IMG/VR virus record: IMGVR_UViG_3300020047_008132
Coordinates: 4,325-68,324 of that record
DNA length: 64,000 bases
Source of the DNA: a virus
Taxonomy: Duplodnaviria; Caudoviricetes
Reading direction: 5' to 3' (one strand)
The position numbers were made by a program, and so were the translations under genes. Positions 1 through 64,000 of this stretch are shown piece by piece (the stretch's first letter is position 1; the number at the start of each line of letters is the position of its first letter). The notes under the pieces are model-generated. The model did no database searches. It was given only the letters and a program-made list of their open reading frames with translations, and had not been told where the DNA came from.

Positions 1-21
1 CCCAATGAAGTTAAGGATAAA

Positions 22-432
22 ATGTCCAGAACAAAGAAGGGTAAGGTATTTACAGATGAACATAGAAAGAATTTGAGTATTGCATTTAAAGGTAGAGTAC
101 TTAGCTTGGAGGCAAGACACAATATGGCTATTGCTCACATGGGCGATAAGTCTAGTTTTTGGAAAGGTGGTCTAACAAAGAAATCTGAAGACATAAGAAA
201 ATCTCCAGAGTATAGTCAATGGAGGCGTGAGGTATTCCACAGAGATAATTACAAGTGTGTTGAGTGCGGGGCTGGCGAAAATATACAGGCTGATCATATT
301 AAACCATTCTCTTTATTCCCCGAATTGAGATTTGATATTAATAACGGTAGGACTTTATGTAAATCATGCCATAAAGAAACACCTACCTATGGTAGAAAAA
401 TTGCAAATTATAGGGCAACAATTCAAGCATAA
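22..432 (+). CDS. NUMOD3-motif HNH homing endonuclease
   Basis: N-terminal KKGKVFTDEHRKNLS (NUMOD3-like); C-terminal CVECG..ADHIKPF..NGRTLCKSCH HNH motif. Confidence 0.85.
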   Translation: MSRTKKGKVFTDEHRKNLSIAFKGRVLSLEARHNMAIAHMGDKSSFWKGGLTKKSEDIRKSPEYSQWRREVFHRDNYKCVECGAGENIQADHIKPFSLFPELRFDINNGRTLCKSCHKETPTYGRKIANYRATIQA

Positions 433-433
433 T

Positions 434-766
434 ATGACCGAAAAAGAGCTACTTGAATTTTTCACCCCAGCAAAGATAATCGGTATATGCTTTGCGGTAG
501 GCACTTTGGGATATGTTTTTTACTTAACAGTAACCCATAGGAATGAGTTTTGGAGCGCGGTAAAGGGGGAGAACAACAAACTTGATATTATTGAAGCCGT
601 TGTAATTATCTGGATGGTGTTATTTGTGGCCATGATTACGGCTGATTTTGCGCTTGGGCTTCATGCAAGCAATGAGGCTTGGTATTCAATGGATGCTATA
701 TTTGCATTCAGTGTGGCGGGTAGCAAATTTGCAACGCGGTCAAAGATACAAGAACCAAAAGAATAG
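434..766 (+). CDS. Membrane protein, holin-like
   Basis: Three hydrophobic segments, charged C-terminus; ATG at 434 preferred over the track start 332. Confidence 0.45.
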   Translation: MTEKELLEFFTPAKIIGICFAVGTLGYVFYLTVTHRNEFWSAVKGENNKLDIIEAVVIIWMVLFVAMITADFALGLHASNEAWYSMDAIFAFSVAGSKFATRSKIQEPKE

Positions 767-781
767 TTATATTTGCACTGC

Positions 782-1018
782 ATGGCCAAGATAATAGAAA
801 GAAAACTTGGAAGGGAGAACGCATTCGGACTAGCCGATATTGAAAAAAAGATTATAGAAATTGACCCACGTCAAAAGCCTAAAACGTACTTCGACACGTT
901 GATACACGAGGCCTTACATTTGGCATTTCCAGAAGCCACCGAAACCAGAATCAGGAAGGCTACAAAAATAATACGCGATATACTTTGGACACATAAATAC
1001 CGAAAGGTTAACCAATGA
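782..1018 (+). CDS. Small HExxH zincin-like protein
   Basis: TLIHEALH motif. Confidence 0.55.
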   Translation: MAKIIERKLGRENAFGLADIEKKIIEIDPRQKPKTYFDTLIHEALHLAFPEATETRIRKATKIIRDILWTHKYRKVNQ

Positions 1019-2085
1019 ATCAAGGAACCAAAAAAGAACTAGCCTTAAAATTCCTTAAAGAAAACGATCACAGAATAAAGGTACTCCAGGCAATGGATAC
1101 AGGCTGGAAGCAAACACTAGCCAGAGAACTTTTTGAAAAATACAAATCAGAATTTAAAAACATTGACTCTGCAAGGTCAGTGATAAGGGCATTAACAGAC
1201 TCAGCAGGTGCTAAAAACCGAAAATGGAAATCAGTAAAATTTGAAGTTACATCTGATAAGAAGGTTTCAAACTTCCACTGGCGTGACCCAATAGAGCCAC
1301 TAAAGCAGTTAAAAAAAGTTTTTGATAACGGTAAAGGAAGCCAAGACTTTGCAAATTGGAAGGTTAAAACAAACGAAGATATTTGCGTTATTGTTGCGGG
1401 TGATTTACATGCTGGTTCATGGGCAACTGACTACGATTTACTAATAAAGATAACTGAAGAAATTATTAATACCCCTAATCTATACGTTATCCTTATTGGG
1501 GATTTACTTCAAATGTCTATCAAACTCCGTGGTGTGTTGGAGGTTTCGGATAATGCCTTGCCCCCAAAGTGGCAATTGATGTGGTTGGAATCATGGCTTA
1601 TGGATATTAAACATAAAGTAATTTGTTCAACTTGGGATAACCATTCAGTAATGAGGGAAGAAAATGCTACTGGATATTCCCGTTATGCTGATATTTTCCA
1701 AAGGCATGTTATCTATCACGACAACATAGGGCATATAGATATAACAGTTAACGACAATACTTATAAGGTTGCAGCGGCTCACTTTTTTAGAGGTCGCACA
1801 ATGTATAACCCGTGTCATGGGCAAATGAGGTATATGAGGATGACCGCCAACGATCGAGAAATTGCGGTCGCTGGTGATAGTCATGAACCTGGAATAATTG
1901 TATATAACGAAGGAGGCACAAAGAAACGGGTAGCAATTAACTGCGGGTCAATCCAAAATGGTGGGTACGGCAAAAGATTCTTTAGCTTAGTCAATAGCCC
2001 TGTATTTCCTTGCTTTGTTTTAGGAGCAAAAGAGAGATATATAACCCCTTATTGGAGTGTTAAAGAATGGCTTACAAAACAGTAA
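1015..2085 (+). CDS. Calcineurin-like metallophosphoesterase
   Basis: GDLH, GDLL, DNH, AHFF and GDSH motifs in the expected order. Confidence 0.8.
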   Translation: MNQGTKKELALKFLKENDHRIKVLQAMDTGWKQTLARELFEKYKSEFKNIDSARSVIRALTDSAGAKNRKWKSVKFEVTSDKKVSNFHWRDPIEPLKQLKKVFDNGKGSQDFANWKVKTNEDICVIVAGDLHAGSWATDYDLLIKITEEIINTPNLYVILIGDLLQMSIKLRGVLEVSDNALPPKWQLMWLESWLMDIKHKVICSTWDNHSVMREENATGYSRYADIFQRHVIYHDNIGHIDITVNDNTYKVAAAHFFRGRTMYNPCHGQMRYMRMTANDREIAVAGDSHEPGIIVYNEGGTKKRVAINCGSIQNGGYGKRFFSLVNSPVFPCFVLGAKERYITPYWSVKEWLTKQ

Positions 2086-2101
2086 CTTACAAAGATGTAA
2101 C

Positions 2102-2449
2102 ATGAAAAAAGCCCAACCTGTAATAATCTTCATTCTATTTGTAGCCTGTTTATTTATGTACTTGCGTACACCTAGCGGCCATAAGCAGGAGATAGAGAGG
2201 ATGGCTAAAGAAATTAAGTTGCATAAATACAAAGCTGATAGCATTAGTAACCATGCCAAAGCCTTAAAAGATAGTTTGACAATAGCCTTTAACACAATCA
2301 GGATACAGGATGAGGTTATTAAGCAGGATAGTATTAAAGCCTATAAACAGCGTAAAAGATATGAAAGCATTATTTTTAAGCCTCTTGCTAATGACCATGA
2401 GCGGGATAGCATACTCGCAATTTTATACCCTTCCAGCCGTATACGTTGA
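2102..2449 (+). CDS. N-terminal TM coiled-coil protein (spanin-like)
   Basis: N-terminal hydrophobic helix then coiled coil; overlaps next gene; lysis-type context. Confidence 0.4.
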   Translation: MKKAQPVIIFILFVACLFMYLRTPSGHKQEIERMAKEIKLHKYKADSISNHAKALKDSLTIAFNTIRIQDEVIKQDSIKAYKQRKRYESIIFKPLANDHERDSILAILYPSSRIR

Positions 2450-2738
2450 TTCAATGTTTTTTGAGGTGGCCAAAGGTAGGGCATGCGACTCATTACAGGC
2501 CGCACAATCAACGCTAATCAAAAGCCAGGGAGAACAGCTACTTAACCAAGATAGTGCCTTAAAACTAGCCGTATCGCTTTCAGAAGCCAAAGAAGCAGAA
2601 GTTAAGGAATTACGCCAAGCGTTGACTAAAACAGAGGCTAAGTCCAAGATGGAACTAAAAGACCAAAAGACCAAAACCAGAAAGATAACTTTAATAGCTA
2701 TCGGTCAGGCTGTTATCATTGTGCTGTTAATCCTTTAG
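2361..2738 (+). CDS. Signal peptide + coiled coil + C-terminal TM protein (spanin-like)
   Basis: MKALFLSLLLM signal, coiled coil, C-terminal IAIGQAVIIVLLIL. Confidence 0.4.
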   Translation: MKALFLSLLLMTMSGIAYSQFYTLPAVYVDSMFFEVAKGRACDSLQAAQSTLIKSQGEQLLNQDSALKLAVSLSEAKEAEVKELRQALTKTEAKSKMELKDQKTKTRKITLIAIGQAVIIVLLIL

Positions 2739-2879
2739 ATTCAATTTAAACGGATATTATGGCTTATATATACTTATTATAAGCAATGCAAGCCGCCAAT
2801 TAAAAAAGCTGCCATAACCCCACCTCCTCCGCTACACGTGCCCACGCTCACGCTTTTTTGCCCACGCAGCAAGCACTGC

Positions 2880-3722
2880 TTATAACACCAAGTTTGTGCC
2901 ATTTGTAAAAAATTGTTTTATATTTTGCTTCATTTTTAAAACTTTAAAGAAAAAACCCACCGCACTAGAGTAACTAAAAAAGTGTAGTCTGACTTATAAA
3001 GTCACGGTAGCGTTGCTCCTGCTTATCAAAATACTCTTTATCAATTTCAAAGGCGGTAAAGTCCATCTTGTATTTGTGTGCTGAAATACGGTTAGAGCCT
3101 GAGCCTAAATGCGTGTCAATTACTTTCATTCCTTCTTCGGCATAGTTTTTATATATCCAGTCATATAATGCAACCGGCTTTTGTGTAGGGTGTGTTTTCT
3201 TTTCTCCTTGTGGATTATTCAAATATCCAAACCCAATCCAGTCATAGGTGAATCTTCTCAAGATACAATTAAATGAAGTCCACGCAAGTTCACCGTCTGA
3301 AAAGTTTGTATTATTTGCATTCGTTATTTTTTTATCCCAAAAAATCCATCCCTTCTTAGGTGGCAGTAAGTCTGCAAAATAATTACCTCCCCATACAATT
3401 TGATTCTTTGAAACGCGTTGAAGTTCGGCAAAGTATTCATCACTTGGTCGTTCATTATCCCATCCTTTTTTATCATGGTGCTGTTTATTTGAAAAAGTGT
3501 TTGCCTTACCTCCTTTGCCTTTTACGGTGGTATTCCCATCAAAGTTGATTCCGTATGGCGGGTCAACGACAGCCAAGTCGAAATAATTATCAGGAAACTG
3601 TTTCATTCCTTCGACACAATCAGAATTAAATACAATAGAACCCACGCTTTTTTTCTTTAAAGTTTTAAAAATTCATAAGGTCAATTTTTTACAAACGGAC
3701 ACAAACTCTTGCAGCGTTAGCT
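2880..3722 (+). repeat. attC-like site with a gene inside its loop
   Basis: R'' TTATAAC 2880-2886, R' GTTAGCT 3716-3722; arms ~2890-2955 and ~3648-3708 are inverted repeats (AGTTTGTG-CCATTTGTAAAAAATTG; TTTTTAAAACTTTAAAGAAAAAA). Confidence 0.75.
2974..3645 (-). CDS. DNA N4-cytosine/N6-adenine methyltransferase (beta class)
   Basis: DPPY motif, HPTQKP, then DTHLGSGS SAM-binding motif; GTG start. Confidence 0.9.
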   Translation of the reverse strand: MGSIVFNSDCVEGMKQFPDNYFDLAVVDPPYGINFDGNTTVKGKGGKANTFSNKQHHDKKGWDNERPSDEYFAELQRVSKNQIVWGGNYFADLLPPKKGWIFWDKKITNANNTNFSDGELAWTSFNCILRRFTYDWIGFGYLNNPQGEKKTHPTQKPVALYDWIYKNYAEEGMKVIDTHLGSGSNRISAHKYKMDFTAFEIDKEYFDKQEQRYRDFISQTTLF

Positions 3723-4058
3723 GCCATTTGCGGACGACAAAACATATCTCGGCATTGGTTCGCCTTGATGCTGTTCGATACCTTTAAACACCAGCGTTTT
3801 GTTTTCAATAAGCGGACGTATTACTTCGTGCCGTACAAGGCAATCAGCATACATAAACATTCCACGTTCAGGCAAAAACCAAACGCTGTGAAACATCCCC
3901 TGCGGTTTGTAAAATTCATCTTCTAACGATAGTTCGTGTTCAATCGCTTCAATTATTTTACGTTGGCTTAAATCAATTGAATAATCAAATTTTTCTCCAC
4001 CTACGCCTGACGACCTATGTAGGCCATCATTAAATCCGTTTAATAAATTCTTTTCCAT
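3717..4058 (-). CDS. Hypothetical cassette protein
   Basis: ORF fills the cassette; stop TAA lies in the complement of the GTTAG core site. Confidence 0.6.
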   Translation of the reverse strand: MEKNLLNGFNDGLHRSSGVGGEKFDYSIDLSQRKIIEAIEHELSLEDEFYKPQGMFHSVWFLPERGMFMYADCLVRHEVIRPLIENKTLVFKGIEQHQGEPMPRYVLSSANGS

Positions 4059-4121
4059 TTTGTCAAGTTATATGTTTACTTTTTAATCATTTTGTCAAGT
4101 TATAGGCTGACTAAAAACGGC

Positions 4122-4252
4122 AGCTAACAATATATTGGCAAAAGGCGGGCTGACGGTAATTAGAATGAGCATTTGCACTTTTGGCAACATTCCTACATAA
4201 CTCATCAGTAGTGCTATATTTCCCGCCCTTCGCCAATATTTTGCCGTTAGCG
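4122..4252 (+). repeat. attC-like site
   Basis: AGCTAAC...GTTAGCG; stem ATATTGGCAAAAGGCGGG / CCCGCCCTTCGCCAATAT. Confidence 0.85.
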
Positions 4253-4274
4253 GTAATTGCACCCCACCGCACGG

Positions 4275-4667
4275 TTAGAGTTCTTTATGAATTTGTAAAT
4301 AGTCCTCCAATTCGGTTAATGTATTTGCAGGTATATTAAAACCATCACTTTGCAAGTCGGGATTTTCTACCTTCATATTATCAAACATCCATCTCATAGT
4401 TTCTTGGGCGTTTTTTAATAAATTGAATTGCTTTGAAATATCCCTTTCATTTTGGTTTTTAAAAAATGCGTATTCTAAACAAGTTCTTGAGCAATAGTGG
4501 TGCATCCCATTACTTTCAATAATATGGCTATCTGTGCTATCATTTTTTATTTTGCCATTAATTATAATCCACCTAAATGGATGCTCTTTAATATCATTAA
4601 CCTCATAGGTATTTTCGCATTTTTTACCATCTTCAAAACGGTGTCCATCACATTTGTATATTAACAT
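4275..4667 (-). CDS. Hypothetical cassette protein with Cys/His (possible Zn) motifs
   Basis: YKCDG..KCE and HYCSRTC. Confidence 0.55.
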   Translation of the reverse strand: MLIYKCDGHRFEDGKKCENTYEVNDIKEHPFRWIIINGKIKNDSTDSHIIESNGMHHYCSRTCLEYAFFKNQNERDISKQFNLLKNAQETMRWMFDNMKVENPDLQSDGFNIPANTLTELEDYLQIHKEL

Positions 4668-4715
4668 ATTATTTTAGTTTTAAATTGTTTCTAATTCATT
4701 CGCTGTGCAACTAAC

Positions 4716-4772
4716 CGCTAACAGCGTATAAAAGCCATTGAAAAAACGGCTCTTATACGCAAAACGTTATGC
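4716..4772 (+). repeat. Short attC-like site (57 bp)
   Basis: CGCTAAC A GCGTATAAAAGCCA-loop-CGGCTCTTATACGC AAAAC GTTATGC. Confidence 0.85.
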
Positions 4773-5048
4773 GAAACCGCCAACATTCGTATAAGAAAAA
4801 AGCGTTTGTTGATATTCTGCAGAAAGATTTTTTACTTTCTCTAATTCATTCGGCATATTTTTATACAAGCCTTTTTGTCTATTTTGTTCACATTGAAATA
4901 AATATCTCTGAATGCTCCAAAGTTTTAAAAAATCTTTCTTTGGAATATCCCAATTTCTTAAATTGTAAAATCCTTGCAAAGGTTGGTATTCGCATAACAC
5001 AGGTTTTGCAATACCGTGCTTGAATGTTTCAGTTGGACTATTTTTCAT
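4767..5048 (-). CDS. Hypothetical cassette protein starting inside the attC loop
   Basis: ATG at 5048 within attC 4992-5123; stop overlaps GTTAT core at 4766. Confidence 0.55.
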   Translation of the reverse strand: MKNSPTETFKHGIAKPVLCEYQPLQGFYNLRNWDIPKKDFLKLWSIQRYLFQCEQNRQKGLYKNMPNELEKVKNLSAEYQQTLFSYTNVGGFA

Positions 5049-5123
5049 TTTAATAAAGTTTTTTGTTAGTATTTAGTTTCGTTGTCTTTAGGCACGGCAT
5101 CGCAAAGCCTTTTAACGTTATGT
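4992..5123 (+). repeat. attC-like site
   Basis: GCATAAC...GTTATGT; stem GGTTTTGCAATACCGTGC / GCACGGCATCGCAAAGCC. Confidence 0.85.
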
Positions 5124-5170
5124 GCAATTTTCTTTTTCATTTTTTTTCCCACCGCACAATGATTAAATGA

Positions 5171-5995
5171 TTAATCGAAGTTGCATATAGCACAATTTTG
5201 TTTTTCAAAGTTCACTTCCCAATCTTCACGACCAAATGATAAATAAGTTTTAATAAAATCTTCTTCATCTCTGCCCCAGTGCTTTTTTAGTCTGTTGCTT
5301 AAATCAACTGCCCTTTGCCAATATTCAGGGTAATGTATTCGCACCAATTCAAAATCCGACTTCTGCATATTTTTGCATGGTAAGCAGTTGTTATGGGTAA
5401 ATACTCTTTTCCCTGCTTCGTTTCTGATGTCGTAAATTTTCGGATACCAACCTATTTTTTCTTTCACAATTCCAAAACACCATTCATTGTCTTTATCTAT
5501 AATTGGAAATGCTTTGTAATAAATCATGTTTGGTGCATTGACAAACATTCGCTTTTCCCTTCGCCTTTCGTTTCTCACATAGCCCACCAAATCAATTTCA
5601 ATTCGTTTTTCTGCCATGTAATTTACAATCGGAATTACTTTTAATTCCTTTGTGCAAATTGGAATAGCTGCCGGGTGTGGTATCATTTTCATTTTCTCAA
5701 AATGAGCAATGATGCTATTCCAAGTTTCTTTGTAGAAAACGGTTTTGAAATTTTTCTTTGCAAACTCAACCCCTGCCAAAACAAAATCTCTTGTGTCTGG
5801 GCTATGTTCTTCAAAGTGTGCATAGAATAAATGCAACTCCAAAGGCTTTTTTTCTTCTGCTATTTCAGCCAACCAACACAGCACAGCCATTGAGTTTATG
5901 CCACCTGATAAACCAATCATAATTTTCTTATCTGAGAAATCACCTTTCTCAATCATAAGTGCTGCTGTATCTCTTTCAAATAATTCTATCTGCAT
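5171..5995 (-). CDS. PAPS reductase-like (PP-loop) protein
   Basis: IGLSGGINS PP-loop, PICTKELK, GYVRNERRR, C-terminal NCLPC; ATG at 5995 preferred. Confidence 0.75.
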   Translation of the reverse strand: MQIELFERDTAALMIEKGDFSDKKIMIGLSGGINSMAVLCWLAEIAEEKKPLELHLFYAHFEEHSPDTRDFVLAGVEFAKKNFKTVFYKETWNSIIAHFEKMKMIPHPAAIPICTKELKVIPIVNYMAEKRIEIDLVGYVRNERRREKRMFVNAPNMIYYKAFPIIDKDNEWCFGIVKEKIGWYPKIYDIRNEAGKRVFTHNNCLPCKNMQKSDFELVRIHYPEYWQRAVDLSNRLKKHWGRDEEDFIKTYLSFGREDWEVNFEKQNCAICNFD

Positions 5996-6054
5996 ACTTT
6001 TAATGATTAAATTGATTAATTGCCCACGCACAAAAAATGAAAAAGAAAACAGAC

Positions 6055-6186
6055 ACATAACAGCACCTAACCAAAATTGGCGGCTTAGCGGTAAATTGAA
6101 CTGTATTGCTTCGTATCATCATTTGTGCTTGTTTGAAAATTTGTACTTCGTAATCGCCAACTTCGGTTAGCCGCAAAACGTTAATC
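6055..6186 (+). repeat. attC-like site, right end of array 1
   Basis: ACATAAC...GTTAATC; stem CTAACCAAAATTGGCG / CGCCAACTTCGGTTAG. Confidence 0.85.
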
Positions 6187-6646
6187 AAAACCTAATCCAT
6201 GCACCAATACTTGGCGCAAAAGTGAAATGGTTACTCATTGTAAGTTCATACCTGATCGCGATATCCCTGTTTACTTCCTGAATGATACTGCCCCCGAATG
6301 TCATGCCATGACCAACGCGGTCAGATTCATCCGTCGGCATTGAGGTAAGACTGTATCCAATGATTAACCTTGCGGTGATGTCTTTGTCAAGTTCAAAGCT
6401 GTAACCGGTGCGAACCTGGAGCACCTTAGGAGCCGATACTTCCGGCGAAAGCGTGATGATCTGATTGTATTCGAGGAAAGATGGTCCAATGTTCCTGCCA
6501 GCCGTTAAGTTGGCGGAAAGGTATGATGAACTTCCTGGGACGTAGCCCAACGCAAGCGAGGCGTAGCCGTTGTGTTTGTTTATTTGGGCAAAGGAGGCCA
6601 TGGAAAAGATGATCAGCAGTAGGGTGATGATGGTTATGGTTTTCAT
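6185..6646 (-). CDS. Secreted/outer-membrane beta-barrel-like protein
   Basis: Sec signal ending SFA-Q, amphipathic beta pattern, C-terminal aromatic WIRF. Confidence 0.55.
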   Translation of the reverse strand: MKTITIITLLLIIFSMASFAQINKHNGYASLALGYVPGSSSYLSANLTAGRNIGPSFLEYNQIITLSPEVSAPKVLQVRTGYSFELDKDITARLIIGYSLTSMPTDESDRVGHGMTFGGSIIQEVNRDIAIRYELTMSNHFTFAPSIGAWIRF

Positions 6647-6651
6647 TGCGT

Positions 6652-6813
6652 TTAGTTTTTAATGTGAAATTTTGAAAGGATTGATATGACTAATTTTTTG
6701 ATCTGATCAATCTTTGAAACCGGGACACGAAAGGAAATCGTTTTTGTTGGCTCGTTGTACTTGGCTTTCCGGCCTGATGATGCTTGTTTTCCGCCGCGTG
6801 ATTGTTTTTTCAT
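6652..6813 (-). CDS. Small ribbon-helix-helix DNA-binding protein (53 aa, not in track)
   Basis: Manual translation MKKQSRGGKQASSGRKAKYNEPTKTISFRVPVSKIDQIKKLV. Confidence 0.6.
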   Translation of the reverse strand: MKKQSRGGKQASSGRKAKYNEPTKTISFRVPVSKIDQIKKLVISILSKFHIKN

Positions 6814-6989
6814 TATCTTGCTGCGCTTTTTAATGCGTGTTTATGTTCTTTGACATATTCAATCTTTTTAGCATCAGGATATTTTTCTTTCAGCCATTTT
6901 TTTGCTTCGGTAATTCCAAAGGAAAGTTCTGATTTTATTTCGTGATAACTTACCCTACCTGAAAAGGTTAGTTTAAATTTCCGTTTCAT
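6813..6989 (-). CDS. Small hypothetical protein (58 aa, not in track)
   Basis: Manual translation MKRKFKLTFSGRVSYHEIK...; overlapping stop/start with neighbours. Confidence 0.5.
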   Translation of the reverse strand: MKRKFKLTFSGRVSYHEIKSELSFGITEAKKWLKEKYPDAKKIEYVKEHKHALKSAAR

Positions 6990-7339
6990 TGTATGCCGAA
7001 CGGTTTTAAAATGTCCTGAAAAATTGGGTTGAGACTTGACGGTATGTTTTTGCTTTTCAGGTAGTCCTCAAAGGCTTCGTATCTATATTCTGCGTGGTCG
7101 CCAACGATTACGTATTCTTCCCTTGCTGCATCAAACGCTTTTCTTTCTTCCTGTGTCTCAAGATTCATTTCCACTATTTCTGATAGTGTGAAATCTGAAA
7201 TTATTTGCCCGTCCTTTGCTTCATCATCTTTTACTATGCAGCTTACTCTTGTTCCTCTGATTTCGTGAACTTCCAACCATTGACCGTTAAGGTTTTTGTA
7301 GTTGCTTTTGGTTTGAATTTTTGCTTTCATGTTTTGCAT
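6986..7339 (-). CDS. Hypothetical protein
   Basis: ORF in coupled operon. Confidence 0.55.
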   Translation of the reverse strand: MQNMKAKIQTKSNYKNLNGQWLEVHEIRGTRVSCIVKDDEAKDGQIISDFTLSEIVEMNLETQEERKAFDAAREEYVIVGDHAEYRYEAFEDYLKSKNIPSSLNPIFQDILKPFGIQ

Positions 7340-7442
7340 TTTGATTGGTTAAATTATACAACAAAGATGCTACTATAAAACGTATAATCCTGATATTTCA
7401 CCAATTATTTTTATACAATAATTTCAGGATTCTTACTAATCG

Positions 7443-8339
7443 CTATAACGCCGTCCTTAATCCAATAGGAACAACAACATCAGGAACCGGGCGCACCAAA
7501 TGCCCGCATTGATACCCACCGGCATATACCGGGAAGTTGTACTGATCCGTTCCGGCAATAAGCCCATACGGCAGTCCTGTCTTATCATATACGGCAATCT
7601 CTTTTCCGTCAATATCCCCTTTCAAAACAGTTGTAAACTCTGACCGATGTATATACCGCTTCTTGACCATGTGAACACAGAACTCCCGCGAGGTCTTAAT
7701 AAGCGATCCTGAGTATTCAAACCAATTCCAGCCCAGGTCATCAGATACAATTTGCCCATACTGCCGGTTGTACTGATTGATTGAATCGGTTACAATCTGC
7801 TTACTATACTTCAACAGCTTGCCATCCCCTGCATCTGTATTCGTGATAAACTCCCGCATCTGACCTACAAACTTCGTAATGGTCCCGCCGCCGGTTATAT
7901 TCTGCCTGAGTATATCCTGTATTGGCTTTATCACGTTTTCTGTAATACCGCTTTCTGTCAGAGACTCTAATGCTGAATCAATAGACTGTAATTTTATCTC
8001 CTCATAAACTTTTCCGGCTGAAAATTCTGCTTGTAATGAATTAAAATACTTGTTTTGAAGTGCCGAAACGTTGTCGAACTGTTTAATGTACTTTGATACA
8101 TTTTTCAGGTATTCTTTGGAAAGTATGATCTTTCGAAGCTGTGTCTTAATCTTCCCAATGGTGCGGATATTGGCAATGTTATTCTTTATCCGGCCATTGC
8201 TTACCTCGAGGTCTTTTATCAGACCAACCACCTCGGCAAATATCTTATCCTGAATCCCAGGGACGGCTTTAATAAAGTCGTTTACCGAGGATTCGAGTAC
8301 ATAAGTTAGCGCATTTACTATTTTGTCGGTTTCGGTCAT
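7443..8339 (-). CDS. Phage minor head protein (SPP1 gp7/Mu F-like)
   Basis: Directly after portal; SREFC and C-terminal GGYQCGH motif. Confidence 0.75.
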   Translation of the reverse strand: MTETDKIVNALTYVLESSVNDFIKAVPGIQDKIFAEVVGLIKDLEVSNGRIKNNIANIRTIGKIKTQLRKIILSKEYLKNVSKYIKQFDNVSALQNKYFNSLQAEFSAGKVYEEIKLQSIDSALESLTESGITENVIKPIQDILRQNITGGGTITKFVGQMREFITNTDAGDGKLLKYSKQIVTDSINQYNRQYGQIVSDDLGWNWFEYSGSLIKTSREFCVHMVKKRYIHRSEFTTVLKGDIDGKEIAVYDKTGLPYGLIAGTDQYNFPVYAGGYQCGHLVRPVPDVVVPIGLRTAL

Positions 8340-10081
8340 GCAACATCATTCATTACTTCTTGCTTCTCTGAATTAGCCTTAATGATCGCATCAGCATAGC
8401 CGGCAATAGTCTTAGCCTTTTCTTCGTACGACTTAGCCGCAAATTCAGCATCTGCATTCATGGCCATCTTCACAAATGATGCAATGTTGCAGGAAATAAT
8501 GTAATCCTTTTCAGTAATTCCGCCGTTTTGCAGTTGTAACACCTTATCATCCTCAGCAACACCGGCCAATGGATTGAGGATGTAGATATTTACCATGAAA
8601 TCCTTTGTCTTATCATCAGCGTTGAACTTGGCATTTGCGTAGTCAATTTCCAAGGCCGATACGATAGATGGATTCACCTTTGCATTTTTGGCTGAAGTCA
8701 ATTCCTGCAAAATGTAGTTAGATGAAATCAGGTCGAACTTTTGTGGAACCGGTATCTTTGGCAACTGCTTTTCTCGCTTATCTTTATCAACATTCGCGTA
8801 GCGGTAGTCATTGATCATCTTGTAAACACGATCAATCACCCTTACAATATCCTCTGCAATAGTGGCTACAAAGGTATTGAGTGAATCACGGTCCACCTCC
8901 TTCGACACGCCGGATTCAGAAAGCGGCACGTCGGCCAGAAATTCCATGTTGATCGCCGCCAGTCCATCAAAGATATGCGCCTTCACCCTCTTATCCTGAA
9001 TCTCCACGATCTTCGTGTCCTTCGTGACATATCCCACAAATGGGTTAGGCAGTGCCTGCTCTGTGGCTGAATTAGGCCTTAGTGAGATATGCTCGTAAGG
9101 ATTGAATGGTATATATCCGGTTCCCTTGCACGTTTCGCATTGAGATGAAATTATTTGTCCCTCTTTGCCTTTGGTAGTTACCGTTCCGGTTGAATGGCAC
9201 TTCTTACAGTCCTGGTTAGTATATGACCACATCAGCGAGTGAATATGCTGAACAACCTCTGCTTGTAAGTCTGAATATTCCCTTACCGCTTCATCCCATG
9301 AAGGAATACAATTTATAATCCTGGATTCAAAGATGAAATGCCTTTCGTACACTTTAAAGAATTGCGCCCCTATCATAAAGGCCGGAAGATACCCAAGCCC
9401 ATGCTCAAAAGGCTCGCCTGCCATCATTGCGCCTTTTTCATCAATCTGCTCATACCGTGTTATGGACTGCGCCGTAACTGCATAAAGGATAAGTCCATCC
9501 TTCACCTGTCCGCCCTTTGTTTTATAGGTGGAAGTGTTTTGTGAACGCAACACAGCATATTCGCCAGGCATGAAATCCCAAACCTGATCAGAATTGAAAA
9601 CGAAAGGATATGGTTTGTAATAGTCGGCCTCCTCAACAGTCTGCTCCAATGGCATAACTAATATGACGCTGTTCGGATCAACCACGTAGTTTTTTAAAAG
9701 GACATTAAACGCCCAATTTGTAACGCTATTGAAATCCAGCGGGAAGTTCTTTTCGCAATAATCATTAAGCCTTTCACCTTCACGCCCGGAGGTAAGACTT
9801 TTTTCATCATACTTCACATACCACCCTTCAGCCTTGCGTATCTTGCCAAGTTCGGTCAGCACCTTTCCAAATGCGCCTTTCGTCTTTGACTTATAAATAG
9901 CCTCTCTGTATTTCTTGATGGTGTCTGATTCACCGGGCCTGCGTTCCCCAATCAGTGTTTTTGGAAACTCTCCGTCAGAATGAATTTTAATTTCAGCAGC
10001 CATTTTACAAGTTAAAGGGTAGGCCGGATGCCTGTATGGTGATTTGCCTATGTACTTTTCAATCTTAATTTCTTCCATCAT
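8336..10081 (-). CDS. Portal protein with inserted CxxC zinc finger
   Basis: 581 aa, precedes minor head gene; CKKCHSTG..CETCKGTG insert. Confidence 0.65.
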   Translation of the reverse strand: MMEEIKIEKYIGKSPYRHPAYPLTCKMAAEIKIHSDGEFPKTLIGERRPGESDTIKKYREAIYKSKTKGAFGKVLTELGKIRKAEGWYVKYDEKSLTSGREGERLNDYCEKNFPLDFNSVTNWAFNVLLKNYVVDPNSVILVMPLEQTVEEADYYKPYPFVFNSDQVWDFMPGEYAVLRSQNTSTYKTKGGQVKDGLILYAVTAQSITRYEQIDEKGAMMAGEPFEHGLGYLPAFMIGAQFFKVYERHFIFESRIINCIPSWDEAVREYSDLQAEVVQHIHSLMWSYTNQDCKKCHSTGTVTTKGKEGQIISSQCETCKGTGYIPFNPYEHISLRPNSATEQALPNPFVGYVTKDTKIVEIQDKRVKAHIFDGLAAINMEFLADVPLSESGVSKEVDRDSLNTFVATIAEDIVRVIDRVYKMINDYRYANVDKDKREKQLPKIPVPQKFDLISSNYILQELTSAKNAKVNPSIVSALEIDYANAKFNADDKTKDFMVNIYILNPLAGVAEDDKVLQLQNGGITEKDYIISCNIASFVKMAMNADAEFAAKSYEEKAKTIAGYADAIIKANSEKQEVMNDVA

Positions 10082-10944
10082 TATATTTTTTGCCGTTCGG
10101 GTAAGTATTTAATTTTGTCACGCAGTTCAAACGGATGCAAAAGCCCCATTTGCTTAAATACCGATTTTACCCGGTTGTTATAAAACGTCCGCATCCGTGC
10201 CGTAGCAACCTTTCCTCCGGCTGAATACAGGTAGTAGTTATTCCAAATATCGCTGTCCTGGTAGCCATTGCGGGCATTCACATAGGCCCAGAAAGACGGA
10301 CGCCACATATCTTTATGTGGGTAGTTGTCCTGTAATATTGAAGCAACAGAAAAAGCAAACTCATCAGGCATTGAGCCGGCAAACTCACGCGGCGCGATAA
10401 GCGGAGCGTCCCATGTATCCTTTACCAATTCAAAGTAATTGTGGTTTTTATCTGTCTTTTTAAACCATATCACCTCTGTTGAAAGTGAATAGTACCTGCC
10501 TGCCGTAAGCTGATAAGCCTCTTTCAAATCCGATGGCTCCACCCAATACATTGAATTACGCTCGTTCATTCCTGGCAGTTTCTTCCCTGTTGCCATATCA
10601 GCAAAGCCATGGTTGGCAATAGTGAAGTCAACTTGCGACAATTCAGCAAACAATTCAGACGGCTTATTCTTCAGCCAAATAGTATCAGCGTCAATAAATA
10701 ACGTGTCATCAAATGGCGTAAGATCGTAAAGCCTTGTTTTTAGTCGCAAGGCGTGTTCCTGGCCTTCATAGCGTATCATTTCAACTCCATCGAACAAAGT
10801 ATTGCCTTCAAGCGATTTGAGTGCCACAGCGTCATAAATGAGCGCAATAGGCACGTTTTCCGTCGCCTTAATACTTGCGATCAGGTTATAAGCCATCCTG
10901 CCGTAGTACTGATTGCCTGTTGCTATGATTAAAATACCGGTCAT
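10081..10944 (-). CDS. GT-A fold glycosyltransferase
   Basis: LKTRLYDLTPFDDTLFIDAD (DxD) motif. Confidence 0.7.
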   Translation of the reverse strand: MTGILIIATGNQYYGRMAYNLIASIKATENVPIALIYDAVALKSLEGNTLFDGVEMIRYEGQEHALRLKTRLYDLTPFDDTLFIDADTIWLKNKPSELFAELSQVDFTIANHGFADMATGKKLPGMNERNSMYWVEPSDLKEAYQLTAGRYYSLSTEVIWFKKTDKNHNYFELVKDTWDAPLIAPREFAGSMPDEFAFSVASILQDNYPHKDMWRPSFWAYVNARNGYQDSDIWNNYYLYSAGGKVATARMRTFYNNRVKSVFKQMGLLHPFELRDKIKYLPERQKI

Positions 10945-12077
10945 GTGGCAGCGCAGTTTGAATTAACCTGATAGTATGGGTAAGGCTTCACTTTAAATGT
11001 CCCCATGCCGATATCGGTAGTGAATCCCTCAACCTCCGCCCATTCAATCTCATACTGCCCTTCACTGACATAGCTTGTAAACCGGCTTTCGCCTGATCGC
11101 TTCATCCCGAAGTCGTCATGCTTCATGGCAATAGCAAGCCTGAAGTGGAAAGATTCTCCGCCCCAGTCTGTCTTCCCCTGGAATAGTTTTTCAAAAGTTG
11201 CCTGTAATGTTTTATATGTGCCGTCTGAAAACCGGAACACATTTTCATTTACCACCGGCTGCGGCTTTTCGATCAGGATAGGCAGCCGGACGATATTGTA
11301 AAATTCGTCGTTTGTTTCGTAGTCGAAATCAAAAGCATTTTCAGAGTTTCGGTACTTAATCACAGTCGTATAGCAATCGCTTGCCTGGTACTTAAGGCAG
11401 TTTGAACAGGCGATCAAGTCATCTTCATTTGAAGTGATATCGGCCGTGAACACCTCCGCCCCAACTGTTACATTGCCATACACCGGGCCTGATGAATGAA
11501 TGGTGATAATGCTTATTCCGTAAGGGATAGTTATTTGCAGTTGCACGTTATCCCCTGTTAAATCCTCTATTGCATTTGCAATATCTTGGGCGTCGGAAAT
11601 ATCATAAACACCAGATACCGGGCTTCCTCCAATCACTACCGATATTGTTATGTCAGTTCCGGTTATGCCGGTGAAGTCCTGATAAGCGTAACTGTCGCCG
11701 CTTACCCTTACGATGCCTAAGTAAAAACACTGTCCTTCCTCAAGTATTTCCGCAAAGTTGAAATCCTCATTTATTGTTATCAACCCATAGGCCAAATCCT
11801 CTGCGCTTAAATGAGACCATAGCACGGTCGCAAATACGTCGGTAGTGGAATAGTAGCCTGTTGGCATTTCGATAATGTCGGCAATGTCGCATTCTGAAAA
11901 TAGCTTTATGACGTATTCATTCTGCCCTGGCGCGGATTCAACCTCATTTGCAATAAGCTGAAAGGAGATGTCCTCACTCCTTACCACAGGTAGGCAGGCG
12001 TTGACTTGCAACACACAATCATCCTCCTCGGCAATGCCGGAGAATTGGATAAAGCTATTTTCAGGCGCGTATATCAT
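10941..12077 (-). CDS. Putative tail/structural protein
   Basis: Acidic, beta-rich, within the tail block. Confidence 0.45.
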   Translation of the reverse strand: MIYAPENSFIQFSGIAEEDDCVLQVNACLPVVRSEDISFQLIANEVESAPGQNEYVIKLFSECDIADIIEMPTGYYSTTDVFATVLWSHLSAEDLAYGLITINEDFNFAEILEEGQCFYLGIVRVSGDSYAYQDFTGITGTDITISVVIGGSPVSGVYDISDAQDIANAIEDLTGDNVQLQITIPYGISIITIHSSGPVYGNVTVGAEVFTADITSNEDDLIACSNCLKYQASDCYTTVIKYRNSENAFDFDYETNDEFYNIVRLPILIEKPQPVVNENVFRFSDGTYKTLQATFEKLFQGKTDWGGESFHFRLAIAMKHDDFGMKRSGESRFTSYVSEGQYEIEWAEVEGFTTDIGMGTFKVKPYPYYQVNSNCAAT

Positions 12078-12079
12078 TG

Positions 12080-12544
12080 CTATTCTGTTTCAGGTATCAT
12101 GTTCCCGATCAGAGGAACAAGAACGCTTGCGCTGATTGCGCCGCTTTCTATGGCCTGATCTAAAACACTTTGGTTAAATGTGTTAAGCTGAATATCATGC
12201 TCCTCATTTACATACTCCTCTTTGATTTTCTTAGCCGCTTCAATGTCGGTGTACTTATGTACCACTGTCTGACCGGGCAGCAGTTTTGTTTCTTTGGTAA
12301 ATAGAACTTCTTTGCCGTCTTCGGTGACAATGTTTGCAAACTGATCACCGACGTAATTAATCGGATCGCCTTTTTCGTCCTTTTCAAAAAGCATCTTTTG
12401 CGCTTCAGTGAAGTCGCTGTCGGCGTGCTTTACTACCGAATTGATCTTTGATAGGTTACGAGCGATCACAAGAGCCAATGATGTCGGCGTCTTTGCCAGT
12501 TCGTCCAATGCTGCTTTAATCTGTTTTAATTGGTCAATCTTCAT
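12080..12544 (-). CDS. Hypothetical protein (possible fibre chaperone)
   Basis: Follows tail fibre gene. Confidence 0.4.
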   Translation of the reverse strand: MKIDQLKQIKAALDELAKTPTSLALVIARNLSKINSVVKHADSDFTEAQKMLFEKDEKGDPINYVGDQFANIVTEDGKEVLFTKETKLLPGQTVVHKYTDIEAAKKIKEEYVNEEHDIQLNTFNQSVLDQAIESGAISASVLVPLIGNMIPETE

Positions 12545-12566
12545 GATTTATTTATTGGTTTTGGTT

Positions 12567-15020
12567 TTATGCTGTAAAGTAAATTACTGTTACCTGTAAC
12601 TGTAATGCAGATGTTGAACCAAAGATAAGAAGTATTTCAAATGCGCTGTTGCCTGAGTTGCGGCGTATGCCTCCGCGTATCGCTGATGGGTTTGCTGTTT
12701 GGTTTGCTTCAACCCTTGCACCGGTTATCGGGTACATATATTCACTTGCCGCGTCGCCTGATGCAGCAAGTACGGCAGGAGCGGGTGCGGTTGATGGAAA
12801 AGTCACTATGCAAGTTGTATTGGTTGTTCCTGTGGATGTGTATAAAACAGAAATGGTTAATATTACCATGTTGCCAATTCTTGACATGACATACTTCTGA
12901 GAAACGATTGTTGACGGCGGTGTGCTGTTCCATGTAAATGTGCCGTCGTAGTCAGCAATAACATCATTGCGGTAATTGGTCAATGTGTATGCTGCCGTTC
13001 CACTGGTGTTATTCACGGCCATTGTATAGGCTGTCCCGGTAAGCTGCGTGGCTACGATGGATTTGTTTGTAAGCGTTTGTGTGCCGTCCAATGTGGCTAC
13101 GCTTGTGGCATTTGTTCCTGCCGTAGTCACTCTTAAATCACCTGTCGAAACCGTTAATACTGCTGATGAATGAGTGATAACAGAGTTGCCGTTAGCGAAG
13201 TTGACCACCGCGCCTGATGCAAGGAAAAGGTCGGAAAATGAAAGCGTGCCACTGCCTAATGCTGCGCCGTCATTAGAACCAGGAAGTAAAGTTGTGTTGA
13301 TCGCTACGGCTGCAAGATTTGATAACGCCGTATTTGCACCTGTTCCTGCTGGTACTGCCCAAGTTGTTACACCTGAACCATTGGTTTGTAAAAATTCACC
13401 TGAATTACCATCTGTGGTAGGCAATGTAAGCGTCCAGGTTCCGGCTGCGGCGGCTGATTGTACTGTAACTGTTCCTGAAGTTGCGCCATTGAATTTTAAT
13501 GTTCCGGTTAGAGTCCCTGCAAGTCCGGCAAATAATCCTGTGGCATCAAAGCCTCCTACCAAAGCACTATTTACCGAAACCCCTATTTCTGCACCTGCGC
13601 CTTTTAGATATATCCCCGAACTTGCATCAGACAAAAAACTTAATGATGGTGCAACAATAGAGCCTGAGCGTACTTGTAGTGCGGTATCAGTAAATTGGTG
13701 ATAGACTAAATTGCTAAATGATATTTCTATTAATCCTGCTGTATTATCATCTATTGCAGGCGTCTTAATCCCATTCGTAAACACCTGCGCCTGACTTGTC
13801 GCACCTGTCGTCGCTCCATCAACCGTCAAATACGTCCCGCTTAAACTTGGAATATCAGCCGCCACAAGAACCCTGAATGTCGGTGCCGCATCGGCTCCCG
13901 TTGCTGGCCCGGCAAACACTTTATTGGCATTCTGTGTATTGAGCGAAAATGATAAAGCCGGAGTAGTTGTTACCGTTGCTTCAGAGGTCGTGAATAGCGG
14001 GGAAAGGTCACCGGCCGAGAAGGATGTGACGGTTCCTGAGCCGCCGGATGGCGCAATCCACGAAAGAACACCGCCGCCATTTGTTGAAAGTATGTCCCCC
14101 CCATTACCGTCATTTGTTGGCAATGTTAATCCATATGTGCCTGCATTATCGGCAACATTAATAGTTACAGTGCCAGAAGTTAGCCCGTTAAGTTGTATTT
14201 TTCCGCCAACACTTCCATTCGCTCCGAGAAATATCCCATTTGCATCAAACCCTCCTACTAAAACTCCTGCTATTGATGCGCCTATTTCTGTTGTTGATTT
14301 ATAATAAAATCCATGATTTGAGTTGAATTTATAAGATGGATTTGCCGCTGATCCATCTATTACGGTTATGCCATTGGTATTAATTGCAGCTTTTTGAACT
14401 GTTGATATTGTAAATGATATTCCCCCTGTTGCATTATCGTCAACTATCGGAGCCTTTACTCCATTGGTAAATACTTGCGCCTGTGCGGTTGCGCCTGTAG
14501 TTGCTCCGTCAGTGGTCAGGAAAGAACCTATTGCGGCAGTAGCCCATGTAAGTACTCCACTACCATTCGTTTGTAAAAATTGTAAATTATTGCCGTCAGT
14601 TGTTGGTAATGTTAGAGTATAAGTAGTAGCATCAGGAACTCCAATAGTTACTATCCCACTTGTTGCACCTTGCAACTGTATTTCTTTTGTTTGCAGAAAA
14701 GTTGATATGCCAACCCCGCCGCCCGCATTTATTGTTAAGCTATTCCCTGCTACATCAATAGTTGCATCGATGCCAACAAATCCGAGCGTAGAAGTGCCAT
14801 CGTTCCAAATTAAAGAAGGACTGCTCGTTATCCCACTACCTGTACCATAAACTATTTGCGTAGAAGGCACGGACAAACCAAAAGCAGAAGCTAAAGCAGT
14901 TTTTACCGCCCCATGCGTAACCTTTTTCGTTTCCGTTGCTGATGTGTCAACAATTACATAAAGGTCATCATCCGCAAATGTCGCAAGTGCCGTAAGCTGG
15001 GAAATCTTTAAATCTGCCAT
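12567..15020 (-). CDS. Tail fibre with internal repeats
   Basis: MADLKISQL N-terminus; G/T/S rich; three LTLPT(T/N)DGN..L(Q/S)TNG.GV..W repeats. Confidence 0.75.
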   Translation of the reverse strand: MADLKISQLTALATFADDDLYVIVDTSATETKKVTHGAVKTALASAFGLSVPSTQIVYGTGSGITSSPSLIWNDGTSTLGFVGIDATIDVAGNSLTINAGGGVGISTFLQTKEIQLQGATSGIVTIGVPDATTYTLTLPTTDGNNLQFLQTNGSGVLTWATAAIGSFLTTDGATTGATAQAQVFTNGVKAPIVDDNATGGISFTISTVQKAAINTNGITVIDGSAANPSYKFNSNHGFYYKSTTEIGASIAGVLVGGFDANGIFLGANGSVGGKIQLNGLTSGTVTINVADNAGTYGLTLPTNDGNGGDILSTNGGGVLSWIAPSGGSGTVTSFSAGDLSPLFTTSEATVTTTPALSFSLNTQNANKVFAGPATGADAAPTFRVLVAADIPSLSGTYLTVDGATTGATSQAQVFTNGIKTPAIDDNTAGLIEISFSNLVYHQFTDTALQVRSGSIVAPSLSFLSDASSGIYLKGAGAEIGVSVNSALVGGFDATGLFAGLAGTLTGTLKFNGATSGTVTVQSAAAAGTWTLTLPTTDGNSGEFLQTNGSGVTTWAVPAGTGANTALSNLAAVAINTTLLPGSNDGAALGSGTLSFSDLFLASGAVVNFANGNSVITHSSAVLTVSTGDLRVTTAGTNATSVATLDGTQTLTNKSIVATQLTGTAYTMAVNNTSGTAAYTLTNYRNDVIADYDGTFTWNSTPPSTIVSQKYVMSRIGNMVILTISVLYTSTGTTNTTCIVTFPSTAPAPAVLAASGDAASEYMYPITGARVEANQTANPSAIRGGIRRNSGNSAFEILLIFGSTSALQLQVTVIYFTA

Positions 15021-15036
15021 GTCAATTTTTAGTGTT

Positions 15037-17370
15037 TTAGTCCTGTCTTAATTTTCCTGAATCTTCCTGTAACAAGTAATCTCCATTTTCCTGTAAGATA
15101 AAATCCGACACCGTTCCTGCACCCAATGGCAACAACACAAACGTAGCAAGCCCCTGATTAGGCCGGTATTCAATCTCCCTTAAATAGCAATCCTGAAAGT
15201 CCGTCTGTTGCCCATACCTGACCTGAATAATACCGCGCGGATTGGCTTTCAAAAGCGAATAATCATCGAACGACAACGGATATTCAAACTCCCATGATTC
15301 CAATTTATAGATAGGTAACCCCTCATCCGGCGTTGCAAGCGTGTTGACGGTGATCTCCGGTTTCTGCTCCGATATTACAGCGTCCTCCAATACACAACCA
15401 TCTTCCAAAAGCCCCTCTGCAAGCGTGTTGCCGGTTCCTGTGGTGAAGTAAAGGCTGCCACTGGTCGAAGGGTCAACATATCCGGCCATGACCTTATTCA
15501 TCCACCGTAGCAAGTTCCTGATCGGTGAAATACGGTAGTTATACACCGTGTCGGGATCAATGATGTTTGCCGGAGTATCAATATTTCCCTGTTCAACCGT
15601 TATCCCGCCGTATTCCCTGGTAACACAAATGATAAAGTCGTCGTTATCATATCTCCAATCCTTTGAAGTTGTTGAAAACTGTTGCCGTGTGATTTCAATG
15701 GCATATCCGGAAGCAATCAGTTCGGAAATCTTCACCAATGAATTACGGATATTCTTTAACGACGTCCGGTATTTGCGCGACGTGTTGAATTCGTCAAGAC
15801 CGCTGAATTCCTCAGCCTCCCATTTCTGATACCCAAATTCGGCAGTCGAATAGTGTTCGTCGGTGATTACCGTCCGCTTTATGTCGGGAACTTTATCACA
15901 AATCAAAACGACCGTATCATCATAGAAATAGTCCGCCTGTTCAATACGAAGCCTGTCATATCCTGTCCGGTCGGTATCGGTCTCAATGCCTACGCCCAGG
16001 TTATGGATTGCGCTAAGGCTGTCAAATAGCTTCTTAAATGAAATCCTATGACTTGCGTCAGCATTGCGCCTGATTAATAACCCATTTGTGATGACCTCAA
16101 GGCTGCCACAGCCATCTTCAGCCGCGTCGTAAGGTTCGCTATCCGTGCGCCCGAAATAATCGCTGTAAACGCGAAGACATTTGTTTGTAATGCTTTCCGT
16201 TATCCGGCTCAATGCCTCATTCACCATTGACACGCTGGCATTGGTGGATGAATAGTTTGTTTCAAGTGTTACACGGAAATAGCTTTCTGATTGATCGGTG
16301 ACGGTGAAATTTATTTGTAGTTCGGATGGGTCAAGCGGAATAATCCTGCTGTAAGTGCCTGACACCTGAACCCGCCAATACATAGAAACTTCATCCCCGG
16401 TTAAAAGTGCTGATGGGAAAGCCCCGGAAAAAGTATAGTCAAAGGCTTCATTAAATGTCGCATGACAGCCGGAAAATGTATCCGTGTCAATGGTGTGAAC
16501 AGATGTAGATAAATCAGATGGCCTATACCTGATCATCTGTAATGTTATTACAACGTCCTCAAAATCATCCGTGCCACAGCCATCAAGTGTTAAGTTGGTA
16601 AGGAATGCAGTTAGTGATATGGTCGCCTTTTGCCTGATATTAAACACCCAGTCCGGCGATGGGTCGCCGGGGATAGCCTGAGCAACCCACAAAGGAGTGG
16701 CCGTTACATCAGTAACACTATCGCTTTCTCCTGCAATATGGTCTTCATTGATCCCATTGAGTTCATTAATAACATCCGTCGTCTTTAGCCAGATGTAAGG
16801 CTCAAATTCAATAAGCCCAATTCCGGTGTCGCTCCTTTCAGCCGTTTGAATATCACCGTCAGCCTCATCAGCATATAGCCATTCGTCAGTTTTTAAAATT
16901 GTTTTCGATGGCAGCAATATTTCTTTGTTGATCCATTCGTAAGGCTCCATCGTTTCGCCGTCCAAAGAAACAAGCGAACTCAATTCTACTTCCTGGTCTT
17001 GCCTGTTCTTAAAAGCCGAAAGACAGCTGTCATCTTCGATAACAACCTCCACAAAGCAGACATCTGATTCCTGAAATTGAACCTTTGTAAAATTTAGTTT
17101 CCCGGTGTAGAAATTCACATAGTCGTCACCATCATTACATTGAACGTCAATGATAATTCGCTGATAAGCCTCTACGCCGTCAGCATCATAGGCCGTCTTG
17201 ATGATATTATACCCAAGCCCATAAAACTTAAGCGGAATGGAGTACTCAAAGAATACACCGTGCAATATCTTATCCCGCTTGAAATTGAAGACGGCATCAG
17301 CCCATCCAACAGGGTTTTCAATCTCTGTTGCGGTATAACCACCGTCCTCTAAATAGAATTTCCAGATCAT
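15037..17370 (-). CDS. Tail/baseplate hub protein
   Basis: 777 aa acidic protein directly after tape measure. Confidence 0.55.
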   Translation of the reverse strand: MIWKFYLEDGGYTATEIENPVGWADAVFNFKRDKILHGVFFEYSIPLKFYGLGYNIIKTAYDADGVEAYQRIIIDVQCNDGDDYVNFYTGKLNFTKVQFQESDVCFVEVVIEDDSCLSAFKNRQDQEVELSSLVSLDGETMEPYEWINKEILLPSKTILKTDEWLYADEADGDIQTAERSDTGIGLIEFEPYIWLKTTDVINELNGINEDHIAGESDSVTDVTATPLWVAQAIPGDPSPDWVFNIRQKATISLTAFLTNLTLDGCGTDDFEDVVITLQMIRYRPSDLSTSVHTIDTDTFSGCHATFNEAFDYTFSGAFPSALLTGDEVSMYWRVQVSGTYSRIIPLDPSELQINFTVTDQSESYFRVTLETNYSSTNASVSMVNEALSRITESITNKCLRVYSDYFGRTDSEPYDAAEDGCGSLEVITNGLLIRRNADASHRISFKKLFDSLSAIHNLGVGIETDTDRTGYDRLRIEQADYFYDDTVVLICDKVPDIKRTVITDEHYSTAEFGYQKWEAEEFSGLDEFNTSRKYRTSLKNIRNSLVKISELIASGYAIEITRQQFSTTSKDWRYDNDDFIICVTREYGGITVEQGNIDTPANIIDPDTVYNYRISPIRNLLRWMNKVMAGYVDPSTSGSLYFTTGTGNTLAEGLLEDGCVLEDAVISEQKPEITVNTLATPDEGLPIYKLESWEFEYPLSFDDYSLLKANPRGIIQVRYGQQTDFQDCYLREIEYRPNQGLATFVLLPLGAGTVSDFILQENGDYLLQEDSGKLRQD

Positions 17371-19469
17371 CCGTTCCAGGTAAATTTATCATCCCAATAC
17401 TTACGCCTGCTTAACCCTTCGTCCATGTGCTTCTGAAATCCGCGCTCATCAATATTCACCGCTACTTTTGGGTGACGTTCTATTTCAGCCCCTATATGCT
17501 TTGCAATGGATTTCCCAAGTGAATTATAGTCCACTTGTTCACCGCTTCTGTTCGTGATGTATTGCGTCAGCACCTCATCAGGAATATGGGGCAACATTTC
17601 CGGGAAGGCAAAAGGATTTTCAAAAAATTGCTTTGTGTCACCGGCGTTGAATATCTGATAGCCGCCCTTGTCGTACAATAATTCAGGGCCTTCTTCACCG
17701 ACAACCTTAAATCCAGCCGGGGCTTTCTTTGTTCCTTTCTTGAATGCCGGTATAGGCTGAGCCAACACTGTGGCAAGTTGGGCTGCGCCAAGTGCGCCAA
17801 TGGCAACAGATAGCACCGTTGCAAGTATTCCGGTTTGTGCTGCGACCTTTGAGATGGCAATAGCTGTATTGATTACGATATTGAACGCGGCAGCCTCTTT
17901 GTCTGCAACGGCCTGCTTGCGTTTCAATTCAGCGATTTCCTTAGCGTATTTCTGTTCCGAAATGCGACCTGAATCCAGCCTTTGCTTAAGATTGTCCTGC
18001 TGCTGGGCGTTCAATGCCGCGCCAAAGGCAAATAGCTGGTTCCCGAATTGGATGGATGTATTGAGTAGTTCTTGTTTTAGTTGTTGGTCAAGTGCAACCT
18101 GCTCTAATGATTCATCCTGCCTGATCTTGAGTCGCGCCTGCTTACCCTGTTCGGCAAGATTTGTTTTAAATCGCTCAACTTCTGCGGCTGAAATAGCTTC
18201 CGGGATAGCTGAAACGGTTGTCCCCACACTGTCTGCGCCGCCTGTAGGAATGGCTTTTAAGTCTTCATTGGATTTCCTTGCCAATGCCTCAATATCTTTA
18301 TAATACTGAGCCGCAAGAACTCTTTTATCATTCACAAGTTTATTAAATTCGGCAGTGTCTGAATTGCCTGAATTTTTCAAAAGTGTAAGCCGTGAATCAA
18401 TTAGATTCTTTTCAAGTCCAAACACTTCAGTAAGTGTTGCGCCCCTGATCTTGGCTAACTTGATTTGCGTTTCTAAATTGTTGATGATATTCTCATTGCC
18501 GGTATTTACAACCTCGTTTGACCTTTTTATCGCTGCGTAAAAGGCTGCGGAAGAATCCTCTACTAATTTCTTTTGTCTTGCAAGTTCCGCGTTTTGCTTT
18601 TTAAGCGATTCAGTACTGTCGTCCGTGCTTTTTACAAACTGATACACCGCCGTAACTGCCAACGTCAAAGCCGTAGCAATGGCAACAATAGGATTGAGGG
18701 CAAGAACCCGGTTCCATGCCGCTGTTGCAATAGTGGCAAGTGATGTGGCCCCTGAGTAAAGCCCTGTAACGGTTGCTGTGGCTGCCAACTGTAGCCGCCT
18801 GGCAGCAAGGACAACGGCGGATTCTTTTTGTAGCAAATTGGCAATCTGTTGAACACCATTTGCAACAGCCATCGCCGCTTGAACCTTCAATAAAGCCTTT
18901 TGTAAGTCCTGGTTTTCGCCGCCGAGTAGGGCAGCGGCTCCCTGGGCTACCGAAAAAGCCGAAGCAAGGCCAGAGACAGCCCCAACAACGGCATCAATGT
19001 TTTTTGTATCGGAAGCTAAGGCGCGTATTCGCTTGGAAGTGTCGCCTACCTGGTCCTCAAGTTTGGCAGCCTGGATAGATAGCTTTTCAAAAGCAGCGGT
19101 TCCTCCAAGTCCGGCCTGTTCCATCTGCGCCAGTTCATTGCGCATTGCGCGGACTTGCGTTGACAGCCGGACCGTCTTTTCTGTTGCCTGATCGGTAGCA
19201 GTGTTTAGTTTCTTGATCTGATCTTCAGCAGCACCGGTTACAATGTTTTTTGAAACGTCGGCGGCAGCCTTAGAAAGATTCTGCATTGAAGCGGTAGTGC
19301 TGTCAATGATTTCATCACGCTTTTGTAGCGCGGCATTTGTTTCAGCGAATTGCTGGGCCGTGGCTTCGTCAATAGAGCCTAAAGCACGTAATTGATCTAA
19401 TGTGGATTTTGATTCCGGGGAAAGCTGGAGGTCAAACTTTATGATTACGTTGTCTTGCGCCATCGCCAA
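17367..19469 (-). CDS. Tape measure protein
   Basis: Ala/Gln/Leu-rich helical protein, hydrophobic stretches, C-terminal VVGEEGPEL motif. Confidence 0.8.
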   Translation of the reverse strand: MAMAQDNVIIKFDLQLSPESKSTLDQLRALGSIDEATAQQFAETNAALQKRDEIIDSTTASMQNLSKAAADVSKNIVTGAAEDQIKKLNTATDQATEKTVRLSTQVRAMRNELAQMEQAGLGGTAAFEKLSIQAAKLEDQVGDTSKRIRALASDTKNIDAVVGAVSGLASAFSVAQGAAALLGGENQDLQKALLKVQAAMAVANGVQQIANLLQKESAVVLAARRLQLAATATVTGLYSGATSLATIATAAWNRVLALNPIVAIATALTLAVTAVYQFVKSTDDSTESLKKQNAELARQKKLVEDSSAAFYAAIKRSNEVVNTGNENIINNLETQIKLAKIRGATLTEVFGLEKNLIDSRLTLLKNSGNSDTAEFNKLVNDKRVLAAQYYKDIEALARKSNEDLKAIPTGGADSVGTTVSAIPEAISAAEVERFKTNLAEQGKQARLKIRQDESLEQVALDQQLKQELLNTSIQFGNQLFAFGAALNAQQQDNLKQRLDSGRISEQKYAKEIAELKRKQAVADKEAAAFNIVINTAIAISKVAAQTGILATVLSVAIGALGAAQLATVLAQPIPAFKKGTKKAPAGFKVVGEEGPELLYDKGGYQIFNAGDTKQFFENPFAFPEMLPHIPDEVLTQYITNRSGEQVDYNSLGKSIAKHIGAEIERHPKVAVNIDERGFQKHMDEGLSRRKYWDDKFTWNG

Positions 19470-19532
19470 AAGAGTTTTCTTGTTCTACTCTTGTTGGCGG
19501 CTCGTTTTGCGCCCGATATATGGTTAATGTAA

Positions 19533-19847
19533 TCATCTTCTTTTCTTGTTTGCTTTTTCCGCCGACTTGCGTTCCCTTTCGGCCTCTTTCAGCTTTAACT
19601 CCCGCAAGATAATATATTCTCCTAATGTTGTACCACGTCTAAGTGATTCAAGCCGGCCAGCTTCACCTCCGGCAAGCCAAATTTCTTCCTCAAATCCTTT
19701 CTTTTCTCTTTGTCCACGATGCAAGCCAAATGAGATTCCAAATGTGCCTCTGTTAGCTTGTTTATTGTTTCCACGACTACCTCCCATGATACTGGATGCT
19801 TTGGCAAAAATGGTATTAGCTGAATGAGTGGTTGCTGCAAAAAAAAA
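19533..19847 (-). CDS. -1 frame extension of tail assembly chaperone (GT-like)
   Basis: -1 frame open from the T9 run (A9 at 19839-19847) to 19533, just upstream of the tape measure gene. Confidence 0.45.
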   Translation of the reverse strand, partial: FFFAATTHSANTIFAKASSIMGGSRGNNKQANRGTFGISFGLHRGQREKKGFEEEIWLAGGEAGRLESLRRGTTLGEYIILRELKLKEAERERKSAEKANKKRR

Positions 19848-20296
19848 TCTTTCATGCCTGCCGTTTTCTTCCAAAATTCAATCTTCTTTTCGGCATAACC
19901 AGGGTCAAAGTTGTAAGGGCTTTCGGATTCATCAAAAAATACTACACTGGCAAACTTCCAAATGTATTCAGGCGGATCAATCCATTTGAGCCGTTCCTTT
20001 AACTGATTATTCAGTGTTTGCAATGTGTTTAGTTCAATAACTCCTTTCTTTGGCGTGTTAAGAACGTCGTCAACGGCTGCAACATGAAGTTCCAGGAACT
20101 CCCTGTTTACCCGCATTGCTAATTCATCGTAATACTTCAGCGCATTAAGCCCGCGAAGGTAGGCTGCATTGAAAACGTCCTGAAATTGGAAATACTTTTT
20201 GTTGCCAATGGTGAAGGCTTCAACAATTACGTGTTGGGTCTTTTCCGGGAATTGGGCGGATTTTTGGCGGAGGATATTTTTTAGGAATTGGAGCAT
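19622..20296 (-). CDS. Tail assembly chaperone (G-like)
   Basis: Position before tape measure; GAT TTT TTT TTG (DFFL) slippery run. Confidence 0.5.
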   Translation of the reverse strand: MLQFLKNILRQKSAQFPEKTQHVIVEAFTIGNKKYFQFQDVFNAAYLRGLNALKYYDELAMRVNREFLELHVAAVDDVLNTPKKGVIELNTLQTLNNQLKERLKWIDPPEYIWKFASVVFFDESESPYNFDPGYAEKKIEFWKKTAGMKDFFLQQPLIQLIPFLPKHPVSWEVVVETINKLTEAHLESHLACIVDKEKRKDLRKKFGLPEVKLAGLNHLDVVQH

Positions 20297-20517
20297 TAAA
20301 TCTTTTTCAGCGTTTCTTCAATCTTAGAAATAAATGCAGTTATCGTCTTGCGCCCATTCACCCTGACGGCAAATGTATTCTTGTTCGGCTTCACTTCGAT
20401 CATCTTATCTGGCTTTGCCTCACAGATGTAAAGGAACTTATACCCCGAACACGCCCCGCAAAATTCTTTCTTTAGAAAACTCCATCCGTGCTGTGAAAGT
20501 ATGTCCTCGTAACTCAT
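20296..20517 (-). CDS. Small hypothetical protein
   Basis: CGACSG motif; coupled operon. Confidence 0.5.
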   Translation of the reverse strand: MSYEDILSQHGWSFLKKEFCGACSGYKFLYICEAKPDKMIEVKPNKNTFAVRVNGRKTITAFISKIEETLKKI

Positions 20518-20804
20518 TTTTCAAAGTATGGTGAATTTCTGAAGTAGTCAATGACTGAATTAAGTACCGTGTTTACACCTGTCACCGCCAACACGAACAA
20601 AAGAATGTTAAAGTTACAACTCCATTGAGCAACCCAAAAGAACGATCCCCAGAATGACGACATACATATCAGGCAAGAAAAAAGCGGCTTTGTCCACGCG
20701 GCATTATCATATCTGGCAACAAGTGGGTTAAATATCATTCCGTCCTGAAACAATATCCAAATGCCGGTGATTTGCAGTGAAGTGAGGAGTACTTCTGAAA
20801 GCAT
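20514..20804 (-). CDS. Membrane protein
   Basis: Three hydrophobic segments, CLICMSSFWG. Confidence 0.55.
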   Translation of the reverse strand: MLSEVLLTSLQITGIWILFQDGMIFNPLVARYDNAAWTKPLFSCLICMSSFWGSFFWVAQWSCNFNILLFVLAVTGVNTVLNSVIDYFRNSPYFEK

Positions 20805-20919
20805 TTTGTAAAAGTAAATAAAATGTTTGAATTGTAGTATCCAATAATTATATGATGCTATTCATGCTTACCTAATATTAACATTATAGGAATTCCAATA
20901 TTTTTATTATTTTTGACGA

Positions 20920-21261
20920 ATGGATAAATTGATACCAACCAAGCCGTCAAATAGAACGCCTTCTCCTGAATCCTTGTATATTTTTTACGAAAGTTACTTC
21001 CTGAAAATCCTTAATAAGTTTAGAAAGCATCAATGTAGCATAGGTGTTTTTATGACAGCTTATGCAACATTGTATAATATTGATTTCTCCTTTACGGATT
21101 TAAAGAATGAATACGATAAAGCATTTAATCAGGAAACCATTTATGAAAATCCAATATTTTATGCACAGCCAATAGAATCAGTACAAAATCAGAATGAATA
21201 CGTTGTTATTGATAAACTTGGAAACAAAAAAGTCAGAAAGCACAAAATTGTTATAAAATGA
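20920..21261 (+). CDS. Hypothetical protein in AT-rich insert
   Basis: Opposite strand, visibly low GC. Confidence 0.55.
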   Translation: MDKLIPTKPSNRTPSPESLYIFYESYFLKILNKFRKHQCSIGVFMTAYATLYNIDFSFTDLKNEYDKAFNQETIYENPIFYAQPIESVQNQNEYVVIDKLGNKKVRKHKIVIK

Positions 21262-21914
21262 GATTCGAAGATTTAGACATAAATAAAATTAGGAATTATG
21301 CCTACGCAAAAATAAAACGGCATAATCTCCAGCATGAAATAAATGATCTCATAAACGATGCTTATATATTTCATATTGAAAAAGGATTTGATTTTAGCTA
21401 TGATCTTTTTACTAATTCTATAAATTTTATTGCGCTCCAAACTCATAGTAGGCTTGAAGTGGAATTGCCACAAATATCAGTACCAAAAGGAACAAAAGAA
21501 AGGTATATTGAAAAACAATGCAAAATATGTTTAGAAATATTGCCTGTTGATAAATTTAGGTTTGATGAAACAAAAGAAGGCCAGAGATTTTATAGAAACA
21601 AATGTAAAAAATGCGAAGGTGAGTTTTATACAAAAACCCCTTACAATAAGGAAGGCAGGAAAAGGGCTTATAATAAGGTTAAGTCAACTCCTGTTTATAA
21701 ATTAGCTAACAAGAATAATTTCAGAAAGTATGTAAATGAAAATAGAGATAAATGGAATAGTTATTTGGTTGAAAGATCAAAAAGAGAAAAGGATAATTTA
21801 ACAGATGCCTACATAAGAAAATTATTGCGTCATAAATATAATACGCATTTTTTAAAATCAAATCCTGAAATTATTTTGCAACACAGATTAAATCTCATGA
21901 AAAAAAGACAGTAA
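21258..21914 (+). CDS. Sigma-region-2-like plus CxxC zinc-ribbon protein
   Basis: EINDLINDAYI; CKICLEILPVDKF..RNKCKKC. Confidence 0.4.
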   Translation: MRFEDLDINKIRNYAYAKIKRHNLQHEINDLINDAYIFHIEKGFDFSYDLFTNSINFIALQTHSRLEVELPQISVPKGTKERYIEKQCKICLEILPVDKFRFDETKEGQRFYRNKCKKCEGEFYTKTPYNKEGRKRAYNKVKSTPVYKLANKNNFRKYVNENRDKWNSYLVERSKREKDNLTDAYIRKLLRHKYNTHFLKSNPEIILQHRLNLMKKRQ

Positions 21915-22215
21915 TCTGCTGCAACAAAACAATACTTTTCCCTGGTATCACCCCATCAAAGGGGAACGAAACGGCCATCTTCTTTACATCAGCCAGGTAA
22001 ATAATCCCTTTAAACTTATCCACAGGAACACCATCAAAGCGAAATTTTGAAAGGCTGAAATCCTTTTCAGACAAATGCGAAAGGTGTACGACAAAAATAT
22101 CATTACGCCTCACTGCCAACCCTTCGATATTGCATTCCTTATTGACAAACCATGTCATCTGTTCGCCGCCCATGACAAACAAATCAATCATCAAGTGATC
22201 GTTACAATGATGCAA
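21895..22215 (-). CDS. Hypothetical protein
   Basis: ORF in late operon; true start uncertain. Confidence 0.4.
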   Translation of the reverse strand: MHHCNDHLMIDLFVMGGEQMTWFVNKECNIEGLAVRRNDIFVVHLSHLSEKDFSLSKFRFDGVPVDKFKGIIYLADVKKMAVSFPFDGVIPGKSIVLLQQITVFFS

Positions 22216-22535
22216 TCATACTCAATATCCAATATTTCAAACGTGGCAGGCTCCCTTTCATAAAGGGAAATTATCTCCTCCGCTATAAACGTGAAACTAC
22301 CGGCATTCCTGTTAAAGAAGAATGAAGGAAAGCCCAAGTCCTCATAATCGCCGTCCGTCGGGTTCGTGATGATCAGAATATCCCCATCGCCGTCAGCCGT
22401 CGCTTCAAATGAGTATTCAGTTCCGAATTTATCGGACACCGTTATCTCATAATCAGTCCCTGCAATAAGGCCAGGTAATACAATGTCGTCGCATTCATCA
22501 AATGTTGCGGTGTAACAAGTGGAGCAAGTTGTCAT
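22191..22535 (-). CDS. Hypothetical protein
   Basis: ORF after terminase. Confidence 0.5.
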   Translation of the reverse strand: MTTCSTCYTATFDECDDIVLPGLIAGTDYEITVSDKFGTEYSFEATADGDGDILIITNPTDGDYEDLGFPSFFFNRNAGSFTFIAEEIISLYEREPATFEILDIEYDCIIVTIT

Positions 22536-22555
22536 AAGTCAAAAGTAATAAATGT

Positions 22556-23905
22556 TTATGTAAGTAGGTATTGCTTTTCAAAGCCTGAAAGTTCCATATT
22601 ACAAACATACCGCCAGCAGTCCAAGACGTCTGATTGCTGCTTCGGGTCCTTCCTGTCTTCCTTCAAAATTGTCCCATCAGCCAGCGATTGCACGTTTTCC
22701 AAGTCGAATATCAAATCCCTGGCATTCTGTTCATCTATTTCAACGGTGTAGTGTTGCAAAATAAGATTAACCAAAGTCCGGTTATCTTCCAGCCGGGGAT
22801 TAACACGTGTCTTTATTTGTCCCGGCCCAATCCTTAGCTTATGCTGAATCATGGTGTAGTGTGTCACCTGTTCCTTAAGAATTGACTGCCTGTTATGGCC
22901 TGAGTTATCCCCTGTGACAATGTAAAGCGACCCGGGGTACTTTATCAGTATCCGGTTGCAAAGTTCGTCCACGCCTGAGTTAGGTATCTTTATTGATTCC
23001 AGCGCCCTGATTGTGTTATGTGGCCGGTCGTGCTGTACCACCACGCAAGATATGGGATTCCTATTGAAGTCAAAGGATATTATTAGCGGCAGCGTATGGT
23101 CAACTTGTAATCCGGGTTTAACATGCTTTTTTCTGTCAAAAGCAAACGCCCACGGTGATTCATTAAGTTTGTTACCCCATAATCCAAGCGTGAACACATT
23201 GTACCAATAGTAATTGGTTTCGGCAAATGATTCATGTATGGCAGTCCGTTGCGATGTTATGAATGGGTTGTCATGGTAGGTTGTATGAGTTGCCCTGTAA
23301 GTCAGTTCAAAGCTTTTCCCCCCGGCTGAATATTGCTTTGTATTGGTAAATGACTTTTCCGCCGTGTGCGAAAAGAAGTTTTTATAAATCCAAAAGTCGG
23401 TATAATCAGGAGTGTCACATTCCGGATTGAAAGTAAAATCTAACTTTATGCGCCCCTGGTTGGACCGGAGCGAAGATATCAGGAAGATGAAGTCTTCCTC
23501 TGTGATCTGATTGCCTTCCTCCACCCATGCGCCTGATGGGTTGGAAATGGATTTCAGCTTTGCCGGTTCATCGAGTCCACGCGCAATAAACTTATTGCCG
23601 TTTACGCAACGGATTTCCAAAGGTGAAACATTAAACACAAATAGCGATTCCAGCCCCCATTCATAAACCACGTCTTTGATGGTCTGAAATTGGCTGTCCT
23701 TAATCGTGTTTGCTCCTTTTCTTACAAGAATATATCTGAAATAGTCTGATTCCAGGCATCTAAGCACAAGCCTTTGGGCTTCGTCGCGCGACTTCCCGGA
23801 ATCCCGGCCTCCGTAGATTAGGTCAATGTCAATACCGGTGTCATCGCGTAAGTGTTGGTAGCAAGGGAGGAAAACGTCTTCGTCAACTTCAATCTGAGTT
23901 GTCAA
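22556..23905 (-). CDS. terL: Terminase large subunit (PBSX-like)
   Basis: YGGRDSGKS Walker A, AWVEE Walker B, SFDFN RNase H-like nuclease. Confidence 0.92.
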   Translation of the reverse strand: MTTQIEVDEDVFLPCYQHLRDDTGIDIDLIYGGRDSGKSRDEAQRLVLRCLESDYFRYILVRKGANTIKDSQFQTIKDVVYEWGLESLFVFNVSPLEIRCVNGNKFIARGLDEPAKLKSISNPSGAWVEEGNQITEEDFIFLISSLRSNQGRIKLDFTFNPECDTPDYTDFWIYKNFFSHTAEKSFTNTKQYSAGGKSFELTYRATHTTYHDNPFITSQRTAIHESFAETNYYWYNVFTLGLWGNKLNESPWAFAFDRKKHVKPGLQVDHTLPLIISFDFNRNPISCVVVQHDRPHNTIRALESIKIPNSGVDELCNRILIKYPGSLYIVTGDNSGHNRQSILKEQVTHYTMIQHKLRIGPGQIKTRVNPRLEDNRTLVNLILQHYTVEIDEQNARDLIFDLENVQSLADGTILKEDRKDPKQQSDVLDCWRYVCNMELSGFEKQYLLT

Positions 23906-24344
23906 CTGTGGGCTGATCTTTTTTGCGTGTGGTTATGACAAATTTCATTTCGCCTGAATTCTCTACCTCAAGCCTGTCGCCGTATTTCTTTGGAGCCAGC
24001 TTCGACGCAATCCATTTACGAGCATCAACACGGAGTCGTGACCGGTTTATATTGTCGTGATTCGTGATGATATTTCCATCCTGATCAACCTGAGTATCAT
24101 TTGTTGAATCGTCAGCTATTTGTATGATCTCATGTGCCATCAATTCAGCTTGCGCCTCTCTTGCGCGCGCGTATTTGTGCTGAAAATCTTTTTTGTCCGG
24201 GTCGCTTAACCAAGTGAAAATCGTTCTAAATCCTGGGAATCCGTCATTTTCACGGCATATCTTATGAAGTCCGTCGCCTGAAGTAGCTATCTTTTCGCAA
24301 ATAGCGTTAATGACTTCTTCACTGTATAATGTTGGTCTTCCCAT
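23889..24344 (-). CDS. terS: Terminase small subunit
   Basis: GRPTLYS..KYARARE..RLRVDARKWIASKLAPKKYGD. Confidence 0.9.
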   Translation of the reverse strand: MGRPTLYSEEVINAICEKIATSGDGLHKICRENDGFPGFRTIFTWLSDPDKKDFQHKYARAREAQAELMAHEIIQIADDSTNDTQVDQDGNIITNHDNINRSRLRVDARKWIASKLAPKKYGDRLEVENSGEMKFVITTRKKDQPTVDNSD

Positions 24345-24345
24345 T

Positions 24346-24540
24346 TTATCTTTTCACGTGAAACCATGCCATAACTCTCGCAAATATACCAATTTTAACT
24401 TTACAGTTTATTGCAGGATATTCACCGAACCGCAGGAAATTGTCAATTTCAGAAGGCGTTATCGGCTCCATTGTGCAAATTGGTTTTGCATTCGGGATTC
24501 TAAGATAGTATAGTTTTGGTAAAAATCCAAGTGTTGACAT
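24346..24540 (-). CDS. Small hypothetical protein
   Basis: Short ORF before terS. Confidence 0.3.
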   Translation of the reverse strand: MSTLGFLPKLYYLRIPNAKPICTMEPITPSEIDNFLRFGEYPAINCKVKIGIFARVMAWFHVKR

Positions 24541-24938
24541 TTGTTGTTAATGTCGTCCTGGCACTTGTTACGGCTGTGAATTATTGTTGAATGATCTTTT
24601 GGCTTTCCTTCCCCTTGCCACATATAGAACGCAAGTCGCTTAAGGCTTACGTCTGTCAGCTTTGTAGCAAAATGTATTATCAGGTTGCGGGCAAATGTGT
24701 ATTTCCTTTTCCTTGATCGGTTGGTTAATAGTTGATAAACCGGGATTCCGACTACTAAGCAGACCTCAGTTATTATCTTTTTAACGGCTGTCTCCGTGTC
24801 CATGCTTATTTCAGATGGCTCAACCCCGCTCAATAGTATGTGATACCTGATGTGGTTTGCCGTCGGCTTTGGGATTTCTGTCGTGTTGATCATGTGCTGG
24901 TAGTACGTGACCAATTCAAGTTGTTCGCTGGTTTGCAT
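24459..24938 (-). CDS. DnaA C-terminal-like HTH protein
   Basis: RKRKYTFARNL..SLKRLA..DHSTIIHS. Confidence 0.7.
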   Translation of the reverse strand: MQTSEQLELVTYYQHMINTTEIPKPTANHIRYHILLSGVEPSEISMDTETAVKKIITEVCLVVGIPVYQLLTNRSRKRKYTFARNLIIHFATKLTDVSLKRLAFYMWQGEGKPKDHSTIIHSRNKCQDDINNKCQHLDFYQNYTILESRMQNQFAQWSR

Positions 24939-24962
24939 TTTTTGGTTTGTTTTTTAAAAAGG

Positions 24963-25802
24963 TTATTTATTAAATTCTACTATTCCATCCATCCAATCAT
25001 AAAGCGCCATTGACTTCGCAATAGCCCTGATTTCAGCCTGTTCGCTTGAATGAAGCGTGTTTTTAACGTGCGATTCAATAAGTGTCCTCAGTTCCCGCAT
25101 ACGCCCAACACCTTCAGGAACTTCAGACTTAATTTGCCCGAACCGATATTCTTTTGCCTTTTCAAGATACTCCTGTTTCTTTTCTTCCGACAAAACCGGA
25201 ACCAGCTTGTAACGCTGAAGCATATCGTACTTCAATGCCGGATTCTTGATTTTGTAAGACTTATCTTTTTTGTAAGCCTGAAATTCTTTTCTGAAATCAT
25301 CGATTGCCTGTTCCCGGCTTTGCCTGATCTGCTCCTCTGTGGGTCTTACCTCTTTGGCAGCCTCAATGGCCTGTTCCCTTGCCGACTTCAATACCGCCTC
25401 TCCCCGGTATTTCTCATAAGCCGAAATAACCCTGACCACGAAATCCATTGAAAATAGGTTGAAGTGTTCAATACGCTGTTCGAGGTCGCCGTAAGAATTA
25501 AGTCGGAATGCTAATAAAAACTCCTCACCTGTGACCCATTGGAACTTTTCCTCCACCGCCGTCATGATATGCCTGTAATCTTCGCCGCTGGGAGCCTTAC
25601 AGCCGGCCAGGACGGCGGCATTTAGTAGGAGTGTGGTTTTGTTAGTCTCTGTCATTTCCGTTACCCTGGGGGCCAAAGTTGCCATTAGCATCCTTCTTTC
25701 GCTGCTCGTATAACTGGGCAGCAGCCAGAAGCTCATCGGCTGCCTGTTGAGTAACGCGACCTGCGATGATGGTGTGTCCATTTTTGTCAGTTGATTTTCC
25801 AT
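24963..25802 (-). CDS. Putative replication accessory protein
   Basis: Directly downstream of initiator-like gene. Confidence 0.4.
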   Translation of the reverse strand: MENQLTKMDTPSSQVALLNRQPMSFWLLPSYTSSERRMLMATLAPRVTEMTETNKTTLLLNAAVLAGCKAPSGEDYRHIMTAVEEKFQWVTGEEFLLAFRLNSYGDLEQRIEHFNLFSMDFVVRVISAYEKYRGEAVLKSAREQAIEAAKEVRPTEEQIRQSREQAIDDFRKEFQAYKKDKSYKIKNPALKYDMLQRYKLVPVLSEEKKQEYLEKAKEYRFGQIKSEVPEGVGRMRELRTLIESHVKNTLHSSEQAEIRAIAKSMALYDWMDGIVEFNK

Positions 25803-26631
25803 TTAGTTTTTTTGTTTTTACTTCAAATAATCCCTGCCATCCTCCTGCGATCGAATCGTCCATCATTTCTATTGCTTCTTCTTCAGGATATTTGCTTAGT
25901 TTTTTTAAACATGCCTGAAGTGCGGAAAATGATTTCCCGCGCCACTTTTTTTCTTTTACCAGGATATTCCAAGTTGATATGAATCTTTCAGAATCAAAAG
26001 GAAAAATTAAATCCGGCTTTCTGTTTACATTTTTAATTTCATTTTCATTTTCATTTTCCATATGATTAGTCATATGAAGTTCTATATGATTAGTCATAAT
26101 ATCATTTAAATCACTTTTTGAAAGCGAATACCACTCATTAACCATTTTCTTTTCTGCAAAAAAATTATGCAGCTCAGTTTCCTTTGACTGAGGATATTTT
26201 ATAGAAACAAAAAGTAATTTTAACCCTTCATGATATTGCCTTCTTAATTCTAAGAATCTTCGCTCAACATCTACAGAGCTTCCAATTTTTACAAGTCCTG
26301 TTTCAGGATTTTCTATAAAATAAATATGCAATGAGTCGTTATTTAATTGATTCCTGTTATTCCTCCTGGATTCAGAAAATGCCTTGCGCTTATTGCATTC
26401 ATTTTCCAATCTTTCCTGGTAATATTTTCCTTCAGAATCAACTTTAAATTTTTCAAAAATCATATCATCTCTCTCCTTACATATGAAAATCATTTGTTTT
26501 TCTGAAAGGTGACCATGCTGATGTTGAGCCATCATTAACCTTATATATTTTCCGACCTGTTCATCAGTAAAAAATTGCGTACCTGTTGAAAAATCGCCTG
26601 TATAAAAAAGAAATGCGGGGTCTTTAGCCAT
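25642..26631 (-). CDS. Replication initiator-like protein with internal GIY-YIG/T5orf172 domain
   Basis: KDPAFLFYTGDF N-terminus; IYFIENPETGLVKIGSSVDVERR; ENENENE linker. Confidence 0.65.
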   Translation of the reverse strand: MAKDPAFLFYTGDFSTGTQFFTDEQVGKYIRLMMAQHQHGHLSEKQMIFICKERDDMIFEKFKVDSEGKYYQERLENECNKRKAFSESRRNNRNQLNNDSLHIYFIENPETGLVKIGSSVDVERRFLELRRQYHEGLKLLFVSIKYPQSKETELHNFFAEKKMVNEWYSLSKSDLNDIMTNHIELHMTNHMENENENEIKNVNRKPDLIFPFDSERFISTWNILVKEKKWRGKSFSALQACLKKLSKYPEEEAIEMMDDSIAGGWQGLFEVKTKKLNGKSTDKNGHTIIAGRVTQQAADELLAAAQLYEQRKKDANGNFGPQGNGNDRD

Positions 26632-26633
26632 TT

Positions 26634-26855
26634 TTAGTCCCCGTTTTTTTCACCTATAAAAATCTCCCCAATATCCGAAATCATCCAGTTATGGCAATTA
26701 TCCATACACCAATTTAAAGCAATCTTAGCCAGCTCCTTTTCTTGCTTATCATTCTCATAGTCGAATGTGTGCATATAAACCAGGTTCTTATTCTTGTCCC
26801 ATCCGCAAATTATTGTTGCGTGGGTTGGTACTGGGGGTATGGTTTCTATTGCCAT
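26634..26855 (-). CDS. Hypothetical protein
   Basis: ORF. Confidence 0.45.
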   Translation of the reverse strand: MAIETIPPVPTHATIICGWDKNKNLVYMHTFDYENDKQEKELAKIALNWCMDNCHNWMISDIGEIFIGEKNGD

Positions 26856-26993
26856 AAAAAAAGAAAGCCCTAAAACTCCTGGAGAAGTTAAAGGGCTTAG
26901 GTTTAGTCGTTTCCGACACCAACTTTTGCTGCACTCCAGGCTGCGGCAAAAATTGCAAGAGTAAAAGTAATCATTTATTTGGATTCAATAGAA

Positions 26994-27362
26994 TTACTTT
27001 TTAAAATAATTATCAATCACCACCCTTGCCTCCTCAAATGAAAAGCATACCTCCGCTTTATAGTTCCGGTTATGCAGGGCTGCCAGCCACGCATTTTGAT
27101 TCTCCGTGCATTTGTTTGGCTTTACCTTAAGTTCTATGGCCAGGCCATTGCCGTTCCTGTTAGAAGCGAAAATGAACAGGTCAGGGAATCCGGACTTTGC
27201 GCCAAGCCATTTCAACTTAAATTGTTCAAACTTGGACCTACGCCCCTCCATAGGTGAATGATGGAATAGGACGCCTGGGTATTGCGCTGTCAGGAATCCA
27301 ATTACCTGGTGATGCAGATGGTCTTCCGGGCCTAAGAACTTCTCGAATGGGTTGCGCCTCAT
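26994..27362 (-). CDS. VRR-NUC (PD-D/ExK) nuclease
   Basis: GFPDLFI..LAIELKV..NQNAWL. Confidence 0.85.
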   Translation of the reverse strand: MRRNPFEKFLGPEDHLHHQVIGFLTAQYPGVLFHHSPMEGRRSKFEQFKLKWLGAKSGFPDLFIFASNRNGNGLAIELKVKPNKCTENQNAWLAALHNRNYKAEVCFSFEEARVVIDNYFKK

Positions 27363-27589
27363 TTGTTATATTGTTTTATGACCTGATCATTCAAGTCCAA
27401 CAGAATAATTCTATACCGGTCTTCCTTTATGGCTTTGATAAGCCGGTCAATGGCTTTCTTATTTGACTGGATTGATTGCTTTGTTTCGGACGTGAATACA
27501 ATACGGCCGTTGCCGTGATCAATATTGGCGTAAGTTTCCCCTGGCATGTGGCCGGATGGAATGATGTTGAATGTGAGTTGCTTTGTCAT
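27359..27589 (-). CDS. Hypothetical protein
   Basis: Coupled ORF. Confidence 0.5.
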   Translation of the reverse strand: MTKQLTFNIIPSGHMPGETYANIDHGNGRIVFTSETKQSIQSNKKAIDRLIKAIKEDRYRIILLDLNDQVIKQYNK

Positions 27590-27599
27590 GGTTGGTTAT

Positions 27600-28022
27600 T
27601 TATTTGTTGATTGACTTACTACCTTCTGCAAAATGCGCCACAGCTTTTTCCATATCCTCTTCTGTGAATTGATACTTTTCTTTTGCTTTGTTGACTTGTG
27701 GTATAACAACATTTTCTATAAACGCTTCCATATTAGTTTTCTTATGGTCATTGGCAGTCATCCATGCTTTTGATAAAATAATCAAGTTCTCTTTCAATTC
27801 ATCGCTATCAACATTCTCCCAATCATCAGGCACATCAAACAAAGGCAATTCACCTATCTTCTTTGAGGCGGCTATTACCTTTGAAAATTGTTCTTCATCA
27901 GTTTTGTTGAAAGTGATCTTTTGCGTAACACGATTGTTATAGTAATAATATTCACCTACACCAATTTTATGTTCATCAGAAATAATCAACCAATAATCAT
28001 CTACTTTAAGTGCTGTGTTCAT
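27600..28022 (-). CDS. Hypothetical protein
   Basis: ORF. Confidence 0.55.
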   Translation of the reverse strand: MNTALKVDDYWLIISDEHKIGVGEYYYYNNRVTQKITFNKTDEEQFSKVIAASKKIGELPLFDVPDDWENVDSDELKENLIILSKAWMTANDHKKTNMEAFIENVVIPQVNKAKEKYQFTEEDMEKAVAHFAEGSKSINK

Positions 28023-28025
28023 GGG

Positions 28026-28373
28026 TTATCCTTTTAAGAGTTCGGTGACTGATTTGGATTCTGTTTCCAGCTTTAAGTTTTCTATGTGCCTCATCATTAT
28101 ATCAATATCATTTGCAGTGAAATCCTTTGGTAGAACAATAACGCAATGCCGCCCTCTTTCCAGTGGAATATTAACTACCAGATACCCTAAGCGATCAACG
28201 AGTTCCAACAATCCAAATCTAAACGCCCTCATTGCAAGGATATTTACTTCACACTGCCTTTCTTCATCAGTAAAGGCATCGGATTTCTTCACCATTGCAT
28301 AGTGAGAATTTATCTTCATAGAAACCCAAGCAAGGTCATCTGTGTTGATGTTTTTTGAAATTGTATCATTCAT
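28026..28373 (-). CDS. Hypothetical protein
   Basis: ORF. Confidence 0.55.
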   Translation of the reverse strand: MNDTISKNINTDDLAWVSMKINSHYAMVKKSDAFTDEERQCEVNILAMRAFRFGLLELVDRLGYLVVNIPLERGRHCVIVLPKDFTANDIDIMMRHIENLKLETESKSVTELLKG

Positions 28374-28383
28374 AGGTTTAGAT

Positions 28384-28485
28384 TTACTTTTTATTTTTTT
28401 TCATGTAAAGCCCTGTATAAATAGCTATTCCATACGCTACAGCAATCATCACTATAAACAACAGAAATCTCATATCGTTATTCAT
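28384..28485 (-). CDS. Small single-TM peptide (33 aa, not in track)
   Basis: MNNDMRFLLFIVMIAVAYGIAIYTGLYMKKNKK. Confidence 0.5.
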   Translation of the reverse strand: MNNDMRFLLFIVMIAVAYGIAIYTGLYMKKNKK

Positions 28486-28531
28486 GGTTATCCTTTTAAT
28501 AGTTCGCTTACTGTTTGTTCTTCAGGATTGG

Positions 28532-28738
28532 TTAAAGTATTGGAGGATTAATAACAATCACTCTCTTGTTTTTACCCTTCACTAAATTTCCTGTTCTTTC
28601 AGAAATTCTGTCATCATCGGCATGGTCACAAATATTTTCATCATCAAATGGAATCAATTTCCCATTACGTGTATAAAGGTTAACCTCCATTTCGTCAGGG
28701 TATCCATTAAGAATTTGTTTAAGCTCTTTATTTTTCAT
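28532..28738 (-). CDS. Hypothetical protein
   Basis: MKNKELKQILNGYPDEMEV-type phage early protein. Confidence 0.55.
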   Translation of the reverse strand: MKNKELKQILNGYPDEMEVNLYTRNGKLIPFDDENICDHADDDRISERTGNLVKGKNKRVIVINPPIL

Positions 28739-28787
28739 TGTTAAGATTTTTTTAGGTCAGGAACAGGTATATAAACTTCTTTTGGTG

Positions 28788-29039
28788 TCATGGGTCTGAT
28801 AGTTGTTTTTTAAGTCCTACAATAGTTGCTTCTGGAATAAATGTTGCGTTAATATGCTTATTATATCCTGCATCTTTCATTGTCTGCATACACTCATTCA
28901 ACACATCAATGCAATATTCCAATGTGATCTTGGTGCATTCTTTGGCTGCATTACCTTGTCCAAATATCTCGCTTTGAGGATGGTTTGAATCAACGTATTG
29001 CTCTATTGCTTCTAAATGCTTTTTTTGGAGTTCATTCAT
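28788..29039 (-). CDS. Hypothetical protein
   Basis: ATG at 29039 preferred. Confidence 0.5.
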   Translation of the reverse strand: MNELQKKHLEAIEQYVDSNHPQSEIFGQGNAAKECTKITLEYCIDVLNECMQTMKDAGYNKHINATFIPEATIVGLKKQLSDP

Positions 29040-29097
29040 GATTTTCAATTTTACACGTAAAAGAGAGTATTGAGGTGGTTGTTGGTTAGGATTGGTT

Positions 29098-29385
29098 TTA
29101 CAAATAATACTCCTTAAACCTGGTCCTTTTGCCGTCCTTGTCAACAATCCACCGCTTATGAACCTCAACACCGGCATTTATAAGATGCCTAACAATGGAG
29201 CGTAAATCAGCAATGCCATACATGCCAGCCGTCACGCTGCTTAAGTACAGCCCTGAGTTCAATAAATCGTACACCTTTGCGCATTGATCGCTTAGCTGGT
29301 CTTTATTCAAATCAAAGTGTGCCTGATTGTCCGGCGTATTTTGCCTGATATCTTTTACGGTGAAGTCAATTTCGGATTGTATCAT
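29098..29385 (-). CDS. Winged-HTH-like protein
   Basis: LSSVTAGMYGIADLRSIVRHL..WIV..RFKEY pattern. Confidence 0.55.
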   Translation of the reverse strand: MIQSEIDFTVKDIRQNTPDNQAHFDLNKDQLSDQCAKVYDLLNSGLYLSSVTAGMYGIADLRSIVRHLINAGVEVHKRWIVDKDGKRTRFKEYYL

Positions 29386-29501
29386 GCGTCGTATGTTTTT
29401 TCAGGGAATACGCCTTGATCAGTAATGATTAGCCTGATCGGCTCAGGTATTTCTTCCGGCTGCTCGTCGCCAGGGTCGCGGCCTGTTATGATGTCGTCCA
29501 T
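29382..29501 (-). CDS. Small acidic peptide (39 aa, not in track)
   Basis: MDDIITGRDPGDEQPEE..; ATGA overlap with next gene. Confidence 0.4.
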   Translation of the reverse strand: MDDIITGRDPGDEQPEEIPEPIRLIITDQGVFPEKTYDA

Positions 29502-29838
29502 TGCATCGTGGTTTATCGGTTAGCAAAAAAGTGCCTTTACTTTGAAAGGCTAAGTCACGATTTTACCTGTGTCTGACAATTGTTTTGCCACTCATTACCT
29601 CACAGGGTTTGGGGAGCTACTTACCTGGATATATCACTCCAAGCCAACAAGCAGGGGCTGAATATCTTGAAATCAAAGAACAAAAGAACATTGGCTGCTT
29701 AACCCTTAGTTTCAATTAAGGACAAGTCAGTAGAAAGTTATGTCCGCAGCCAAAGTATTTTCAAAGAACAAGTTCAATGAATCCCGGCCTGCCACCTGAA
29801 GGCTGCTGATTTTACAGAGCCGGGGAACCTAAAAAAAA

Positions 29839-30261
29839 CTACAAAATGGCAATCTGTTCATTGGGTAATGGTATGTTAATTCCGAACTCCTCACTTGCAA
29901 ACTGCCTTACCTGATCGTAGTACTCCTCCGCTTCCACCGTTGACAACCCCGCACTACTTTTCACATATTCAAAGACTGCCCCGGTTTCAACATTGACCTT
30001 TTCAGCTTTCAGGAACCGGCTTTTTAGAACCAGGTGCATTTCATCCTTTGTGAACCCGGTATATTCGGCCATCATGGTCACAATAAGCCAATAGTACCGG
30101 TTCTGCTGAACGCTCCTGTGCTTTCTTTTCCGGCGGACAATAATTTCTATTGACTCCCCTTTGAAAAACTGCCTAATCTCATTTCCGAACTTATGACGCG
30201 GTAACCCTTGTATGGCTCCGTCGTCAGATACCTTGCAGAAGTATTGCAGTTCAAATTTCAT
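29839..30261 (-). CDS. NinB-like protein
   Basis: RSVQQNRYYW..SSAGLS..YYDQV. Confidence 0.75.
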   Translation of the reverse strand: MKFELQYFCKVSDDGAIQGLPRHKFGNEIRQFFKGESIEIIVRRKRKHRSVQQNRYYWLIVTMMAEYTGFTKDEMHLVLKSRFLKAEKVNVETGAVFEYVKSSAGLSTVEAEEYYDQVRQFASEEFGINIPLPNEQIAIL

Positions 30262-30644
30262 TTTCGGGATTCGTAAAAGCGTTCAAGCAAGTCAGCGTCA
30301 ATGGATTTTAGGAACCTGGCAAGCCTGTTTTCATTAATCTCGTCAGCCGTCCCCATCTCCGACGTTGGCGGATAAACAGCCAGGTATTCTTCGTCGCTTT
30401 CCGGATCGTAAAAAGGTAGTTCCCATACAACAAATATGTCCTTGTTGTCAATAGCCCACTGCCTGATTGTGTCAATTTCAATCTTATCAAAAATCTCTTT
30501 GCCCTGACCGTCCAGGTAGTACAATACTTCAATGCCGTCGCTTGTGACCTTGTGCTTTATTATCTCATAACGCCCTATTTCCGGCTCTTTTAGTGGGATA
30601 TATATTCCGCTACCAAAAAACGTATTATTGCTTAAGTTTGACAT
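30258..30644 (-). CDS. Hypothetical protein
   Basis: ORF. Confidence 0.5.
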   Translation of the reverse strand: MSNLSNNTFFGSGIYIPLKEPEIGRYEIIKHKVTSDGIEVLYYLDGQGKEIFDKIEIDTIRQWAIDNKDIFVVWELPFYDPESDEEYLAVYPPTSEMGTADEINENRLARFLKSIDADLLERFYESRK

Positions 30645-30655
30645 GGGTTTGCGGT

Positions 30656-31291
30656 TTAGAACGGTAGATCATCAACTAACTCCTGACTGTTTTCTTCGGC
30701 TGTATTTGGCAGATCAATTACGCCGGGATTCATGAGCAACTTAAACTCTTTTGACTGGCTCATTTTGTCCTTTATGAACTGCGGAAGTTTTGAGTATTCA
30801 ATCGCGCTCCAACTGTCAGTATAATTCAACTCCATATTTGCATTCACCTGATCAGGACAAACAAGGCCCTTTGGCATTGCTGAGCAGGATGAAATTTCTG
30901 CAAACAAGTTACCTTTTTTACTGGTCTTGTGGATTACAGAAATCATACACGGCTTTCCAAGTAATGCCGTTATGTCAAAGGCTTTCGCTTCATCTTCTGT
31001 AAATCCTTTTCCGCGCCATCCTTCCAGGAACTTGCGCAAATTGGCTTTTTCATTCATTGAAAGCGTGAACTCTTTGGAAATAACGAAAGGCTGTTCGCCG
31101 TTTTCTTCTTTGAAAACTTTTGTCTCAGTAGGCAGCTCCCATGATATCCGGACCTTGTTAAGCCATTTGGATTCACCCATTATGTTTTCTTCAACCGTGC
31201 CAATGTGTATCATCTGATAACACCGTGCTACATACGTTCCTGCCGGAACCGGCGTGTGGTCTCCACCGCCTGAATTTGTTGCTGTAATCAT
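30656..31291 (-). CDS. Putative single-stranded DNA-binding protein
   Basis: PVPAGTYVARCY..LLGKPCMI; acidic tail DDLPF. Confidence 0.65.
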   Translation of the reverse strand: MITATNSGGGDHTPVPAGTYVARCYQMIHIGTVEENIMGESKWLNKVRISWELPTETKVFKEENGEQPFVISKEFTLSMNEKANLRKFLEGWRGKGFTEDEAKAFDITALLGKPCMISVIHKTSKKGNLFAEISSCSAMPKGLVCPDQVNANMELNYTDSWSAIEYSKLPQFIKDKMSQSKEFKLLMNPGVIDLPNTAEENSQELVDDLPF

Positions 31292-31392
31292 TTTTGCAGT
31301 TTGTTTTTTTTGTTAGTGAATAATTATTGGAATTTCTGTTGGTAATACTTGTTTTGAAAACTTCGTTATCTTTGCCATTGCAAGTTTGTTTT

Positions 31393-31434
31393 AGCCCTGC
31401 CGGTTTTTTGCATTTCCGGCAGGGCTTTCTTTTT
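31393..31434 (+). terminator. Intrinsic terminator-like hairpin
   Basis: AGCCCTGCCGG / CCGGCAGGGCT followed by TTCTTTTT. Confidence 0.55.
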
Positions 31435-31708
31435 AAAGTTTGGATTTCAGATTGTAAAGGATGGATTCAAGTTCGGCGATGATATCCTCAGCCGGGATTT
31501 CGGTTCCTGAACCATTGCGTAATATATCAGCGGCAATGGTTGAGTCCCTCCATTCATAAATAACAATCTCTCTAAAATCAGAGACGGCAAGGTATTTGGC
31601 TGGCGAAGAATTCGACTTAACACCTATCGGATAAGGCACTTCTTCAACAGCCATTGCGCCGGTAGTTGGGTCAAGTAGGTCCTGAATTGCTTTTGCTTCT
31701 TTTGTCAT
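31433..31708 (-). CDS. Hypothetical protein
   Basis: ORF. Confidence 0.5.
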   Translation of the reverse strand: MTKEAKAIQDLLDPTTGAMAVEEVPYPIGVKSNSSPAKYLAVSDFREIVIYEWRDSTIAADILRNGSGTEIPAEDIIAELESILYNLKSKL

Positions 31709-31730
31709 GTTGCATTTTTTTAAAGTGAAA

Positions 31731-31967
31731 TTATTGATTGATTTCTAAGTTTGAAAGTTTGAGTAAAATAGAACTTTTGCGAGCGTAGTAATTATATAAC
31801 GCAACAACTATCCTTTCATGCCTTGTACGTCCACGCCTGACAGCAGTTTCAACGTCGCGCGAAGTGATCTTCCTTCGTGAAGTGGATGCCATCTTCGCAA
31901 CGATCACATTGTCCCCCCTGGTCATGTATTCCTTTCGCCTTTTTAAAATTGCTTCAGGGATTTTCAT
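31731..31967 (-). CDS. Small basic DNA-binding (Cro-like) protein
   Basis: First gene after a promoter; basic and helical. Confidence 0.4.
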   Translation of the reverse strand: MKIPEAILKRRKEYMTRGDNVIVAKMASTSRRKITSRDVETAVRRGRTRHERIVVALYNYYARKSSILLKLSNLEINQ

Positions 31968-32001
31968 TCGTGTTTTATAGTTTATTGTTGCTTATTGTAG
32001 T

Positions 32002-32009
32002 ACAAATAT
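32002..32009 (-). promoter_or_regulatory. Bacteroidota -7 promoter element
   Basis: TATATTTG on the - strand upstream of the early block matches TAnnTTTG. Confidence 0.55.
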
Positions 32010-32072
32010 AAACAAGATTTTACCAAATGCAACTATTTGTTCATTTTTTTAAAAAATATTTTTTGCCCTGGA

Positions 32073-32699
32073 TTACTTATGATGGTGTGCAAGTTCAGCC
32101 TCTATTTGGGTAGCATATTCTTTTATAAGCTCCACATCGCCCGCCGTAATTGCGTGTTGATGGCTGTACCCGATTGCCAATATCCCGGCAAAATATCCCT
32201 CCTTGTTTTTTAGTTTGAAAAGCCCTGATGATACGATATGATAAAGGCTGTTTATTACAGCCATTGAATCCTTATACTGCAATTCATTGTATTCGGCAAA
32301 CCAATCATTGGCAACTAACTTTTCTAAGTTCCTTTGAAATATTGCCATTGGCTGATTTTGGAATAAATGAATAACCGGCTCCACGCCGTCATCGTTTTTC
32401 TCACATATAATACTCAGCTTCTGTATCGGCTCCCCGGTATAATAGTACCCTCCATTGTGGAATAACCATACATTCACCCTTTGCGCTTGTAGCCGGTGTA
32501 ATAACTCACTACACAAACCATCAAGCCTTTTGTTTTTTTCAACAGCATTGGAAACATTGTGCGGAACCTTATCTTTTTTGTCAAGATACCGCTTAAGAAG
32601 TATCGTAATAACAGGAATACTTGCAACAGTTATTGGAATCAGCAAATGGTCATTTATCCACGCAACGACCTTCCATATATTCATTACTTCTGTTTCCAT
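32073..32699 (-). CDS. N-terminal TM plus GAF-like domain protein (possibly T4-T-like holin)
   Basis: TM, then RVNVWLFHNGG..KLSIICE..GILAIGY GAF-like pattern. Confidence 0.45.
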   Translation of the reverse strand: METEVMNIWKVVAWINDHLLIPITVASIPVITILLKRYLDKKDKVPHNVSNAVEKNKRLDGLCSELLHRLQAQRVNVWLFHNGGYYYTGEPIQKLSIICEKNDDGVEPVIHLFQNQPMAIFQRNLEKLVANDWFAEYNELQYKDSMAVINSLYHIVSSGLFKLKNKEGYFAGILAIGYSHQHAITAGDVELIKEYATQIEAELAHHHK

Positions 32700-33010
32700 T
32701 TGTGAACCATTGCAAAGTTTAAAAGTATGTAAGCCACAAACTCCTCAATCTGAAATCCATGATTTTCGCGCATGAGTGTTTGTACAAAATCAAGCGTACA
32801 AAACGCGAAGTAATTCGCCACTGCCAACTCTCCCCACTTATCCAATTTCTGACCCAAAAGCATTATTATAGGAATCAGACATACGCGCCCGGCCATCGAA
32901 CTATCCCATACCTCCCATTGTCGCTCAGCCTCTGCGTGTCGCCAAAACCAATGTACATTTGTCAACGTCACATCTATGACAATGACAGCAAGCCACCAAA
33001 ATTTTTGCAT
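32684..33010 (-). CDS. Multi-pass membrane protein
   Basis: Several hydrophobic segments. Confidence 0.5.
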   Translation of the reverse strand: MQKFWWLAVIVIDVTLTNVHWFWRHAEAERQWEVWDSSMAGRVCLIPIIMLLGQKLDKWGELAVANYFAFCTLDFVQTLMRENHGFQIEEFVAYILLNFAMVHKWKQK

Positions 33011-33055
33011 CCATGAGAATTTAACGGTGTTTTAGTTCGTAAATTCCAAAACGCT

Positions 33056-33316
33056 TTAAACTTGTTTTGGCCTGGGCCTGGATGGCATCCCGCCGATTTG
33101 TATCGGGTCGCCATCCTCATTCATGCCGTTGACCGGCTCATTGTTCTCAAGTGCCTCCGCAATCTGGTCTTCCAGGTCAAGATAATCAGCCCGCAACTGA
33201 TTGTAATAGTTTACAGGGCTATCATCCCATATCGCATTGAACAAATCGCCGTTGTCGCTTGTGGCCTGTGATCTGGCAGCCACTACCAATGCCGTTTGTT
33301 GTCTTGTTAAAGTCAT
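33056..33316 (-). CDS. Small acidic protein with Pro/Arg tail
   Basis: Ends GDPIQIGGMPSRPRPKQV. Confidence 0.5.
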   Translation of the reverse strand: MTLTRQQTALVVAARSQATSDNGDLFNAIWDDSPVNYYNQLRADYLDLEDQIAEALENNEPVNGMNEDGDPIQIGGMPSRPRPKQV

Positions 33317-34677
33317 GATAAAGGTTTTTTGATTTCAAAATAAGCTATTGAGTACCCGGGAAGGATCATCGTGTCCGCTGGGTTAAATGCCGTTGAAGTA
33401 GTGCTGGCCAGTGATGCGCACCTTCGCCCCGCCGCCAGTGATGGTGCAAAATCAATCACCGTACCATCAACTGATACCTGTGATGGCAGCGTAAGGTCAA
33501 TACCTTTGCGATTCTGAATTACAAGCCTGAGCGTTCCGTCTTTTATGCCGCCGTAAATATCAACAGCCTCATCAATAGCCTGTATCTTGCAAGCCTTAAG
33601 CCCCTGGATGTACAGCATGTTTGCAATAGAAACATATTCAAAGTCAAGATTCGGGACATTCTGCTTTGAAATCCAGGCATTCATTCCGATGTAGCATTGT
33701 CCGATGTATTGAACCTGTCCATCAATGAGCGAATCAATGAAATGCTTTGTGAATCTGGCATAAGCCGACACGATGTAATTTTTGCCACGTATGATACCAG
33801 CCTTATCGTACTCATGCGCCGATACCTGACCTATAAACACCTTGCATCCGGAAAGTACAGACCCCGCTATTGCAGCCGTAAATGCCGGTAGCACATTTCT
33901 GATTGCGTTATCTATTTGTGCTACGTCGCTGTCAATATCTCCTGTCAGTGCCCACATATCCCATCCATGACAGTACTGCCGTATGCACCACTTCTTTTTA
34001 TCAACCGGCTTTACTGATACAATCTCCTCCGCCCATCTTTTTGCTTTTTCCGATATTCCATTCTCTGAATGCCAGAAGTTAGGCGTGTCGAACACGTACC
34101 GGAACCTTTGCTGTGGATATTGTTTCTCAATGGCAGCCTGCCATGTGTAGCACTCATTGGCGTAGTTGGCCCCATTTCCCCACTGCTCCGGTCCTGTTTC
34201 TTCATTGAACTGAATAAAGATTGCTTTCTGTGGCAAAGTTGCGTCAATCTGCCTGTAAAGCTGCTCCAATGTACCCTTAAGCATATTGGCAATGATATAA
34301 TTCTCCGCGCCCATCTTATTGCGCAAAATCATATGGCTATTCCAAAAGTCAAGATTCTTGCCGCCAACTCTGTAATCAGCGCAAAGTTCACCCTGCTTAA
34401 TAGTGCAATCCACCGGAGGTATGGCATTCCATCCATTACCCGCTCCGCCTATATGCAGCCGGTCTTCCACAATGCCATAGTCGCGGCTGAATCCGCCGTT
34501 ACCGTGCGAAATTGAAGTGAACCCCCCTTTAAGGAATTCTGTGAACCATGGATCGGTTTCAACGTCCACCCCAATGGGAGCCTGCCCACCTTTGAAAAAC
34601 ATATCCGTTGAACTTGTTGATCCGAATAGTCTTTTGATTTTCTTTTCCGATGTGGTTACGATTAGCGGGTCGCTCAT
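33313..34677 (-). CDS. Glycoside hydrolase-like (TIM barrel plus beta sandwich) protein
   Basis: QFNEE motif; C-terminal ILPGYSIAYFEI typical of clan-A beta-sandwich ends. Confidence 0.45.
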   Translation of the reverse strand: MSDPLIVTTSEKKIKRLFGSTSSTDMFFKGGQAPIGVDVETDPWFTEFLKGGFTSISHGNGGFSRDYGIVEDRLHIGGAGNGWNAIPPVDCTIKQGELCADYRVGGKNLDFWNSHMILRNKMGAENYIIANMLKGTLEQLYRQIDATLPQKAIFIQFNEETGPEQWGNGANYANECYTWQAAIEKQYPQQRFRYVFDTPNFWHSENGISEKAKRWAEEIVSVKPVDKKKWCIRQYCHGWDMWALTGDIDSDVAQIDNAIRNVLPAFTAAIAGSVLSGCKVFIGQVSAHEYDKAGIIRGKNYIVSAYARFTKHFIDSLIDGQVQYIGQCYIGMNAWISKQNVPNLDFEYVSIANMLYIQGLKACKIQAIDEAVDIYGGIKDGTLRLVIQNRKGIDLTLPSQVSVDGTVIDFAPSLAAGRRCASLASTTSTAFNPADTMILPGYSIAYFEIKKPLS

Positions 34678-34883
34678 TTTGTGGGACTTTTAAGTGTTTC
34701 GATTACCGTTCCCGCGAAGCAGGAAGCAGCAAAGATAAGTAATGAATCAAAGTATTGGAGGTAAGGTACGTCAATCCAACTGAATATCATATTAACAGGT
34801 ATTATAAGGATAGCTACTATTAAAGCAAGCGCAGCCAGCACACGCTTCGATGAAGGCGTACCGGCTGCGCTGAATGCTGCCAT
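34674..34883 (-). CDS. Small 2-TM holin-like protein
   Basis: SSKR followed by two TM helices. Confidence 0.5.
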   Translation of the reverse strand: MAAFSAAGTPSSKRVLAALALIVAILIIPVNMIFSWIDVPYLQYFDSLLIFAASCFAGTVIETLKSPTK

Positions 34884-34908
34884 TATAAAAGAACTCTTTA
34901 CCTGTTGC

Positions 34909-35439
34909 TTAGCCCTCACAAACAAATGTGTCAGCGGGAACGTCGTAAGGTAACGGCAGGTCATTGCTCACCCATGAACATTCAACCTCCCATACAACCT
35001 CTGATTCATCGTCGTTCTGCACGGCTGCCTTTGGCACAATGGCCGCAACGCGGTCAGCCAAATGTACTTGCGTTTCAGTAACAAAAAACGGCTTCCAGTT
35101 GAAGTCCTTTTGAATGGAGTTGTAAAACTGAGCATTGCCGATATAGTTCGGGTCAATGAACTTTAGTTTAAACAGTGAAGAAATCCTGCGCTCATGAACC
35201 TGACCGTAGCCAGGGACAATCTTTGCAGTCCCGCCGTCAAACTCTCCTTGTGTGTTGGGAATCACTAAAACGGTTCCTGCCGCAATAGGACCAGACCAAT
35301 CCGTAGGGTCTGTAGGGTCTGCAATGGTAACGTCTGAACGGATGAATCCAGCCGAACGAATCCGGCCTAATTCGATGTCGCCGCATACCTCACAGGCCGG
35401 CGTCGGTATTGCATTTCCGCAATCATCATAAATGTACAT
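34909..35439 (-). CDS. Putative major tail tube protein
   Basis: Position after neck genes; acidic and beta-rich. Confidence 0.5.
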   Translation of the reverse strand: MYIYDDCGNAIPTPACEVCGDIELGRIRSAGFIRSDVTIADPTDPTDWSGPIAAGTVLVIPNTQGEFDGGTAKIVPGYGQVHERRISSLFKLKFIDPNYIGNAQFYNSIQKDFNWKPFFVTETQVHLADRVAAIVPKAAVQNDDESEVVWEVECSWVSNDLPLPYDVPADTFVCEG

Positions 35440-35470
35440 TGTGATTTTAGTTTAGTTGGTTAAAAAAAAG

Positions 35471-36070
35471 TTATGCCGCACAAAGGACAAAACAGGATTT
35501 GTCATACCTGGTCGCTATTGTGTAATTGATTTGAAAAAGAATGTTATTGGGCTTCAGTTTGTAATCCACGCTACCGGAATACTCCTGAACAAAAACCGAT
35601 CTTGAGTTAAAGTTTGGGGCCAGTGCCTTAATTGACACCATTCGCAAGTTCCATCCACTTACGATCGTACGGTCTATGATGCGCGGAAATCCTGCAATGA
35701 TAGCCGCGTAAAGGGCTTCAGGAGTAATCAGTAGCCGCGCACGATCGCCAAATACGATCATCTGCATCACTGCCGTTTCTGAAATTATATTCTGATCGCG
35801 TCCGTAGTTGTACTTCGCCTCCGGCGCGGAGGTGATTGATCCGGTTTTATGGTAAATGATAATTGGGTGAATGTCATCAATGCCGCAAAATATTTCTTCG
35901 TCTATATTCGAAACAATTACCGGTAAAAGTTCCTCACGTCCATCAACGTTCGTTCTTGGTATGTTTTGAGCAATGCCATAATAAGCCCCTTCCTGGTATA
36001 TATGCCCGGATAAGGAGTTGGCGACAATCTCCTGATTGATGTATGCTATTATGTTGTCAAGCTGTGGCAC
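35471..36070 (-). CDS. Putative tail terminator/completion protein
   Basis: Synteny. Confidence 0.4.
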   Translation of the reverse strand: MPQLDNIIAYINQEIVANSLSGHIYQEGAYYGIAQNIPRTNVDGREELLPVIVSNIDEEIFCGIDDIHPIIIYHKTGSITSAPEAKYNYGRDQNIISETAVMQMIVFGDRARLLITPEALYAAIIAGFPRIIDRTIVSGWNLRMVSIKALAPNFNSRSVFVQEYSGSVDYKLKPNNILFQINYTIATRYDKSCFVLCAA

Positions 36071-36512
36071 CAGTGATTATTTTCTGTAAATATTCAGTAC
36101 TAATTTCAAGAATCATGTCTTTTTCCTCAGCCGTCAGATCGTAAACATTCTTTTCAAAATGCTCTTGTACCCATTGCGACTTATCGGCATTTAGTGAGTT
36201 TTTAAACCCAAGCCCCCAGCGTCCACCCTGGCCAACGACGGCGGAAAAATCATCCTCCATCTGTCTGGTAAGGGATAGTACCACTTTTTTTCCTTCAAGC
36301 CTACCATACTTGCGCTCCCTTAGCCGTAAGTAGTTATTCTCATAACTGCCAATAGGCGACCCATCAGCGGCCTTGCCTTGTATATGTATTCGGTTGTGAA
36401 CTGTCGAAATTATACCGGTAGCGACTACCCGCGTGAAGTTCTCAGGTTTGATAGCCTCCTCAATCCTCATTGCCAAAGTCCCCAACACCTCTGATATGTT
36501 TGATGTTATCAT
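36057..36512 (-). CDS. Putative neck/tail completion protein
   Basis: RIHIQGKAADG..LSLTRQM pattern; synteny. Confidence 0.5.
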   Translation of the reverse strand: MITSNISEVLGTLAMRIEEAIKPENFTRVVATGIISTVHNRIHIQGKAADGSPIGSYENNYLRLRERKYGRLEGKKVVLSLTRQMEDDFSAVVGQGGRWGLGFKNSLNADKSQWVQEHFEKNVYDLTAEEKDMILEISTEYLQKIITGATA

Positions 36513-37528
36513 AGCCGGGCCTCCACTGTTGTAAGCTGAGCGTGACATTCAATACACGAATCAGACAGGTCAATGTCAATGCCTGCCAGGGCGGTTTCTA
36601 AAAGCGACTTCCATTCTGTATCGTAATAATCTTTCAGTTCCTGGGCCTGCTTACGGTCAACGGTCGTGTACCTGTTAAGCCGGTTTGTGTTAATCCGGAA
36701 AGCCATCGTAACGGCTCCGATCAAATACTGCAATGGCAACGTGAATACGTCCTTATTGTTACAGATGAATGAATTGTAATTGCATTGAATAGCGACAATC
36801 GAAGAAAGCCCCGATGTGCTGCTGCCAATTGTAAGATTTGTGTCTGTAATGGTAGAAGATAATGCCGCGCTTTCTGCGCCTCTTATCCTCACCGATCCAC
36901 TTGCCCAATCGCAGAAGCAGTCAGCCGCTTGGCTGATGTCCTGGACGCAACTATCTACTAAAGTGGCGTCGTAGCCTACAAATATCCTGTAAGCGGAGTA
37001 TTTGCGGTTTACTGAAATAAGATTCCATCCTGTGGCAGGGTTTGTAAGGACAATGGTATCAAGTACAAGCCCTGTGGTAAGGTCAAATATTTTTATGTTT
37101 ACCGTCCCGGTAAATCCGGTGGTAACATAAAGCGAAAACGATTGAAAAGAAAACTGCTGAAATACTGAAGATACTAATCCGGATTCATTCTCAAAGGTCA
37201 GTTCGGCGGTGAAGCCACGCCACTTTGCGGCTGCCGCAACAGCCTGTGAGGTGTCAACGCGGCGCAGGAGGTCAACGGATTGTTGCACCGTCTTTATCCT
37301 ATACCGCTTCCGTAATTCCTTAATGATCTCTAAGTCAAGATGTCCGAGTGCTGTAGTCTGAATATCATCGTACACGCCTGCGAAGGTTGCCTGATCAGCG
37401 TTTGCGATCTTATCAAGCATGTCGAGCGACATCCCCGGAAGCGAGTTTATGTAAAGATCGCTTTCAGGCTCATCAAGCCCTGCGCAATTAAGTACCCCTA
37501 TCCAGTCGCGTAAGCATTCCATCTGCAA
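36509..37528 (-). CDS. Putative head-tail adaptor
   Basis: Directly after major capsid gene. Confidence 0.45.
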   Translation of the reverse strand: MQMECLRDWIGVLNCAGLDEPESDLYINSLPGMSLDMLDKIANADQATFAGVYDDIQTTALGHLDLEIIKELRKRYRIKTVQQSVDLLRRVDTSQAVAAAAKWRGFTAELTFENESGLVSSVFQQFSFQSFSLYVTTGFTGTVNIKIFDLTTGLVLDTIVLTNPATGWNLISVNRKYSAYRIFVGYDATLVDSCVQDISQAADCFCDWASGSVRIRGAESAALSSTITDTNLTIGSSTSGLSSIVAIQCNYNSFICNNKDVFTLPLQYLIGAVTMAFRINTNRLNRYTTVDRKQAQELKDYYDTEWKSLLETALAGIDIDLSDSCIECHAQLTTVEARL

Positions 37529-37538
37529 TGTTTTTAAA

Positions 37539-37576
37539 CAGGGGCGGGAAATCCTTGTCGGTCATCCCGCCCACTG
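37539..37576 (-). terminator. Hairpin after major capsid gene
   Basis: GGGCGGGA / TCCCGCCC stem. Confidence 0.45.
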
Positions 37577-37597
37577 TCGTCTTAGAAACTGTGGCTA

Positions 37598-38722
37598 CTA
37601 AGAGTTGGTGATCACGTAACGGAGCGTTCCATTGTTGCCAGTCAACCGGTCAGTACCAACGTAAGCGTCGGTAGGAATGTTGATCATGTCGAACATCTTC
37701 GAAATCATCAATTTCCACCCTTCCTTAATTGCCTGCGTTCCTGCATACGGTGCAGCAGCGATGGTCGTCGGACAGTTGATGCGCATCAGCTTTGCATCAA
37801 AAGTGATGAAACTGAGTGGGTTGCCGGAAATATCCGAAACCGGAAGATTGATGGTGAAGTTGAATGAAGTCTGCTTATCCCCTGCGAACGGACCTTTGTA
37901 TTTATTGTACGAAAGGATAGGGATGATTGCGCCAGGCTGGAATACTCCGATTTCATTTGTTCCCCATTCCGTTTGGGAAATAATGTCGTAGTAGTATTTG
38001 TAATCAGCTTCAAATCCGGCGGTATTAATGCCGTTTTGAGCGATACCCTTTGCCTTTTGCTGCATCACGTATTTATTGAACAGCCCCCCACCGACGATGA
38101 TAGGCGTTCCCTGTCCTTCGTTCAGTTGGTAGTCGTCCAATATTTCGCCAAGCCCTTCAGTGAACAGATTTACGTTTGTGTCATCATTGAAGTTGACAGT
38201 TTTGGTAGTCGTGGCATTTGCCACGTTTGTTCCCCATGCAAGTTCCTGTTTTGCAAGGAGTATGCGGTTCATCTTCGTGAACAAAGCGTTTGCCGCGTTC
38301 TTAACAGCGTCCAAATGCTCCTGCATAACACCAGGTGCGGCTGGTGCGCCTACGTTCACGGTACGGCTGGCAGCCTCAACGTAACGTGCAATCGTCCGGT
38401 CGTCAATGTAAATTCCCAACTCAACATATTTCGTTATGTCGGTTGTGATTTCATTGTACCAGGGAACGATATCAGGGTCGCATGATTCGGTAGTCCCTAC
38501 GAGGGATTCAGGGAATCGCGGCATGTATGAAATCCTCGCATTGCGGATATGTCCGTTTTCTTCGTAACCTTCATTGATTACGGTTCCTGCGAAATTGTTT
38601 TCGTTCAATGAACGAAGGAATCCGGGAGGAGTGATTTTTTTGCCTGGGTCGTTGCCATTGGCAACGTCGCCGAGGTGGTGTAGCAACGCGGATGCGTAGT
38701 TTTCAGCTACTGAATAAGCCAT
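37598..38722 (-). CDS. Major capsid protein
   Basis: 374 aa after scaffold; followed by hairpin. Confidence 0.7.
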   Translation of the reverse strand: MAYSVAENYASALLHHLGDVANGNDPGKKITPPGFLRSLNENNFAGTVINEGYEENGHIRNARISYMPRFPESLVGTTESCDPDIVPWYNEITTDITKYVELGIYIDDRTIARYVEAASRTVNVGAPAAPGVMQEHLDAVKNAANALFTKMNRILLAKQELAWGTNVANATTTKTVNFNDDTNVNLFTEGLGEILDDYQLNEGQGTPIIVGGGLFNKYVMQQKAKGIAQNGINTAGFEADYKYYYDIISQTEWGTNEIGVFQPGAIIPILSYNKYKGPFAGDKQTSFNFTINLPVSDISGNPLSFITFDAKLMRINCPTTIAAAPYAGTQAIKEGWKLMISKMFDMINIPTDAYVGTDRLTGNNGTLRYVITNS

Positions 38723-38760
38723 GATTATTTTAGTTTAGCGAGTGAAAAGATGCTCCACTG

Positions 38761-39639
38761 CTATTGTAGGCCAATGTCGGCCAGGGATTGCCTTGCGGCG
38801 TCCTGGAGGACTTGATTAACTTTCTGGCCATCAGCAGCAGGAGTAATGATTTTGCCGTTGCCTCCACTCGCGCCATTGGATGCCGCGCTGTTAGCCAGAA
38901 GTTTGTTCGTGTCAAGAACCTGTTTTGCGAAGTCGGGAAACTCCACCTTTTTATGAGCGGCATCATAATAATCCGTGCCGTCATTTTTTTGTAAGCGTAA
39001 AACGCCATCAGCTTTTACAACCCTCAACCCTTTAGATTGAAGTTCGTTGTTAAGAATTGAAAGCGATGTCTTTGTTTTCACCTCTACCGGCATTTCCTTT
39101 GGTAAGGAATAGTTGTACCCGGCAAGGTGACCTAATATGTCGTAATTCAAAAGTTCATTTTGATGCGCCTGACGCAAGGTGTCGGTTTCATGTTTGCTGT
39201 CAGCAACGATCTTGGCGATCTGCGCTTCAAGTGTATTGATTTTGGTTTGCAGTTCCGCTTTGTCGCCGCCTTTGCCTTCGAATTGCTTTGCGGTCAGGTC
39301 TTTAATTTTCTTTGCAAGCATTCCAACGCGCTTGTAAGATGATCTTTCCGTCTTCAGTTCGTTGATTGTGGATTCATCCAGGCCAAGTTCTGCCATTACA
39401 CGGTCTTGCTCTGCATCCAATCCATTCATGTGAGTCGCTTTGAAATGCGCTGATATGATGGAATTGTTTTTAGCCGCTTCGAGGGTGAATAAGTTTTCCT
39501 GCAAGGGTTTTGAAAAGTCTTCCGGCACTTCGATAGCTTCGAGTGCTGGATTTTTCAGGATTGCTTTAAACGCTTCAGCGTTAATGTCTATCCCGCTTTT
39601 CGCGGCGAGGTCTGAAAGAAGTGTATTGAGTTTTCCCAT
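38761..39639 (-). CDS. Capsid scaffolding protein
   Basis: Coiled coil, Gly-rich C-terminal linker, precedes capsid gene. Confidence 0.65.
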   Translation of the reverse strand: MGKLNTLLSDLAAKSGIDINAEAFKAILKNPALEAIEVPEDFSKPLQENLFTLEAAKNNSIISAHFKATHMNGLDAEQDRVMAELGLDESTINELKTERSSYKRVGMLAKKIKDLTAKQFEGKGGDKAELQTKINTLEAQIAKIVADSKHETDTLRQAHQNELLNYDILGHLAGYNYSLPKEMPVEVKTKTSLSILNNELQSKGLRVVKADGVLRLQKNDGTDYYDAAHKKVEFPDFAKQVLDTNKLLANSAASNGASGGNGKIITPAADGQKVNQVLQDAARQSLADIGLQ

Positions 39640-39707
39640 AATGATGGGTAAAAATAGTTGTTAAACAAATTGTTTGCTATCTAAATAGATTTTATATTTG
39701 TGGTAAA

Positions 39708-39935
39708 TTGCCACTAATGTGTTTATTCTCATTCAAAAAGATCAAGCATACGCCGAACGATATAGAACTTGTTTTTAGTAGCAGGGGTTTTTATTTTGTC
39801 AGAATTAATGGAGTGGCTGTGCAGGATAGTCTTACAAAAGACTTAGGAGAGGCTGAAATCTTCTTTGATGCGTATTGTGATCAAAAGAGAGGCACTCCAT
39901 TCATCCATACTGTAATTAAAAAAGTTACAATATGA
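39708..39935 (+). CDS. Small hypothetical protein
   Basis: Divergent; TATATTTG promoter box just upstream. Confidence 0.45.
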   Translation: MPLMCLFSFKKIKHTPNDIELVFSSRGFYFVRINGVAVQDSLTKDLGEAEIFFDAYCDQKRGTPFIHTVIKKVTI

Positions 39936-40123
39936 TCCAACCCGCCAAAGATTGCCGCCGTCCAGGAATGAAGCTGTGGCCTAAATATGTCCCTGCCGAC
40001 GTTCGGAAAATTGTGATAAGGAAGCAAGCGAAAATGATGGATGAGGCAAGTGGTGTTCGCAGTCAGGAAGCGGCTATTTATGCGATTATCAGGGAATGGG
40101 ATGAAATGAAAAATAAAGTTTAA
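39932..40123 (+). CDS. Small RHH-like regulator
   Basis: KYVPADVRKIVIRKQ..SQEAAIYAIIREW. Confidence 0.45.
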   Translation: MIQPAKDCRRPGMKLWPKYVPADVRKIVIRKQAKMMDEASGVRSQEAAIYAIIREWDEMKNKV

Positions 40124-43077
40124 AGATGCAACCTATACTTTTTAGTAAAAAGAAAGTCAATGTTTGCAAAGTTCTTTTCATCAGGCCGTCTAACGTATAG
40201 ATGTATCTCCCTTGCGGCCAATGGTAATATCTCAATGATGTAATTGATTGCCGTTGAAACTGTGTGAATCGTATTAGCCCGTTCAATAACCTTTGACCAG
40301 TCCAGCAAAGTAAAGCCTGCGACCTCTTTCATAAATACTTTTCGGTCACCACCGGATAAATGAACATTGACTTTGCCGGTACTATTGCTTCGAAAGGTTG
40401 AATTGATCAGATTGTATTTTTCACCGTCCTTTAATCCCAAGACATTATAATACAATTCATCCTCCTTTGCCGTGTCGCGCACCCATGAGCATCCGCGCCA
40501 GCCCTGCCAGTCCTTGCCAAAGTACAGATATTTTGATTTCATGCAGTCAGTAAATGGCAGTTTCAAAATACCATCAGCGAAACGAAGCGGGATAACGGTC
40601 GCGCCGTTTAAGTCATATTCATCCTTTCTTTCGTAGTCAATGGTAAGTATTGACTTATCAATGAATGTTATTTCCGGGAAGTGTTTTCCAATGGCTGCAT
40701 ATTGAGGGACCACCGGCACGATTATCTTATGTCCCTGGGAAATGAATTGTCGTAGTAAAGCAATGATAAACAAATGATCCCCCAACCCAAACGGCTGATT
40801 GATGATTAATACCTCTTGACGTTTTTTGTCTTGACTATTTTTGTCAATAGTTGTAACTTCAACAGGCTTAACAACTTTAGAAACTGTCTGTTTATCCAAC
40901 ATCGTTACCGGCTTCTTTTCCGTCCCATTCAAACAGGTGAACCCATGAAACCCAAACTCATTAGTATAGTATTTCTTTTCCTGGCGTCCATGCCCTTCGA
41001 TACTGAATTTCCGTGCGGCCTCCTCTGAAGCATACCTGATGCCATACTTACGTTCAAGATAACGCCTGTAAGTCCTGCAAATATGGTGATCCTCAGGATG
41101 GGTAAGCCTTATCTGTGGATCCGTCGCTACAATCTCCATTAGTCGCTTTGAACGCAAAGAAAACCCGCCGTTACCGACGTTCATGCCGTCCCTATGCCAC
41201 CATGTCGCGCCAATGTAGTCGAATTGCAAAAATGCGCTATCCCATGCCGCCGGGTTCTTTACATATCCGTCCGACTGGACGATAAGGACAAATTCTGTGT
41301 CAATGTATTTGTATAGCTCCTTTACAATGAAATGGGAATAATCTTCAATTTTATCAAGCGGAGCAATTGGGACACGAAAAACACTCCAGGCATCGCCTAA
41401 TGTTTCTGTGGATGCCGACGTAATGAATTTATGCGCTCCAAACTTTATGCGCATTGTACATTCATTCATTGCGATAACTCCATCTTTAATCTTATCACAG
41501 TTGACCGTCACGAGCGTAACGTTTGGCAGGTGTAGTCTTTTGTCTTCCGGCTCAATAGGTTCGCCTAATGGCTTAATTTCGACCAAATCGGCGAAATTGG
41601 AATTTTCATCTTCAAATTCGTCAAAAATTGTCCCGCTTTGTGCTAATGTATGGGCTTTCAGCAAAAAAGCGTGATCATGCGCCGTGTGCATAGCGGCAAT
41701 AAATTCATCTTTTGAATACGACCGCCCATTCATTCCAATGAAATTATAAATCGGAAATAATGTGTCCGCAATCATCTTTGTATTTTCCTCTAAATCAGGG
41801 AACCAACCTGGATGAAATGCTATGTAAATATTTGGCTTATGCTTCTCCAAATAATCTGACATCTGTGGAAGCAGCAACACCTCCCCGGCCTCAATATCAA
41901 TTTTTATCAGGCACACTTCGCCAATGTCAATATTGTTTTCAGCGATAAAGGATTCAAGTGTCAGCGACTTTACTTTTTCTATTGCAGCATACTTATTAAA
42001 TCTTACAACCATGCTGCTTTCAGAATCCCCAAACTCTCCCTTTGCATTGAGATCAATTTCGCCGTTCACATTCCCAATAGCCAATTTGTGAACTGAAATA
42101 TCAGCCCTATTGATTTTTACATTTTCATCCAATATTTTATGGATTCCTTTATCCGGCTCCGCCGCGTAACACTTTGCTCCAAGTTTTGAAGCGTATAAAG
42201 AAACCGCCCCATTCCATGCCCCGATATCAATAAATACTTTGCCAGGAACAATCTCTTTGTCGAATACATCAAATGTTTCTGGCTCCCATTCATTGCGTGA
42301 TACACGGCCCCACCATTCGAAGTGATTTTTATCTGAGTAATATATTTTCTTACCCCTTACGAAAACATGATCAGCTTCATCCATTACAAAATCATCTGCA
42401 ACGTCCATCGGCTCGTTTCCTGCGCTATGTCCCATACTTGAATTTATACCAATGTGTTGAACAACTGACGGGACGGTGCAAACCGCCCCTCCTGAATTCT
42501 TGCAAGCCTCCGCGTCCCAATTTACGAGTCGTTTCATTCCTTTTTCTAAGGCTGGCAAAATCCATTTTTGGTATTGGTCCCGGTCAAAGCACATATTTAT
42601 TCCGCCAACTGATGACTTGATATTATACCCTTCACCAGCTTCGATTATAGGGTGTCTTTCGGTCCCGTTTGCGTTTTTTGTAAGGCAGTTGAAGCCGGTA
42701 ACTATCTTGTCGGGGAACTTTTCCTTTAGGGATATGATCTTTTCGATGAAATCTGGACGGACGATTGCGTCACTGTCGAGATTCATTACGATGTCGCAGA
42801 CTGGATTATCACCCCTGATTAATGAGGGGTAAAACAAATGTTCAATTCCTTTGTCAAGACAAACACAAACCCCGCTATTCCTATCCCTTGTTATGATTGT
42901 AGCATTCAATAATACTGAAGCGTGATTTAAAATATTCACAGTTTCTTTATCAGTGCTTTTGTCATCAACAAAAACAATTTCCGTCCCTTCAGGAATCCGC
43001 GCCGCCTTCAAACTGTCAAGGCATTGGCGCAAGTAGTCAGCGCGATTGTAACATGGTATTACGATTCCTAATTTCAT
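40120..43077 (-). CDS. Multidomain GT2 - FkbM methyltransferase - DUF5672-like - GT-B-like protein
   Basis: IVIPCYNR..LDSD; DIGAWNG..KIDIEAGE; FDYIGATW..VGNGGFSLRS; QPFGLGD..STAINY. Confidence 0.8.
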   Translation of the reverse strand: MKLGIVIPCYNRADYLRQCLDSLKAARIPEGTEIVFVDDKSTDKETVNILNHASVLLNATIITRDRNSGVCVCLDKGIEHLFYPSLIRGDNPVCDIVMNLDSDAIVRPDFIEKIISLKEKFPDKIVTGFNCLTKNANGTERHPIIEAGEGYNIKSSVGGINMCFDRDQYQKWILPALEKGMKRLVNWDAEACKNSGGAVCTVPSVVQHIGINSSMGHSAGNEPMDVADDFVMDEADHVFVRGKKIYYSDKNHFEWWGRVSRNEWEPETFDVFDKEIVPGKVFIDIGAWNGAVSLYASKLGAKCYAAEPDKGIHKILDENVKINRADISVHKLAIGNVNGEIDLNAKGEFGDSESSMVVRFNKYAAIEKVKSLTLESFIAENNIDIGEVCLIKIDIEAGEVLLLPQMSDYLEKHKPNIYIAFHPGWFPDLEENTKMIADTLFPIYNFIGMNGRSYSKDEFIAAMHTAHDHAFLLKAHTLAQSGTIFDEFEDENSNFADLVEIKPLGEPIEPEDKRLHLPNVTLVTVNCDKIKDGVIAMNECTMRIKFGAHKFITSASTETLGDAWSVFRVPIAPLDKIEDYSHFIVKELYKYIDTEFVLIVQSDGYVKNPAAWDSAFLQFDYIGATWWHRDGMNVGNGGFSLRSKRLMEIVATDPQIRLTHPEDHHICRTYRRYLERKYGIRYASEEAARKFSIEGHGRQEKKYYTNEFGFHGFTCLNGTEKKPVTMLDKQTVSKVVKPVEVTTIDKNSQDKKRQEVLIINQPFGLGDHLFIIALLRQFISQGHKIIVPVVPQYAAIGKHFPEITFIDKSILTIDYERKDEYDLNGATVIPLRFADGILKLPFTDCMKSKYLYFGKDWQGWRGCSWVRDTAKEDELYYNVLGLKDGEKYNLINSTFRSNSTGKVNVHLSGGDRKVFMKEVAGFTLLDWSKVIERANTIHTVSTAINYIIEILPLAAREIHLYVRRPDEKNFANIDFLFTKKYRLHL

Positions 43078-43322
43078 ACAAATGGATTTTCTGTATAAAG
43101 CGAAACGGGGGGCATTCCATTTCCTGCAACCTGTAAATATACTACTCCGGTTTTTGCAATCTCTTCTAAGTCTTCTTTATTAAAAGCCCATTTAGTAATA
43201 ACAACCGGAATTCCTTCGTGGTCTTGCCCCTTAAATGCGCTTACTGACATACATTGCTCATCAGTCATTCCTTCCGGCTTGTTGAATGTAATGTTTGCTT
43301 CTTTAAATTCTATTGGTAGCAT
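43074..43322 (-). CDS. Hypothetical phage protein
   Basis: MLPIEFKEAN..PEGMTDEQC family. Confidence 0.6.
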   Translation of the reverse strand: MLPIEFKEANITFNKPEGMTDEQCMSVSAFKGQDHEGIPVVITKWAFNKEDLEEIAKTGVVYLQVAGNGMPPVSLYTENPFV

Positions 43323-43332
43323 GATTGATATT

Positions 43333-44097
43333 TTAGTAAATTATTTCAATTAACCTTTCCCTTGCCGAATCACTAAACAAATGAAGCCCCAGTTTGTACG
43401 GCTGAAACCCTCCGGCATGATGCAGCACCTTAATCTTCTTTCCAAAAAATACAAGTTCATGATCTATGACCCCTATTGATTTCCAACTATCCCAATGTGA
43501 CTGCTCGCCAAAATCAACCCCTCGTAAAGAGTTTTCTCCGGCTAATACCGAAACACCATAGTGAGTATCGCTATCAATACGATCAATAATTCCCCATCTG
43601 TAATTGTCAACAATGGTGTTCAATACAGACTGCGAGCCAAAAGGAAGCATACCGGCAAACTTCCTGTTTTCAGCAAGCCATTCTGAAATAAACGCTTTCG
43701 AAGTGGTTGCCACGAGTCCGGCATTGACATAAGTGTTTACGTCCTTTCCCGCTTGCGTTATTGGGTCGCTGGTTCCGGCCTTTCCATAGTCGTTATTGTT
43801 GCGCACGCATACCACCTCGTAAATTTCAAGCAGCTTGAAAAGCTCATCCAATGAGCCGGCAATAATACTGTCCGCATCAAAATAGACAACAGCATCAAAG
43901 TCACCTTTAGCCATCGTCCATTCCATTACAAGCGGATGCAGTGATTCAATCGGCATTCCTGCGCCTTCAATGTCCTTTGTGCCATACATAAATAAAGGAA
44001 TATCATAGTGAAAGTATTTGGCTGACGCAATCAGTTTGTCGGCCCCGAAGGAATAGAAATACTTATCAGAGCAGTACGTGCAAAAAGCAATCTTCAT
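43333..44097 (-). CDS. GT-A (GT8-like) glycosyltransferase
   Basis: YFDADS DxD, VNAGLV, QSVLN, LHHAG. Confidence 0.75.
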   Translation of the reverse strand: MKIAFCTYCSDKYFYSFGADKLIASAKYFHYDIPLFMYGTKDIEGAGMPIESLHPLVMEWTMAKGDFDAVVYFDADSIIAGSLDELFKLLEIYEVVCVRNNNDYGKAGTSDPITQAGKDVNTYVNAGLVATTSKAFISEWLAENRKFAGMLPFGSQSVLNTIVDNYRWGIIDRIDSDTHYGVSVLAGENSLRGVDFGEQSHWDSWKSIGVIDHELVFFGKKIKVLHHAGGFQPYKLGLHLFSDSARERLIEIIY

Positions 44098-44477
44098 AGA
44101 ATTTCAATTTTAAATGGTGAAGTGCCTAATATCTCCATGACCAGGTCATAAGCATCCCTGCTTTGCAGTATCGTGTCACGGTCTCGCTGAAGCCCTACCA
44201 ATATGCAGCCGTGAGTATCTTTTGCAGTGTTCCCTGCGTGAATGCGCACCCCTTCAAACCCTGGCACATTGAGCAACAGCGGCATCATTCGTTTAAACCG
44301 ATTTGAGACGTTCACAATGCCGTTATATGTTCCTTTGGGGATGGCAGTTGCGCCAAATACCTTTACAGGCCGCTCCACGTCCTCAAGCGTGTAGCACACA
44401 AATTCGCCGTTGACAAACATTTCCCCGGCTGTACTTTGATCAGTTGACTTTTCGCGGATTACTGTTATTTCTATCAT
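44094..44477 (-). CDS. DUF5675-like putative endolysin
   Basis: YTLED..TAIPKGTY..GVRIHAGN..GCILVG. Confidence 0.75.
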   Translation of the reverse strand: MIEITVIREKSTDQSTAGEMFVNGEFVCYTLEDVERPVKVFGATAIPKGTYNGIVNVSNRFKRMMPLLLNVPGFEGVRIHAGNTAKDTHGCILVGLQRDRDTILQSRDAYDLVMEILGTSPFKIEIL

Positions 44478-44917
44478 GGCAGTTTGTTTTTAAACGGATT
44501 CAATTTACTTGCTAACCAAAAAAGCAACAGCCCAAAGCATAACAAGGCAAATAAAAGCAGTGTAAAGTCAAGTAGCGTCTTGCCCAAACTTTTACGTTCC
44601 TTAATAACCGGATTAACTGTATTAGTCTGCACCATCACCTCTTTGATAATCGTGTCCGTAGCACATTCACCAAACACATGAATTGTATCATTGTACCTTA
44701 CAACCTTAACATGGAGCCGCTCCTTATCCATATAGAACGTATCTATTGACTTGGAAAAGATAAACGTGCTGTCAGCCCTTACGGCCTCAATGATCGTAGT
44801 GTCTGATTTGTAGATGGTATCAATACCAACAAGTTCGGGATTCTTTTTGACCAACCGCCCAAGCCGTTGGGCCGGACTGCATGATTGAAGCAGAAGTAAA
44901 ACGATGATTATTCTCAT
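44474..44917 (-). CDS. Lipoprotein with C-terminal TM (u-spanin-like)
   Basis: LLQSC lipobox, beta-rich middle, C-terminal TM; beside lysin. Confidence 0.6.
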   Translation of the reverse strand: MRIIIVLLLLQSCSPAQRLGRLVKKNPELVGIDTIYKSDTTIIEAVRADSTFIFSKSIDTFYMDKERLHVKVVRYNDTIHVFGECATDTIIKEVMVQTNTVNPVIKERKSLGKTLLDFTLLLFALLCFGLLLFWLASKLNPFKNKLP

Positions 44918-45423
44918 ATTTTTTCAGCAAAAGCGGTGAATGAATTGTAAGCGTCCAATTCGCTTACAAAAATGTTTTTATATTTTCCGGATGCGACAAA
45001 ATAGTCCTTTATCATATCCGGTACAAAAGCGTTTATGTGTTTCCGGTTTGAATAAGGACGCCAATAAAGCTGATTCCAATGCGGGAGGTAAAGAAACATT
45101 ACCCCGCCTGACCGTAAGCAATCCGTCCAGTGGTTAAGGTGCGCAACCCAATCATTGAGATGCTCAAGACAATGCGAACTGAATATCCCATCGGCATAAT
45201 TTAAAGGAAGATTCATTGCATCCCGCAAATCTTCATCCTTACAATTTTTATCAATTCCAATTGCCCCTGGAAATTTCCACTCCTCGCGACCATATCCAAT
45301 GTCGAATATTATACCTTCTTTCAGAACTTCTTTTGCAAATGGAAGGGCAAATCTGGCAGCGTTGCCATCGGCCTGGAATGCCGGATAATTCACGCCTCTA
45401 AAGGTTACTGTTTCTATTGGCAT
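44914..45423 (-). CDS. Class I SAM-dependent methyltransferase
   Basis: FDIGYG, FSSHCLEHL, LRSGGVM. Confidence 0.8.
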   Translation of the reverse strand: MPIETVTFRGVNYPAFQADGNAARFALPFAKEVLKEGIIFDIGYGREEWKFPGAIGIDKNCKDEDLRDAMNLPLNYADGIFSSHCLEHLNDWVAHLNHWTDCLRSGGVMFLYLPHWNQLYWRPYSNRKHINAFVPDMIKDYFVASGKYKNIFVSELDAYNSFTAFAEKI

Positions 45424-45427
45424 TTGA

Positions 45428-45435
45428 CAAAAATA
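45428..45435 (-). promoter_or_regulatory. Bacteroidota -7 promoter element
   Basis: TATTTTTG immediately upstream of the late block. Confidence 0.5.
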
Positions 45436-45453
45436 ACTATTTTTAGTATATTC

Positions 45454-45714
45454 TTATTTCGCTTTGTAGGCAATGTGTCCTTTTAAAAAGGTGTTAATCT
45501 CAACAGTCCCGCCGATCGCTTCGACAATCAATATCAGCGTCTTTACAGTACAATTTCTACCAGCCTCAATGTCAACAATGGTCGCCTGGCGTACTCCGGT
45601 TTTTTCGCAAAGTTCCTTTTGAGTAAGTCCTGACGCCTTACGAAGCGTTTTGATAGCCTCGGCAATTTTCAATCTTGACTTCTTTGGATTTGCTGTATTC
45701 TTATTCTTATTCAT
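45454..45714 (-). CDS. XRE-family HTH regulator
   Basis: LRKASGLTQKELCEKTGVRQATIVDIEAG. Confidence 0.85.
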   Translation of the reverse strand: MNKNKNTANPKKSRLKIAEAIKTLRKASGLTQKELCEKTGVRQATIVDIEAGRNCTVKTLILIVEAIGGTVEINTFLKGHIAYKAK

Positions 45715-45892
45715 TAATTATGGTTATTAGTTCTTTGATCTTGTTGCGCGAAACAAACTTTCTGTCAAGATACCATCCAAGTGTTCCGTTCTTTATTACT
45801 CTTTTCACAGGCTGAAGCCCCTTTTTGAAGACATCCATTCCCTGTAATGTGTATTTTTCATGTCCCCTAATTTGATATTGTTTTTCAGGCAT
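45707..45892 (-). CDS. Hypothetical protein
   Basis: ORF. Confidence 0.5.
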   Translation of the reverse strand: MPEKQYQIRGHEKYTLQGMDVFKKGLQPVKRVIKNGTLGWYLDRKFVSRNKIKELITIINE

Positions 45893-45922
45893 TTGTGATT
45901 TTTTTATTCGTCAAGCCTGGTG

Positions 45923-46450
45923 TTAGTGGCAATAGTTAAGAAACTCCGTCTTACCATTGTAACCTTTCGACATTTGGAGAATACAGGTTTGCACCCTTGC
46001 TCCGTTAAATATGCTTCTTGGTAAGTGAGTAATGCTTACCAATCCAAACTCAATGATATCACTCGTTCTTTTTTGCCCGTTTATCACAGTCAACCAAGGC
46101 ATTAAAGCAATAATGTTATCGCTCATTTCCATACACTCATACAAAATTTTATATCCTTTTGCCATTGGCGTAAATGGTGGGTTCATTACCACCCAATCAA
46201 ATCTCTGTTTTTCCATAGCAAAAAAATCTTGTGGCTCAATTACAGTTCCTTTATGCTTTAATGCCTTTACCAAGTTTCCTAATCCGCTTGTAGGTTCTAA
46301 AATTGTTCCTGCGTTATCAGGCAAAAAAGAACTCATATAGTTGCAAACCTTTTCTGGTGTTTGAAATCCTGCAATACTACTGCCACTAACATCCGCTATA
46401 AGTAATGGCGGGTTCTGTGGTAAATCAATGTTTTTGCTTTCTATTATCAT
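45923..46450 (-). CDS. Small N6-adenine DNA methyltransferase-like protein
   Basis: FQTP, ILEPTSGLG, VMNPPF; start inside attC loop, stop in core site. Confidence 0.8.
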   Translation of the reverse strand: MIIESKNIDLPQNPPLLIADVSGSSIAGFQTPEKVCNYMSSFLPDNAGTILEPTSGLGNLVKALKHKGTVIEPQDFFAMEKQRFDWVVMNPPFTPMAKGYKILYECMEMSDNIIALMPWLTVINGQKRTSDIIEFGLVSITHLPRSIFNGARVQTCILQMSKGYNGKTEFLNYCH

Positions 46451-46512
46451 TTGTGTATAATTCAAAGTGAGTAGTCCTAAATCCGCCACTACTCATAGCG
46501 GAAACGTTATAA
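46384..46512 (+). repeat. attC-like site
   Basis: CACTAAC...GTTATAA; stem CCGCTATAAGTAATGGCGG / CCGCCACTACTCATAGCGG. Confidence 0.85.
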
Positions 46513-47154
46513 GCAAGCTGCTACATTCCTGCTGCGAATGAAAGTTCCCCATTGTTCAGCCATAGCTTTTGCCACCCCTGTGAAAGTTTTTGAGCTTTCC
46601 TTTGCGTTTTTTGCAATCCCCATGTTATAACTTTGTCCACGTTTCTTTCCTCCAGTATTACTCGGCAAATACGGCTTATAGTTGCTCTTAATGTCTGTCG
46701 GCTTTAATAGTGGCAAATTTTTCAACCACAATAAAGTTCGTTTACTGTATTCGTGTCCATACTCGTAGGGCTGTATCGCTTGGCTATGTTTTGGTAATTC
46801 AACTACTTTTAATGGTGTTGGGTTTTCAACTGCAATATATTCAATAGGCGCGTTAAGCAGTTCCAAAAACATAGCTTTCGCTTCCATTGCTTTTTCGTAC
46901 CTATCTTGGCACAAATTACCTGCTGTTGGGTACATCCATCTTGCTCCAGCCCTACTCATATAAGTGCAAGGCGGGTGTGCTATCATCACATCATATTTGC
47001 CACTATAAGCCTCTTTAACTGCATCGCCTACAATATGCCATTCGGGTCTACCTCCACTACATTCTTGTAGGTCGCAACTATAAGCCTCAAATCCTAATTC
47101 TCGGAAAGCTCTGCAAACTTCTTGGCTCTCCTCACAAGCTATTAATATTTTCAT
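46507..47154 (-). CDS. C5-cytosine DNA methyltransferase-like protein
   Basis: ILIACEES, HPPCTY, IAVENP, RSKT-like SKTF; stop in core site. Confidence 0.8.
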   Translation of the reverse strand: MKILIACEESQEVCRAFRELGFEAYSCDLQECSGGRPEWHIVGDAVKEAYSGKYDVMIAHPPCTYMSRAGARWMYPTAGNLCQDRYEKAMEAKAMFLELLNAPIEYIAVENPTPLKVVELPKHSQAIQPYEYGHEYSKRTLLWLKNLPLLKPTDIKSNYKPYLPSNTGGKKRGQSYNMGIAKNAKESSKTFTGVAKAMAEQWGTFIRSRNVAACL

Positions 47155-47191
47155 TTCAATTTAAGTTTCTTTTTAATTAACCGCAGCCAGC

Positions 47192-47322
47192 TTATAACAC
47201 GTGTTTTGTGCAATAGGGGCTGTGGTGGTTTATTCAAGTTTCTGCTTCTAATCAAGGTCTGTGGTAGGTTGAAGGTTTCGTTTCCAAAATCCCCTACTGC
47301 ACAAAGCACCTTAACGTTACCT
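47192..47322 (+). repeat. attC-like site, right end of array 2
   Basis: TTATAAC...GTTACCT; stem GTGTTTTGTGCAATAGGGG / CCCCTACTGCACAAAGCAC. Confidence 0.85.
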
Positions 47323-47508
47323 ACCCACCCCGCACGTATCTACCGGCACATCGTAGTGCATATTCCAGCCATCTACTACTACTACCGGTGCGGTGGCTTT
47401 GGTGCAGCTAAACAAAGCGGTGCTGGTAATTATTGCCAGTATAATAAACAGCAGTGCCAGTAAAATTTTTTGGCTGCGTAAAAGTGGTTTGCGTTTTTTG
47501 TTTTTCAT
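47317..47508 (-). CDS. Small lipoprotein-like protein
   Basis: Basic N-terminus, hydrophobic helix, LFSC. Confidence 0.5.
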   Translation of the reverse strand: MKNKKRKPLLRSQKILLALLFIILAIITSTALFSCTKATAPVVVVDGWNMHYDVPVDTCGVGR

Positions 47509-47795
47509 TTTAGTGTTGTTTCTTCTTCCGGTAGTATTATTCGCTTTACTTCAGTTGGGCTTACCCTTACTATAGCACCGGTTGCAGCATTAAAACATTG
47601 TGTAACCTGCACCAGGTAAACAGTGGCAGGAATAGCAGTTAGTCTATTAGAACCATCGGTATAGTTCATTCCTTTTGATGATGCTTCATCCTGGCTATAC
47701 TTATATACTACTTCCGTCTCTGTAATTTTATCCAGCACAATGCCTTTTACATTTCCGTAAATAGCGGTAACAGCTTCTATTTTGTTTCCAATCAT
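47505..47795 (-). CDS. Hypothetical protein
   Basis: Coupled ORF. Confidence 0.5.
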   Translation of the reverse strand: MIGNKIEAVTAIYGNVKGIVLDKITETEVVYKYSQDEASSKGMNYTDGSNRLTAIPATVYLVQVTQCFNAATGAIVRVSPTEVKRIILPEEETTLK

Positions 47796-48055
47796 TACAT
47801 CAACTTATTTAAAATCAATTCGCCCTGGGTAACGGTTAAAAGTCTAAGCTGGTCGTATTCTTCTTCGGTAATACCAAATTGCTCAAGCAGTCCGCTGCGT
47901 ATTACATCGCGCTTTAACAGGCCGGTAGCTTGTGTATGTATTTTTATTGCAGCAAAGTTGCCCGCAATAAAGTTTTCGGGATCGGCCAGCAGTTGGCAGA
48001 TTTCCGTTTTTGTGTATTTGCGCTTTGGTATACGGTCTAATATGCTAACGGGCAT
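47795..48055 (-). CDS. Hypothetical (possible DNA-binding) protein
   Basis: ATG at 48055 preferred. Confidence 0.5.
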   Translation of the reverse strand: MPVSILDRIPKRKYTKTEICQLLADPENFIAGNFAAIKIHTQATGLLKRDVIRSGLLEQFGITEEEYDQLRLLTVTQGELILNKLM

Positions 48056-48369
48056 AGTTTGCTTTAATGGGTAAGCGAAAATAATTGCCTTTTTTGAATA
48101 TACAAAAAAAGCAAGCATTATTTTTTCGTGTTCAAACCGTGTTTGTTTTGTAAATTTTGTTGTGCAAACCGTGAATTTTAAAGTGTTTTTGGTGGCACAG
48201 GTGGGGTAATGGGTGGGGCGTAGTATAAAAGGGGGCGCGGGGCGCAATTTTGAATGCGGAATGCGGAATGCGGAAGTATAAATGCACGGCAAACCGGGTG
48301 CTGAAGATTATAATGTGTGTGTTTAGTTTATTGCACACACTTTTAGAAAGTGCCGTTTTTGGGTACTGA

Positions 48370-48667
48370 CTTGAAAAAACGCGTAAGTTTTGTAAGTTTT
48401 TTTTACTGTATTGATTTGCAGAAAGTTAAGTGCCATTTTTTACTTACAATTTATTTTTTGTAAGTGTAAGTTTTGTAAGTTGGGCTGCTGCCTGCTAACA
48501 ATACTTACAAAACTTACAAAATTTAAAATAAATGTAAGTAATGTAGTTTCATAGGCAAATGGTTGTAAAACTTACAAAACTTACAAAACTTACGCAAAAA
48601 TAGCTGCGCTGTAAAAACGGCTATTTACAGGAAATAAAAAACCCGCCAATGTTGGCGGGTTGTAAGT
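48370..48667. repeat. Iteron cluster, putative replication origin
   Basis: About 13 GTAAG/CTTAC copies in direct and inverted orientation, AT-rich, non-coding. Confidence 0.7.
48635..48661 (-). terminator. Intrinsic terminator
   Basis: AACCCGCCAAC-ATTGGCGGGTT followed by TTTTATTT on the - strand. Confidence 0.7.
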
Positions 48668-48686
48668 TTGGTAAAGCAGGGTTTGG

Positions 48687-48866
48687 TTATGCCGGGCCTT
48701 TGAAGGTTATGGGTGGGTAGATAATATGCGAAGCTGGTAATGCTTGTGCTGTATTGCATTTAATACATATCCAGTAAAGTTTATGTGGCGGCTTAAATAT
48801 TACAGTTTGGCTGCAATTACATTCAAAGCACTTCGCCCTAAAAATGTATTCGTTTAGTTGCCTCAT
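48687..48866 (-). CDS. Small zinc-ribbon protein (59 aa, not in track)
   Basis: CFEC..CIKC. Confidence 0.55.
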   Translation of the reverse strand: MRQLNEYIFRAKCFECNCSQTVIFKPPHKLYWICIKCNTAQALPASHIIYPPITFKGPA

Positions 48867-49066
48867 GGTTTGGTAATTGTGTTTAAAGTAACTTCGGTGT
48901 TATCAATAGCTGCGTTTATTTCGGCAATGGCTGTAGTAACCTTTACATACTCTTTATCGCAAAATTCTTTTTCAGAATCTGATCTATGGTAACTTCGTGA
49001 AGGATGCACTTCGCTCCAGCGTTTATCTAAAAGTTCAAGGCAAAATTTGAGTGTTGCTATTTTCAT
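48863..49066 (-). CDS. Hypothetical protein
   Basis: Coupled ORF. Confidence 0.5.
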   Translation of the reverse strand: MKIATLKFCLELLDKRWSEVHPSRSYHRSDSEKEFCDKEYVKVTTAIAEINAAIDNTEVTLNTITKP

Positions 49067-49731
49067 GGTTTACCGGTTTTGCTGATTACTTTAAATTCTA
49101 TTACCCAAACGTATGGGTTGGCATCCCAGCTTTCGCGGCCGTTAATTTTTAACCATAAAGATGTAAAAGAAGAAGCTGCGTATTTGCATATATCTGAAGG
49201 ATGATTAGATATATAATTTACATAACCCTGCCGTGCGCTCCATTCTACCCCTTCTGCCTTTGCATCGGCTTCGGTAATGGTTTGCAGGCGTTCTACGCGT
49301 ATGCCGGTTATTTGCAGCCAAAGGCGGGCGGCTGCTTTTGGCATAAATAAAGAGGGGCGTTTATACCAGCCTACTTTACGGTAACTGTTTTTGCGTATAG
49401 TGGTTGGTTTTTCATCTTGATAAGAATAAATACCACCATCTATAAAAGCCCATTTTTGTTTACCAGTTTTAGTCAATCCGTTTTTCTTCCAGTAGCCATA
49501 TGCGTAGAAAGTTTCTTTTACCCAAAGCAGGTTGCCCGGTTCACCGTATTTAGAAGTATTTGCCAGTTCGGGGTAATCTATAGCGCACCATTGTTTACCA
49601 AAACCGAATTTATACCCACCACAAAAAGTTTTATCTTTTACCGGTGTGGCAACCCTGCGGGTTTGTGTTTTGGTGCCGTTTAAAATAGCCTGCACCATTG
49701 GTGTGCTAAATAAAATTGGTGTTTCTTTCAT
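49063..49731 (-). CDS. ASCH/PUA-like phage protein
   Basis: PILFSTPMVQAILNGTKTQTRR..PSLFMP..WDANPYVWVIEF. Confidence 0.75.
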   Translation of the reverse strand: MKETPILFSTPMVQAILNGTKTQTRRVATPVKDKTFCGGYKFGFGKQWCAIDYPELANTSKYGEPGNLLWVKETFYAYGYWKKNGLTKTGKQKWAFIDGGIYSYQDEKPTTIRKNSYRKVGWYKRPSLFMPKAAARLWLQITGIRVERLQTITEADAKAEGVEWSARQGYVNYISNHPSDICKYAASSFTSLWLKINGRESWDANPYVWVIEFKVISKTGKP

Positions 49732-49735
49732 ATTG

Positions 49736-49936
49736 TTATAGTTTGGTTGGTTCGGTAATTATTAAAAAGTGAGTAATTGAATTTAGTTCGTGGGGTGTAA
49801 GCAGGCGGGCATCGCTGTTATACCAGTGCCCTTCGTCAAACATGGCATCGGCATAATAGCCCTGATCTATATCATACCATATTAGGTAATCTCCATTTGT
49901 GTTTTTAAATTCGGTTATAGGTTGCCAGTGCATCAT
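49736..49936 (-). CDS. Hypothetical (DUF551-like) protein
   Basis: WQPITE..ITHFL pattern. Confidence 0.5.
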   Translation of the reverse strand: MMHWQPITEFKNTNGDYLIWYDIDQGYYADAMFDEGHWYNSDARLLTPHELNSITHFLIITEPTKL

Positions 49937-52566
49937 TTCTTATCGTATTTAGTGCCTTCGGTGCCAAAGGGGTTTTCTTCAGCCGCCATGTGCTTTATAT
50001 TAAATAGGTTTACTTTTTCGGTGGTGGTGGTGGGTCGCTCAGGATGGGTGGTGGTGTCTGGGGTTTCGGGTTCGTCCAGGTGTTTGCCTGTTACCCATTT
50101 ATCGTATTCAAACATATAGCAGCGGGCTACGCGGCTGGTGTCGTAAACGGGTTCGTCTATACCGTTGGTGGTGCGTATGTTGGTGGGGTAGCGTATAATG
50201 CTGGGTGCGCCCGGGTTCATTCCTTTTTTATCCTTCAGGTAGTTTTTTAAGTCGGTGGTGTCTAACTTGTATTTGCTGTAACCTTCTTTGGTAATAGCTT
50301 CCACCAACCCGCGCAGGTCCAGTTTAAAGTAGGTGCAGCCAAAGGGTTGGAAGGTTTTAAGTTTGTCTATTATAAACTCGTCTACCACTTTATCTATGCG
50401 GTTGCGGGTTTTTTCTATAATAATTTGCAGTTGCTCGGTTTTTAATACTTCGGGGTCAAACCAAGCGCGGCCAATTTTTGGGTGTACCACTTCTCTGTTT
50501 TGCAAAAAGTTAAGCCATGCCGGTATTTCGGGGCGCATAAGTTTTTCGCGCAGGTCGGGTAGTTCTTTTGTAAACGGATGCACACGCACCACCCACCAGC
50601 GTATTTCTCCGTCCTCTATCTTCATTAGGTTATCGGCATCGTTACTGGCAATAATTATTTTGCCGTAAAAATCTATTTCGTAAACATCGCTGCCTTTAAA
50701 TTCTAAATACTGCCTGTCATCGGTTGCCATCTTTTTAAGGCGCTCCTTTTCTTTCTTCTTCTCTACATCTAAAAACCCTTCATCTATACCAATTACATGC
50801 TTGGTTATGTAGTGGCTGTTAAACGACATTTGGAAACGTTCGTTATCTATAACCGTGGCGTTGCTTCCGTAAATATCGCGCAGCCATTTCAGAAAGGTAG
50901 ATTTACCGGTGTTGTTCTCCGGGCTTACCAAACACAGCACCGGTAATATTATTTTGGGCTGCGCATACATTAAATTAAGGTAGTCAAGCGCAATAGTGAA
51001 CGGGTCTTTTAATATAGAAACTTCGCGATAGTTACCTGTGAATACAAAGGGGGTGCGTTTGCCTATTTCTGTAGGTATAGCTGTAAATTGTTTCCCCTTG
51101 TAATCGTTTCTATTTTCGTCAGTAATTAAAACAGGGGCGGTATCTACAATAATGTATTCGGCAGGCTCTATATCTTCAACAGCAACAAAACGACCTTCTG
51201 TTGTTTCAAACTCAATAGTTGCCTTACCTTTAAACAGGTGTTTTAAAAATAAAACAGTATAGTAAATATTGCCCGGTGCCGGTGGTATAGGCATAGGGTT
51301 AAAAAGGTTGTAGCACTTGCCAAACTCTTTGTTGTCAATTACTCGCCTGTATTCACGGTGCATAGCCGGTTCGTTTGCCCATGCTTCCATTTTAGGTATA
51401 TCATCTAAAAAGGTAGGATACTGTTTTATGTAGTCGCGCTGTATTTCGCCTACCTTCCATTTTTTTACTTCGGCCAGTAAACCGTATTTGCTGGGCACCC
51501 ATACTTCCTTAAACCAATCGCAACCCACGCGCACAAACTTTTGTATATCTTCATGCAGAATTTTGTGCAGGCGTTCTTCGTCTGCTATCCAGCGGTAGGT
51601 TTGCTTCTTATACTTAAACTCGTTATCGGTTAGGTATTCCTGGTAAACGGTGTAAAAGTCCTGCGGACCGGTAAGCCCAAAGTGCTGGCTAATTTTGTTT
51701 AAGCCATCGGTTATATTCTGTATGTAGAAATAATGGCTATTAAAGCTAAGTGCGTTAAGGCTGTTTACTATGCTGTCTTTATTATGCGCGAAGTTTTGCA
51801 GTAAATCATCTAAGCCCTTGCCGGTGGCTACGTGTTTGCGGTCAATGTGCCCAAAATAGGCATCGCGCAGGGCAAGGTCGGTGCCGGTGGTAATAGCCAG
51901 CATGGCTGCTTCGCGGAAGTTTTTAACGCTGCTGTAAAAGCTAACGGGGCGTTGCGCTAAATCGGTATCGGGTTTGTAGGTAAGGGTGAGGGTGTCGGCA
52001 TCGGTAAGCAGTAGTATTTTTTCTACCTGGCATACGCGGCAAAGTTCTATAATATCAAAGTGCAGTTTCTTGCTGCCATCGGGATCATAAAAGCCCTGTA
52101 TGCCGGTAATGCCTACTACGTGCAGCCCGGCATTGCAGCCTGCCACGGCTTTAAATTCGCCTTCGGTAAGCACCAGCAGGGGTATTTTGGTTTTGTTGGT
52201 GTATGCGTCTATTATCTGCGGGGTAAAGTAGGGGCAGTTGTGGCTACCCTTCGGGCTTTGGTATTTGCGCTCCTTTGGTTTGGTTATGCCGTTTTCGGTT
52301 ACTTCGGTAATGGTGGGCACTTGCAGGCGGTCGCGGTAGTAATTTTTTACCCAGTCGCGGTTGCCATCTTCGGTTTTCTTTTGGTGGAAGGTGTACGGGG
52401 TGCCGTCTAACCGGTAGTAGTGTATGCGAATATCGCCACGCTCCGTTTGCTCAAACCGGGTGCGCTGCACGGGTTTGCCTAAGTGCTGGGCGGTAAAGTG
52501 CATGGTGGTGGCGGTAATGCCGAGGGCAGCCATGCGGGTGCTGAAGTATGTAGTAGTTTCGGACAC
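49933..52566 (-). CDS. Toprim primase - P-loop helicase fusion
   Basis: LTEGEFKA..VGITGI..DAD Toprim; SPENNTGKST Walker A, IGIDE Walker B. Confidence 0.85.
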   Translation of the reverse strand: MSETTTYFSTRMAALGITATTMHFTAQHLGKPVQRTRFEQTERGDIRIHYYRLDGTPYTFHQKKTEDGNRDWVKNYYRDRLQVPTITEVTENGITKPKERKYQSPKGSHNCPYFTPQIIDAYTNKTKIPLLVLTEGEFKAVAGCNAGLHVVGITGIQGFYDPDGSKKLHFDIIELCRVCQVEKILLLTDADTLTLTYKPDTDLAQRPVSFYSSVKNFREAAMLAITTGTDLALRDAYFGHIDRKHVATGKGLDDLLQNFAHNKDSIVNSLNALSFNSHYFYIQNITDGLNKISQHFGLTGPQDFYTVYQEYLTDNEFKYKKQTYRWIADEERLHKILHEDIQKFVRVGCDWFKEVWVPSKYGLLAEVKKWKVGEIQRDYIKQYPTFLDDIPKMEAWANEPAMHREYRRVIDNKEFGKCYNLFNPMPIPPAPGNIYYTVLFLKHLFKGKATIEFETTEGRFVAVEDIEPAEYIIVDTAPVLITDENRNDYKGKQFTAIPTEIGKRTPFVFTGNYREVSILKDPFTIALDYLNLMYAQPKIILPVLCLVSPENNTGKSTFLKWLRDIYGSNATVIDNERFQMSFNSHYITKHVIGIDEGFLDVEKKKEKERLKKMATDDRQYLEFKGSDVYEIDFYGKIIIASNDADNLMKIEDGEIRWWVVRVHPFTKELPDLREKLMRPEIPAWLNFLQNREVVHPKIGRAWFDPEVLKTEQLQIIIEKTRNRIDKVVDEFIIDKLKTFQPFGCTYFKLDLRGLVEAITKEGYSKYKLDTTDLKNYLKDKKGMNPGAPSIIRYPTNIRTTNGIDEPVYDTSRVARCYMFEYDKWVTGKHLDEPETPDTTTHPERPTTTTEKVNLFNIKHMAAEENPFGTEGTKYDKK

Positions 52567-52641
52567 AGTAAAAAGACAATTAGTAAATTAGTAAATGAGA
52601 AAATGGGGAAGGGTAGGGAATGGGTGTTAGGTGCGAATTTG

Positions 52642-52875
52642 CTACAGTATAGGGTTAATTAAAAGTTTCATGCGGGTTACATCGGCAGGTACTACGTGGC
52701 AGTATTGTTTGCCTTGTTTGGTGCCAAAGGTTATAGCGGGTTGCCCGGTGTCAAATACTCTGCGCATAGCGCGTTTGTTTAGGGTTTTGTAGCCCATGCA
52801 GTGTATTTCTATTACCAGTTGTTTATCGCTGTCGGAAAGTTCTACCCACGGTTTGGTTTGTTCGGTTGGTTGCAT
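52642..52875 (-). CDS. Hypothetical protein
   Basis: ORF. Confidence 0.5.
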   Translation of the reverse strand: MQPTEQTKPWVELSDSDKQLVIEIHCMGYKTLNKRAMRRVFDTGQPAITFGTKQGKQYCHVVPADVTRMKLLINPIL

Positions 52876-52913
52876 ATTGTGTTAAGGTGTTTAAGTGTTA
52901 AAGTGTTGAGGTT

Positions 52914-52990
52914 AAAAAAGCCTGCGGGCTATAAACTTTGCCCCATCCATGACAACGGTATAAGTTTAAAAGAACGGTTGCGCCCGCAGG
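52914..52990 (-). terminator. Long hairpin terminator/attenuator
   Basis: CCTGCGGGC / GCCCGCAGG outer stem, TAAACTT / AAGTTTA inner stem, then CTTTTTT. Confidence 0.55.
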
Positions 52991-52999
52991 AAGGAGTTT

Positions 53000-53197
53000 T
53001 TATTTAAGAGAATAGAAAAGGTTTGACCAATACCCAAAACCTTGTTTTGTTTTATCCCACTTGAAGGAACTCTGCAATGAGTATTTAAGATTTATGCCGG
53101 GTGTGTTTTCTAAAGATTTATCCATGTTTTTAAGTGCCAATGTTTTGTATGGCTCCGGTAGTTCTTCTAAAAACTCTTTTTTTGTTTTGCGGTTCAT
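53000..53197 (-). CDS. Hypothetical protein
   Basis: ORF. Confidence 0.5.
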   Translation of the reverse strand: MNRKTKKEFLEELPEPYKTLALKNMDKSLENTPGINLKYSLQSSFKWDKTKQGFGYWSNLFYSLK

Positions 53198-53415
53198 GCT
53201 GCTTCTTTTTTAATGGGGGTTACTAAAAGGTTATTGTCGTTTTGAATTTTTACAAGTAGTTGGCGTATTTCGGGTTCGTAGTCTTTGGCGGCAAACAGGT
53301 TGCGCTTGTCTTTTGTTTTTCGGTATTTATCAAGCCACTGAAACATTATATCGGTGCTGGTGCATAGCTGCATCAGGTCGTTGTAGTGTTGTATTTTTTC
53401 TTCGGGGCTTAACAT
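53194..53415 (-). CDS. Hypothetical protein
   Basis: ORF. Confidence 0.5.
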   Translation of the reverse strand: MLSPEEKIQHYNDLMQLCTSTDIMFQWLDKYRKTKDKRNLFAAKDYEPEIRQLLVKIQNDNNLLVTPIKKEAA

Positions 53416-53418
53416 GGT

Positions 53419-53688
53419 TTAAAACCTTTCCGGCATTTCTATAGCAATGGTGGTATCGTCAATAGCTGCCAGTAATACTTCTACTGGTATAAGGGCCAGC
53501 TTGGCATCTATCAGCTTTTGTGTGGTGGTGTATTGTTCTTCTAAAAAATCTAATTCGGTTTCTTTCCACTGCTTGTATTTTTCGCTTTCGGGTTCAAACT
53601 CGTGCGTGGCTTTTAGCAGTTGGTTAAGGTTATGCAGGTTAGTATCTAACTGCGCATAGCTTAATGTGGCGGTTGGTTTTAAGTGCAT
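53419..53688 (-). CDS. Hypothetical protein
   Basis: ORF. Confidence 0.5.
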   Translation of the reverse strand: MHLKPTATLSYAQLDTNLHNLNQLLKATHEFEPESEKYKQWKETELDFLEEQYTTTQKLIDAKLALIPVEVLLAAIDDTTIAIEMPERF

Positions 53689-53709
53689 GGGTGGTTTGTT
53701 TTTATGTGG

Positions 53710-54051
53710 TTAGTAATTATAATCTAAGCCCTGTGCTAATTGTCTAACAGGCACGGTGCCGTATGCCTTTATATATTCAGCAAAGTTTTTTTCAAAATCT
53801 TCTATAATTTGGTTGGCCTGCTTAATGTTTGCGCCCGTGTAATCATCGGGGCTTGCAACAACTTCTTTTGCGCGTTTGTATTTTTCGCCCTGTGTAATAA
53901 AGGCATTGGCGCGTTCAACAAACTCTACTGCGTGTTTGTGGGCTAAAATCGGATCGTCATTTTCCTGCAATTCGATTTCTACACCAATTTTTTCGTTTTG
54001 GTAGTTTCCTAAATTGAAAACTTTGTGGTACTGAATGTTTTTGATTTTCAT
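53710..54051 (-). CDS. Hypothetical protein flanked by direct repeats
   Basis: VFNLGNYQNEKIGVE family; flanks carry ~17-bp repeats. Confidence 0.6.
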   Translation of the reverse strand: MKIKNIQYHKVFNLGNYQNEKIGVEIELQENDDPILAHKHAVEFVERANAFITQGEKYKRAKEVVASPDDYTGANIKQANQIIEDFEKNFAEYIKAYGTVPVRQLAQGLDYNY

Positions 54052-54081
54052 AATGGAGATTGTTTTTTATGTGGTTAAAAA

Positions 54082-54348
54082 TTATTTACTTAAAATAACT
54101 ATGGCAGTAAGCAGCGGCACTACGGCCAGCACCATAAGGGCAATGTTTAAAAAGCAGAAGTTGCGCTGCGCGGCTTGTGTAGCCAGTTCGTGTTTGTGCA
54201 TATCGGTGCGCAGCAAAACATCTTGGCGGTAGCCCGGTTGCATCATTACTGCCAGGGCGTGTATGTTTTTGTAGCATATAAAGCAGTTGATTAAAAACAT
54301 AAGGCAAAGTGCGCCTGCGGTTAGTTGTAGTAGTAGTGTTGGGTTCAT
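54082..54348 (-). CDS. 2-TM membrane protein
   Basis: Two hydrophobic segments. Confidence 0.45.
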   Translation of the reverse strand: MNPTLLLQLTAGALCLMFLINCFICYKNIHALAVMMQPGYRQDVLLRTDMHKHELATQAAQRNFCFLNIALMVLAVVPLLTAIVILSK

Positions 54349-54354
54349 GTTTGT

Positions 54355-54555
54355 TTAGTTTAAAGGGTGTTGTATAATTTCAAAAACTTCATTCTTGTAT
54401 GTGCCGGTGGTTTTAATTGCACCTTTTACCACGGTGTGGAAGGGTTTAGCTTCTTCTTCATAACCACTTTGCCGTATTCTTCTTAGTGCTTTTTCTACAC
54501 TGCTGTAGTAGCCTTCGTGCTGTTCTAAGGTTTTTAACTGGTATATGTTTTTCAT
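54355..54555 (-). CDS. Hypothetical protein
   Basis: ORF. Confidence 0.5.
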   Translation of the reverse strand: MKNIYQLKTLEQHEGYYSSVEKALRRIRQSGYEEEAKPFHTVVKGAIKTTGTYKNEVFEIIQHPLN

Positions 54556-54884
54556 GCCGGTATGATTTGTAACGGTTCGTTAATTTTTACAGGTAAAGGC
54601 AGCAGTGTTATTTTGCTGTAGTATATAGTTCCCTTAACTTGGTTGCCCATTGGGTGAAACGTATACCAATGCACACCCTTTGGCTGAAGTTCTGCATTGC
54701 CTATTCTTTCTTCAGTAGTTAAGCCATCATCTACCTTATATATGCAGCGTCCTATACTTCCACTTTCGTGGGCATGTTGAAAAAATCTAAAAGTTGCTTT
54801 GTAGCCATCAACTCTAAAGGTTAGCACTTCATCGGATATAAGCGCAACATTTAATGCTTGCTGTAACTCAATCTTTGTAATCAT
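54552..54884 (-). CDS. Hypothetical protein
   Basis: ORF. Confidence 0.5.
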   Translation of the reverse strand: MITKIELQQALNVALISDEVLTFRVDGYKATFRFFQHAHESGSIGRCIYKVDDGLTTEERIGNAELQPKGVHWYTFHPMGNQVKGTIYYSKITLLPLPVKINEPLQIIPA

Positions 54885-54886
54885 GC

Positions 54887-55195
54887 CTATTTCTTTTTAT
54901 TGGTTAATGGAATAAACTTGTATAGTTTGCTCATAGGCACCTTTACCCATGCCGCGTATGCCGCAGCTTCGCATAACAGAAAATTACTTTCGCCACGCAT
55001 AAGCGCGTGGAAGCGTTTGCCGGTTACGCCTAAATGGTCTAAAAACTTTTTATCGGCTTTGTATGTTTCTAACTGTTGCCCGGTTTCTGCCAGCATATCG
55101 TTAAAGTGTTCCGGTATAAGGCAGTTGATAGTTGGGCGCGTAGCCGTTGTGCGCAGGTAAATTTCTGTTGGCACGGAAGTTGTTTTTTTTGACAT
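54887..55195 (-). CDS. Cro-like HTH protein
   Basis: LDHLGVTGKRFHALMRGE; divergent from the repressor. Confidence 0.55.
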   Translation of the reverse strand: MSKKTTSVPTEIYLRTTATRPTINCLIPEHFNDMLAETGQQLETYKADKKFLDHLGVTGKRFHALMRGESNFLLCEAAAYAAWVKVPMSKLYKFIPLTNKKK

Positions 55196-55354
55196 CTGTT
55201 ATAATGGGGTTTGTTTTTCTACGAATAACGAAAGCAAATGAAAATAATATGCTTGTAAAAACCAAGCATTGTGCAAAATAAATTTTCGATACTGATAAAA
55301 TACAAGTATAAAATAGTATTTCCCCCATTACATAACCCTTAAAATTGCAATTTT

Positions 55355-55558
55355 ATGTCCACTATACATATTGGGCGTTTGGTAGAAAGGTTGGTTGAGG
55401 AAAAGCCAATGAAGAAAAACGTATTTGCCAAAGCCATGAATTACTCGCCTACTAACATTAGCAGCCTGTTTGCCCGTGAGGATTGGCATGTAGGCATGGT
55501 AGAACAAGCCGGTGCTATAAATTATACGGCAGTAAGCATACCGGTGGAAAGAATTTAA
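55355..55558 (+). pseudogene. Truncated XRE repressor
   Basis: IHIGRLVERL..FAKAMNYSPTNISSLF HTH; ends abruptly at the integrase remnant. Confidence 0.6.
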
Positions 55559-55695
55559 CGAAGAAAACAAACGCGTACATTACTAAAGAACATTTTGGGC
55601 ACGGCAGTTTAAGCGTAACCGAAAATTACATAGATGATTTGGATAAAAACGAATTGAAGTTTTTACAAGTAGAATACCCGGAGTTTGCGGGGTAA
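55513..55695 (+). pseudogene. C-terminal remnant of a tyrosine integrase
   Basis: YKLYGSKHTGG..HFGHGSLSVTENY catalytic H/H/Y region only. Confidence 0.75.
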
Positions 55696-55896
55696 CTACA
55701 AACCAACCCTGCGCGTGTTGGCGGTGGCTTTGGCTTTGTTGTAAGCAGCTATTGCGCGTAGCATAAAGCTGCCACTGCACTGCTCACATATATAGGCATT
55801 ACACATGCCGCAGTATTGCACCTGGTAAATAGGCCGTGCATCGTTAAGCGCGTATTGGTGTACTTCGCATGTGCCGGTTTTGGGTGCGCTGTTCAT
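55696..55896 (-). CDS. Small Cys-rich protein
   Basis: CEVH..CGMC..CEQC. Confidence 0.55.
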   Translation of the reverse strand: MNSAPKTGTCEVHQYALNDARPIYQVQYCGMCNAYICEQCSGSFMLRAIAAYNKAKATANTRRVGL

Positions 55897-55935
55897 TACT
55901 GATTCTTAAAATATTGACAAAATTTGCCCATACTG

Positions 55936-56244
55936 CTAAATGACTTTTGCAATTTTCAATACAACAAAAATGGCGGCTAATCCGAAAAATGCCTTTGCTG
56001 GAGCATGTATATTGTTTACGCTGTTGTATATTGGTGAAGTGTTTTGCGAATTAGTATTACCTGCATTTGCTGCAACACAATTATTATACGCATCCTTCAC
56101 AGCTTGCGAATTTGTCATTGTATCAAATGGGTCCACCATTGGTTCCGTAAATACATATCCTGTTTGTGCTGCACAACTTTTTTGTGTTGGCGTTGCAAAT
56201 GTTCCTGGTGCATATAGGCTCATACGTTTGATTTTATACTGCAA
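55936..56244 (-). CDS. C-terminal TM protein
   Basis: FFGLAAIFVVLKIAKVI. Confidence 0.55.
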   Translation of the reverse strand: MQYKIKRMSLYAPGTFATPTQKSCAAQTGYVFTEPMVDPFDTMTNSQAVKDAYNNCVAANAGNTNSQNTSPIYNSVNNIHAPAKAFFGLAAIFVVLKIAKVI

Positions 56245-56251
56245 AATTAAA

Positions 56252-57550
56252 TTAAAGAAATCCTACTGAATTTTTAAGTGTGCCGGTGTTTCTTCTTACA
56301 CCACTAATAGCAAACAAGCTGGGTGCGTTGGCTCCCTGGTTTACTATGCTGGCTTTCTTTTGTTGCCAGGCGGTAAGTTCTACGCGCAGGCGGTTTAAGT
56401 AACCGTAATCGTTTTGCAGTAGCTGCAAAATTTGCTCGTTGGTGGCTCCGTTGCTGCGCAGGTTGGCTGCCTTCTGTTTTATTAAAATATCCTGATCCGC
56501 AATTTTCTGCTTCAGTTCTTCTTCTTCTTCCAAGTATCTGCTTTCGCTAAAGCTGCGCACCGCCACGTTTTCTAAGTTCAAAGCCTTGTCAGCATCAAAC
56601 ACACCAAAGCTGGTGCGCTGGTGTATGGTTTGCGCTATCTTCTTTAAAAAATCGTTTTTGGCTTTATACTGTTTACCAAAAGCACCATTTACCAGCCAGG
56701 TGTAAATTTCATCTTCATGCAAATTACTAAGCATCGGGAATTTTTGCCGCGCCTCACCCACCCACTGCGCAATGCTTTCTATAATCTTTTCGCTGGTAGC
56801 ATCGCCACCGGCCAGGCTTTTAAGCGCGGTAAAGGTTTTGCCAAACGGGTTTAAGTAAGCATAGGCCACAATGCGCATAGCGTTGCTGCCTTCGTTTTTG
56901 CGGGCGGTATCTATAACCTGTGCATAGCTGCGGCCCATTTCAATTTCTCTGCGGTAAAACATAGCGCGTTCGTAGTCTTTTTCTTTAGTAGATAGGGTAT
57001 TGCTGCGCAGGGCAATTTCTTCTGCCTCTGCCTGTGGCACGGCCACAATCTTTGCGGGTATTTTAGTAAAGCGGGTGTTGCCTTGTTTGCTTAACCGGGT
57101 AAATGCTTCTAACCGGCTGTGCCCACTTAGCATATATAGTATGCCATCGGGTGCGCGCCAAAGCAGCACCGGATCAAACTCCTCAAAACGAAAGGTGCCA
57201 TCTTTTACGGCATTAAGTATGCGCTGCACACTTTCTTCGCTGTAAGGTGTTTCGCGGTTTTGGAATTTCTTTAAATAAAGCTGTATATCTTTTACCGGTA
57301 TGTTATGCACTTGCAATTCGCTGCCTTCCAGTTCTACACCGTTGCATAAGCGTATGGCTTCATCGGTAATAAGCCCACCGTGGCGGGTGCAGGCGCGGTT
57401 GCGGTTGTGGTCGCTGTAGGTGCCATCTACACACGGGTAAAACTCGTTTGGTATTTCTTTATAGATAGCACCCACCTTTGCAGTGCGGTTGCGTAATGCA
57501 ATTAAACCGGCACCGGCACCAAGTAGTAATATGGTGTTGGCTACTTTCAT
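56252..57550 (-). CDS. Membrane-anchored ParB/Srx-like protein with a CxDG..C..HGG motif
   Basis: N-terminal anchor; CVDGTYS..ACTRHGG; DPVLLW..LSGHSRLEA. Confidence 0.65.
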   Translation of the reverse strand: MKVANTILLLGAGAGLIALRNRTAKVGAIYKEIPNEFYPCVDGTYSDHNRNRACTRHGGLITDEAIRLCNGVELEGSELQVHNIPVKDIQLYLKKFQNRETPYSEESVQRILNAVKDGTFRFEEFDPVLLWRAPDGILYMLSGHSRLEAFTRLSKQGNTRFTKIPAKIVAVPQAEAEEIALRSNTLSTKEKDYERAMFYRREIEMGRSYAQVIDTARKNEGSNAMRIVAYAYLNPFGKTFTALKSLAGGDATSEKIIESIAQWVGEARQKFPMLSNLHEDEIYTWLVNGAFGKQYKAKNDFLKKIAQTIHQRTSFGVFDADKALNLENVAVRSFSESRYLEEEEELKQKIADQDILIKQKAANLRSNGATNEQILQLLQNDYGYLNRLRVELTAWQQKKASIVNQGANAPSLFAISGVRRNTGTLKNSVGFL

Positions 57551-58426
57551 TTAAAGTATCGGCCACGGTGTTAAGCTGGTAGCCAGTAAAAAATTTTCTT
57601 TAAAGCCTGCAATGCCTTCATATTCCAAAGCATCTATTGCCTGCATCATTTCGGGGTAAATTTGGCGAATAGCATTTTTTATATTCAACTCAAAAGTAGC
57701 AGCAGGTTTATTTAAATAGAAAACATCGCTTTGCCATATTTCAGATTCAAGCCCTCTGTTGCGGGTAAACTTTTCTACATTAAAGTAAAAAGCGTTTTTG
57801 TTTTTTGGCAAACCTTTAATGCGCTGTGTTAGGCTATCGCCACCAAAGCAAACTATATCAAGGTCTGTAAATGGAAGTTTAATAACAACTGAACCAACAT
57901 AGCCCCACTTCTTTACATGCACAATTATATCTTTCTCAAATATCTTCAGCACTTTTATGAAATCTCTTTCGCTTGTTGGCCTTGTGCTGCCTATCTTCGC
58001 TCCCGTATCAAACGGTATTTGCACGGGGCCTACTTTTACAAGGCCGTTAAAAATTAAGTTGGTGGGTAGTGTGCCGCTGCTGATAATACCCAGTATTACA
58101 CTTACTAAGTTTTGGTAGTTGGGTTGCACCACGGCATAAATAAAGCTGGTGCTGTTTGCCGGTATGTATTGCAGTTGGTTGTTTATGGCCGTGCCTAAAA
58201 AGTTGCTGTTGTTATCAAACACATTTATAAGTGCCTGCGGCACCGGGTAGCCAAAAAACTTATTAGGGTTGGTGGCTTTAATGCGCATAAGCAGCCCTGC
58301 ACCATCCGGTGCGGGTTGGTAGCCATCTAAACTAAACTGCACGTGGTTTACACCCATGCGGTAAGCATACGCGCCTACGGCTAAAGTTGCTCCACCTGCC
58401 AATAAAAGTTTTGTGCTTGTTTTCAT
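57551..58426 (-). CDS. Membrane-anchored LEA_2-like protein
   Basis: N-terminal anchor; LMRIKATNPN..INVFDN..FLGTA pattern. Confidence 0.5.
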   Translation of the reverse strand: MKTSTKLLLAGGATLAVGAYAYRMGVNHVQFSLDGYQPAPDGAGLLMRIKATNPNKFFGYPVPQALINVFDNNSNFLGTAINNQLQYIPANSTSFIYAVVQPNYQNLVSVILGIISSGTLPTNLIFNGLVKVGPVQIPFDTGAKIGSTRPTSERDFIKVLKIFEKDIIVHVKKWGYVGSVVIKLPFTDLDIVCFGGDSLTQRIKGLPKNKNAFYFNVEKFTRNRGLESEIWQSDVFYLNKPAATFELNIKNAIRQIYPEMMQAIDALEYEGIAGFKENFLLATSLTPWPIL

Positions 58427-58792
58427 TTAGTCCTTTAAACCTTTGAAAGTATCGGTAATAACATAGTAGCAATCTTTACCCTCACCGTGTCCGATAATAT
58501 CATAACCGTTCTTGCTTAACCAATCATCGGCAATATCCAATGCGCTATTAAAAGAATGGTCGTATTGCAATGTCTTGCTATCCTCAAACCTTTCTGAAAT
58601 AAGCTTAACACGGCTGCCGCTGTAATTTGTAGGCCCCATGTATTTTACTTTAATAACATGGTAGTTGCGATATTGAAGTAGCCCGATTTCATCTAAGCGA
58701 CCAATGCCACTTACTTTATCGGAATTTCTTTTCGCAAAAAGCGCACCGGCAGCAAAGGCGGCCAATGGTAAAATGTAGTTGGTTGTTTTCAT
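58427..58792 (-). CDS. Membrane-anchored hypothetical protein
   Basis: ILPLAAFAAGALFAKR anchor. Confidence 0.55.
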   Translation of the reverse strand: MKTTNYILPLAAFAAGALFAKRNSDKVSGIGRLDEIGLLQYRNYHVIKVKYMGPTNYSGSRVKLISERFEDSKTLQYDHSFNSALDIADDWLSKNGYDIIGHGEGKDCYYVITDTFKGLKD

Positions 58793-58853
58793 GGTAGTAT
58801 TCTTATTATTTCGTTTTGTGTAATAGTTTCCGGTATCTTAATTTTTCTGCGGC

Positions 58854-59480
58854 TCATGCAACAAAGTTTTTAATGCGCACACTGTATATTTTCCATACGG
58901 CATAAGCAGTGCCCAGCAGCAGCAGTAACGCTATCAACGAACCACCCACATACCAAGCCCCCTGCTTACGGTACCGTATTATATCTTCCTGTAAAATTGC
59001 CGTAACCTGAACGGCTTTAGAATTGCTTAAAACCCTTCCACCTGTGCCCTGCACCGAAATACTGAAGGCATTGCCTTCTTGTGTTACCACTACAGTAACG
59101 GGTAACATCAATTCCAGTTCTTTATCTGCGTATAGTATGGTATCGGTAAAAAGTAGTGGTTGCTCTAAACACTTCTTCTCTTTAAACAGTTGCACTACCC
59201 GTGCCTTTGTCTTGTGTCTTGTGTCTTGTGTCTTGCCAGCGCAGGTATCTACAAATAGCGTATCTAATTCCGTCAGCACCAAATAATTATCGGTAAGTGG
59301 TGTAATGGTAGTATCAATATACACCGTGCGCAGTATTTCAAAACTATCCTGCTTAGTGTACGCGCGTAACTCCGGGTGCGTGGTAAGTAACCGTTGCAGC
59401 CGCTTTTGTGGAGTGCAGCTACTAACGGTTACAAGACACACTATGAAGAAGAATAAGAAAGGACGCGCCAAAAGTTTCAT
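58854..59480 (-). CDS. Lipoprotein with C-terminal TM (u-spanin-like)
   Basis: VSSC lipobox, QKRLQRLLTTHPEL, C-terminal TM; beside lysin. Confidence 0.6.
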   Translation of the reverse strand: MKLLARPFLFFFIVCLVTVSSCTPQKRLQRLLTTHPELRAYTKQDSFEILRTVYIDTTITPLTDNYLVLTELDTLFVDTCAGKTQDTRHKTKARVVQLFKEKKCLEQPLLFTDTILYADKELELMLPVTVVVTQEGNAFSISVQGTGGRVLSNSKAVQVTAILQEDIIRYRKQGAWYVGGSLIALLLLLGTAYAVWKIYSVRIKNFVA

Positions 59481-60119
59481 CTAATTAGTTTCTGTTTTGC
59501 CTGTAGTAATAAATTGCGGACAAAAAAAAAGCGTGGCAATAATTACAGGCCCCTTCTTTTTTACTTCAGTAACCACATCGCTAAAGGTTATTGCGTTAAG
59601 CCTGTTAAGCCAGCCCTGCAAAAACATGCCATACTTTGCCGGGTTACTTTCTGCCAAATAAACGCGCTGGTCAATGTTGCGCTGCTTTACGGCATTAAAC
59701 ACTGCCTGCGGGTTTAGTGCGTTTACTACACCCACGGTATAATTATTAAACGGCACGTTGCCCTGGTCTACACTTCCGCCTGCATCGGCTATGCCTTGCC
59801 TGCTTAGTTTTAAACTTCCGGTAGCTATGTAGCTATCAAACATAATATGCGCCACACTATCGTTTAAAAGTGCATCGCCTGCCATTTTATCCCAAAACAA
59901 TTTTTTGTAAACTGCTTTAGCAATAGCCGGAGTAATTGCCCGCATTTGGCTTACCGTTGGGGGAAAGCCCAAATACGTTTCGTACGCAATAGCACTAATA
60001 CCGCGATTTGTACCCACCAGTTGCCCCAAACTATTGTAGTTTGCACTATCGTTGGCAAAAGCCTGATAGCCGCCCTCAAAGTTTAAAGTCTTATCTACTA
60101 TGGTTGTAAAGTTTGCCAT
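59481..60119 (-). CDS. GH108 lysozyme (endolysin)
   Basis: FEGGY..TNRGIS; C-terminal FLQGWLNRL peptidoglycan-binding motif. Confidence 0.9.
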   Translation of the reverse strand: MANFTTIVDKTLNFEGGYQAFANDSANYNSLGQLVGTNRGISAIAYETYLGFPPTVSQMRAITPAIAKAVYKKLFWDKMAGDALLNDSVAHIMFDSYIATGSLKLSRQGIADAGGSVDQGNVPFNNYTVGVVNALNPQAVFNAVKQRNIDQRVYLAESNPAKYGMFLQGWLNRLNAITFSDVVTEVKKKGPVIIATLFFCPQFITTGKTETN

Positions 60120-60421
60120 TACGCTTCCTTATTTACCGTTTGTGTAAAAATTATTTTATCGCCTTGCTGCACCTGAAAAAAAACACTATCGCCCTGCGGC
60201 AATACGCTAAACGCAGTATCGCCCTGCCAGCTTATGGTGTTGGTTAGTGTGGTATCGTTTGGGCTTACTGCACCGTTAATGCCTTTGCTGCCTTTGGTAA
60301 GGTTAAACACCAGTTGGCCGTTTACCCATTGGTGGGTTAGTCTTGGCTTGTTATAATTAAACCAAAAGAATAAGCCCATCACCGGCACTAAAAATAAATA
60401 CGATCCGTCTTTGCTGCTCAC
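60119..60421 (-). CDS. Membrane-anchored protein
   Basis: N-terminal TM. Confidence 0.55.
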   Translation of the reverse strand: MSSKDGSYLFLVPVMGLFFWFNYNKPRLTHQWVNGQLVFNLTKGSKGINGAVSPNDTTLTNTISWQGDTAFSVLPQGDSVFFQVQQGDKIIFTQTVNKEA

Positions 60422-60900
60422 TTTATATAGTTTTTATAAACGTAAAGCCCGCCACCTACTAAAGCCAATAGCCCTAAAGGTTTTGCCAAGCCGCTTAAAA
60501 AGTTTGCACCGCTGCTTACATTGGTTACTACATCGCCCGCGCCTTGCGCTAAGTTTCCGGTAGCATCAAACACCGGCATTACTATAGCACTTACTACGCT
60601 GTCAATATCTACGCCCTGGCTGCGCATGTAATTGCGAAAAGCAGAATTGTATTTGCACCAGTTGTATGGTCCGGCAAAACTATCCTGCTGGTTCCATGCG
60701 GCCGTAAATACCAGCGCGGCATCTTTTGCGCTCATTAGTTTGCGCAGTTCTACATGCCATGCCTGCCATTCGGCACACTGCCAGTAGTCGCCCCAGCCCC
60801 AGCCATCCAGCACCGGCACACTTTGCGCGGTAATGGGTTGCCCGGCAAAGGTTAAACCTATGCGCGGTTTTAAGCCACTTATGTATGATACTCTTGCCAT
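60418..60900 (-). CDS. C-terminal TM protein
   Basis: Trp-rich N-half; LGLLALVGGGLYVYK. Confidence 0.55.
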   Translation of the reverse strand: MARVSYISGLKPRIGLTFAGQPITAQSVPVLDGWGWGDYWQCAEWQAWHVELRKLMSAKDAALVFTAAWNQQDSFAGPYNWCKYNSAFRNYMRSQGVDIDSVVSAIVMPVFDATGNLAQGAGDVVTNVSSGANFLSGLAKPLGLLALVGGGLYVYKNYIK

Positions 60901-60911
60901 TTGGTTTGTTA

Positions 60912-61217
60912 TTACCAGTTATCGTATGGATCAATATCGGCTGCGGTAATAGTGCTGCCACCGCCACCGGTTAAGCTGCTCCACGGTATGGTAGTTAATA
61001 CCTGCCCTAAAGCGTTTACTATTTGTGCCGTGGCACCTACAGCCTGCACCCAAACCGGTTGCCCGCTGGCATTACCAAAGCCGTTCCACTGCCCGCCTGC
61101 GGGTATGTATTGCGCTCCTGAATAACCCGGTGGTGGTGTTGGTTTGCTGAAGTATTGGTAAGCTGCAAACGCTGCCAAGCCTACGCCTGCTACAAGTGCT
61201 ATATCTTTTGTTTTCAT
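60912..61217 (-). CDS. Membrane-anchored protein
   Basis: IALVAGVGLAAFAAYQYF. Confidence 0.6.
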   Translation of the reverse strand: MKTKDIALVAGVGLAAFAAYQYFSKPTPPPGYSGAQYIPAGGQWNGFGNASGQPVWVQAVGATAQIVNALGQVLTTIPWSSLTGGGGSTITAADIDPYDNW

Positions 61218-61228
61218 AGGTATAAAGT

Positions 61229-61450
61229 TTAAAGCCCGCTAATGCCGGGTTTGGTTTCAAAAATGTTTGTTGGGTTTAGCCACTGCGCCTGGTTAGTGTT
61301 GGGCTGCAAAGTGTTGTTTACAATATTGGTAGGTATAGCCGTAGTGTTGGCGTTTACCGGTGTTGCCGGTGCTGCTTCTGCTTTTGGTCTAAAAACCAAA
61401 TACCCGGCATAAAATGCCAATGCACTGTAAAGTAGTGTTGAAGTTTTCAT
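61229..61450 (-). CDS. Membrane-anchored protein
   Basis: LLYSALAFYAGYLVF. Confidence 0.6.
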   Translation of the reverse strand: MKTSTLLYSALAFYAGYLVFRPKAEAAPATPVNANTTAIPTNIVNNTLQPNTNQAQWLNPTNIFETKPGISGL

Positions 61451-61452
61451 AA

Positions 61453-61647
61453 TTATTTCTTTTGCGCTTTAGCAATTTGATTTTTCACCACGTTAGCCAG
61501 GCTATCGCACTTCAGGCAGGTTTCAAAGCTGCCGGTGCTTAATTGCCCTTCGGCTTTGCTTACGGTGCAATGTTTTTGCACATCTTTTACAAAACTGCAC
61601 GAAGCAACAGTGCAAAGCATAATGGTGGAAATGATTAGTGTTTTCAT
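61453..61647 (-). CDS. Small lipoprotein
   Basis: VASC lipobox. Confidence 0.55.
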   Translation of the reverse strand: MKTLIISTIMLCTVASCSFVKDVQKHCTVSKAEGQLSTGSFETCLKCDSLANVVKNQIAKAQKK

Positions 61648-61880
61648 AGGTTCAATAGTTTTTGAATGAAATTTTTAAAACGTGGCGAAATAGTGCTAAC
61701 CCCTACCAACACTGCGGTTAATGCCGCTGCGCTTTGCAGGCAGTGCATAATCAGTTGCACCAGTTTATCGGCACCGGCTGCGCTACTCATAATGTCTAAA
61801 GCAATGCTTATAACAAAAAGTGTAACAGTTAGCAGGGCTCCTGGCATAGTGTCGCTATTATGGTGGTGGTTAAACTCCAT
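61644..61880 (-). CDS. 2-TM membrane protein
   Basis: Hydrophobic helices. Confidence 0.55.
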   Translation of the reverse strand: MEFNHHHNSDTMPGALLTVTLFVISIALDIMSSAAGADKLVQLIMHCLQSAAALTAVLVGVSTISPRFKNFIQKLLNL

Positions 61881-61883
61881 TGG

Positions 61884-62075
61884 TTATTTATCCTTTGGTG
61901 TGCCGGTTACATCAAAATCTTTTACCAATACACCGCCCACGGCTATAAGTATGGCAAAAACTATTTCGGTAATTGTTTTAGCGTCAAAGTGGTACCCGGT
62001 AGCATCCAGTGCCGGCTTAGCGGCCATTAATGCTGCCATAACGCAGGCTACAAGTGTTGTTTTCCAGTTTTTCAT
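61884..62075 (-). CDS. Small holin-like protein
   Basis: MKNWKTT, two TMs, KDFDVTG tail. Confidence 0.55.
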   Translation of the reverse strand: MKNWKTTLVACVMAALMAAKPALDATGYHFDAKTITEIVFAILIAVGGVLVKDFDVTGTPKDK

Positions 62076-62111
62076 ATTTATAGTGGTTTGGTTATATTTT
62101 AAGTGTCTCCG

Positions 62112-63347
62112 TTAATGTGCAGTCCAGTTTGTGCCGTCAAAAAATGCAATAGTTCGCACCGCTCCACCGCCAACTAATGTTGCTCCGTAAACAGGCGCAG
62201 CAGCATCGGTTACATATGCCATATCGCCAACAGTTCCCGCTGGCAATGTTCCTACCGTGTAGGCATTCAATCTTACAACATCATCAAACTTTATGCGTGG
62301 CAGATTGGTTGATATATGCACCGCATCGGTAAGCGTAATGTTTACACTGTCGCACAAAGCCAAATCAGTATTTGAATGATTCTTTACTACAAAGCCGCCA
62401 TCGCATATATTGGTTATAGTATTAGCTACCGTATCGCCATAAATAGTGGCATTGTTCCATTGGTTTGCGCCTAAGTTCCACGTGCCAACTTCCCAATCAA
62501 ATTGCAGATATTGGTTGGATGAAAAATAGTCGCCCAAGTTGTAGGTAGTTTGTGTAAGTTTTGAAACTACATTTACTCCACCGGGAGTAATTATTTCATG
62601 CTCCATTACACCGGGCGCATATTCTGATATAGAATAGAACTCGTTTATAGAATCCATTACACCAACGACAGTAAAGCCGTTAAATGGGTTACCTGGTGTT
62701 GGTGAATTTAACCCATAGATACCTGCCCAATGACCTAAATGGTCGCTTGAAACAAGTTTAAACCCTGAATAGGTTGCAGGTGCAAGCTGGTAAGGAATTT
62801 TCTTCCCCATAGCAAAGAAAACCGAATCGCCAATGTTTGCCGCAACAGCAGAATCGCTTTTAATAATAAGCGGTTGTCCGTCTGTTGTGCCTAAAAAATT
62901 AGTTGCAGGGTTAGTGCCTGCGTTGCCGCTGGTGTCCCAAAAACCGGTAACGCTGTTAGCATCCAGTTTGGGCGTAAACTTCCATGCATTTACCGTTGCG
63001 TTTACGTGTGCCGTATCGCCACTAAAGTTTATTAGTATGCTATCTGTTGCGCCTTGCTGTAATTGTATGTTGGTGGCGGTGGCTGCTACCCTGTACCCTG
63101 TGCCATTAAATAAGCCAATAGCTGATTTGCTGTTGTTAAGCAATAAAGTGCCTAAGCCGTGGTTAAGTGTACTGTTAGTGCCAATGGTGCGCAGGGTTAA
63201 ACTGTCGCTGCCGTCTGTTTGGCTTACTTCTTTTTTAAAACTTACCTTTTCGTGGAACACACTGGGCGCGTACCAGTTATTTTGCGCACCGGCTACGGTG
63301 GCAAAGGCAATTAAGAGTATAGTTAAAAGTTTCTTTATAGTTTTCAT
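62112..63347 (-). CDS. Spike/fibre-like protein
   Basis: GNAGTNPATNFLGTTDGQPL and YTVGTLP..AYVTDA..FDGTNW fibre motifs; signal-like N-terminus. Confidence 0.6.
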   Translation of the reverse strand: MKTIKKLLTILLIAFATVAGAQNNWYAPSVFHEKVSFKKEVSQTDGSDSLTLRTIGTNSTLNHGLGTLLLNNSKSAIGLFNGTGYRVAATATNIQLQQGATDSILINFSGDTAHVNATVNAWKFTPKLDANSVTGFWDTSGNAGTNPATNFLGTTDGQPLIIKSDSAVAANIGDSVFFAMGKKIPYQLAPATYSGFKLVSSDHLGHWAGIYGLNSPTPGNPFNGFTVVGVMDSINEFYSISEYAPGVMEHEIITPGGVNVVSKLTQTTYNLGDYFSSNQYLQFDWEVGTWNLGANQWNNATIYGDTVANTITNICDGGFVVKNHSNTDLALCDSVNITLTDAVHISTNLPRIKFDDVVRLNAYTVGTLPAGTVGDMAYVTDAAAPVYGATLVGGGAVRTIAFFDGTNWTAH

Positions 63348-63353
63348 AGTGTG

Positions 63354-63620
63354 TTATGGTGCTGCCAGGTATAAAATGTTTGCCTCTATGTTGTCGCTTA
63401 CTATTGTTATAAAAGTTATAATGCCGGTGGCACTGTCAAAACTGTAATCTGCGGGGGTTCTGCGCGTTTGCAGGGTTTGCCCGCCATAAAATACTTCCAG
63501 CAGGGTTGCCCCTATTAAATCTGTGCGGGTGTATGCCTGCGTGCCGCTTACGGTCAAAAAGCTGTCCATATCGGTTGCGCCTTGCGCTGCTGCTGAAGTA
63601 AATGGTGTACCAAAGAACAT
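63354..63620 (-). CDS. Hypothetical structural protein
   Basis: DYSFDSATGIITF beta-rich. Confidence 0.5.
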   Translation of the reverse strand: MFFGTPFTSAAAQGATDMDSFLTVSGTQAYTRTDLIGATLLEVFYGGQTLQTRRTPADYSFDSATGIITFITIVSDNIEANILYLAAP

Positions 63621-63623
63621 GCG

Positions 63624-63989
63624 TTATACTTTATGTATTTTAAACCGGTAGCCTACAAATAAATTATGCACGGCTGCCGCTGCGCCATCAATAGCAGAAA
63701 ACTGCACGTTGTAGTTTCCTAAATCAAAAAAGCCACTTGGTATAAACGGGCTCCAACTTGCGCCTTCGCCTTTGGTGCCGCTGCGCAGGGTAATTTCGCC
63801 ACCGTCAAAAGTTATGGTAGCCAAACTGTTAGTGCCCTGGTTTTTAAAACCTAAGTCAATAATCTGCATGTTGTTAAACCCGGCTATTTCGGGAGTAAAC
63901 AATAACATGCCCGCAATAGGTGCATACACCCCGCAAGTGTTTAACGAAATTATGGATGCAAAAATTGGTTTGCTGAAAGAAGAACACAA
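63624..63989 (-). CDS. Beta-rich hypothetical protein (start uncertain at window edge)
   Basis: Alternating beta pattern. Confidence 0.4.
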   Translation of the reverse strand: MCSSFSKPIFASIISLNTCGVYAPIAGMLLFTPEIAGFNNMQIIDLGFKNQGTNSLATITFDGGEITLRSGTKGEGASWSPFIPSGFFDLGNYNVQFSAIDGAAAAVHNLFVGYRFKIHKV

Positions 63990-64000
63990 GCGCGAAATGC

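Follow-up and report, generated by a model that had tools for sequence, protein, structure and literature searches.

How did a complete phage genome of 40-45 kb (phage A) come to lie within a 68-kb contig between two unrelated viral blocks, L and R, when its links to them are integron-like gene-cassette sites only? The contig is the record IMGVR_UViG_3300020047_008132, rated 100% complete by IMG/VR/CheckV, and we analysed a stretch of 64,000 nucleotides from it (the window). A direct terminal repeat (DTR) is absent from the contig, which rejects a terminal-repeat or circular contig; no Rfam family matched and no tRNA gene was found in the window. A preliminary description had treated 2777-47316 as a phage unit bounded by attC crossover points and had left three readings side by side: insertion as a giant cassette, recombination of viruses through shared cassettes, or chimeric assembly. 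The evidence presented here favours the chimera: the contig is most likely a composite assembly path through cassettes common to several phages, to which we give a probability of roughly 0.55. Recombination is less likely, and nothing specific speaks for the giant cassette.

Results

Seven cassettes with G|TT limits

Table 1. Features of the window and the block to which they belong.
Feature	Position	Strand	Content or basis of assignment
Block L (left flank)	1-2776	+	Own tetranucleotide class; gene content
Cassette c1	2777-3716	-	Leader hairpin and long hairpin around methyltransferase gene; assigned to block L
Cassette c2	3717-4246	-	113-aa gene 3717-4058 and hairpin 4119-4252; promiscuous
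Cassette c3	4247-4766	-	130 aa; distal part of phage A array
Cassette c4	4767-5117	-	93 aa; distal part of phage A array
Cassette c5	5118-6180	-	295 aa, HUP-like; distal part of phage A array
Phage A backbone	6181-45922	-	39.7 kb; near-identical contigs from 10 other samples
Portal-like gene	8336-10081		Phage A backbone
Tape-measure-like gene	17367-19469		Phage A backbone
TerL	22556-23905		Phage A backbone
TerS	23889-24344		Phage A backbone
Glycosyl/methyl-transferase	40120-43077		Phage A backbone
HTH gene	45454-45714		Phage A backbone
Cassette c6	45923-46506	-	N6 DNA methyltransferase, 188 aa; promiscuous
Cassette c7	46507-47316	-	215-aa gene 46507-47154 and hairpin 47190-47322
Block R (right flank)	47317-64000	-	Own tetranucleotide class; gene content

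The window holds seven cassette units (c1-c7), each with G|TT limits. Their ends lie at 3716/7, 4246/7, 5117/8, 45922/3, 46506/7 and 47316/7, which comparison with other assemblies identifies as true exchange points, and at 4766/7 and 6180/1; in independent assemblies the flanks of c2, c6, c4/c5, A|c6 and c7|R diverge at most 1-2 bases from G|TT. All seven sites have outer inverted cores (...TAAC ... (C)G|TTA) and are imperfect palindromes, and five of the six loci of the core AACGTTA fall at unit ends. The first bases of each unit pair with its own R'' box over 7-9 consecutive positions (9, counted by hand, for c2) as opposed to 3-5 with the boxes of other units, the exception being the c1/c7 pair, which has a common core. 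Complementarity between the start of a cassette and its own R'' box is the footprint of a circular intermediate. Hairpin folding was pronounced for c2, c3 and c6 (z of -4.4, -5.3 and -5.4) and weaker for c4, c5, c7 and the c1 leader (-0.4 to -2.2), and the folds show a one-sided bulge of 2-5 nt beside the core instead of a roughly symmetric spacer. The cassette genes are all on the minus strand and the sites read R''...R' on the plus strand, so that units common to several genomes consist of TTA, antisense gene, hairpin and G; a sense gene upstream of attC was not found among them. Both ends of the 2777-47316 block lie in real integron-type cassette arrays, and units present in some relatives and absent from others reveal the exchange at G|TT that marks an integron-type attC cassette. 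As the preliminary description had stated, an integrase is lacking: tyrosine and serine recombinase domains (PF00589, PF00239) had no match in the 68-kb record, and neither an intI gene nor a Pc/attI platform was identified in the window.

Cassettes c2 and c6 circulate among unrelated phages

In the collection searched, 307 blocks list the identical c2 protein, and the c2 unit recurs at 88.7-100% identity in loci L017-L026 and L034, on at least six unrelated backbones, with flanks that diverge at G|TT on both sides; in the phage A relatives L008 and L012 it comes after c3. Most contigs bearing c2 or c6 are shorter than 2 kb (for c2, 243 of the 307 blocks), indicating that such units usually break assemblies. 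Cassette c6 is 98.3% identical over exactly 45922-46510 in L028-L032, and in L033 up to 46501; its carriers have a different, integrase-bearing phage backbone, and again the flanks diverge at G|TT. Comparison thus demonstrates cassette exchange between unrelated phages at G|TT sites, and the units are genuine integron-like cassettes actively exchanged in these phages. A methylase cassette that adjoins c2 in other assemblies (L024 type) was considered as a copy of c1 and rejected, the two being distant homologues only.

A c2-like cassette was also found where a chromosomal contig of one Sphingobacteriales genome ends, from which it follows that host arrays exist. In this one genome no protein exceeded the TIGR02249 (IntI) cut-off, the best score being 110 bits versus the required 265, and the surroundings of its Xer-like gene (L118) turned out to be normal chromosomal sequence with no array. 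The tetranucleotide composition of a Sphingobacteriales chromosome correlates with that of R at r 0.85 and with that of L at r 0.60.

Phage A is self-closing in other metagenomes

Phage A carries its own terminase, portal-like, tail and NinB genes as well as further virion proteins, and its composition is homogeneous (pairwise tetranucleotide r 0.79-0.90). Contigs from 10 other samples, covering about 4123-15019 and 41628-45938, are mostly 97-99.6% identical to it, apart from one 374-nt stretch at 90%. The 6181 side is present in nine of them (L006-L014; 99.0-99.6% identity) and the 45922 side in L015 (98.8%), and the single contig L006 runs from the 6181 side through an array of ~4 kb of other cassettes to the 45922/45926 side. 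Phage A, ~99% identical in other metagenomes, is therefore a self-closing genome without L or R. This bears out the earlier proposal that 45922 joins 6181 at one site; the merged seven-cassette array that went with it was seen in no relative. The closing cassettes in L006 differ from those of the window, and no c7|c1, c7|c2 or c6|c2 joint was observed. For the 153-aa gene of phage A no relatives were found in IMG/VR.

Comparison of these contigs also revealed how the array varies. Cassette c5 is kept in 9/9 phage A contigs that cover its site (L006-L014), c3 and c4 occur in L007, L008 and L012, and c4 additionally in L014; the switch to other cassettes falls exactly at 5117/8 in L006, L009, L010 and L013, and at 4246/7 in L007. 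At the opposite side, the 45922|45923 site is occupied by other cassettes in L006 and L015, giving three different first cassettes across three samples. Phage A keeps its cassette array at one attI-like site, with a variable proximal end at 45922 and a conserved distal end at c5.

The flanks differ from phage A and from each other

L, A and R fall into three tetranucleotide classes, with r 0.60-0.71 between blocks and 0.79-0.94 within them, and the composition steps are sharp and located at the arrays. The halves of L correlate at r 0.85 with each other and at 0.63-0.71 with A and R, and the quarters of R at 0.90-0.94 with each other and at 0.63-0.71 with L. The view that the flanks are foreign and belong to different viral blocks is thereby upheld.

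Block L, which extends 4324 b further upstream to the contig start, encodes an HNH endonuclease, an exonuclease (1015-2085) and a tail-anchored 142-aa protein (2310-2738), and in its upstream part a Laminin_G_3 protein and a GDSL lipase; exact-protein look-ups for its 142-aa and 356-aa proteins returned no matches. Its relatives L001 (within a complete 51-kb DTR genome), L002 and L027 have single genes in common with it only and hence say little on whether L and R go together. The R primase or lysin is absent from the L001 and L002 records, and in L027 the sequence beyond the array resembles L (r 0.89) and not R (0.62). Block R encodes a 63-aa lipoprotein, the stop codon of its gene being supplied by the core TTA, a primase-helicase (49933-52566), a ParB-like protein (56252-57550) and a GH108 lysin (59481-60119), and it contains an iteron region (48381-48595). 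L004 (96%) and L005 (100%) match block R down to 47314/47315 and then continue into other cassettes. No relatives of the R primase were found in IMG/VR, and those of a 222-aa R gene (29-44% identical) have no other L or R gene in common. Neither a contig joining L-type to R-type sequence nor an empty L|R site was found.

We considered whether the record could be one natural phage genome of at least 68 kb with two cassette hot spots, in which the 44.5-kb block would be a module common to smaller relatives. The flanks would then add functions not identified in A (primase-helicase, exonuclease, GH108 lysin), the genes are all phage-like, and the completeness rating would agree. However, A self-closes at 99% identity without L or R in L006 and brings terminase, portal-like, tail and NinB genes of its own, the record comprises three compositional classes, and other cassettes stand at the boundary of R elsewhere. 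We regard this as the least probable of the explanations.

The ends at 2777 and 47316

TTATAAGCA begins at 2777 and is preceded by A2776, and G47316 is the G of ...AACG|TTACCT. Cassette c1 opens with a 100-nt, gene-less leader that forms a hairpin (2777-2886), followed by a long hairpin (arms 2880-2955 and 3649-3722, with 24-nt perfect arms) that has an N6_N4 DNA methyltransferase gene (2974-3645) inside it. The leader (2777-2900) and the R'' arm have homologues in L027, a diverged relative of the left flank, where they lie beside L-type genes and the core carries the canonical G in place of A2776. Judged from this homology, c1 and 2777 belong to the array end of block L itself and not to phage A. 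Of the proposed phage unit, TTATAAGCA at 2777, G47316 and the G|TT ends therefore stand, and 2777 as the start of the phage does not.

Cassette c7 has the core TTATAAGC in common with c1 and belongs to the same hairpin subfamily, a likeness such as array neighbours might show. Its R'' box pairs over 8 bases with its own start and equally with that of c1; the matched attC obtained upon joining the two ends, which had been put forward as evidence, is thus uninformative. Exact-protein look-ups of the c1 methylase and of the c7 protein returned no other assembly. Searches by junction pattern detected neither c7|R nor the R end in JGI metagenomes, nor c1|c2 in IMG/VR, and none of the other assemblies and collections searched contained a joint between A and non-A sequence.

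These observations bear on lysogeny as a giant cassette, in which the integrase-less phage A would insert its whole genome (2777-47316) into resident attC arrays via a host IntI. A precedent is that CTX-type phages, by host XerCD, and IMEX elements, which are integrase-less, integrate with host Xer recombinases through a folded hairpin. The missing integrase of phage A, the attI-like end at 45922 with its three first cassettes and the c2-like cassette at the Sphingobacteriales contig end would fit such a life cycle. The sequence facts on 2777-47316 hold, but the reading loses its support since 2777, where A replaces G and the leader is conserved alongside L-type genes, is part of L and not an A boundary. 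In addition, the matched attC does not discriminate, searches revealed neither an empty L|R site nor a second integrated copy, no canonical IntI above the TIGR02249 cut-off is encoded in the single candidate host genome that was examined, and the flanks are viral and mutually unlike rather than one resident element. We consider it very unlikely.

Discussion

The composite path would require three viruses of one community, each with an integron-like array: L(+c1), A (c6 ... c2-c5) and R(c7+). If c2 and c6, 530-580-bp units circulating nearly unchanged among many phages, also had copies beside c1 in L and beside c7 in R, an assembler might follow L-c1-c2, pass once round the circular A genome and exit via c6-c7-R; the phage would then seem to be delimited by attC crossover points. 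Both units would then occur in more than one genome of the source sample, mis-phased by the assembler. We favour the composite path because (i) A exists alone (L006 by itself, L006-L014, and L015); (ii) the context changes between L, A and R fall exactly across c2 and c6, which are 98-100% identical in many unrelated phages, as would be expected of the joint sequences of a chimeric assembly; (iii) c1 and c7 are unique to the contig, with c1 going with L; and (iv) the blocks differ in composition, have no inter-block joint elsewhere and come without an integrase or resolvase. Moreover, at least 68 kb would exceed what a capsid built for 43-45 kb of DNA should accommodate. Some findings count against the composite path. 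The two halves of the array have no direct repeat in common, so that one shared repeat would be insufficient and two different shared cassettes, suitably arranged, would be required; and assembly of the contig continued without a break across seven cassettes at which other assemblies fragment, which fits a sample with a single context per cassette, i.e. a real molecule.

Such a molecule could be a cointegrate, in which an exchange at the G|TT of hairpin sites (c1 x c6) fused the circular 43-45 kb phage A into the array of another virus, with a recombinase acting in trans from the host or a co-infecting phage; later resolution at other sites would move cassette blocks between phages. A single exchange of this kind (L-c1-c7-R with A: c6-c2...) reproduces the contig exactly, so accounting for the whole layout and its unbroken assembly, the joints are without exception exact G|TT crossovers that leave no duplication, c1 and c7 are alike in core and hairpin family, and G|TT exchange of cassettes between unrelated phages is demonstrated in these data. 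Phage attC sites have also yielded cointegrates with IntI1 in an assay (Qi et al., 2023; PMC9892861). On the other hand, the gap in composition between L and R is as large as that of either to A, so that the recipient would itself be a recent hybrid; the joints were not found elsewhere and the contig has no recombinase gene; the product would probably be too long for the phage A capsid; and an intermediate that forms only rarely inside cells would not be expected to dominate an assembly. We regard a cointegrate as less likely than the composite path, though as the strongest of the alternatives.

For metagenomics, a practical consequence is that cassettes such as the 530-bp c2, unchanged in hundreds of assemblies and on at least six phage backbones, are inter-genomic repeats able to fuse unrelated viral genomes during assembly and to make 'complete' genomes in viral catalogues too long. 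Were the fusion real, cassette sites would allow whole genomes of phages to form cointegrates, which would be a new source of phage mosaicism and possibly a way to integrase-free lysogeny, and arrays would be docking sites for whole-genome fusion and backbone-level recombination among Bacteroidota phages, beyond single-gene swaps.

The record resembles chimeric metagenomic contigs caused by repeats, which CheckV flags as longer than expected: its joints lie at sequences of several community genomes, composition steps coincide with them, and a complete circular genome sits in foreign sequence, at ~1.5x the related complete genome. Unlike such contigs it has no duplicated repeat around the embedded genome, and its joints are site-specific crossover points to the base, as a real recombinant would also have. 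With CTX-type phages and IMEX elements it has in common an integrase-less phage whose integrated form would end at hairpin sites of the kind used by a host tyrosine recombinase; CTX-type phages, however, are small ssDNA filamentous phages at chromosomal dif, as opposed to a 40-kb tailed-phage genome between viral sequences, whose integration is putative.

Also similar to the arrays are the CALINs (attC clusters lacking an integron-integrase) described in virulent and temperate phages, among them the Bacteroidota phage Polaribacter P12002L and a further case with activated sludge as its source (Qi, Rajabal, Ghaly, Tetu and Gillings, 2023, Front Microbiol; PMC9892861). Both comprise rows of cassettes without an integrase, with G|TTRRRY-type crossovers and DNA methyltransferase cargo. 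Here, in contrast, the genes are antisense to the site, with a hairpin upstream of each gene and the unit closing with the three bases of the TAA stop codon; the internal loop shows strong asymmetry, a hairpin encloses one of the genes, many unrelated phages carry identical cassettes, and IntI was not found in the one candidate host genome examined. Compared with classical integrons (IntI, attI and attC arrays, including sedentary chromosomal ones), the window has neither an intI gene nor an identified Pc/attI platform, and the gene orientation is reversed; yet it has the same G|TT limits and starts that pair with their own R'' boxes, imperfect palindromes that differ between units and, in phage A, an array that varies proximally (at 45922) and is conserved distally (at c5).

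Cassette arrays and their exchange points

Seven cassette units (c1-c7) occupy 2777-6180 and 45923-47316, and each runs from a TTA at its start to a long imperfect palindrome at its end, closing in ...(C)G. Folded as single strands, these palindromes form hairpins closed by TAAC/GTTA cores, with a bulge on one side beside the core. The start of a unit pairs with its own R'' box (of the attC site) over 7-9 consecutive bases, as compared to 3-5 in non-cognate combinations, and five of the six loci in the 64 kb with the core AACGTTA are unit ends. The cassette genes lie antisense to the site orientation, and in several units the last three bases are the stop codon TAA. CCCAC(C)GC motifs appear to recur next to cassette genes.

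Coordinates of blocks, cassettes and other features in the window
Feature	Position	Content
Left flank (with c1, block L), preceding the window	4.3 kb	Laminin_G_3 protein, GDSL lipase
Left flank, within the window		HNH endonuclease, exonuclease
c1	2777-3716	
c2	3717-4246	
c3	4247-4766	
c4	4767-5117	
c5	5118-6180	
Block A (phage backbone)	6181-45922	TerS + TerL terminase, portal-like, virion, tape-measure-like, NinB, HTH regulator (6.2-45.9 kb)
c6	45923-46506	
c7	46507-47316	
Block R (right flank)	from 47317	iteron-like repeat region, primase-helicase, ParB-like protein, GH108 lysin
Iteron-like cluster	48381-48595	
Primase-helicase gene	49933-52566	
CCCAC(C)GC motifs	2841-2868, 2956-2965, 3641-3647, 4263-4272, 5148-5157, 6023-6029	

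The public collection lists the exact 113-aa protein of c2 in 307 blocks, 243 of them with contigs <2 kb, and the shared cassettes c2 and c6 usually fragment assemblies. At the DNA level, the c2 match in contigs from other assemblies (L017-L026) is limited to 3715/6-4252/7 (94.5-100% identity), and its neighbours diverge on both sides from the base adjoining the G|TT crossover point; these contigs comprise six or more phage backbones that are unrelated to one another. We note that this 530-bp cassette, whose product is of unknown function, is cut at G|TT in every case and that wastewater metagenomes are among the sources. The same G|TT-limited match was found for c6 (98.3%) in L028-L033, where the phage carrying it encodes both an integrase and a DnaG primase. 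In other samples, other cassettes stand at each of the joints c4|c5 (5117/8), A-backbone|c6 (45922/3) and c7|R (47316/7). Unit ends are real exchange points, and since they are exchanged in other assemblies the arrays are genuine integron-type cassette rows.

Block A closes on itself

The source record, of which the window covers 4325-68324, is a single linear sequence of 68,324 bp without a terminal repeat, and every recognisable gene in the window is phage-like. A preliminary description had deduced that the two arrays form a single row, placed between co-oriented genes at one site of the backbone (…CCTGGTG|TTAATC…). Among contigs with DNA, nine (L006-L014) match the window at 99.0-99.6% over the stretch leading from the backbone into c5, and one of them, the 31.7-kb JGI contig L006, continues from the c5 side through ~4 kb of other cassettes and re-enters the window at 45926, running through the HTH gene on to a 985-aa gene. 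Because L006 thus joins the 6181 side to the 45926 side, the deduction is correct. The 153-aa protein adjoining 6181 recurs without change in 60 of the collection's blocks, and L015 shows a third variant at 45922|45923. In L008 and L012, c2 comes after c3, and c2-c5 are therefore A's own cassettes. The claim that the phage has no integrase agrees with a six-frame search of the contig, which found no tyrosine or serine recombinase domain.

The ends of the block proved different from those proposed, namely 2777-47316 as a phage block bounded by attC crossover points. The sequence does read as claimed, the TTATAAGCA start at 2777 being preceded by A and G47316 being the G of AACG|TTACCT. Two R-type contigs, L005 (100% to R) and L004 (96%), carry different cassettes at 47316/7, which is the array end of R and not an A end in particular. 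In the L-type contig L027, genes 81% identical to 2102-2701 are followed, at the place of 2777, by GTTATAAGCAAC, a homologous ~110-nt leader (alignment 77% overall) and the same GCTTATAACACCAAGTTT arm. This leader lies next to L-type genes, so c1 travels with L, and 2777 is the array end of L. The left joint between A and non-A is most likely 3716|3717, and the right one is 46506|46507 or 47316|47317. The 'matched attC' formed by joining 47316 to 2777 is uninformative, as the c7 R'' box also pairs over 8 bases with the start of c7 itself, and the start of c1 over 9 bases with the c1 R'' box; the two units merely have a core in common. The giant-cassette interpretation, by which the whole phage genome would enter lysogeny as one cassette, is thus not supported, and we regard it as very improbable.

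In L027, small genes at 1290-2260 are also enclosed by long hairpins, whose outer arms share ATAACACCAAGTTT ... AAACTCTGGATAC with the c1 hairpin of the window (2880-3722); the enclosed genes differ. L002, which is related to the exonuclease region, has N6_N4 methyltransferase genes three in a row (6800-9450). They share the same convergent position, show 26-50% identity to the c1 methylase and are probably another methylase cassette row.

Composition of the flanks

Strand-symmetric tetranucleotide profiles of independent pieces correlated well within blocks (r of 0.79-0.90 among pieces of A, 0.90-0.94 among quarters of R and 0.85 between the halves of L), and less between them (0.63-0.71 for L vs R, 0.63 for L vs A and 0.60-0.66 for R vs A). 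L, A and R hence fall into three classes, with composition steps located at the arrays, which bears out the earlier proposal that the flanks come from different viral blocks. Since L and R differ in composition, a single recipient replicon 'L+R' is not evident. Past its array, the backbone of L027 resembles L (0.89) rather than R (0.62), and a Sphingobacteriales chromosomal contig gave 0.85 vs R and 0.60 vs L.

The iteron-like cluster of R, with AAAACTTAC repeats spaced 9 nt apart in two groups that are separated by 58 nt, and with 20-nt perfect inverted arms, is a probable replication origin of this block; the primase-helicase gene lies ~1.3 kb upstream, on the other side of a 222-aa gene. 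Between 47000 and 56000 the genes lie on the minus strand, yet GC skew is positive, so that the coding strand is C-rich; block A and 56-64 kb show the reverse.

Assembly artefact or real fusion

In light of the three compositional classes, we favour, at a probability of roughly 0.55, an assembly artefact that is chimeric at promiscuous cassettes. Four further observations argue for it: (i) the context shifts exactly across c2 and c6, the two cassettes common to many genomes; (ii) c1, c7 and every inter-block joint were absent from all other assemblies and collections searched; (iii) the contig is without a recombinase gene; (iv) its length far exceeds A's own 43-45 kb. A real site-specific cointegrate or hybrid molecule, a serious though less likely alternative, is favoured by the lack of any duplicated repeat at the joints; one shared repeat is insufficient for a chimera, and two shared cassettes, suitably arranged, are required. 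A single G|TT exchange between the c1 site of (L-c1-c7-R) and the c6 site of a circular A (…c6-c2-c3-c4-c5…) yields the contig exactly, the core and hairpin subfamily of c1 are also those of c7, and the contig runs unbroken across seven cassettes.

The 68-kb record is rated by IMG/VR/CheckV as linear and 100% complete; should it be a composite of three genomes, the complete phage A embedded in it would account for this artefactual rating.

Candidate host and comparison with known integrons

Cassettes would be excised and inserted at the G|TT of folded hairpins by a tyrosine recombinase supplied in trans. The one candidate host genome found, the MAG Sphingobacteriales bacterium TSM_CSM, carries a 93%-identical c2 as the last unit at a chromosomal contig end (MTCR01000049.1; L034 1-600), adjoining aldehyde dehydrogenase and GNAT genes, and c2-type cassettes are therefore also present in the candidate host chromosome. 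No canonical integron integrase was found in this genome, its matches to the integron-integrase model being Xer-like and far below the cut-off. One of these Xer-like loci turned out to be ordinary chromosome.

Akin to an integron, phage A has a variable, attI-like end at 45922 and a conserved end at 6181 (c5, then c4 and c3). Integrase-less arrays of such a kind are already known in phages, with methyltransferase cargo and a Polaribacter phage among them (Qi et al. 2023, PMC9892861).

What the first reader, a model, noticed from the sequence alone, without database searches (positions are those of the whole stretch)
45923..47322. Second attC array of two DNA methyltransferase cassettes at the other end of the phage
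Seen: the same architecture and orientation as array 1. Cassette starts G|TTAGTGGC (45922/3) and G|TTATAAGC (46506/7) match R'' boxes at 46384 and 47192. Both stop codons fall in the complement of the core site. The final R' (GTTACCT) overlaps the stop codon of the unrelated gene 47317-47508.
Basis: seen in the sequence. Interest (0 to 1): 0.75.

Follow-up and report, generated by a model that had tools for sequence, protein, structure and literature searches.

The report
Swappable methyltransferase cassettes in a phage
Two DNA-methyltransferase genes in this phage are true mobile gene cassettes bounded by folded recombination sites; the same sites punctuate large defence-gene arrays in Flavobacteriales chromosomes, so phage and host appear to trade attack and defence genes through one integron-like system.

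Summary
Cassette 1 (45923-46506) and cassette 2 (46507-47316) each hold one minus-strand DNA methyltransferase gene. Each starts at G|TTA, and each ends in a TAAC-hairpin-(A)AAC-G site.

- **Junctions:** close copies of both cassettes sit in 12 and 4 other contexts, and homology breaks exactly at G|TTA.
- **End pairing:** each cassette's two ends pair over 14-16 nt, co-vary between relatives, and carry a fixed A·C mispair at position 11.
- **Hairpins:** all 18 main-stem pairs show compensatory changes.
- **Host link:** a covariance model of the sites hits 66 of 151 sampled Flavobacteriales genomes. Many hits form same-strand arrays of restriction-modification, Shedu, AIPR and retron-type cassettes.
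- **Recombinase:** those arrays are edged by a Xer/IntI-like tyrosine recombinase that lacks the integron-integrase-specific segment.
- **Phage:** the record has no recombinase, and its genes lie antisense to the site polarity, unlike in the host arrays.

So this is an integron-like cassette array, not a classical IntI/attC integron.

Published precedents are partial: CALINs in phages (Qi 2023) and rAID-1 (Ross 2019). This scan had already noted chromosomal arrays of this kind in Flavobacteriales on other DNA. The phage arm and its counter-defence cargo are new here.

The parts
45922..45936 (+). Left end of the array: G|TTAGTGGCAATAGT, the start of cassette 1 (extended R'). No hairpin precedes it, so this is the backbone junction.
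   Evidence: The same junction follows other hairpins in L253, L255 and L256. Metagenome contigs from four runs end or branch at 45922-45925.
45923..46450 (-). Gene 1, an N6-adenine DNA methyltransferase (NPPF). The conserved protein starts at residue 29 (FQTP). The first 28 codons are an extension read out of the hairpin loop through L'' and R''.
   Evidence: 524 homologues, typically about 150 aa and starting MDFQTP.
46376..46390 (+). Extended R'' of cassette 1 (ACTACTGCCACTAAC), complementary to 45922-45936 with an A·C mispair at position 11.
   Evidence: It co-varies in L255 (GCCA/TGGC) and L256 (CCCA/TGGG).
46377..46519 (+). Folded recombination site 1 (attC-like): TAAC-A-stem (46392-46414), 65-nt loop, stem (46480-46502), AAC-G|TTA. 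Crossover at 46506/46507.
   Evidence: R1 121.7 bits, E 8e-23 (this site was in the R1 training set). Minus-strand fold z -5.3. Covariation.
46507..47154 (-). Gene 2, a compact DNA methyltransferase with a C5-cytosine methyltransferase fold (invariant PPC and ENP).
47183..47198 (+). Extended R'' of cassette 2 (GCAGCCAGCTTATAAC), complementary to 46506-46521.
   Evidence: It is identical in 8 or more relatives, while the gene interior is only 65-90% identical. It co-varies to GCACCTAAC/GTTAGGTGC in L018.
47185..47329 (+). Folded recombination site 2: TAAC-stem (47201-47219), 71-nt loop, stem (47291-47309), CTTAAC-G|TTACCT. Crossover at 47316/47317, which is the end of the array.
   Evidence: R1 103.3 bits, E 5e-19 (this site was in the R1 training set). 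The window and L006 are 89% identical up to 47319 and unrelated after it. Contigs X2 and X4 diverge after 47319.
47317..47508 (-). Backbone gene (63 aa, membrane-anchor-like). Its stop codon lies in the last R' box. It is not a cassette.
   Evidence: No cognate R'' (GGTAGGTAAC) lies anywhere to its right.

Best explanation
Positions 45923-47316 are an integrase-less array of two mobile gene cassettes from an integron-like system shared by Flavobacteriales bacteria and their phages. Each cassette runs, on the + strand, TTA... [one gene, antisense] ...TAAC-A-hairpin-(A)AAC-G. When a cassette is a free circle, or when the strand folds, its first 14-16 bases pair with the bases just before its hairpin. 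This builds a two-box structure (an R stem and an L stem, each with a GCAAT/ACTGC motif and a fixed A·C mispair) around the exchange point G|TT. A tyrosine recombinase of the Xer/IntI-like family found at the edge of the host arrays most likely cuts and rejoins there. The phage encodes none, so cassette gain, loss and reshuffling would happen in infected cells that carry the enzyme. The cargo, an N6-adenine and a C5-cytosine-type DNA methyltransferase, would protect phage DNA from restriction enzymes, which themselves ride as cassettes in the host arrays. Shown by computation: the structure, its conservation, the exact breakpoints, cassette reshuffling between relatives, and the link between host arrays and the recombinase. 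Inferred: which enzyme acts, the single-stranded folded substrate, recombination during infection, and the protective role of the methyltransferases.
For: 1. Chained inverted repeats fit a circular-cassette site. Sites are far above chance: 4 against 0.05 per shuffle, and R1 gives 6 hits, all in the two arrays (five of these six were R1 training sequences).
2. Gene 2 cassette in 12 contexts: homology starts at G|TTATAAGC after 12 different hairpin arms. To the right, every context differs after GTTA.
3. Gene 1 cassette in L253, L255 and L256: the junction is again exactly G|TTA.
4. Four metagenomes: contigs end or branch at 45925, 46506-9 and 47319, with different sequence beyond.
5. Cassettes change neighbours. 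The PAPS-reductase-like cassette's site (window 6000-6183) is joined to the gene 2 cassette in L006 but to the backbone in the window.
6. Cassette ends match 7.4 of 10 positions beyond GTTA, against 3.4 for the two sides of one hairpin and 3.6 for non-cognate pairs. In host arrays the figures are 7.9, 3.6 and 3.6, and the single mismatch is almost always A against G at position 11.
7. Hairpin covariation: 85% of cells paired against 59% shuffled and about 34% slid, with 18 of 18 stem pairs showing compensatory changes.
8. R1 hits 66 of 151 Flavobacteriales genomes, many in same-strand arrays. The cargo of one array is defence systems.
9. A Xer/IntI-like recombinase lies within about 1-4 kb of an array edge in at least 16 genomes.
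10. Distant gene 2 homologues in 62 other phage loci have almost no such sites (3 forward-orientation hits, all in 3 loci), which serves as a negative control.
Against: No recombinase is present in the 68-kb record or in the Flavobacterium and Polaribacter phages checked, so activity in phages is unproven. The arrays could be relics.

Genes are antisense to the site polarity in all phage examples but sense in host arrays, and this is unexplained.

Hairpins next to near-identical gene 2 copies fall into at least 7 types. Either the hairpin turns over faster than the gene, or exchange also occurs at the TAAC side.

Y1 transposases co-occur similarly (31 of 40). Only adjacency separates the two.

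No excised circle or empty site was observed. The host of this phage is not known.
Confidence: 0.75

Rival explanations
1. It is a classical CALIN: genuine integron attC sites served by an IntI integron integrase of the host, as proposed for other phages.
For: The sites have TAAC...GTTA boxes, lengths of 123-125 nt, crossover at G|TT and first-bases/R'' complementarity. HattCI called a site of the same architecture in Polaribacter phage P12002L an attC.
Against: No TIGR02249 match at E <= 1e-50 was found in 401 sampled genomes of the order (no positive control rang). IntegronFinder surveys report almost no integrons in Bacteroidetes. The array-linked recombinase scores 210.6 against a cut-off of 265, with the IntI-specific region unmatched. 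P12002L_attC1 was the one phage site that IntI1 did not recombine. Spacer and R-box architecture differ from classical attC.
Confidence: 0.1
2. The hairpins are RNA elements between cistrons (processing sites, stabilisers or terminators). Modules are shuffled by relaxed homologous recombination at the short conserved AACGTTATAAG motif, as proposed for PeSL elements of T4-type phages.
For: The hairpins lie between co-transcribed early genes. In the phage set, non-Watson-Crick pairs favour G·U on the mRNA-sense strand, 92 against 32. Hairpin 1 folds better on that strand.
Against: In host arrays the same sites keep their polarity relative to cassette borders while genes lie on the other strand. 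The mispairs are position-specific rather than strand-wide. Several junctions share only GTTA. The pairing of the two cassette ends, with co-variation, is not explained by this model.
Confidence: 0.05
3. The repeats are REP/BIME-type palindromes mobilised by a Y1 (RAYT-type) transposase. They are merely dense in variable regions.
For: Y1_Tnp genes co-occur with R1 sites at genome level, 31 of 40.
Against: The sites are 120-145 nt, lie in same-strand arrays and bound single cassettes whose ends pair. No listed Y1 gene lies near a listed array, whereas the tyrosine recombinase is adjacent in at least 16 genomes. The phage record was not searched for a Y1 transposase.
Confidence: 0.05

Closest known systems
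Integron gene cassettes with attC sites; CALINs in phages (Qi et al. 2023, PMC9892861)
   Same: Single-gene cassettes, structure-defined imperfect palindromes bounded by ...AAC / GTT..., crossover at G|TT, cassette start complementary to its own R'', and arrays without an integrase. Methyltransferase cargo was reported in phage CALINs, including a Polaribacter phage.
   Different: No IntI. The linked recombinase lacks the IntI-specific segment. The R box is 14 nt or longer with a fixed mispair at position 11. The spacer is 0-1 nt on one side and 3-6 nt on the other. Phage genes are antisense to site polarity. The Baltic Flavobacterium phages are not named in the main text or the one held supplementary file of that study, and its one site of this type failed with IntI1.
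rAID-1 clusters of Bacteroidales (Ross et al. 2019; bioRxiv 10.1101/471110)
   Same: A XerD-family tyrosine recombinase at the 5' end of co-directional gene arrays, with repetitive intergenic sequences described as 'reminiscent of integrons'. The phylum is the same.
   Different: The cargo there is interbacterial immunity genes. Sites, crossover point and cassette borders were not defined, and no phage arm was described. Whether the Flavobacteriales recombinase belongs to the same family was not tested here.
Sedentary chromosomal integrons as stores of anti-phage defence (bioRxiv 10.1101/2024.07.02.601686)
   Same: Host arrays here carry restriction-modification, Shedu, AIPR and retron-type cassettes.
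   Different: Those are IntI/attC integrons, mostly of Vibrio. Here the platform is different, and the phage carries the matching counter-defence cassettes on the same kind of site.
PeSL mobile regulatory cassettes of T4-type phages
   Same: Stem-loops upstream of small genes in plastic regions of phage genomes, linked to modular shuffling.
   Different: PeSLs are conserved in sequence and hold a promoter. Here the arms differ and co-vary, breakpoints are exact to the base, and the sites also fill host chromosomal arrays.

Membership tests
Classical integron attC site / CALIN | R'' (..AAC) and R' (GTT..) boxes, with the exchange point between G and TT | tested here: met
   TAAC/GTTA are invariant in 38 sites. 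Breakpoints fall at G|TTA in 12 and 4 contexts and in 4 metagenomes.
Classical integron attC site / CALIN | First bases of a cassette are complementary to its own R'' | tested here: met
   7.4 of 10 positions against 3.4-3.6 in controls. The pairing is much longer than the classical 6-7 nt.
Classical integron attC site / CALIN | Imperfect palindrome conserved in structure rather than sequence, 57-141 nt long | tested here: met
   123 and 125 nt. 18 of 18 stem pairs show compensatory changes.
Classical integron attC site / CALIN | Unpaired central spacer of about 5 nt on both sides, with the canonical extrahelical bases | tested here: not met
   The spacer is 0-1 nt after TAAC and 3-6 nt before GTTA. 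Instead there are fixed T·G and A·C positions in the stem.
Classical integron attC site / CALIN | Integron integrase (IntI, TIGR02249, with its extra domain) in the element or the host clade | tested here: not met
   None in the record. None at E <= 1e-50 in 401 genomes (no positive control). The array-edge recombinase scores 210.6 against 265, with model positions 181-238 unmatched.
Classical integron attC site / CALIN | Recombined by IntI in an attC x attI assay | not testable with these tools
   Literature only: P12002L_attC1, of the same architecture, gave no verified recombinants with IntI1.
Classical integron attC site / CALIN | Called by IntegronFinder or HattCI | not testable with these tools
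   Neither program nor model is available here. The Flavobacterium phages are not named in the main text or the one held supplementary file of Qi et al..
Flavobacteriales integron-like arrays (Xer/IntI-like recombinase) | Site of the same structural family | tested here: met
   A model built from phage sites alone hits 66 of 151 host genomes at up to 117 bits, in arrays.
Flavobacteriales integron-like arrays (Xer/IntI-like recombinase) | Cassette ends pair over 14 nt or more, with an A·C mispair at position 11 | tested here: met
   In host arrays most of 38 cassettes match 9 of 10, with the mismatch at position 11. Window cassette 1 shows the same pattern. Cassette 2 has mismatches at positions 10-11.
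Flavobacteriales integron-like arrays (Xer/IntI-like recombinase) | Recombinase gene at the edge of the array | tested here: not met
   Absent from the phage record. Present beside host arrays in at least 16 genomes. The phage array is therefore an integrase-less satellite of the system.
Flavobacteriales integron-like arrays (Xer/IntI-like recombinase) | Genes co-oriented with site polarity | tested here: not met
   Genes are sense in G110, G066 and G082. They are antisense in the window and in all phage loci.
rAID-1 (Bacteroidales) | Recombinase at least 44% identical to BF9343_RS08045, with downstream co-directional low-GC genes | not tested
Only the description was read.
REP/BIME with RAYT | Short (20-40 nt) dispersed palindromes associated with a Y1 transposase gene | tested here: not met
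   The sites are 120-145 nt and lie in arrays. Y1 genes are present in 40 of 151 genomes, but none of those listed lies next to a listed array.

The most novel reading that the evidence does not exclude
Flavobacteriales and their phages share one cassette-exchange system that is distinct from classical integrons. It uses a Xer/IntI-like recombinase without the IntI domain, and folded sites of about 125-145 nt with a 14-nt or longer R box and fixed mispairs. Hosts bank restriction-modification and other defence cassettes in it. Phages carry integrase-less arrays of DNA-modification cassettes on the same sites and use the host enzyme to swap them, so both sides of the arms race draw on one recombinase-accessible gene pool.
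Probability: 0.5. Interest if true: 0.9.

Novelty: new variant of a known kind. Interest (0 to 1): 0.8.

Why it matters
Integrons are considered nearly absent from Bacteroidota, and phage-borne cassette arrays are known only from one survey. Here a phage array can be tied, site by site, to a family of chromosomal arrays present in almost half of the sampled Flavobacteriales genomes.

That gives a concrete mechanism for how aquatic phages renew their anti-restriction methyltransferases and how hosts renew their defences.

It also defines the recombination site well enough to test at the bench: the exchange point, the two boxes and the fixed mispairs. And it supplies a search model that standard integron tools appear to lack.

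Tried and rejected
- **Rfam:** a scan of 45000-48500 gave nothing meaningful.
- **Backbone relatives:** I looked for close relatives of the phage backbone to find an empty site. ORF 47795-48292 has no relatives, and ORF 49063-49731 has only relatives at 44% or less. Presence or absence of the array could therefore not be tested.
- **Gene 1 in viral contigs:** the pattern search found nothing. Homologues came from the protein search instead.
- **Gene 1 homologues on 127-317 kb contigs:** these lie in tightly packed phage operons, so they are ordinary genes there. The R1 model was not run on these two loci.
- **Cassette-order swap in L253:** I first suspected one, but the neighbouring ORF is a different, Dam-like gene that carries the same R'' end.
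- **Strand of folding:** I first claimed that the minus strand is the folding strand. Host sites show position-specific T·G and A·C pairs rather than a clean strand bias, so the strand is left open.
- **Alternative polarity (hairpin belongs to the gene upstream of it):** rejected, because close relatives share the hairpin on the + strand right of the gene and differ on the left.
- **Transposon with terminal inverted repeats:** no target duplications flank the repeats.
- **PDB sequence search for gene 2:** no match. The fold search settled its identity.
- **Promoter motifs in the loops:** looked at by eye only, with no conclusion.

Full report
**What is there**

All genes in this stretch lie on the minus strand.
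- Gene 1 (45923-46450) is an N6-adenine DNA methyltransferase. It has the motifs TPEKV, EPTSGLGN and NPPF, and matches Pfam N6_Mtase and PHROG 799.
- Gene 2 (46507-47154) matches PHROG 757 'DNA methyltransferase' at E 8e-52 but no Pfam family. A model built on 18 relatives (pLDDT 82.6) matches C5-cytosine methyltransferases (DNMT3A/B, M.HaeIII, M.HhaI) at Foldseek E about 5e-7. PPC and ENP are invariant in the family.

**The repeats form a chain, not scattered pairs**
- 45921-45936 pairs with 46376-46391 (16 nt, 94%).
- Next to that, 46392-46414 pairs with 46480-46502 (23 nt, 87%, 65-nt loop).
- Three bases on, 46506-46521 pairs with 47183-47198 (16 nt, 88%).
- Next to that, 47201-47219 pairs with 47291-47309 (19 nt, 89%, 71-nt loop).
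- The chain ends with CTTAAC-GTTACCT.

This is what an integron-type cassette model predicts. A cassette cut at G|TT carries the right half of its own site at its left end.

**More than chance**

A scan for TAAC, stem, loop, stem, GTTA with Watson-Crick stems finds 4 sites against 0.05 per shuffle. With wobble allowed it finds 8 against 1.4.

A covariance model (R1) built from 30 long sites of the window and related phage loci hits the window six times. All hits are on the + strand and all are in the two arrays. Five of the six window hits were among the training sequences, so the clean result mainly shows that nothing else in the window resembles them.

In the 62 loci that hold only distant gene 2 homologues (L019-L059 and L061-L082), the scanner finds sites in just two (one forward hit each, in L054 and L080). 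L060 carries three.

**Are the borders real?**

The Baltic Sea Flavobacterium phages (lillamy, hattifnatt and relatives) carry gene 2. There the cassette ends are 100% identical to the window, while the gene interior is only about 65-78% identical.

Across 12 contexts (the window, two isolated phages, five viral contigs and four metagenome-assembled contigs) the alignment starts at G|TTATAAGC after 12 different hairpin arms. After the right-hand hairpin, every context differs from GTTA onward. The window and L006 are 89% identical from 46422 to 47319 and unrelated after that point.

Gene 1 has 524 homologues. Its close relatives in L253, L255 and L256 again begin at G|TTA, directly after other hairpins.

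Contigs from four independent metagenomes (aquatic, activated sludge, freshwater, biogas) end or branch at 45922-45925, 46506-46509 and 47319, with different sequence beyond. In two of them the backbone from 45590 to 45925 is identical to the window.

**Cassettes move**

In L006 the site of the PAPS-reductase-like cassette of array 1 (window 6000-6183) is joined directly to the gene 2 cassette. In the window the same site is joined to the backbone.

The same end sequences also occur on different cargo:
- a Dam-like gene in L253;
- a short cassette in L085 whose ends match those of the gene 2 homologue in L018.

**Which hairpin belongs to which gene**

Close relatives share the hairpin to the right of the gene on the + strand, that is upstream of the gene, and differ on the left.

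Over longer distances the hairpin itself is replaced. There are at least 7 types next to gene 2 copies that are 88-92% identical. I cannot explain this fully.

**The site in detail**

Beyond GTTA, the two ends of a cassette match at 7.4 of 10 positions. The two sides of one hairpin match at 3.4, and unrelated pairs at 3.6.

The variable four bases after GTTA co-vary between the two cassette ends. Examples are TAAG/CTTA, GGTG/CACC, TGTG/CACA, and GTGG/CCAC changing to GCCA/TGGC and CCCA/TGGG. Position 11 is almost always A opposite C.

The hairpin stem carries the same GCAAT/ACTGC motif with the same mispair, plus a frequent T·G at stem pair 4. The folded site thus has two related boxes arranged around the exchange point.

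On the 30-site alignment:

| Measure | Observed | Shuffled | Slid by 1-3 columns |
|---|---|---|---|
| Cells paired | 85% | 59% | about 34% |
| Covariation score | 0.573 | 0.152 | 0.06-0.12 |

All 18 main-stem pairs show compensatory changes. This pattern argues for a folded form of the DNA.

**An odd detail in gene 1**

The conserved gene 1 protein starts at MDFQTP in most homologues. In the window that start codon is gone. The reading frame instead runs from an ATG in the hairpin loop through L'' and R'', adding 28 unconserved residues.

**The host side**

R1 was built from phage sites only, yet it hits 66 of 151 sampled genomes of the order that contains a Flavobacteriaceae MAG. Many hits form same-strand arrays of 10-20 sites.

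One array (G110) carries the following cargo:
- two Shedu genes;
- a MutH-like nuclease with a C5 methyltransferase;
- an AIPR gene;
- an Eco57I-like methylase with an AccI endonuclease;
- a DndB-like gene;
- an Eco47II endonuclease with its methylase;
- a UvrD-type helicase and a retron-type reverse transcriptase;
- four copies of an IS110-family element.

At its edge sits a 355-aa tyrosine recombinase. It passes the NCBIfam model 'XerA / integron integrase' (225.5 bits, cut-off 220). It scores 210.6 on the integron-integrase model (cut-off 265), and model positions 181-238, where the IntI-specific domain lies, are unmatched.

Homologues at E <= 1e-40 occur in 43 of the 151 genomes, and 38 of those also have sites. 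In at least 16 genomes the gene lies about 1-4 kb from an array edge, either co-directional or divergent.

Y1 transposases co-occur about as well (31 of 40), but none of those listed lies next to a listed array.

Host cassettes obey the same end-pairing rule. Most match 9 of 10 positions, with the single mismatch at position 11.

**Differences between host and phage**

In host arrays the genes are sense to the site polarity, with the ORF followed by its site as in integrons. In the window and in every phage locus examined they are antisense.

Site polarity keeps its relation to the cassette borders while gene orientation flips. This makes a primary role as an RNA element unlikely.

The phage record (68,324 bases, rated complete) has no tyrosine recombinase. 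Phages lillamy, hattifnatt and P12002L have none either.

**Comparison with what is known**

- IntegronFinder surveys found only In0 elements and one complete integron (Salinibacter) in Bacteroidetes.
- No IntI-level match appeared in 401 sampled genomes (without a positive control).
- Qi et al. 2023 reported CALINs in phages, including two methyltransferase cassettes in Polaribacter phage P12002L. Their P12002L_attC1 has the architecture described here, but it was the one site not recombined by IntI1.
- Ross et al. 2019 described rAID-1 arrays in Bacteroidales, with a XerD-family recombinase and intergenic repeats 'reminiscent of integrons', without defining sites or borders.
- Earlier notes of this scan had found chromosomal arrays of this kind in Flavobacteriales on other DNA. 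None concerned phages.

**Verdict**

The finding is real, and the cassette reading is right. The system works like an integron but fails the membership test for classical attC/IntI on the recombinase, on the spacer and box architecture, and, in the phage, on gene orientation.

I file it as an integrase-less phage array of a Flavobacteriales integron-like system. It carries counter-defence cargo, and the acting enzyme is inferred rather than shown.

Noticed in passing
All four sites are on the + strand, with genes on the minus strand.
   Followed up: partly
window 2880-3722: A beta-class methyltransferase gene (2974-3645) seems to sit inside a long inverted repeat bounded by TAAC/GTTA, so the gene would lie in the hairpin loop. 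R1 does not score it. A CCCAC(C)GCAC motif recurs at cassette starts (2956, 4263, 5148), at some gene 5' ends (3641, 6023) and in the loop of an empty hairpin in L006. This hints at a second insertion point.
   Followed up: no
window 46367-46450: Gene 1 has lost the family's usual start (MDFQTP). It is read from an ATG in the hairpin loop through the site's L'' and R'' boxes, adding 28 unconserved residues. Close relatives have different extensions.
   Followed up: yes
window 46506-46530 and 47160-47199; L001, L002, L003-L014: Cassette ends are more conserved than cassette interiors: 100% against about 65-90%. Summed metagenome depth is 5-10 times higher over the ends than over the gene. Identical ends also carry different cargo (L253, L085 against L018).
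   Followed up: partly
L269 3902-4876 and 6523-7497; L270 16-990 and 6798-7772 (host G110): Four copies of one IS110-family element are inserted within the host cassette array. Relatives of this IS family are known (from memory) to target attC or REP hairpins.
   Followed up: no
host genomes G090, G128, G087, G111, G107 against G110, G010, G135, G066: There are two layouts of the array-edge recombinase. A protein of about 280 aa is divergent from the array, as in classical integrons. A protein of 355-390 aa with an N-terminal extension is co-directional with it, as in rAID-1.
   Followed up: partly
window and all phage loci against host arrays: Phage cassettes carry their genes antisense to the site polarity, while host cassettes carry them sense. 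I have no explanation.
   Followed up: partly
L087 3370-4677 (minus strand; contig JBBIOQ010000065.1): One 23-kb contig carries the gene 2 cassette array and also encodes a 435-aa tyrosine recombinase of the Xer/IntI-like type about 1.7 kb from the array. So some elements of this kind may bring their own enzyme.
   Followed up: partly
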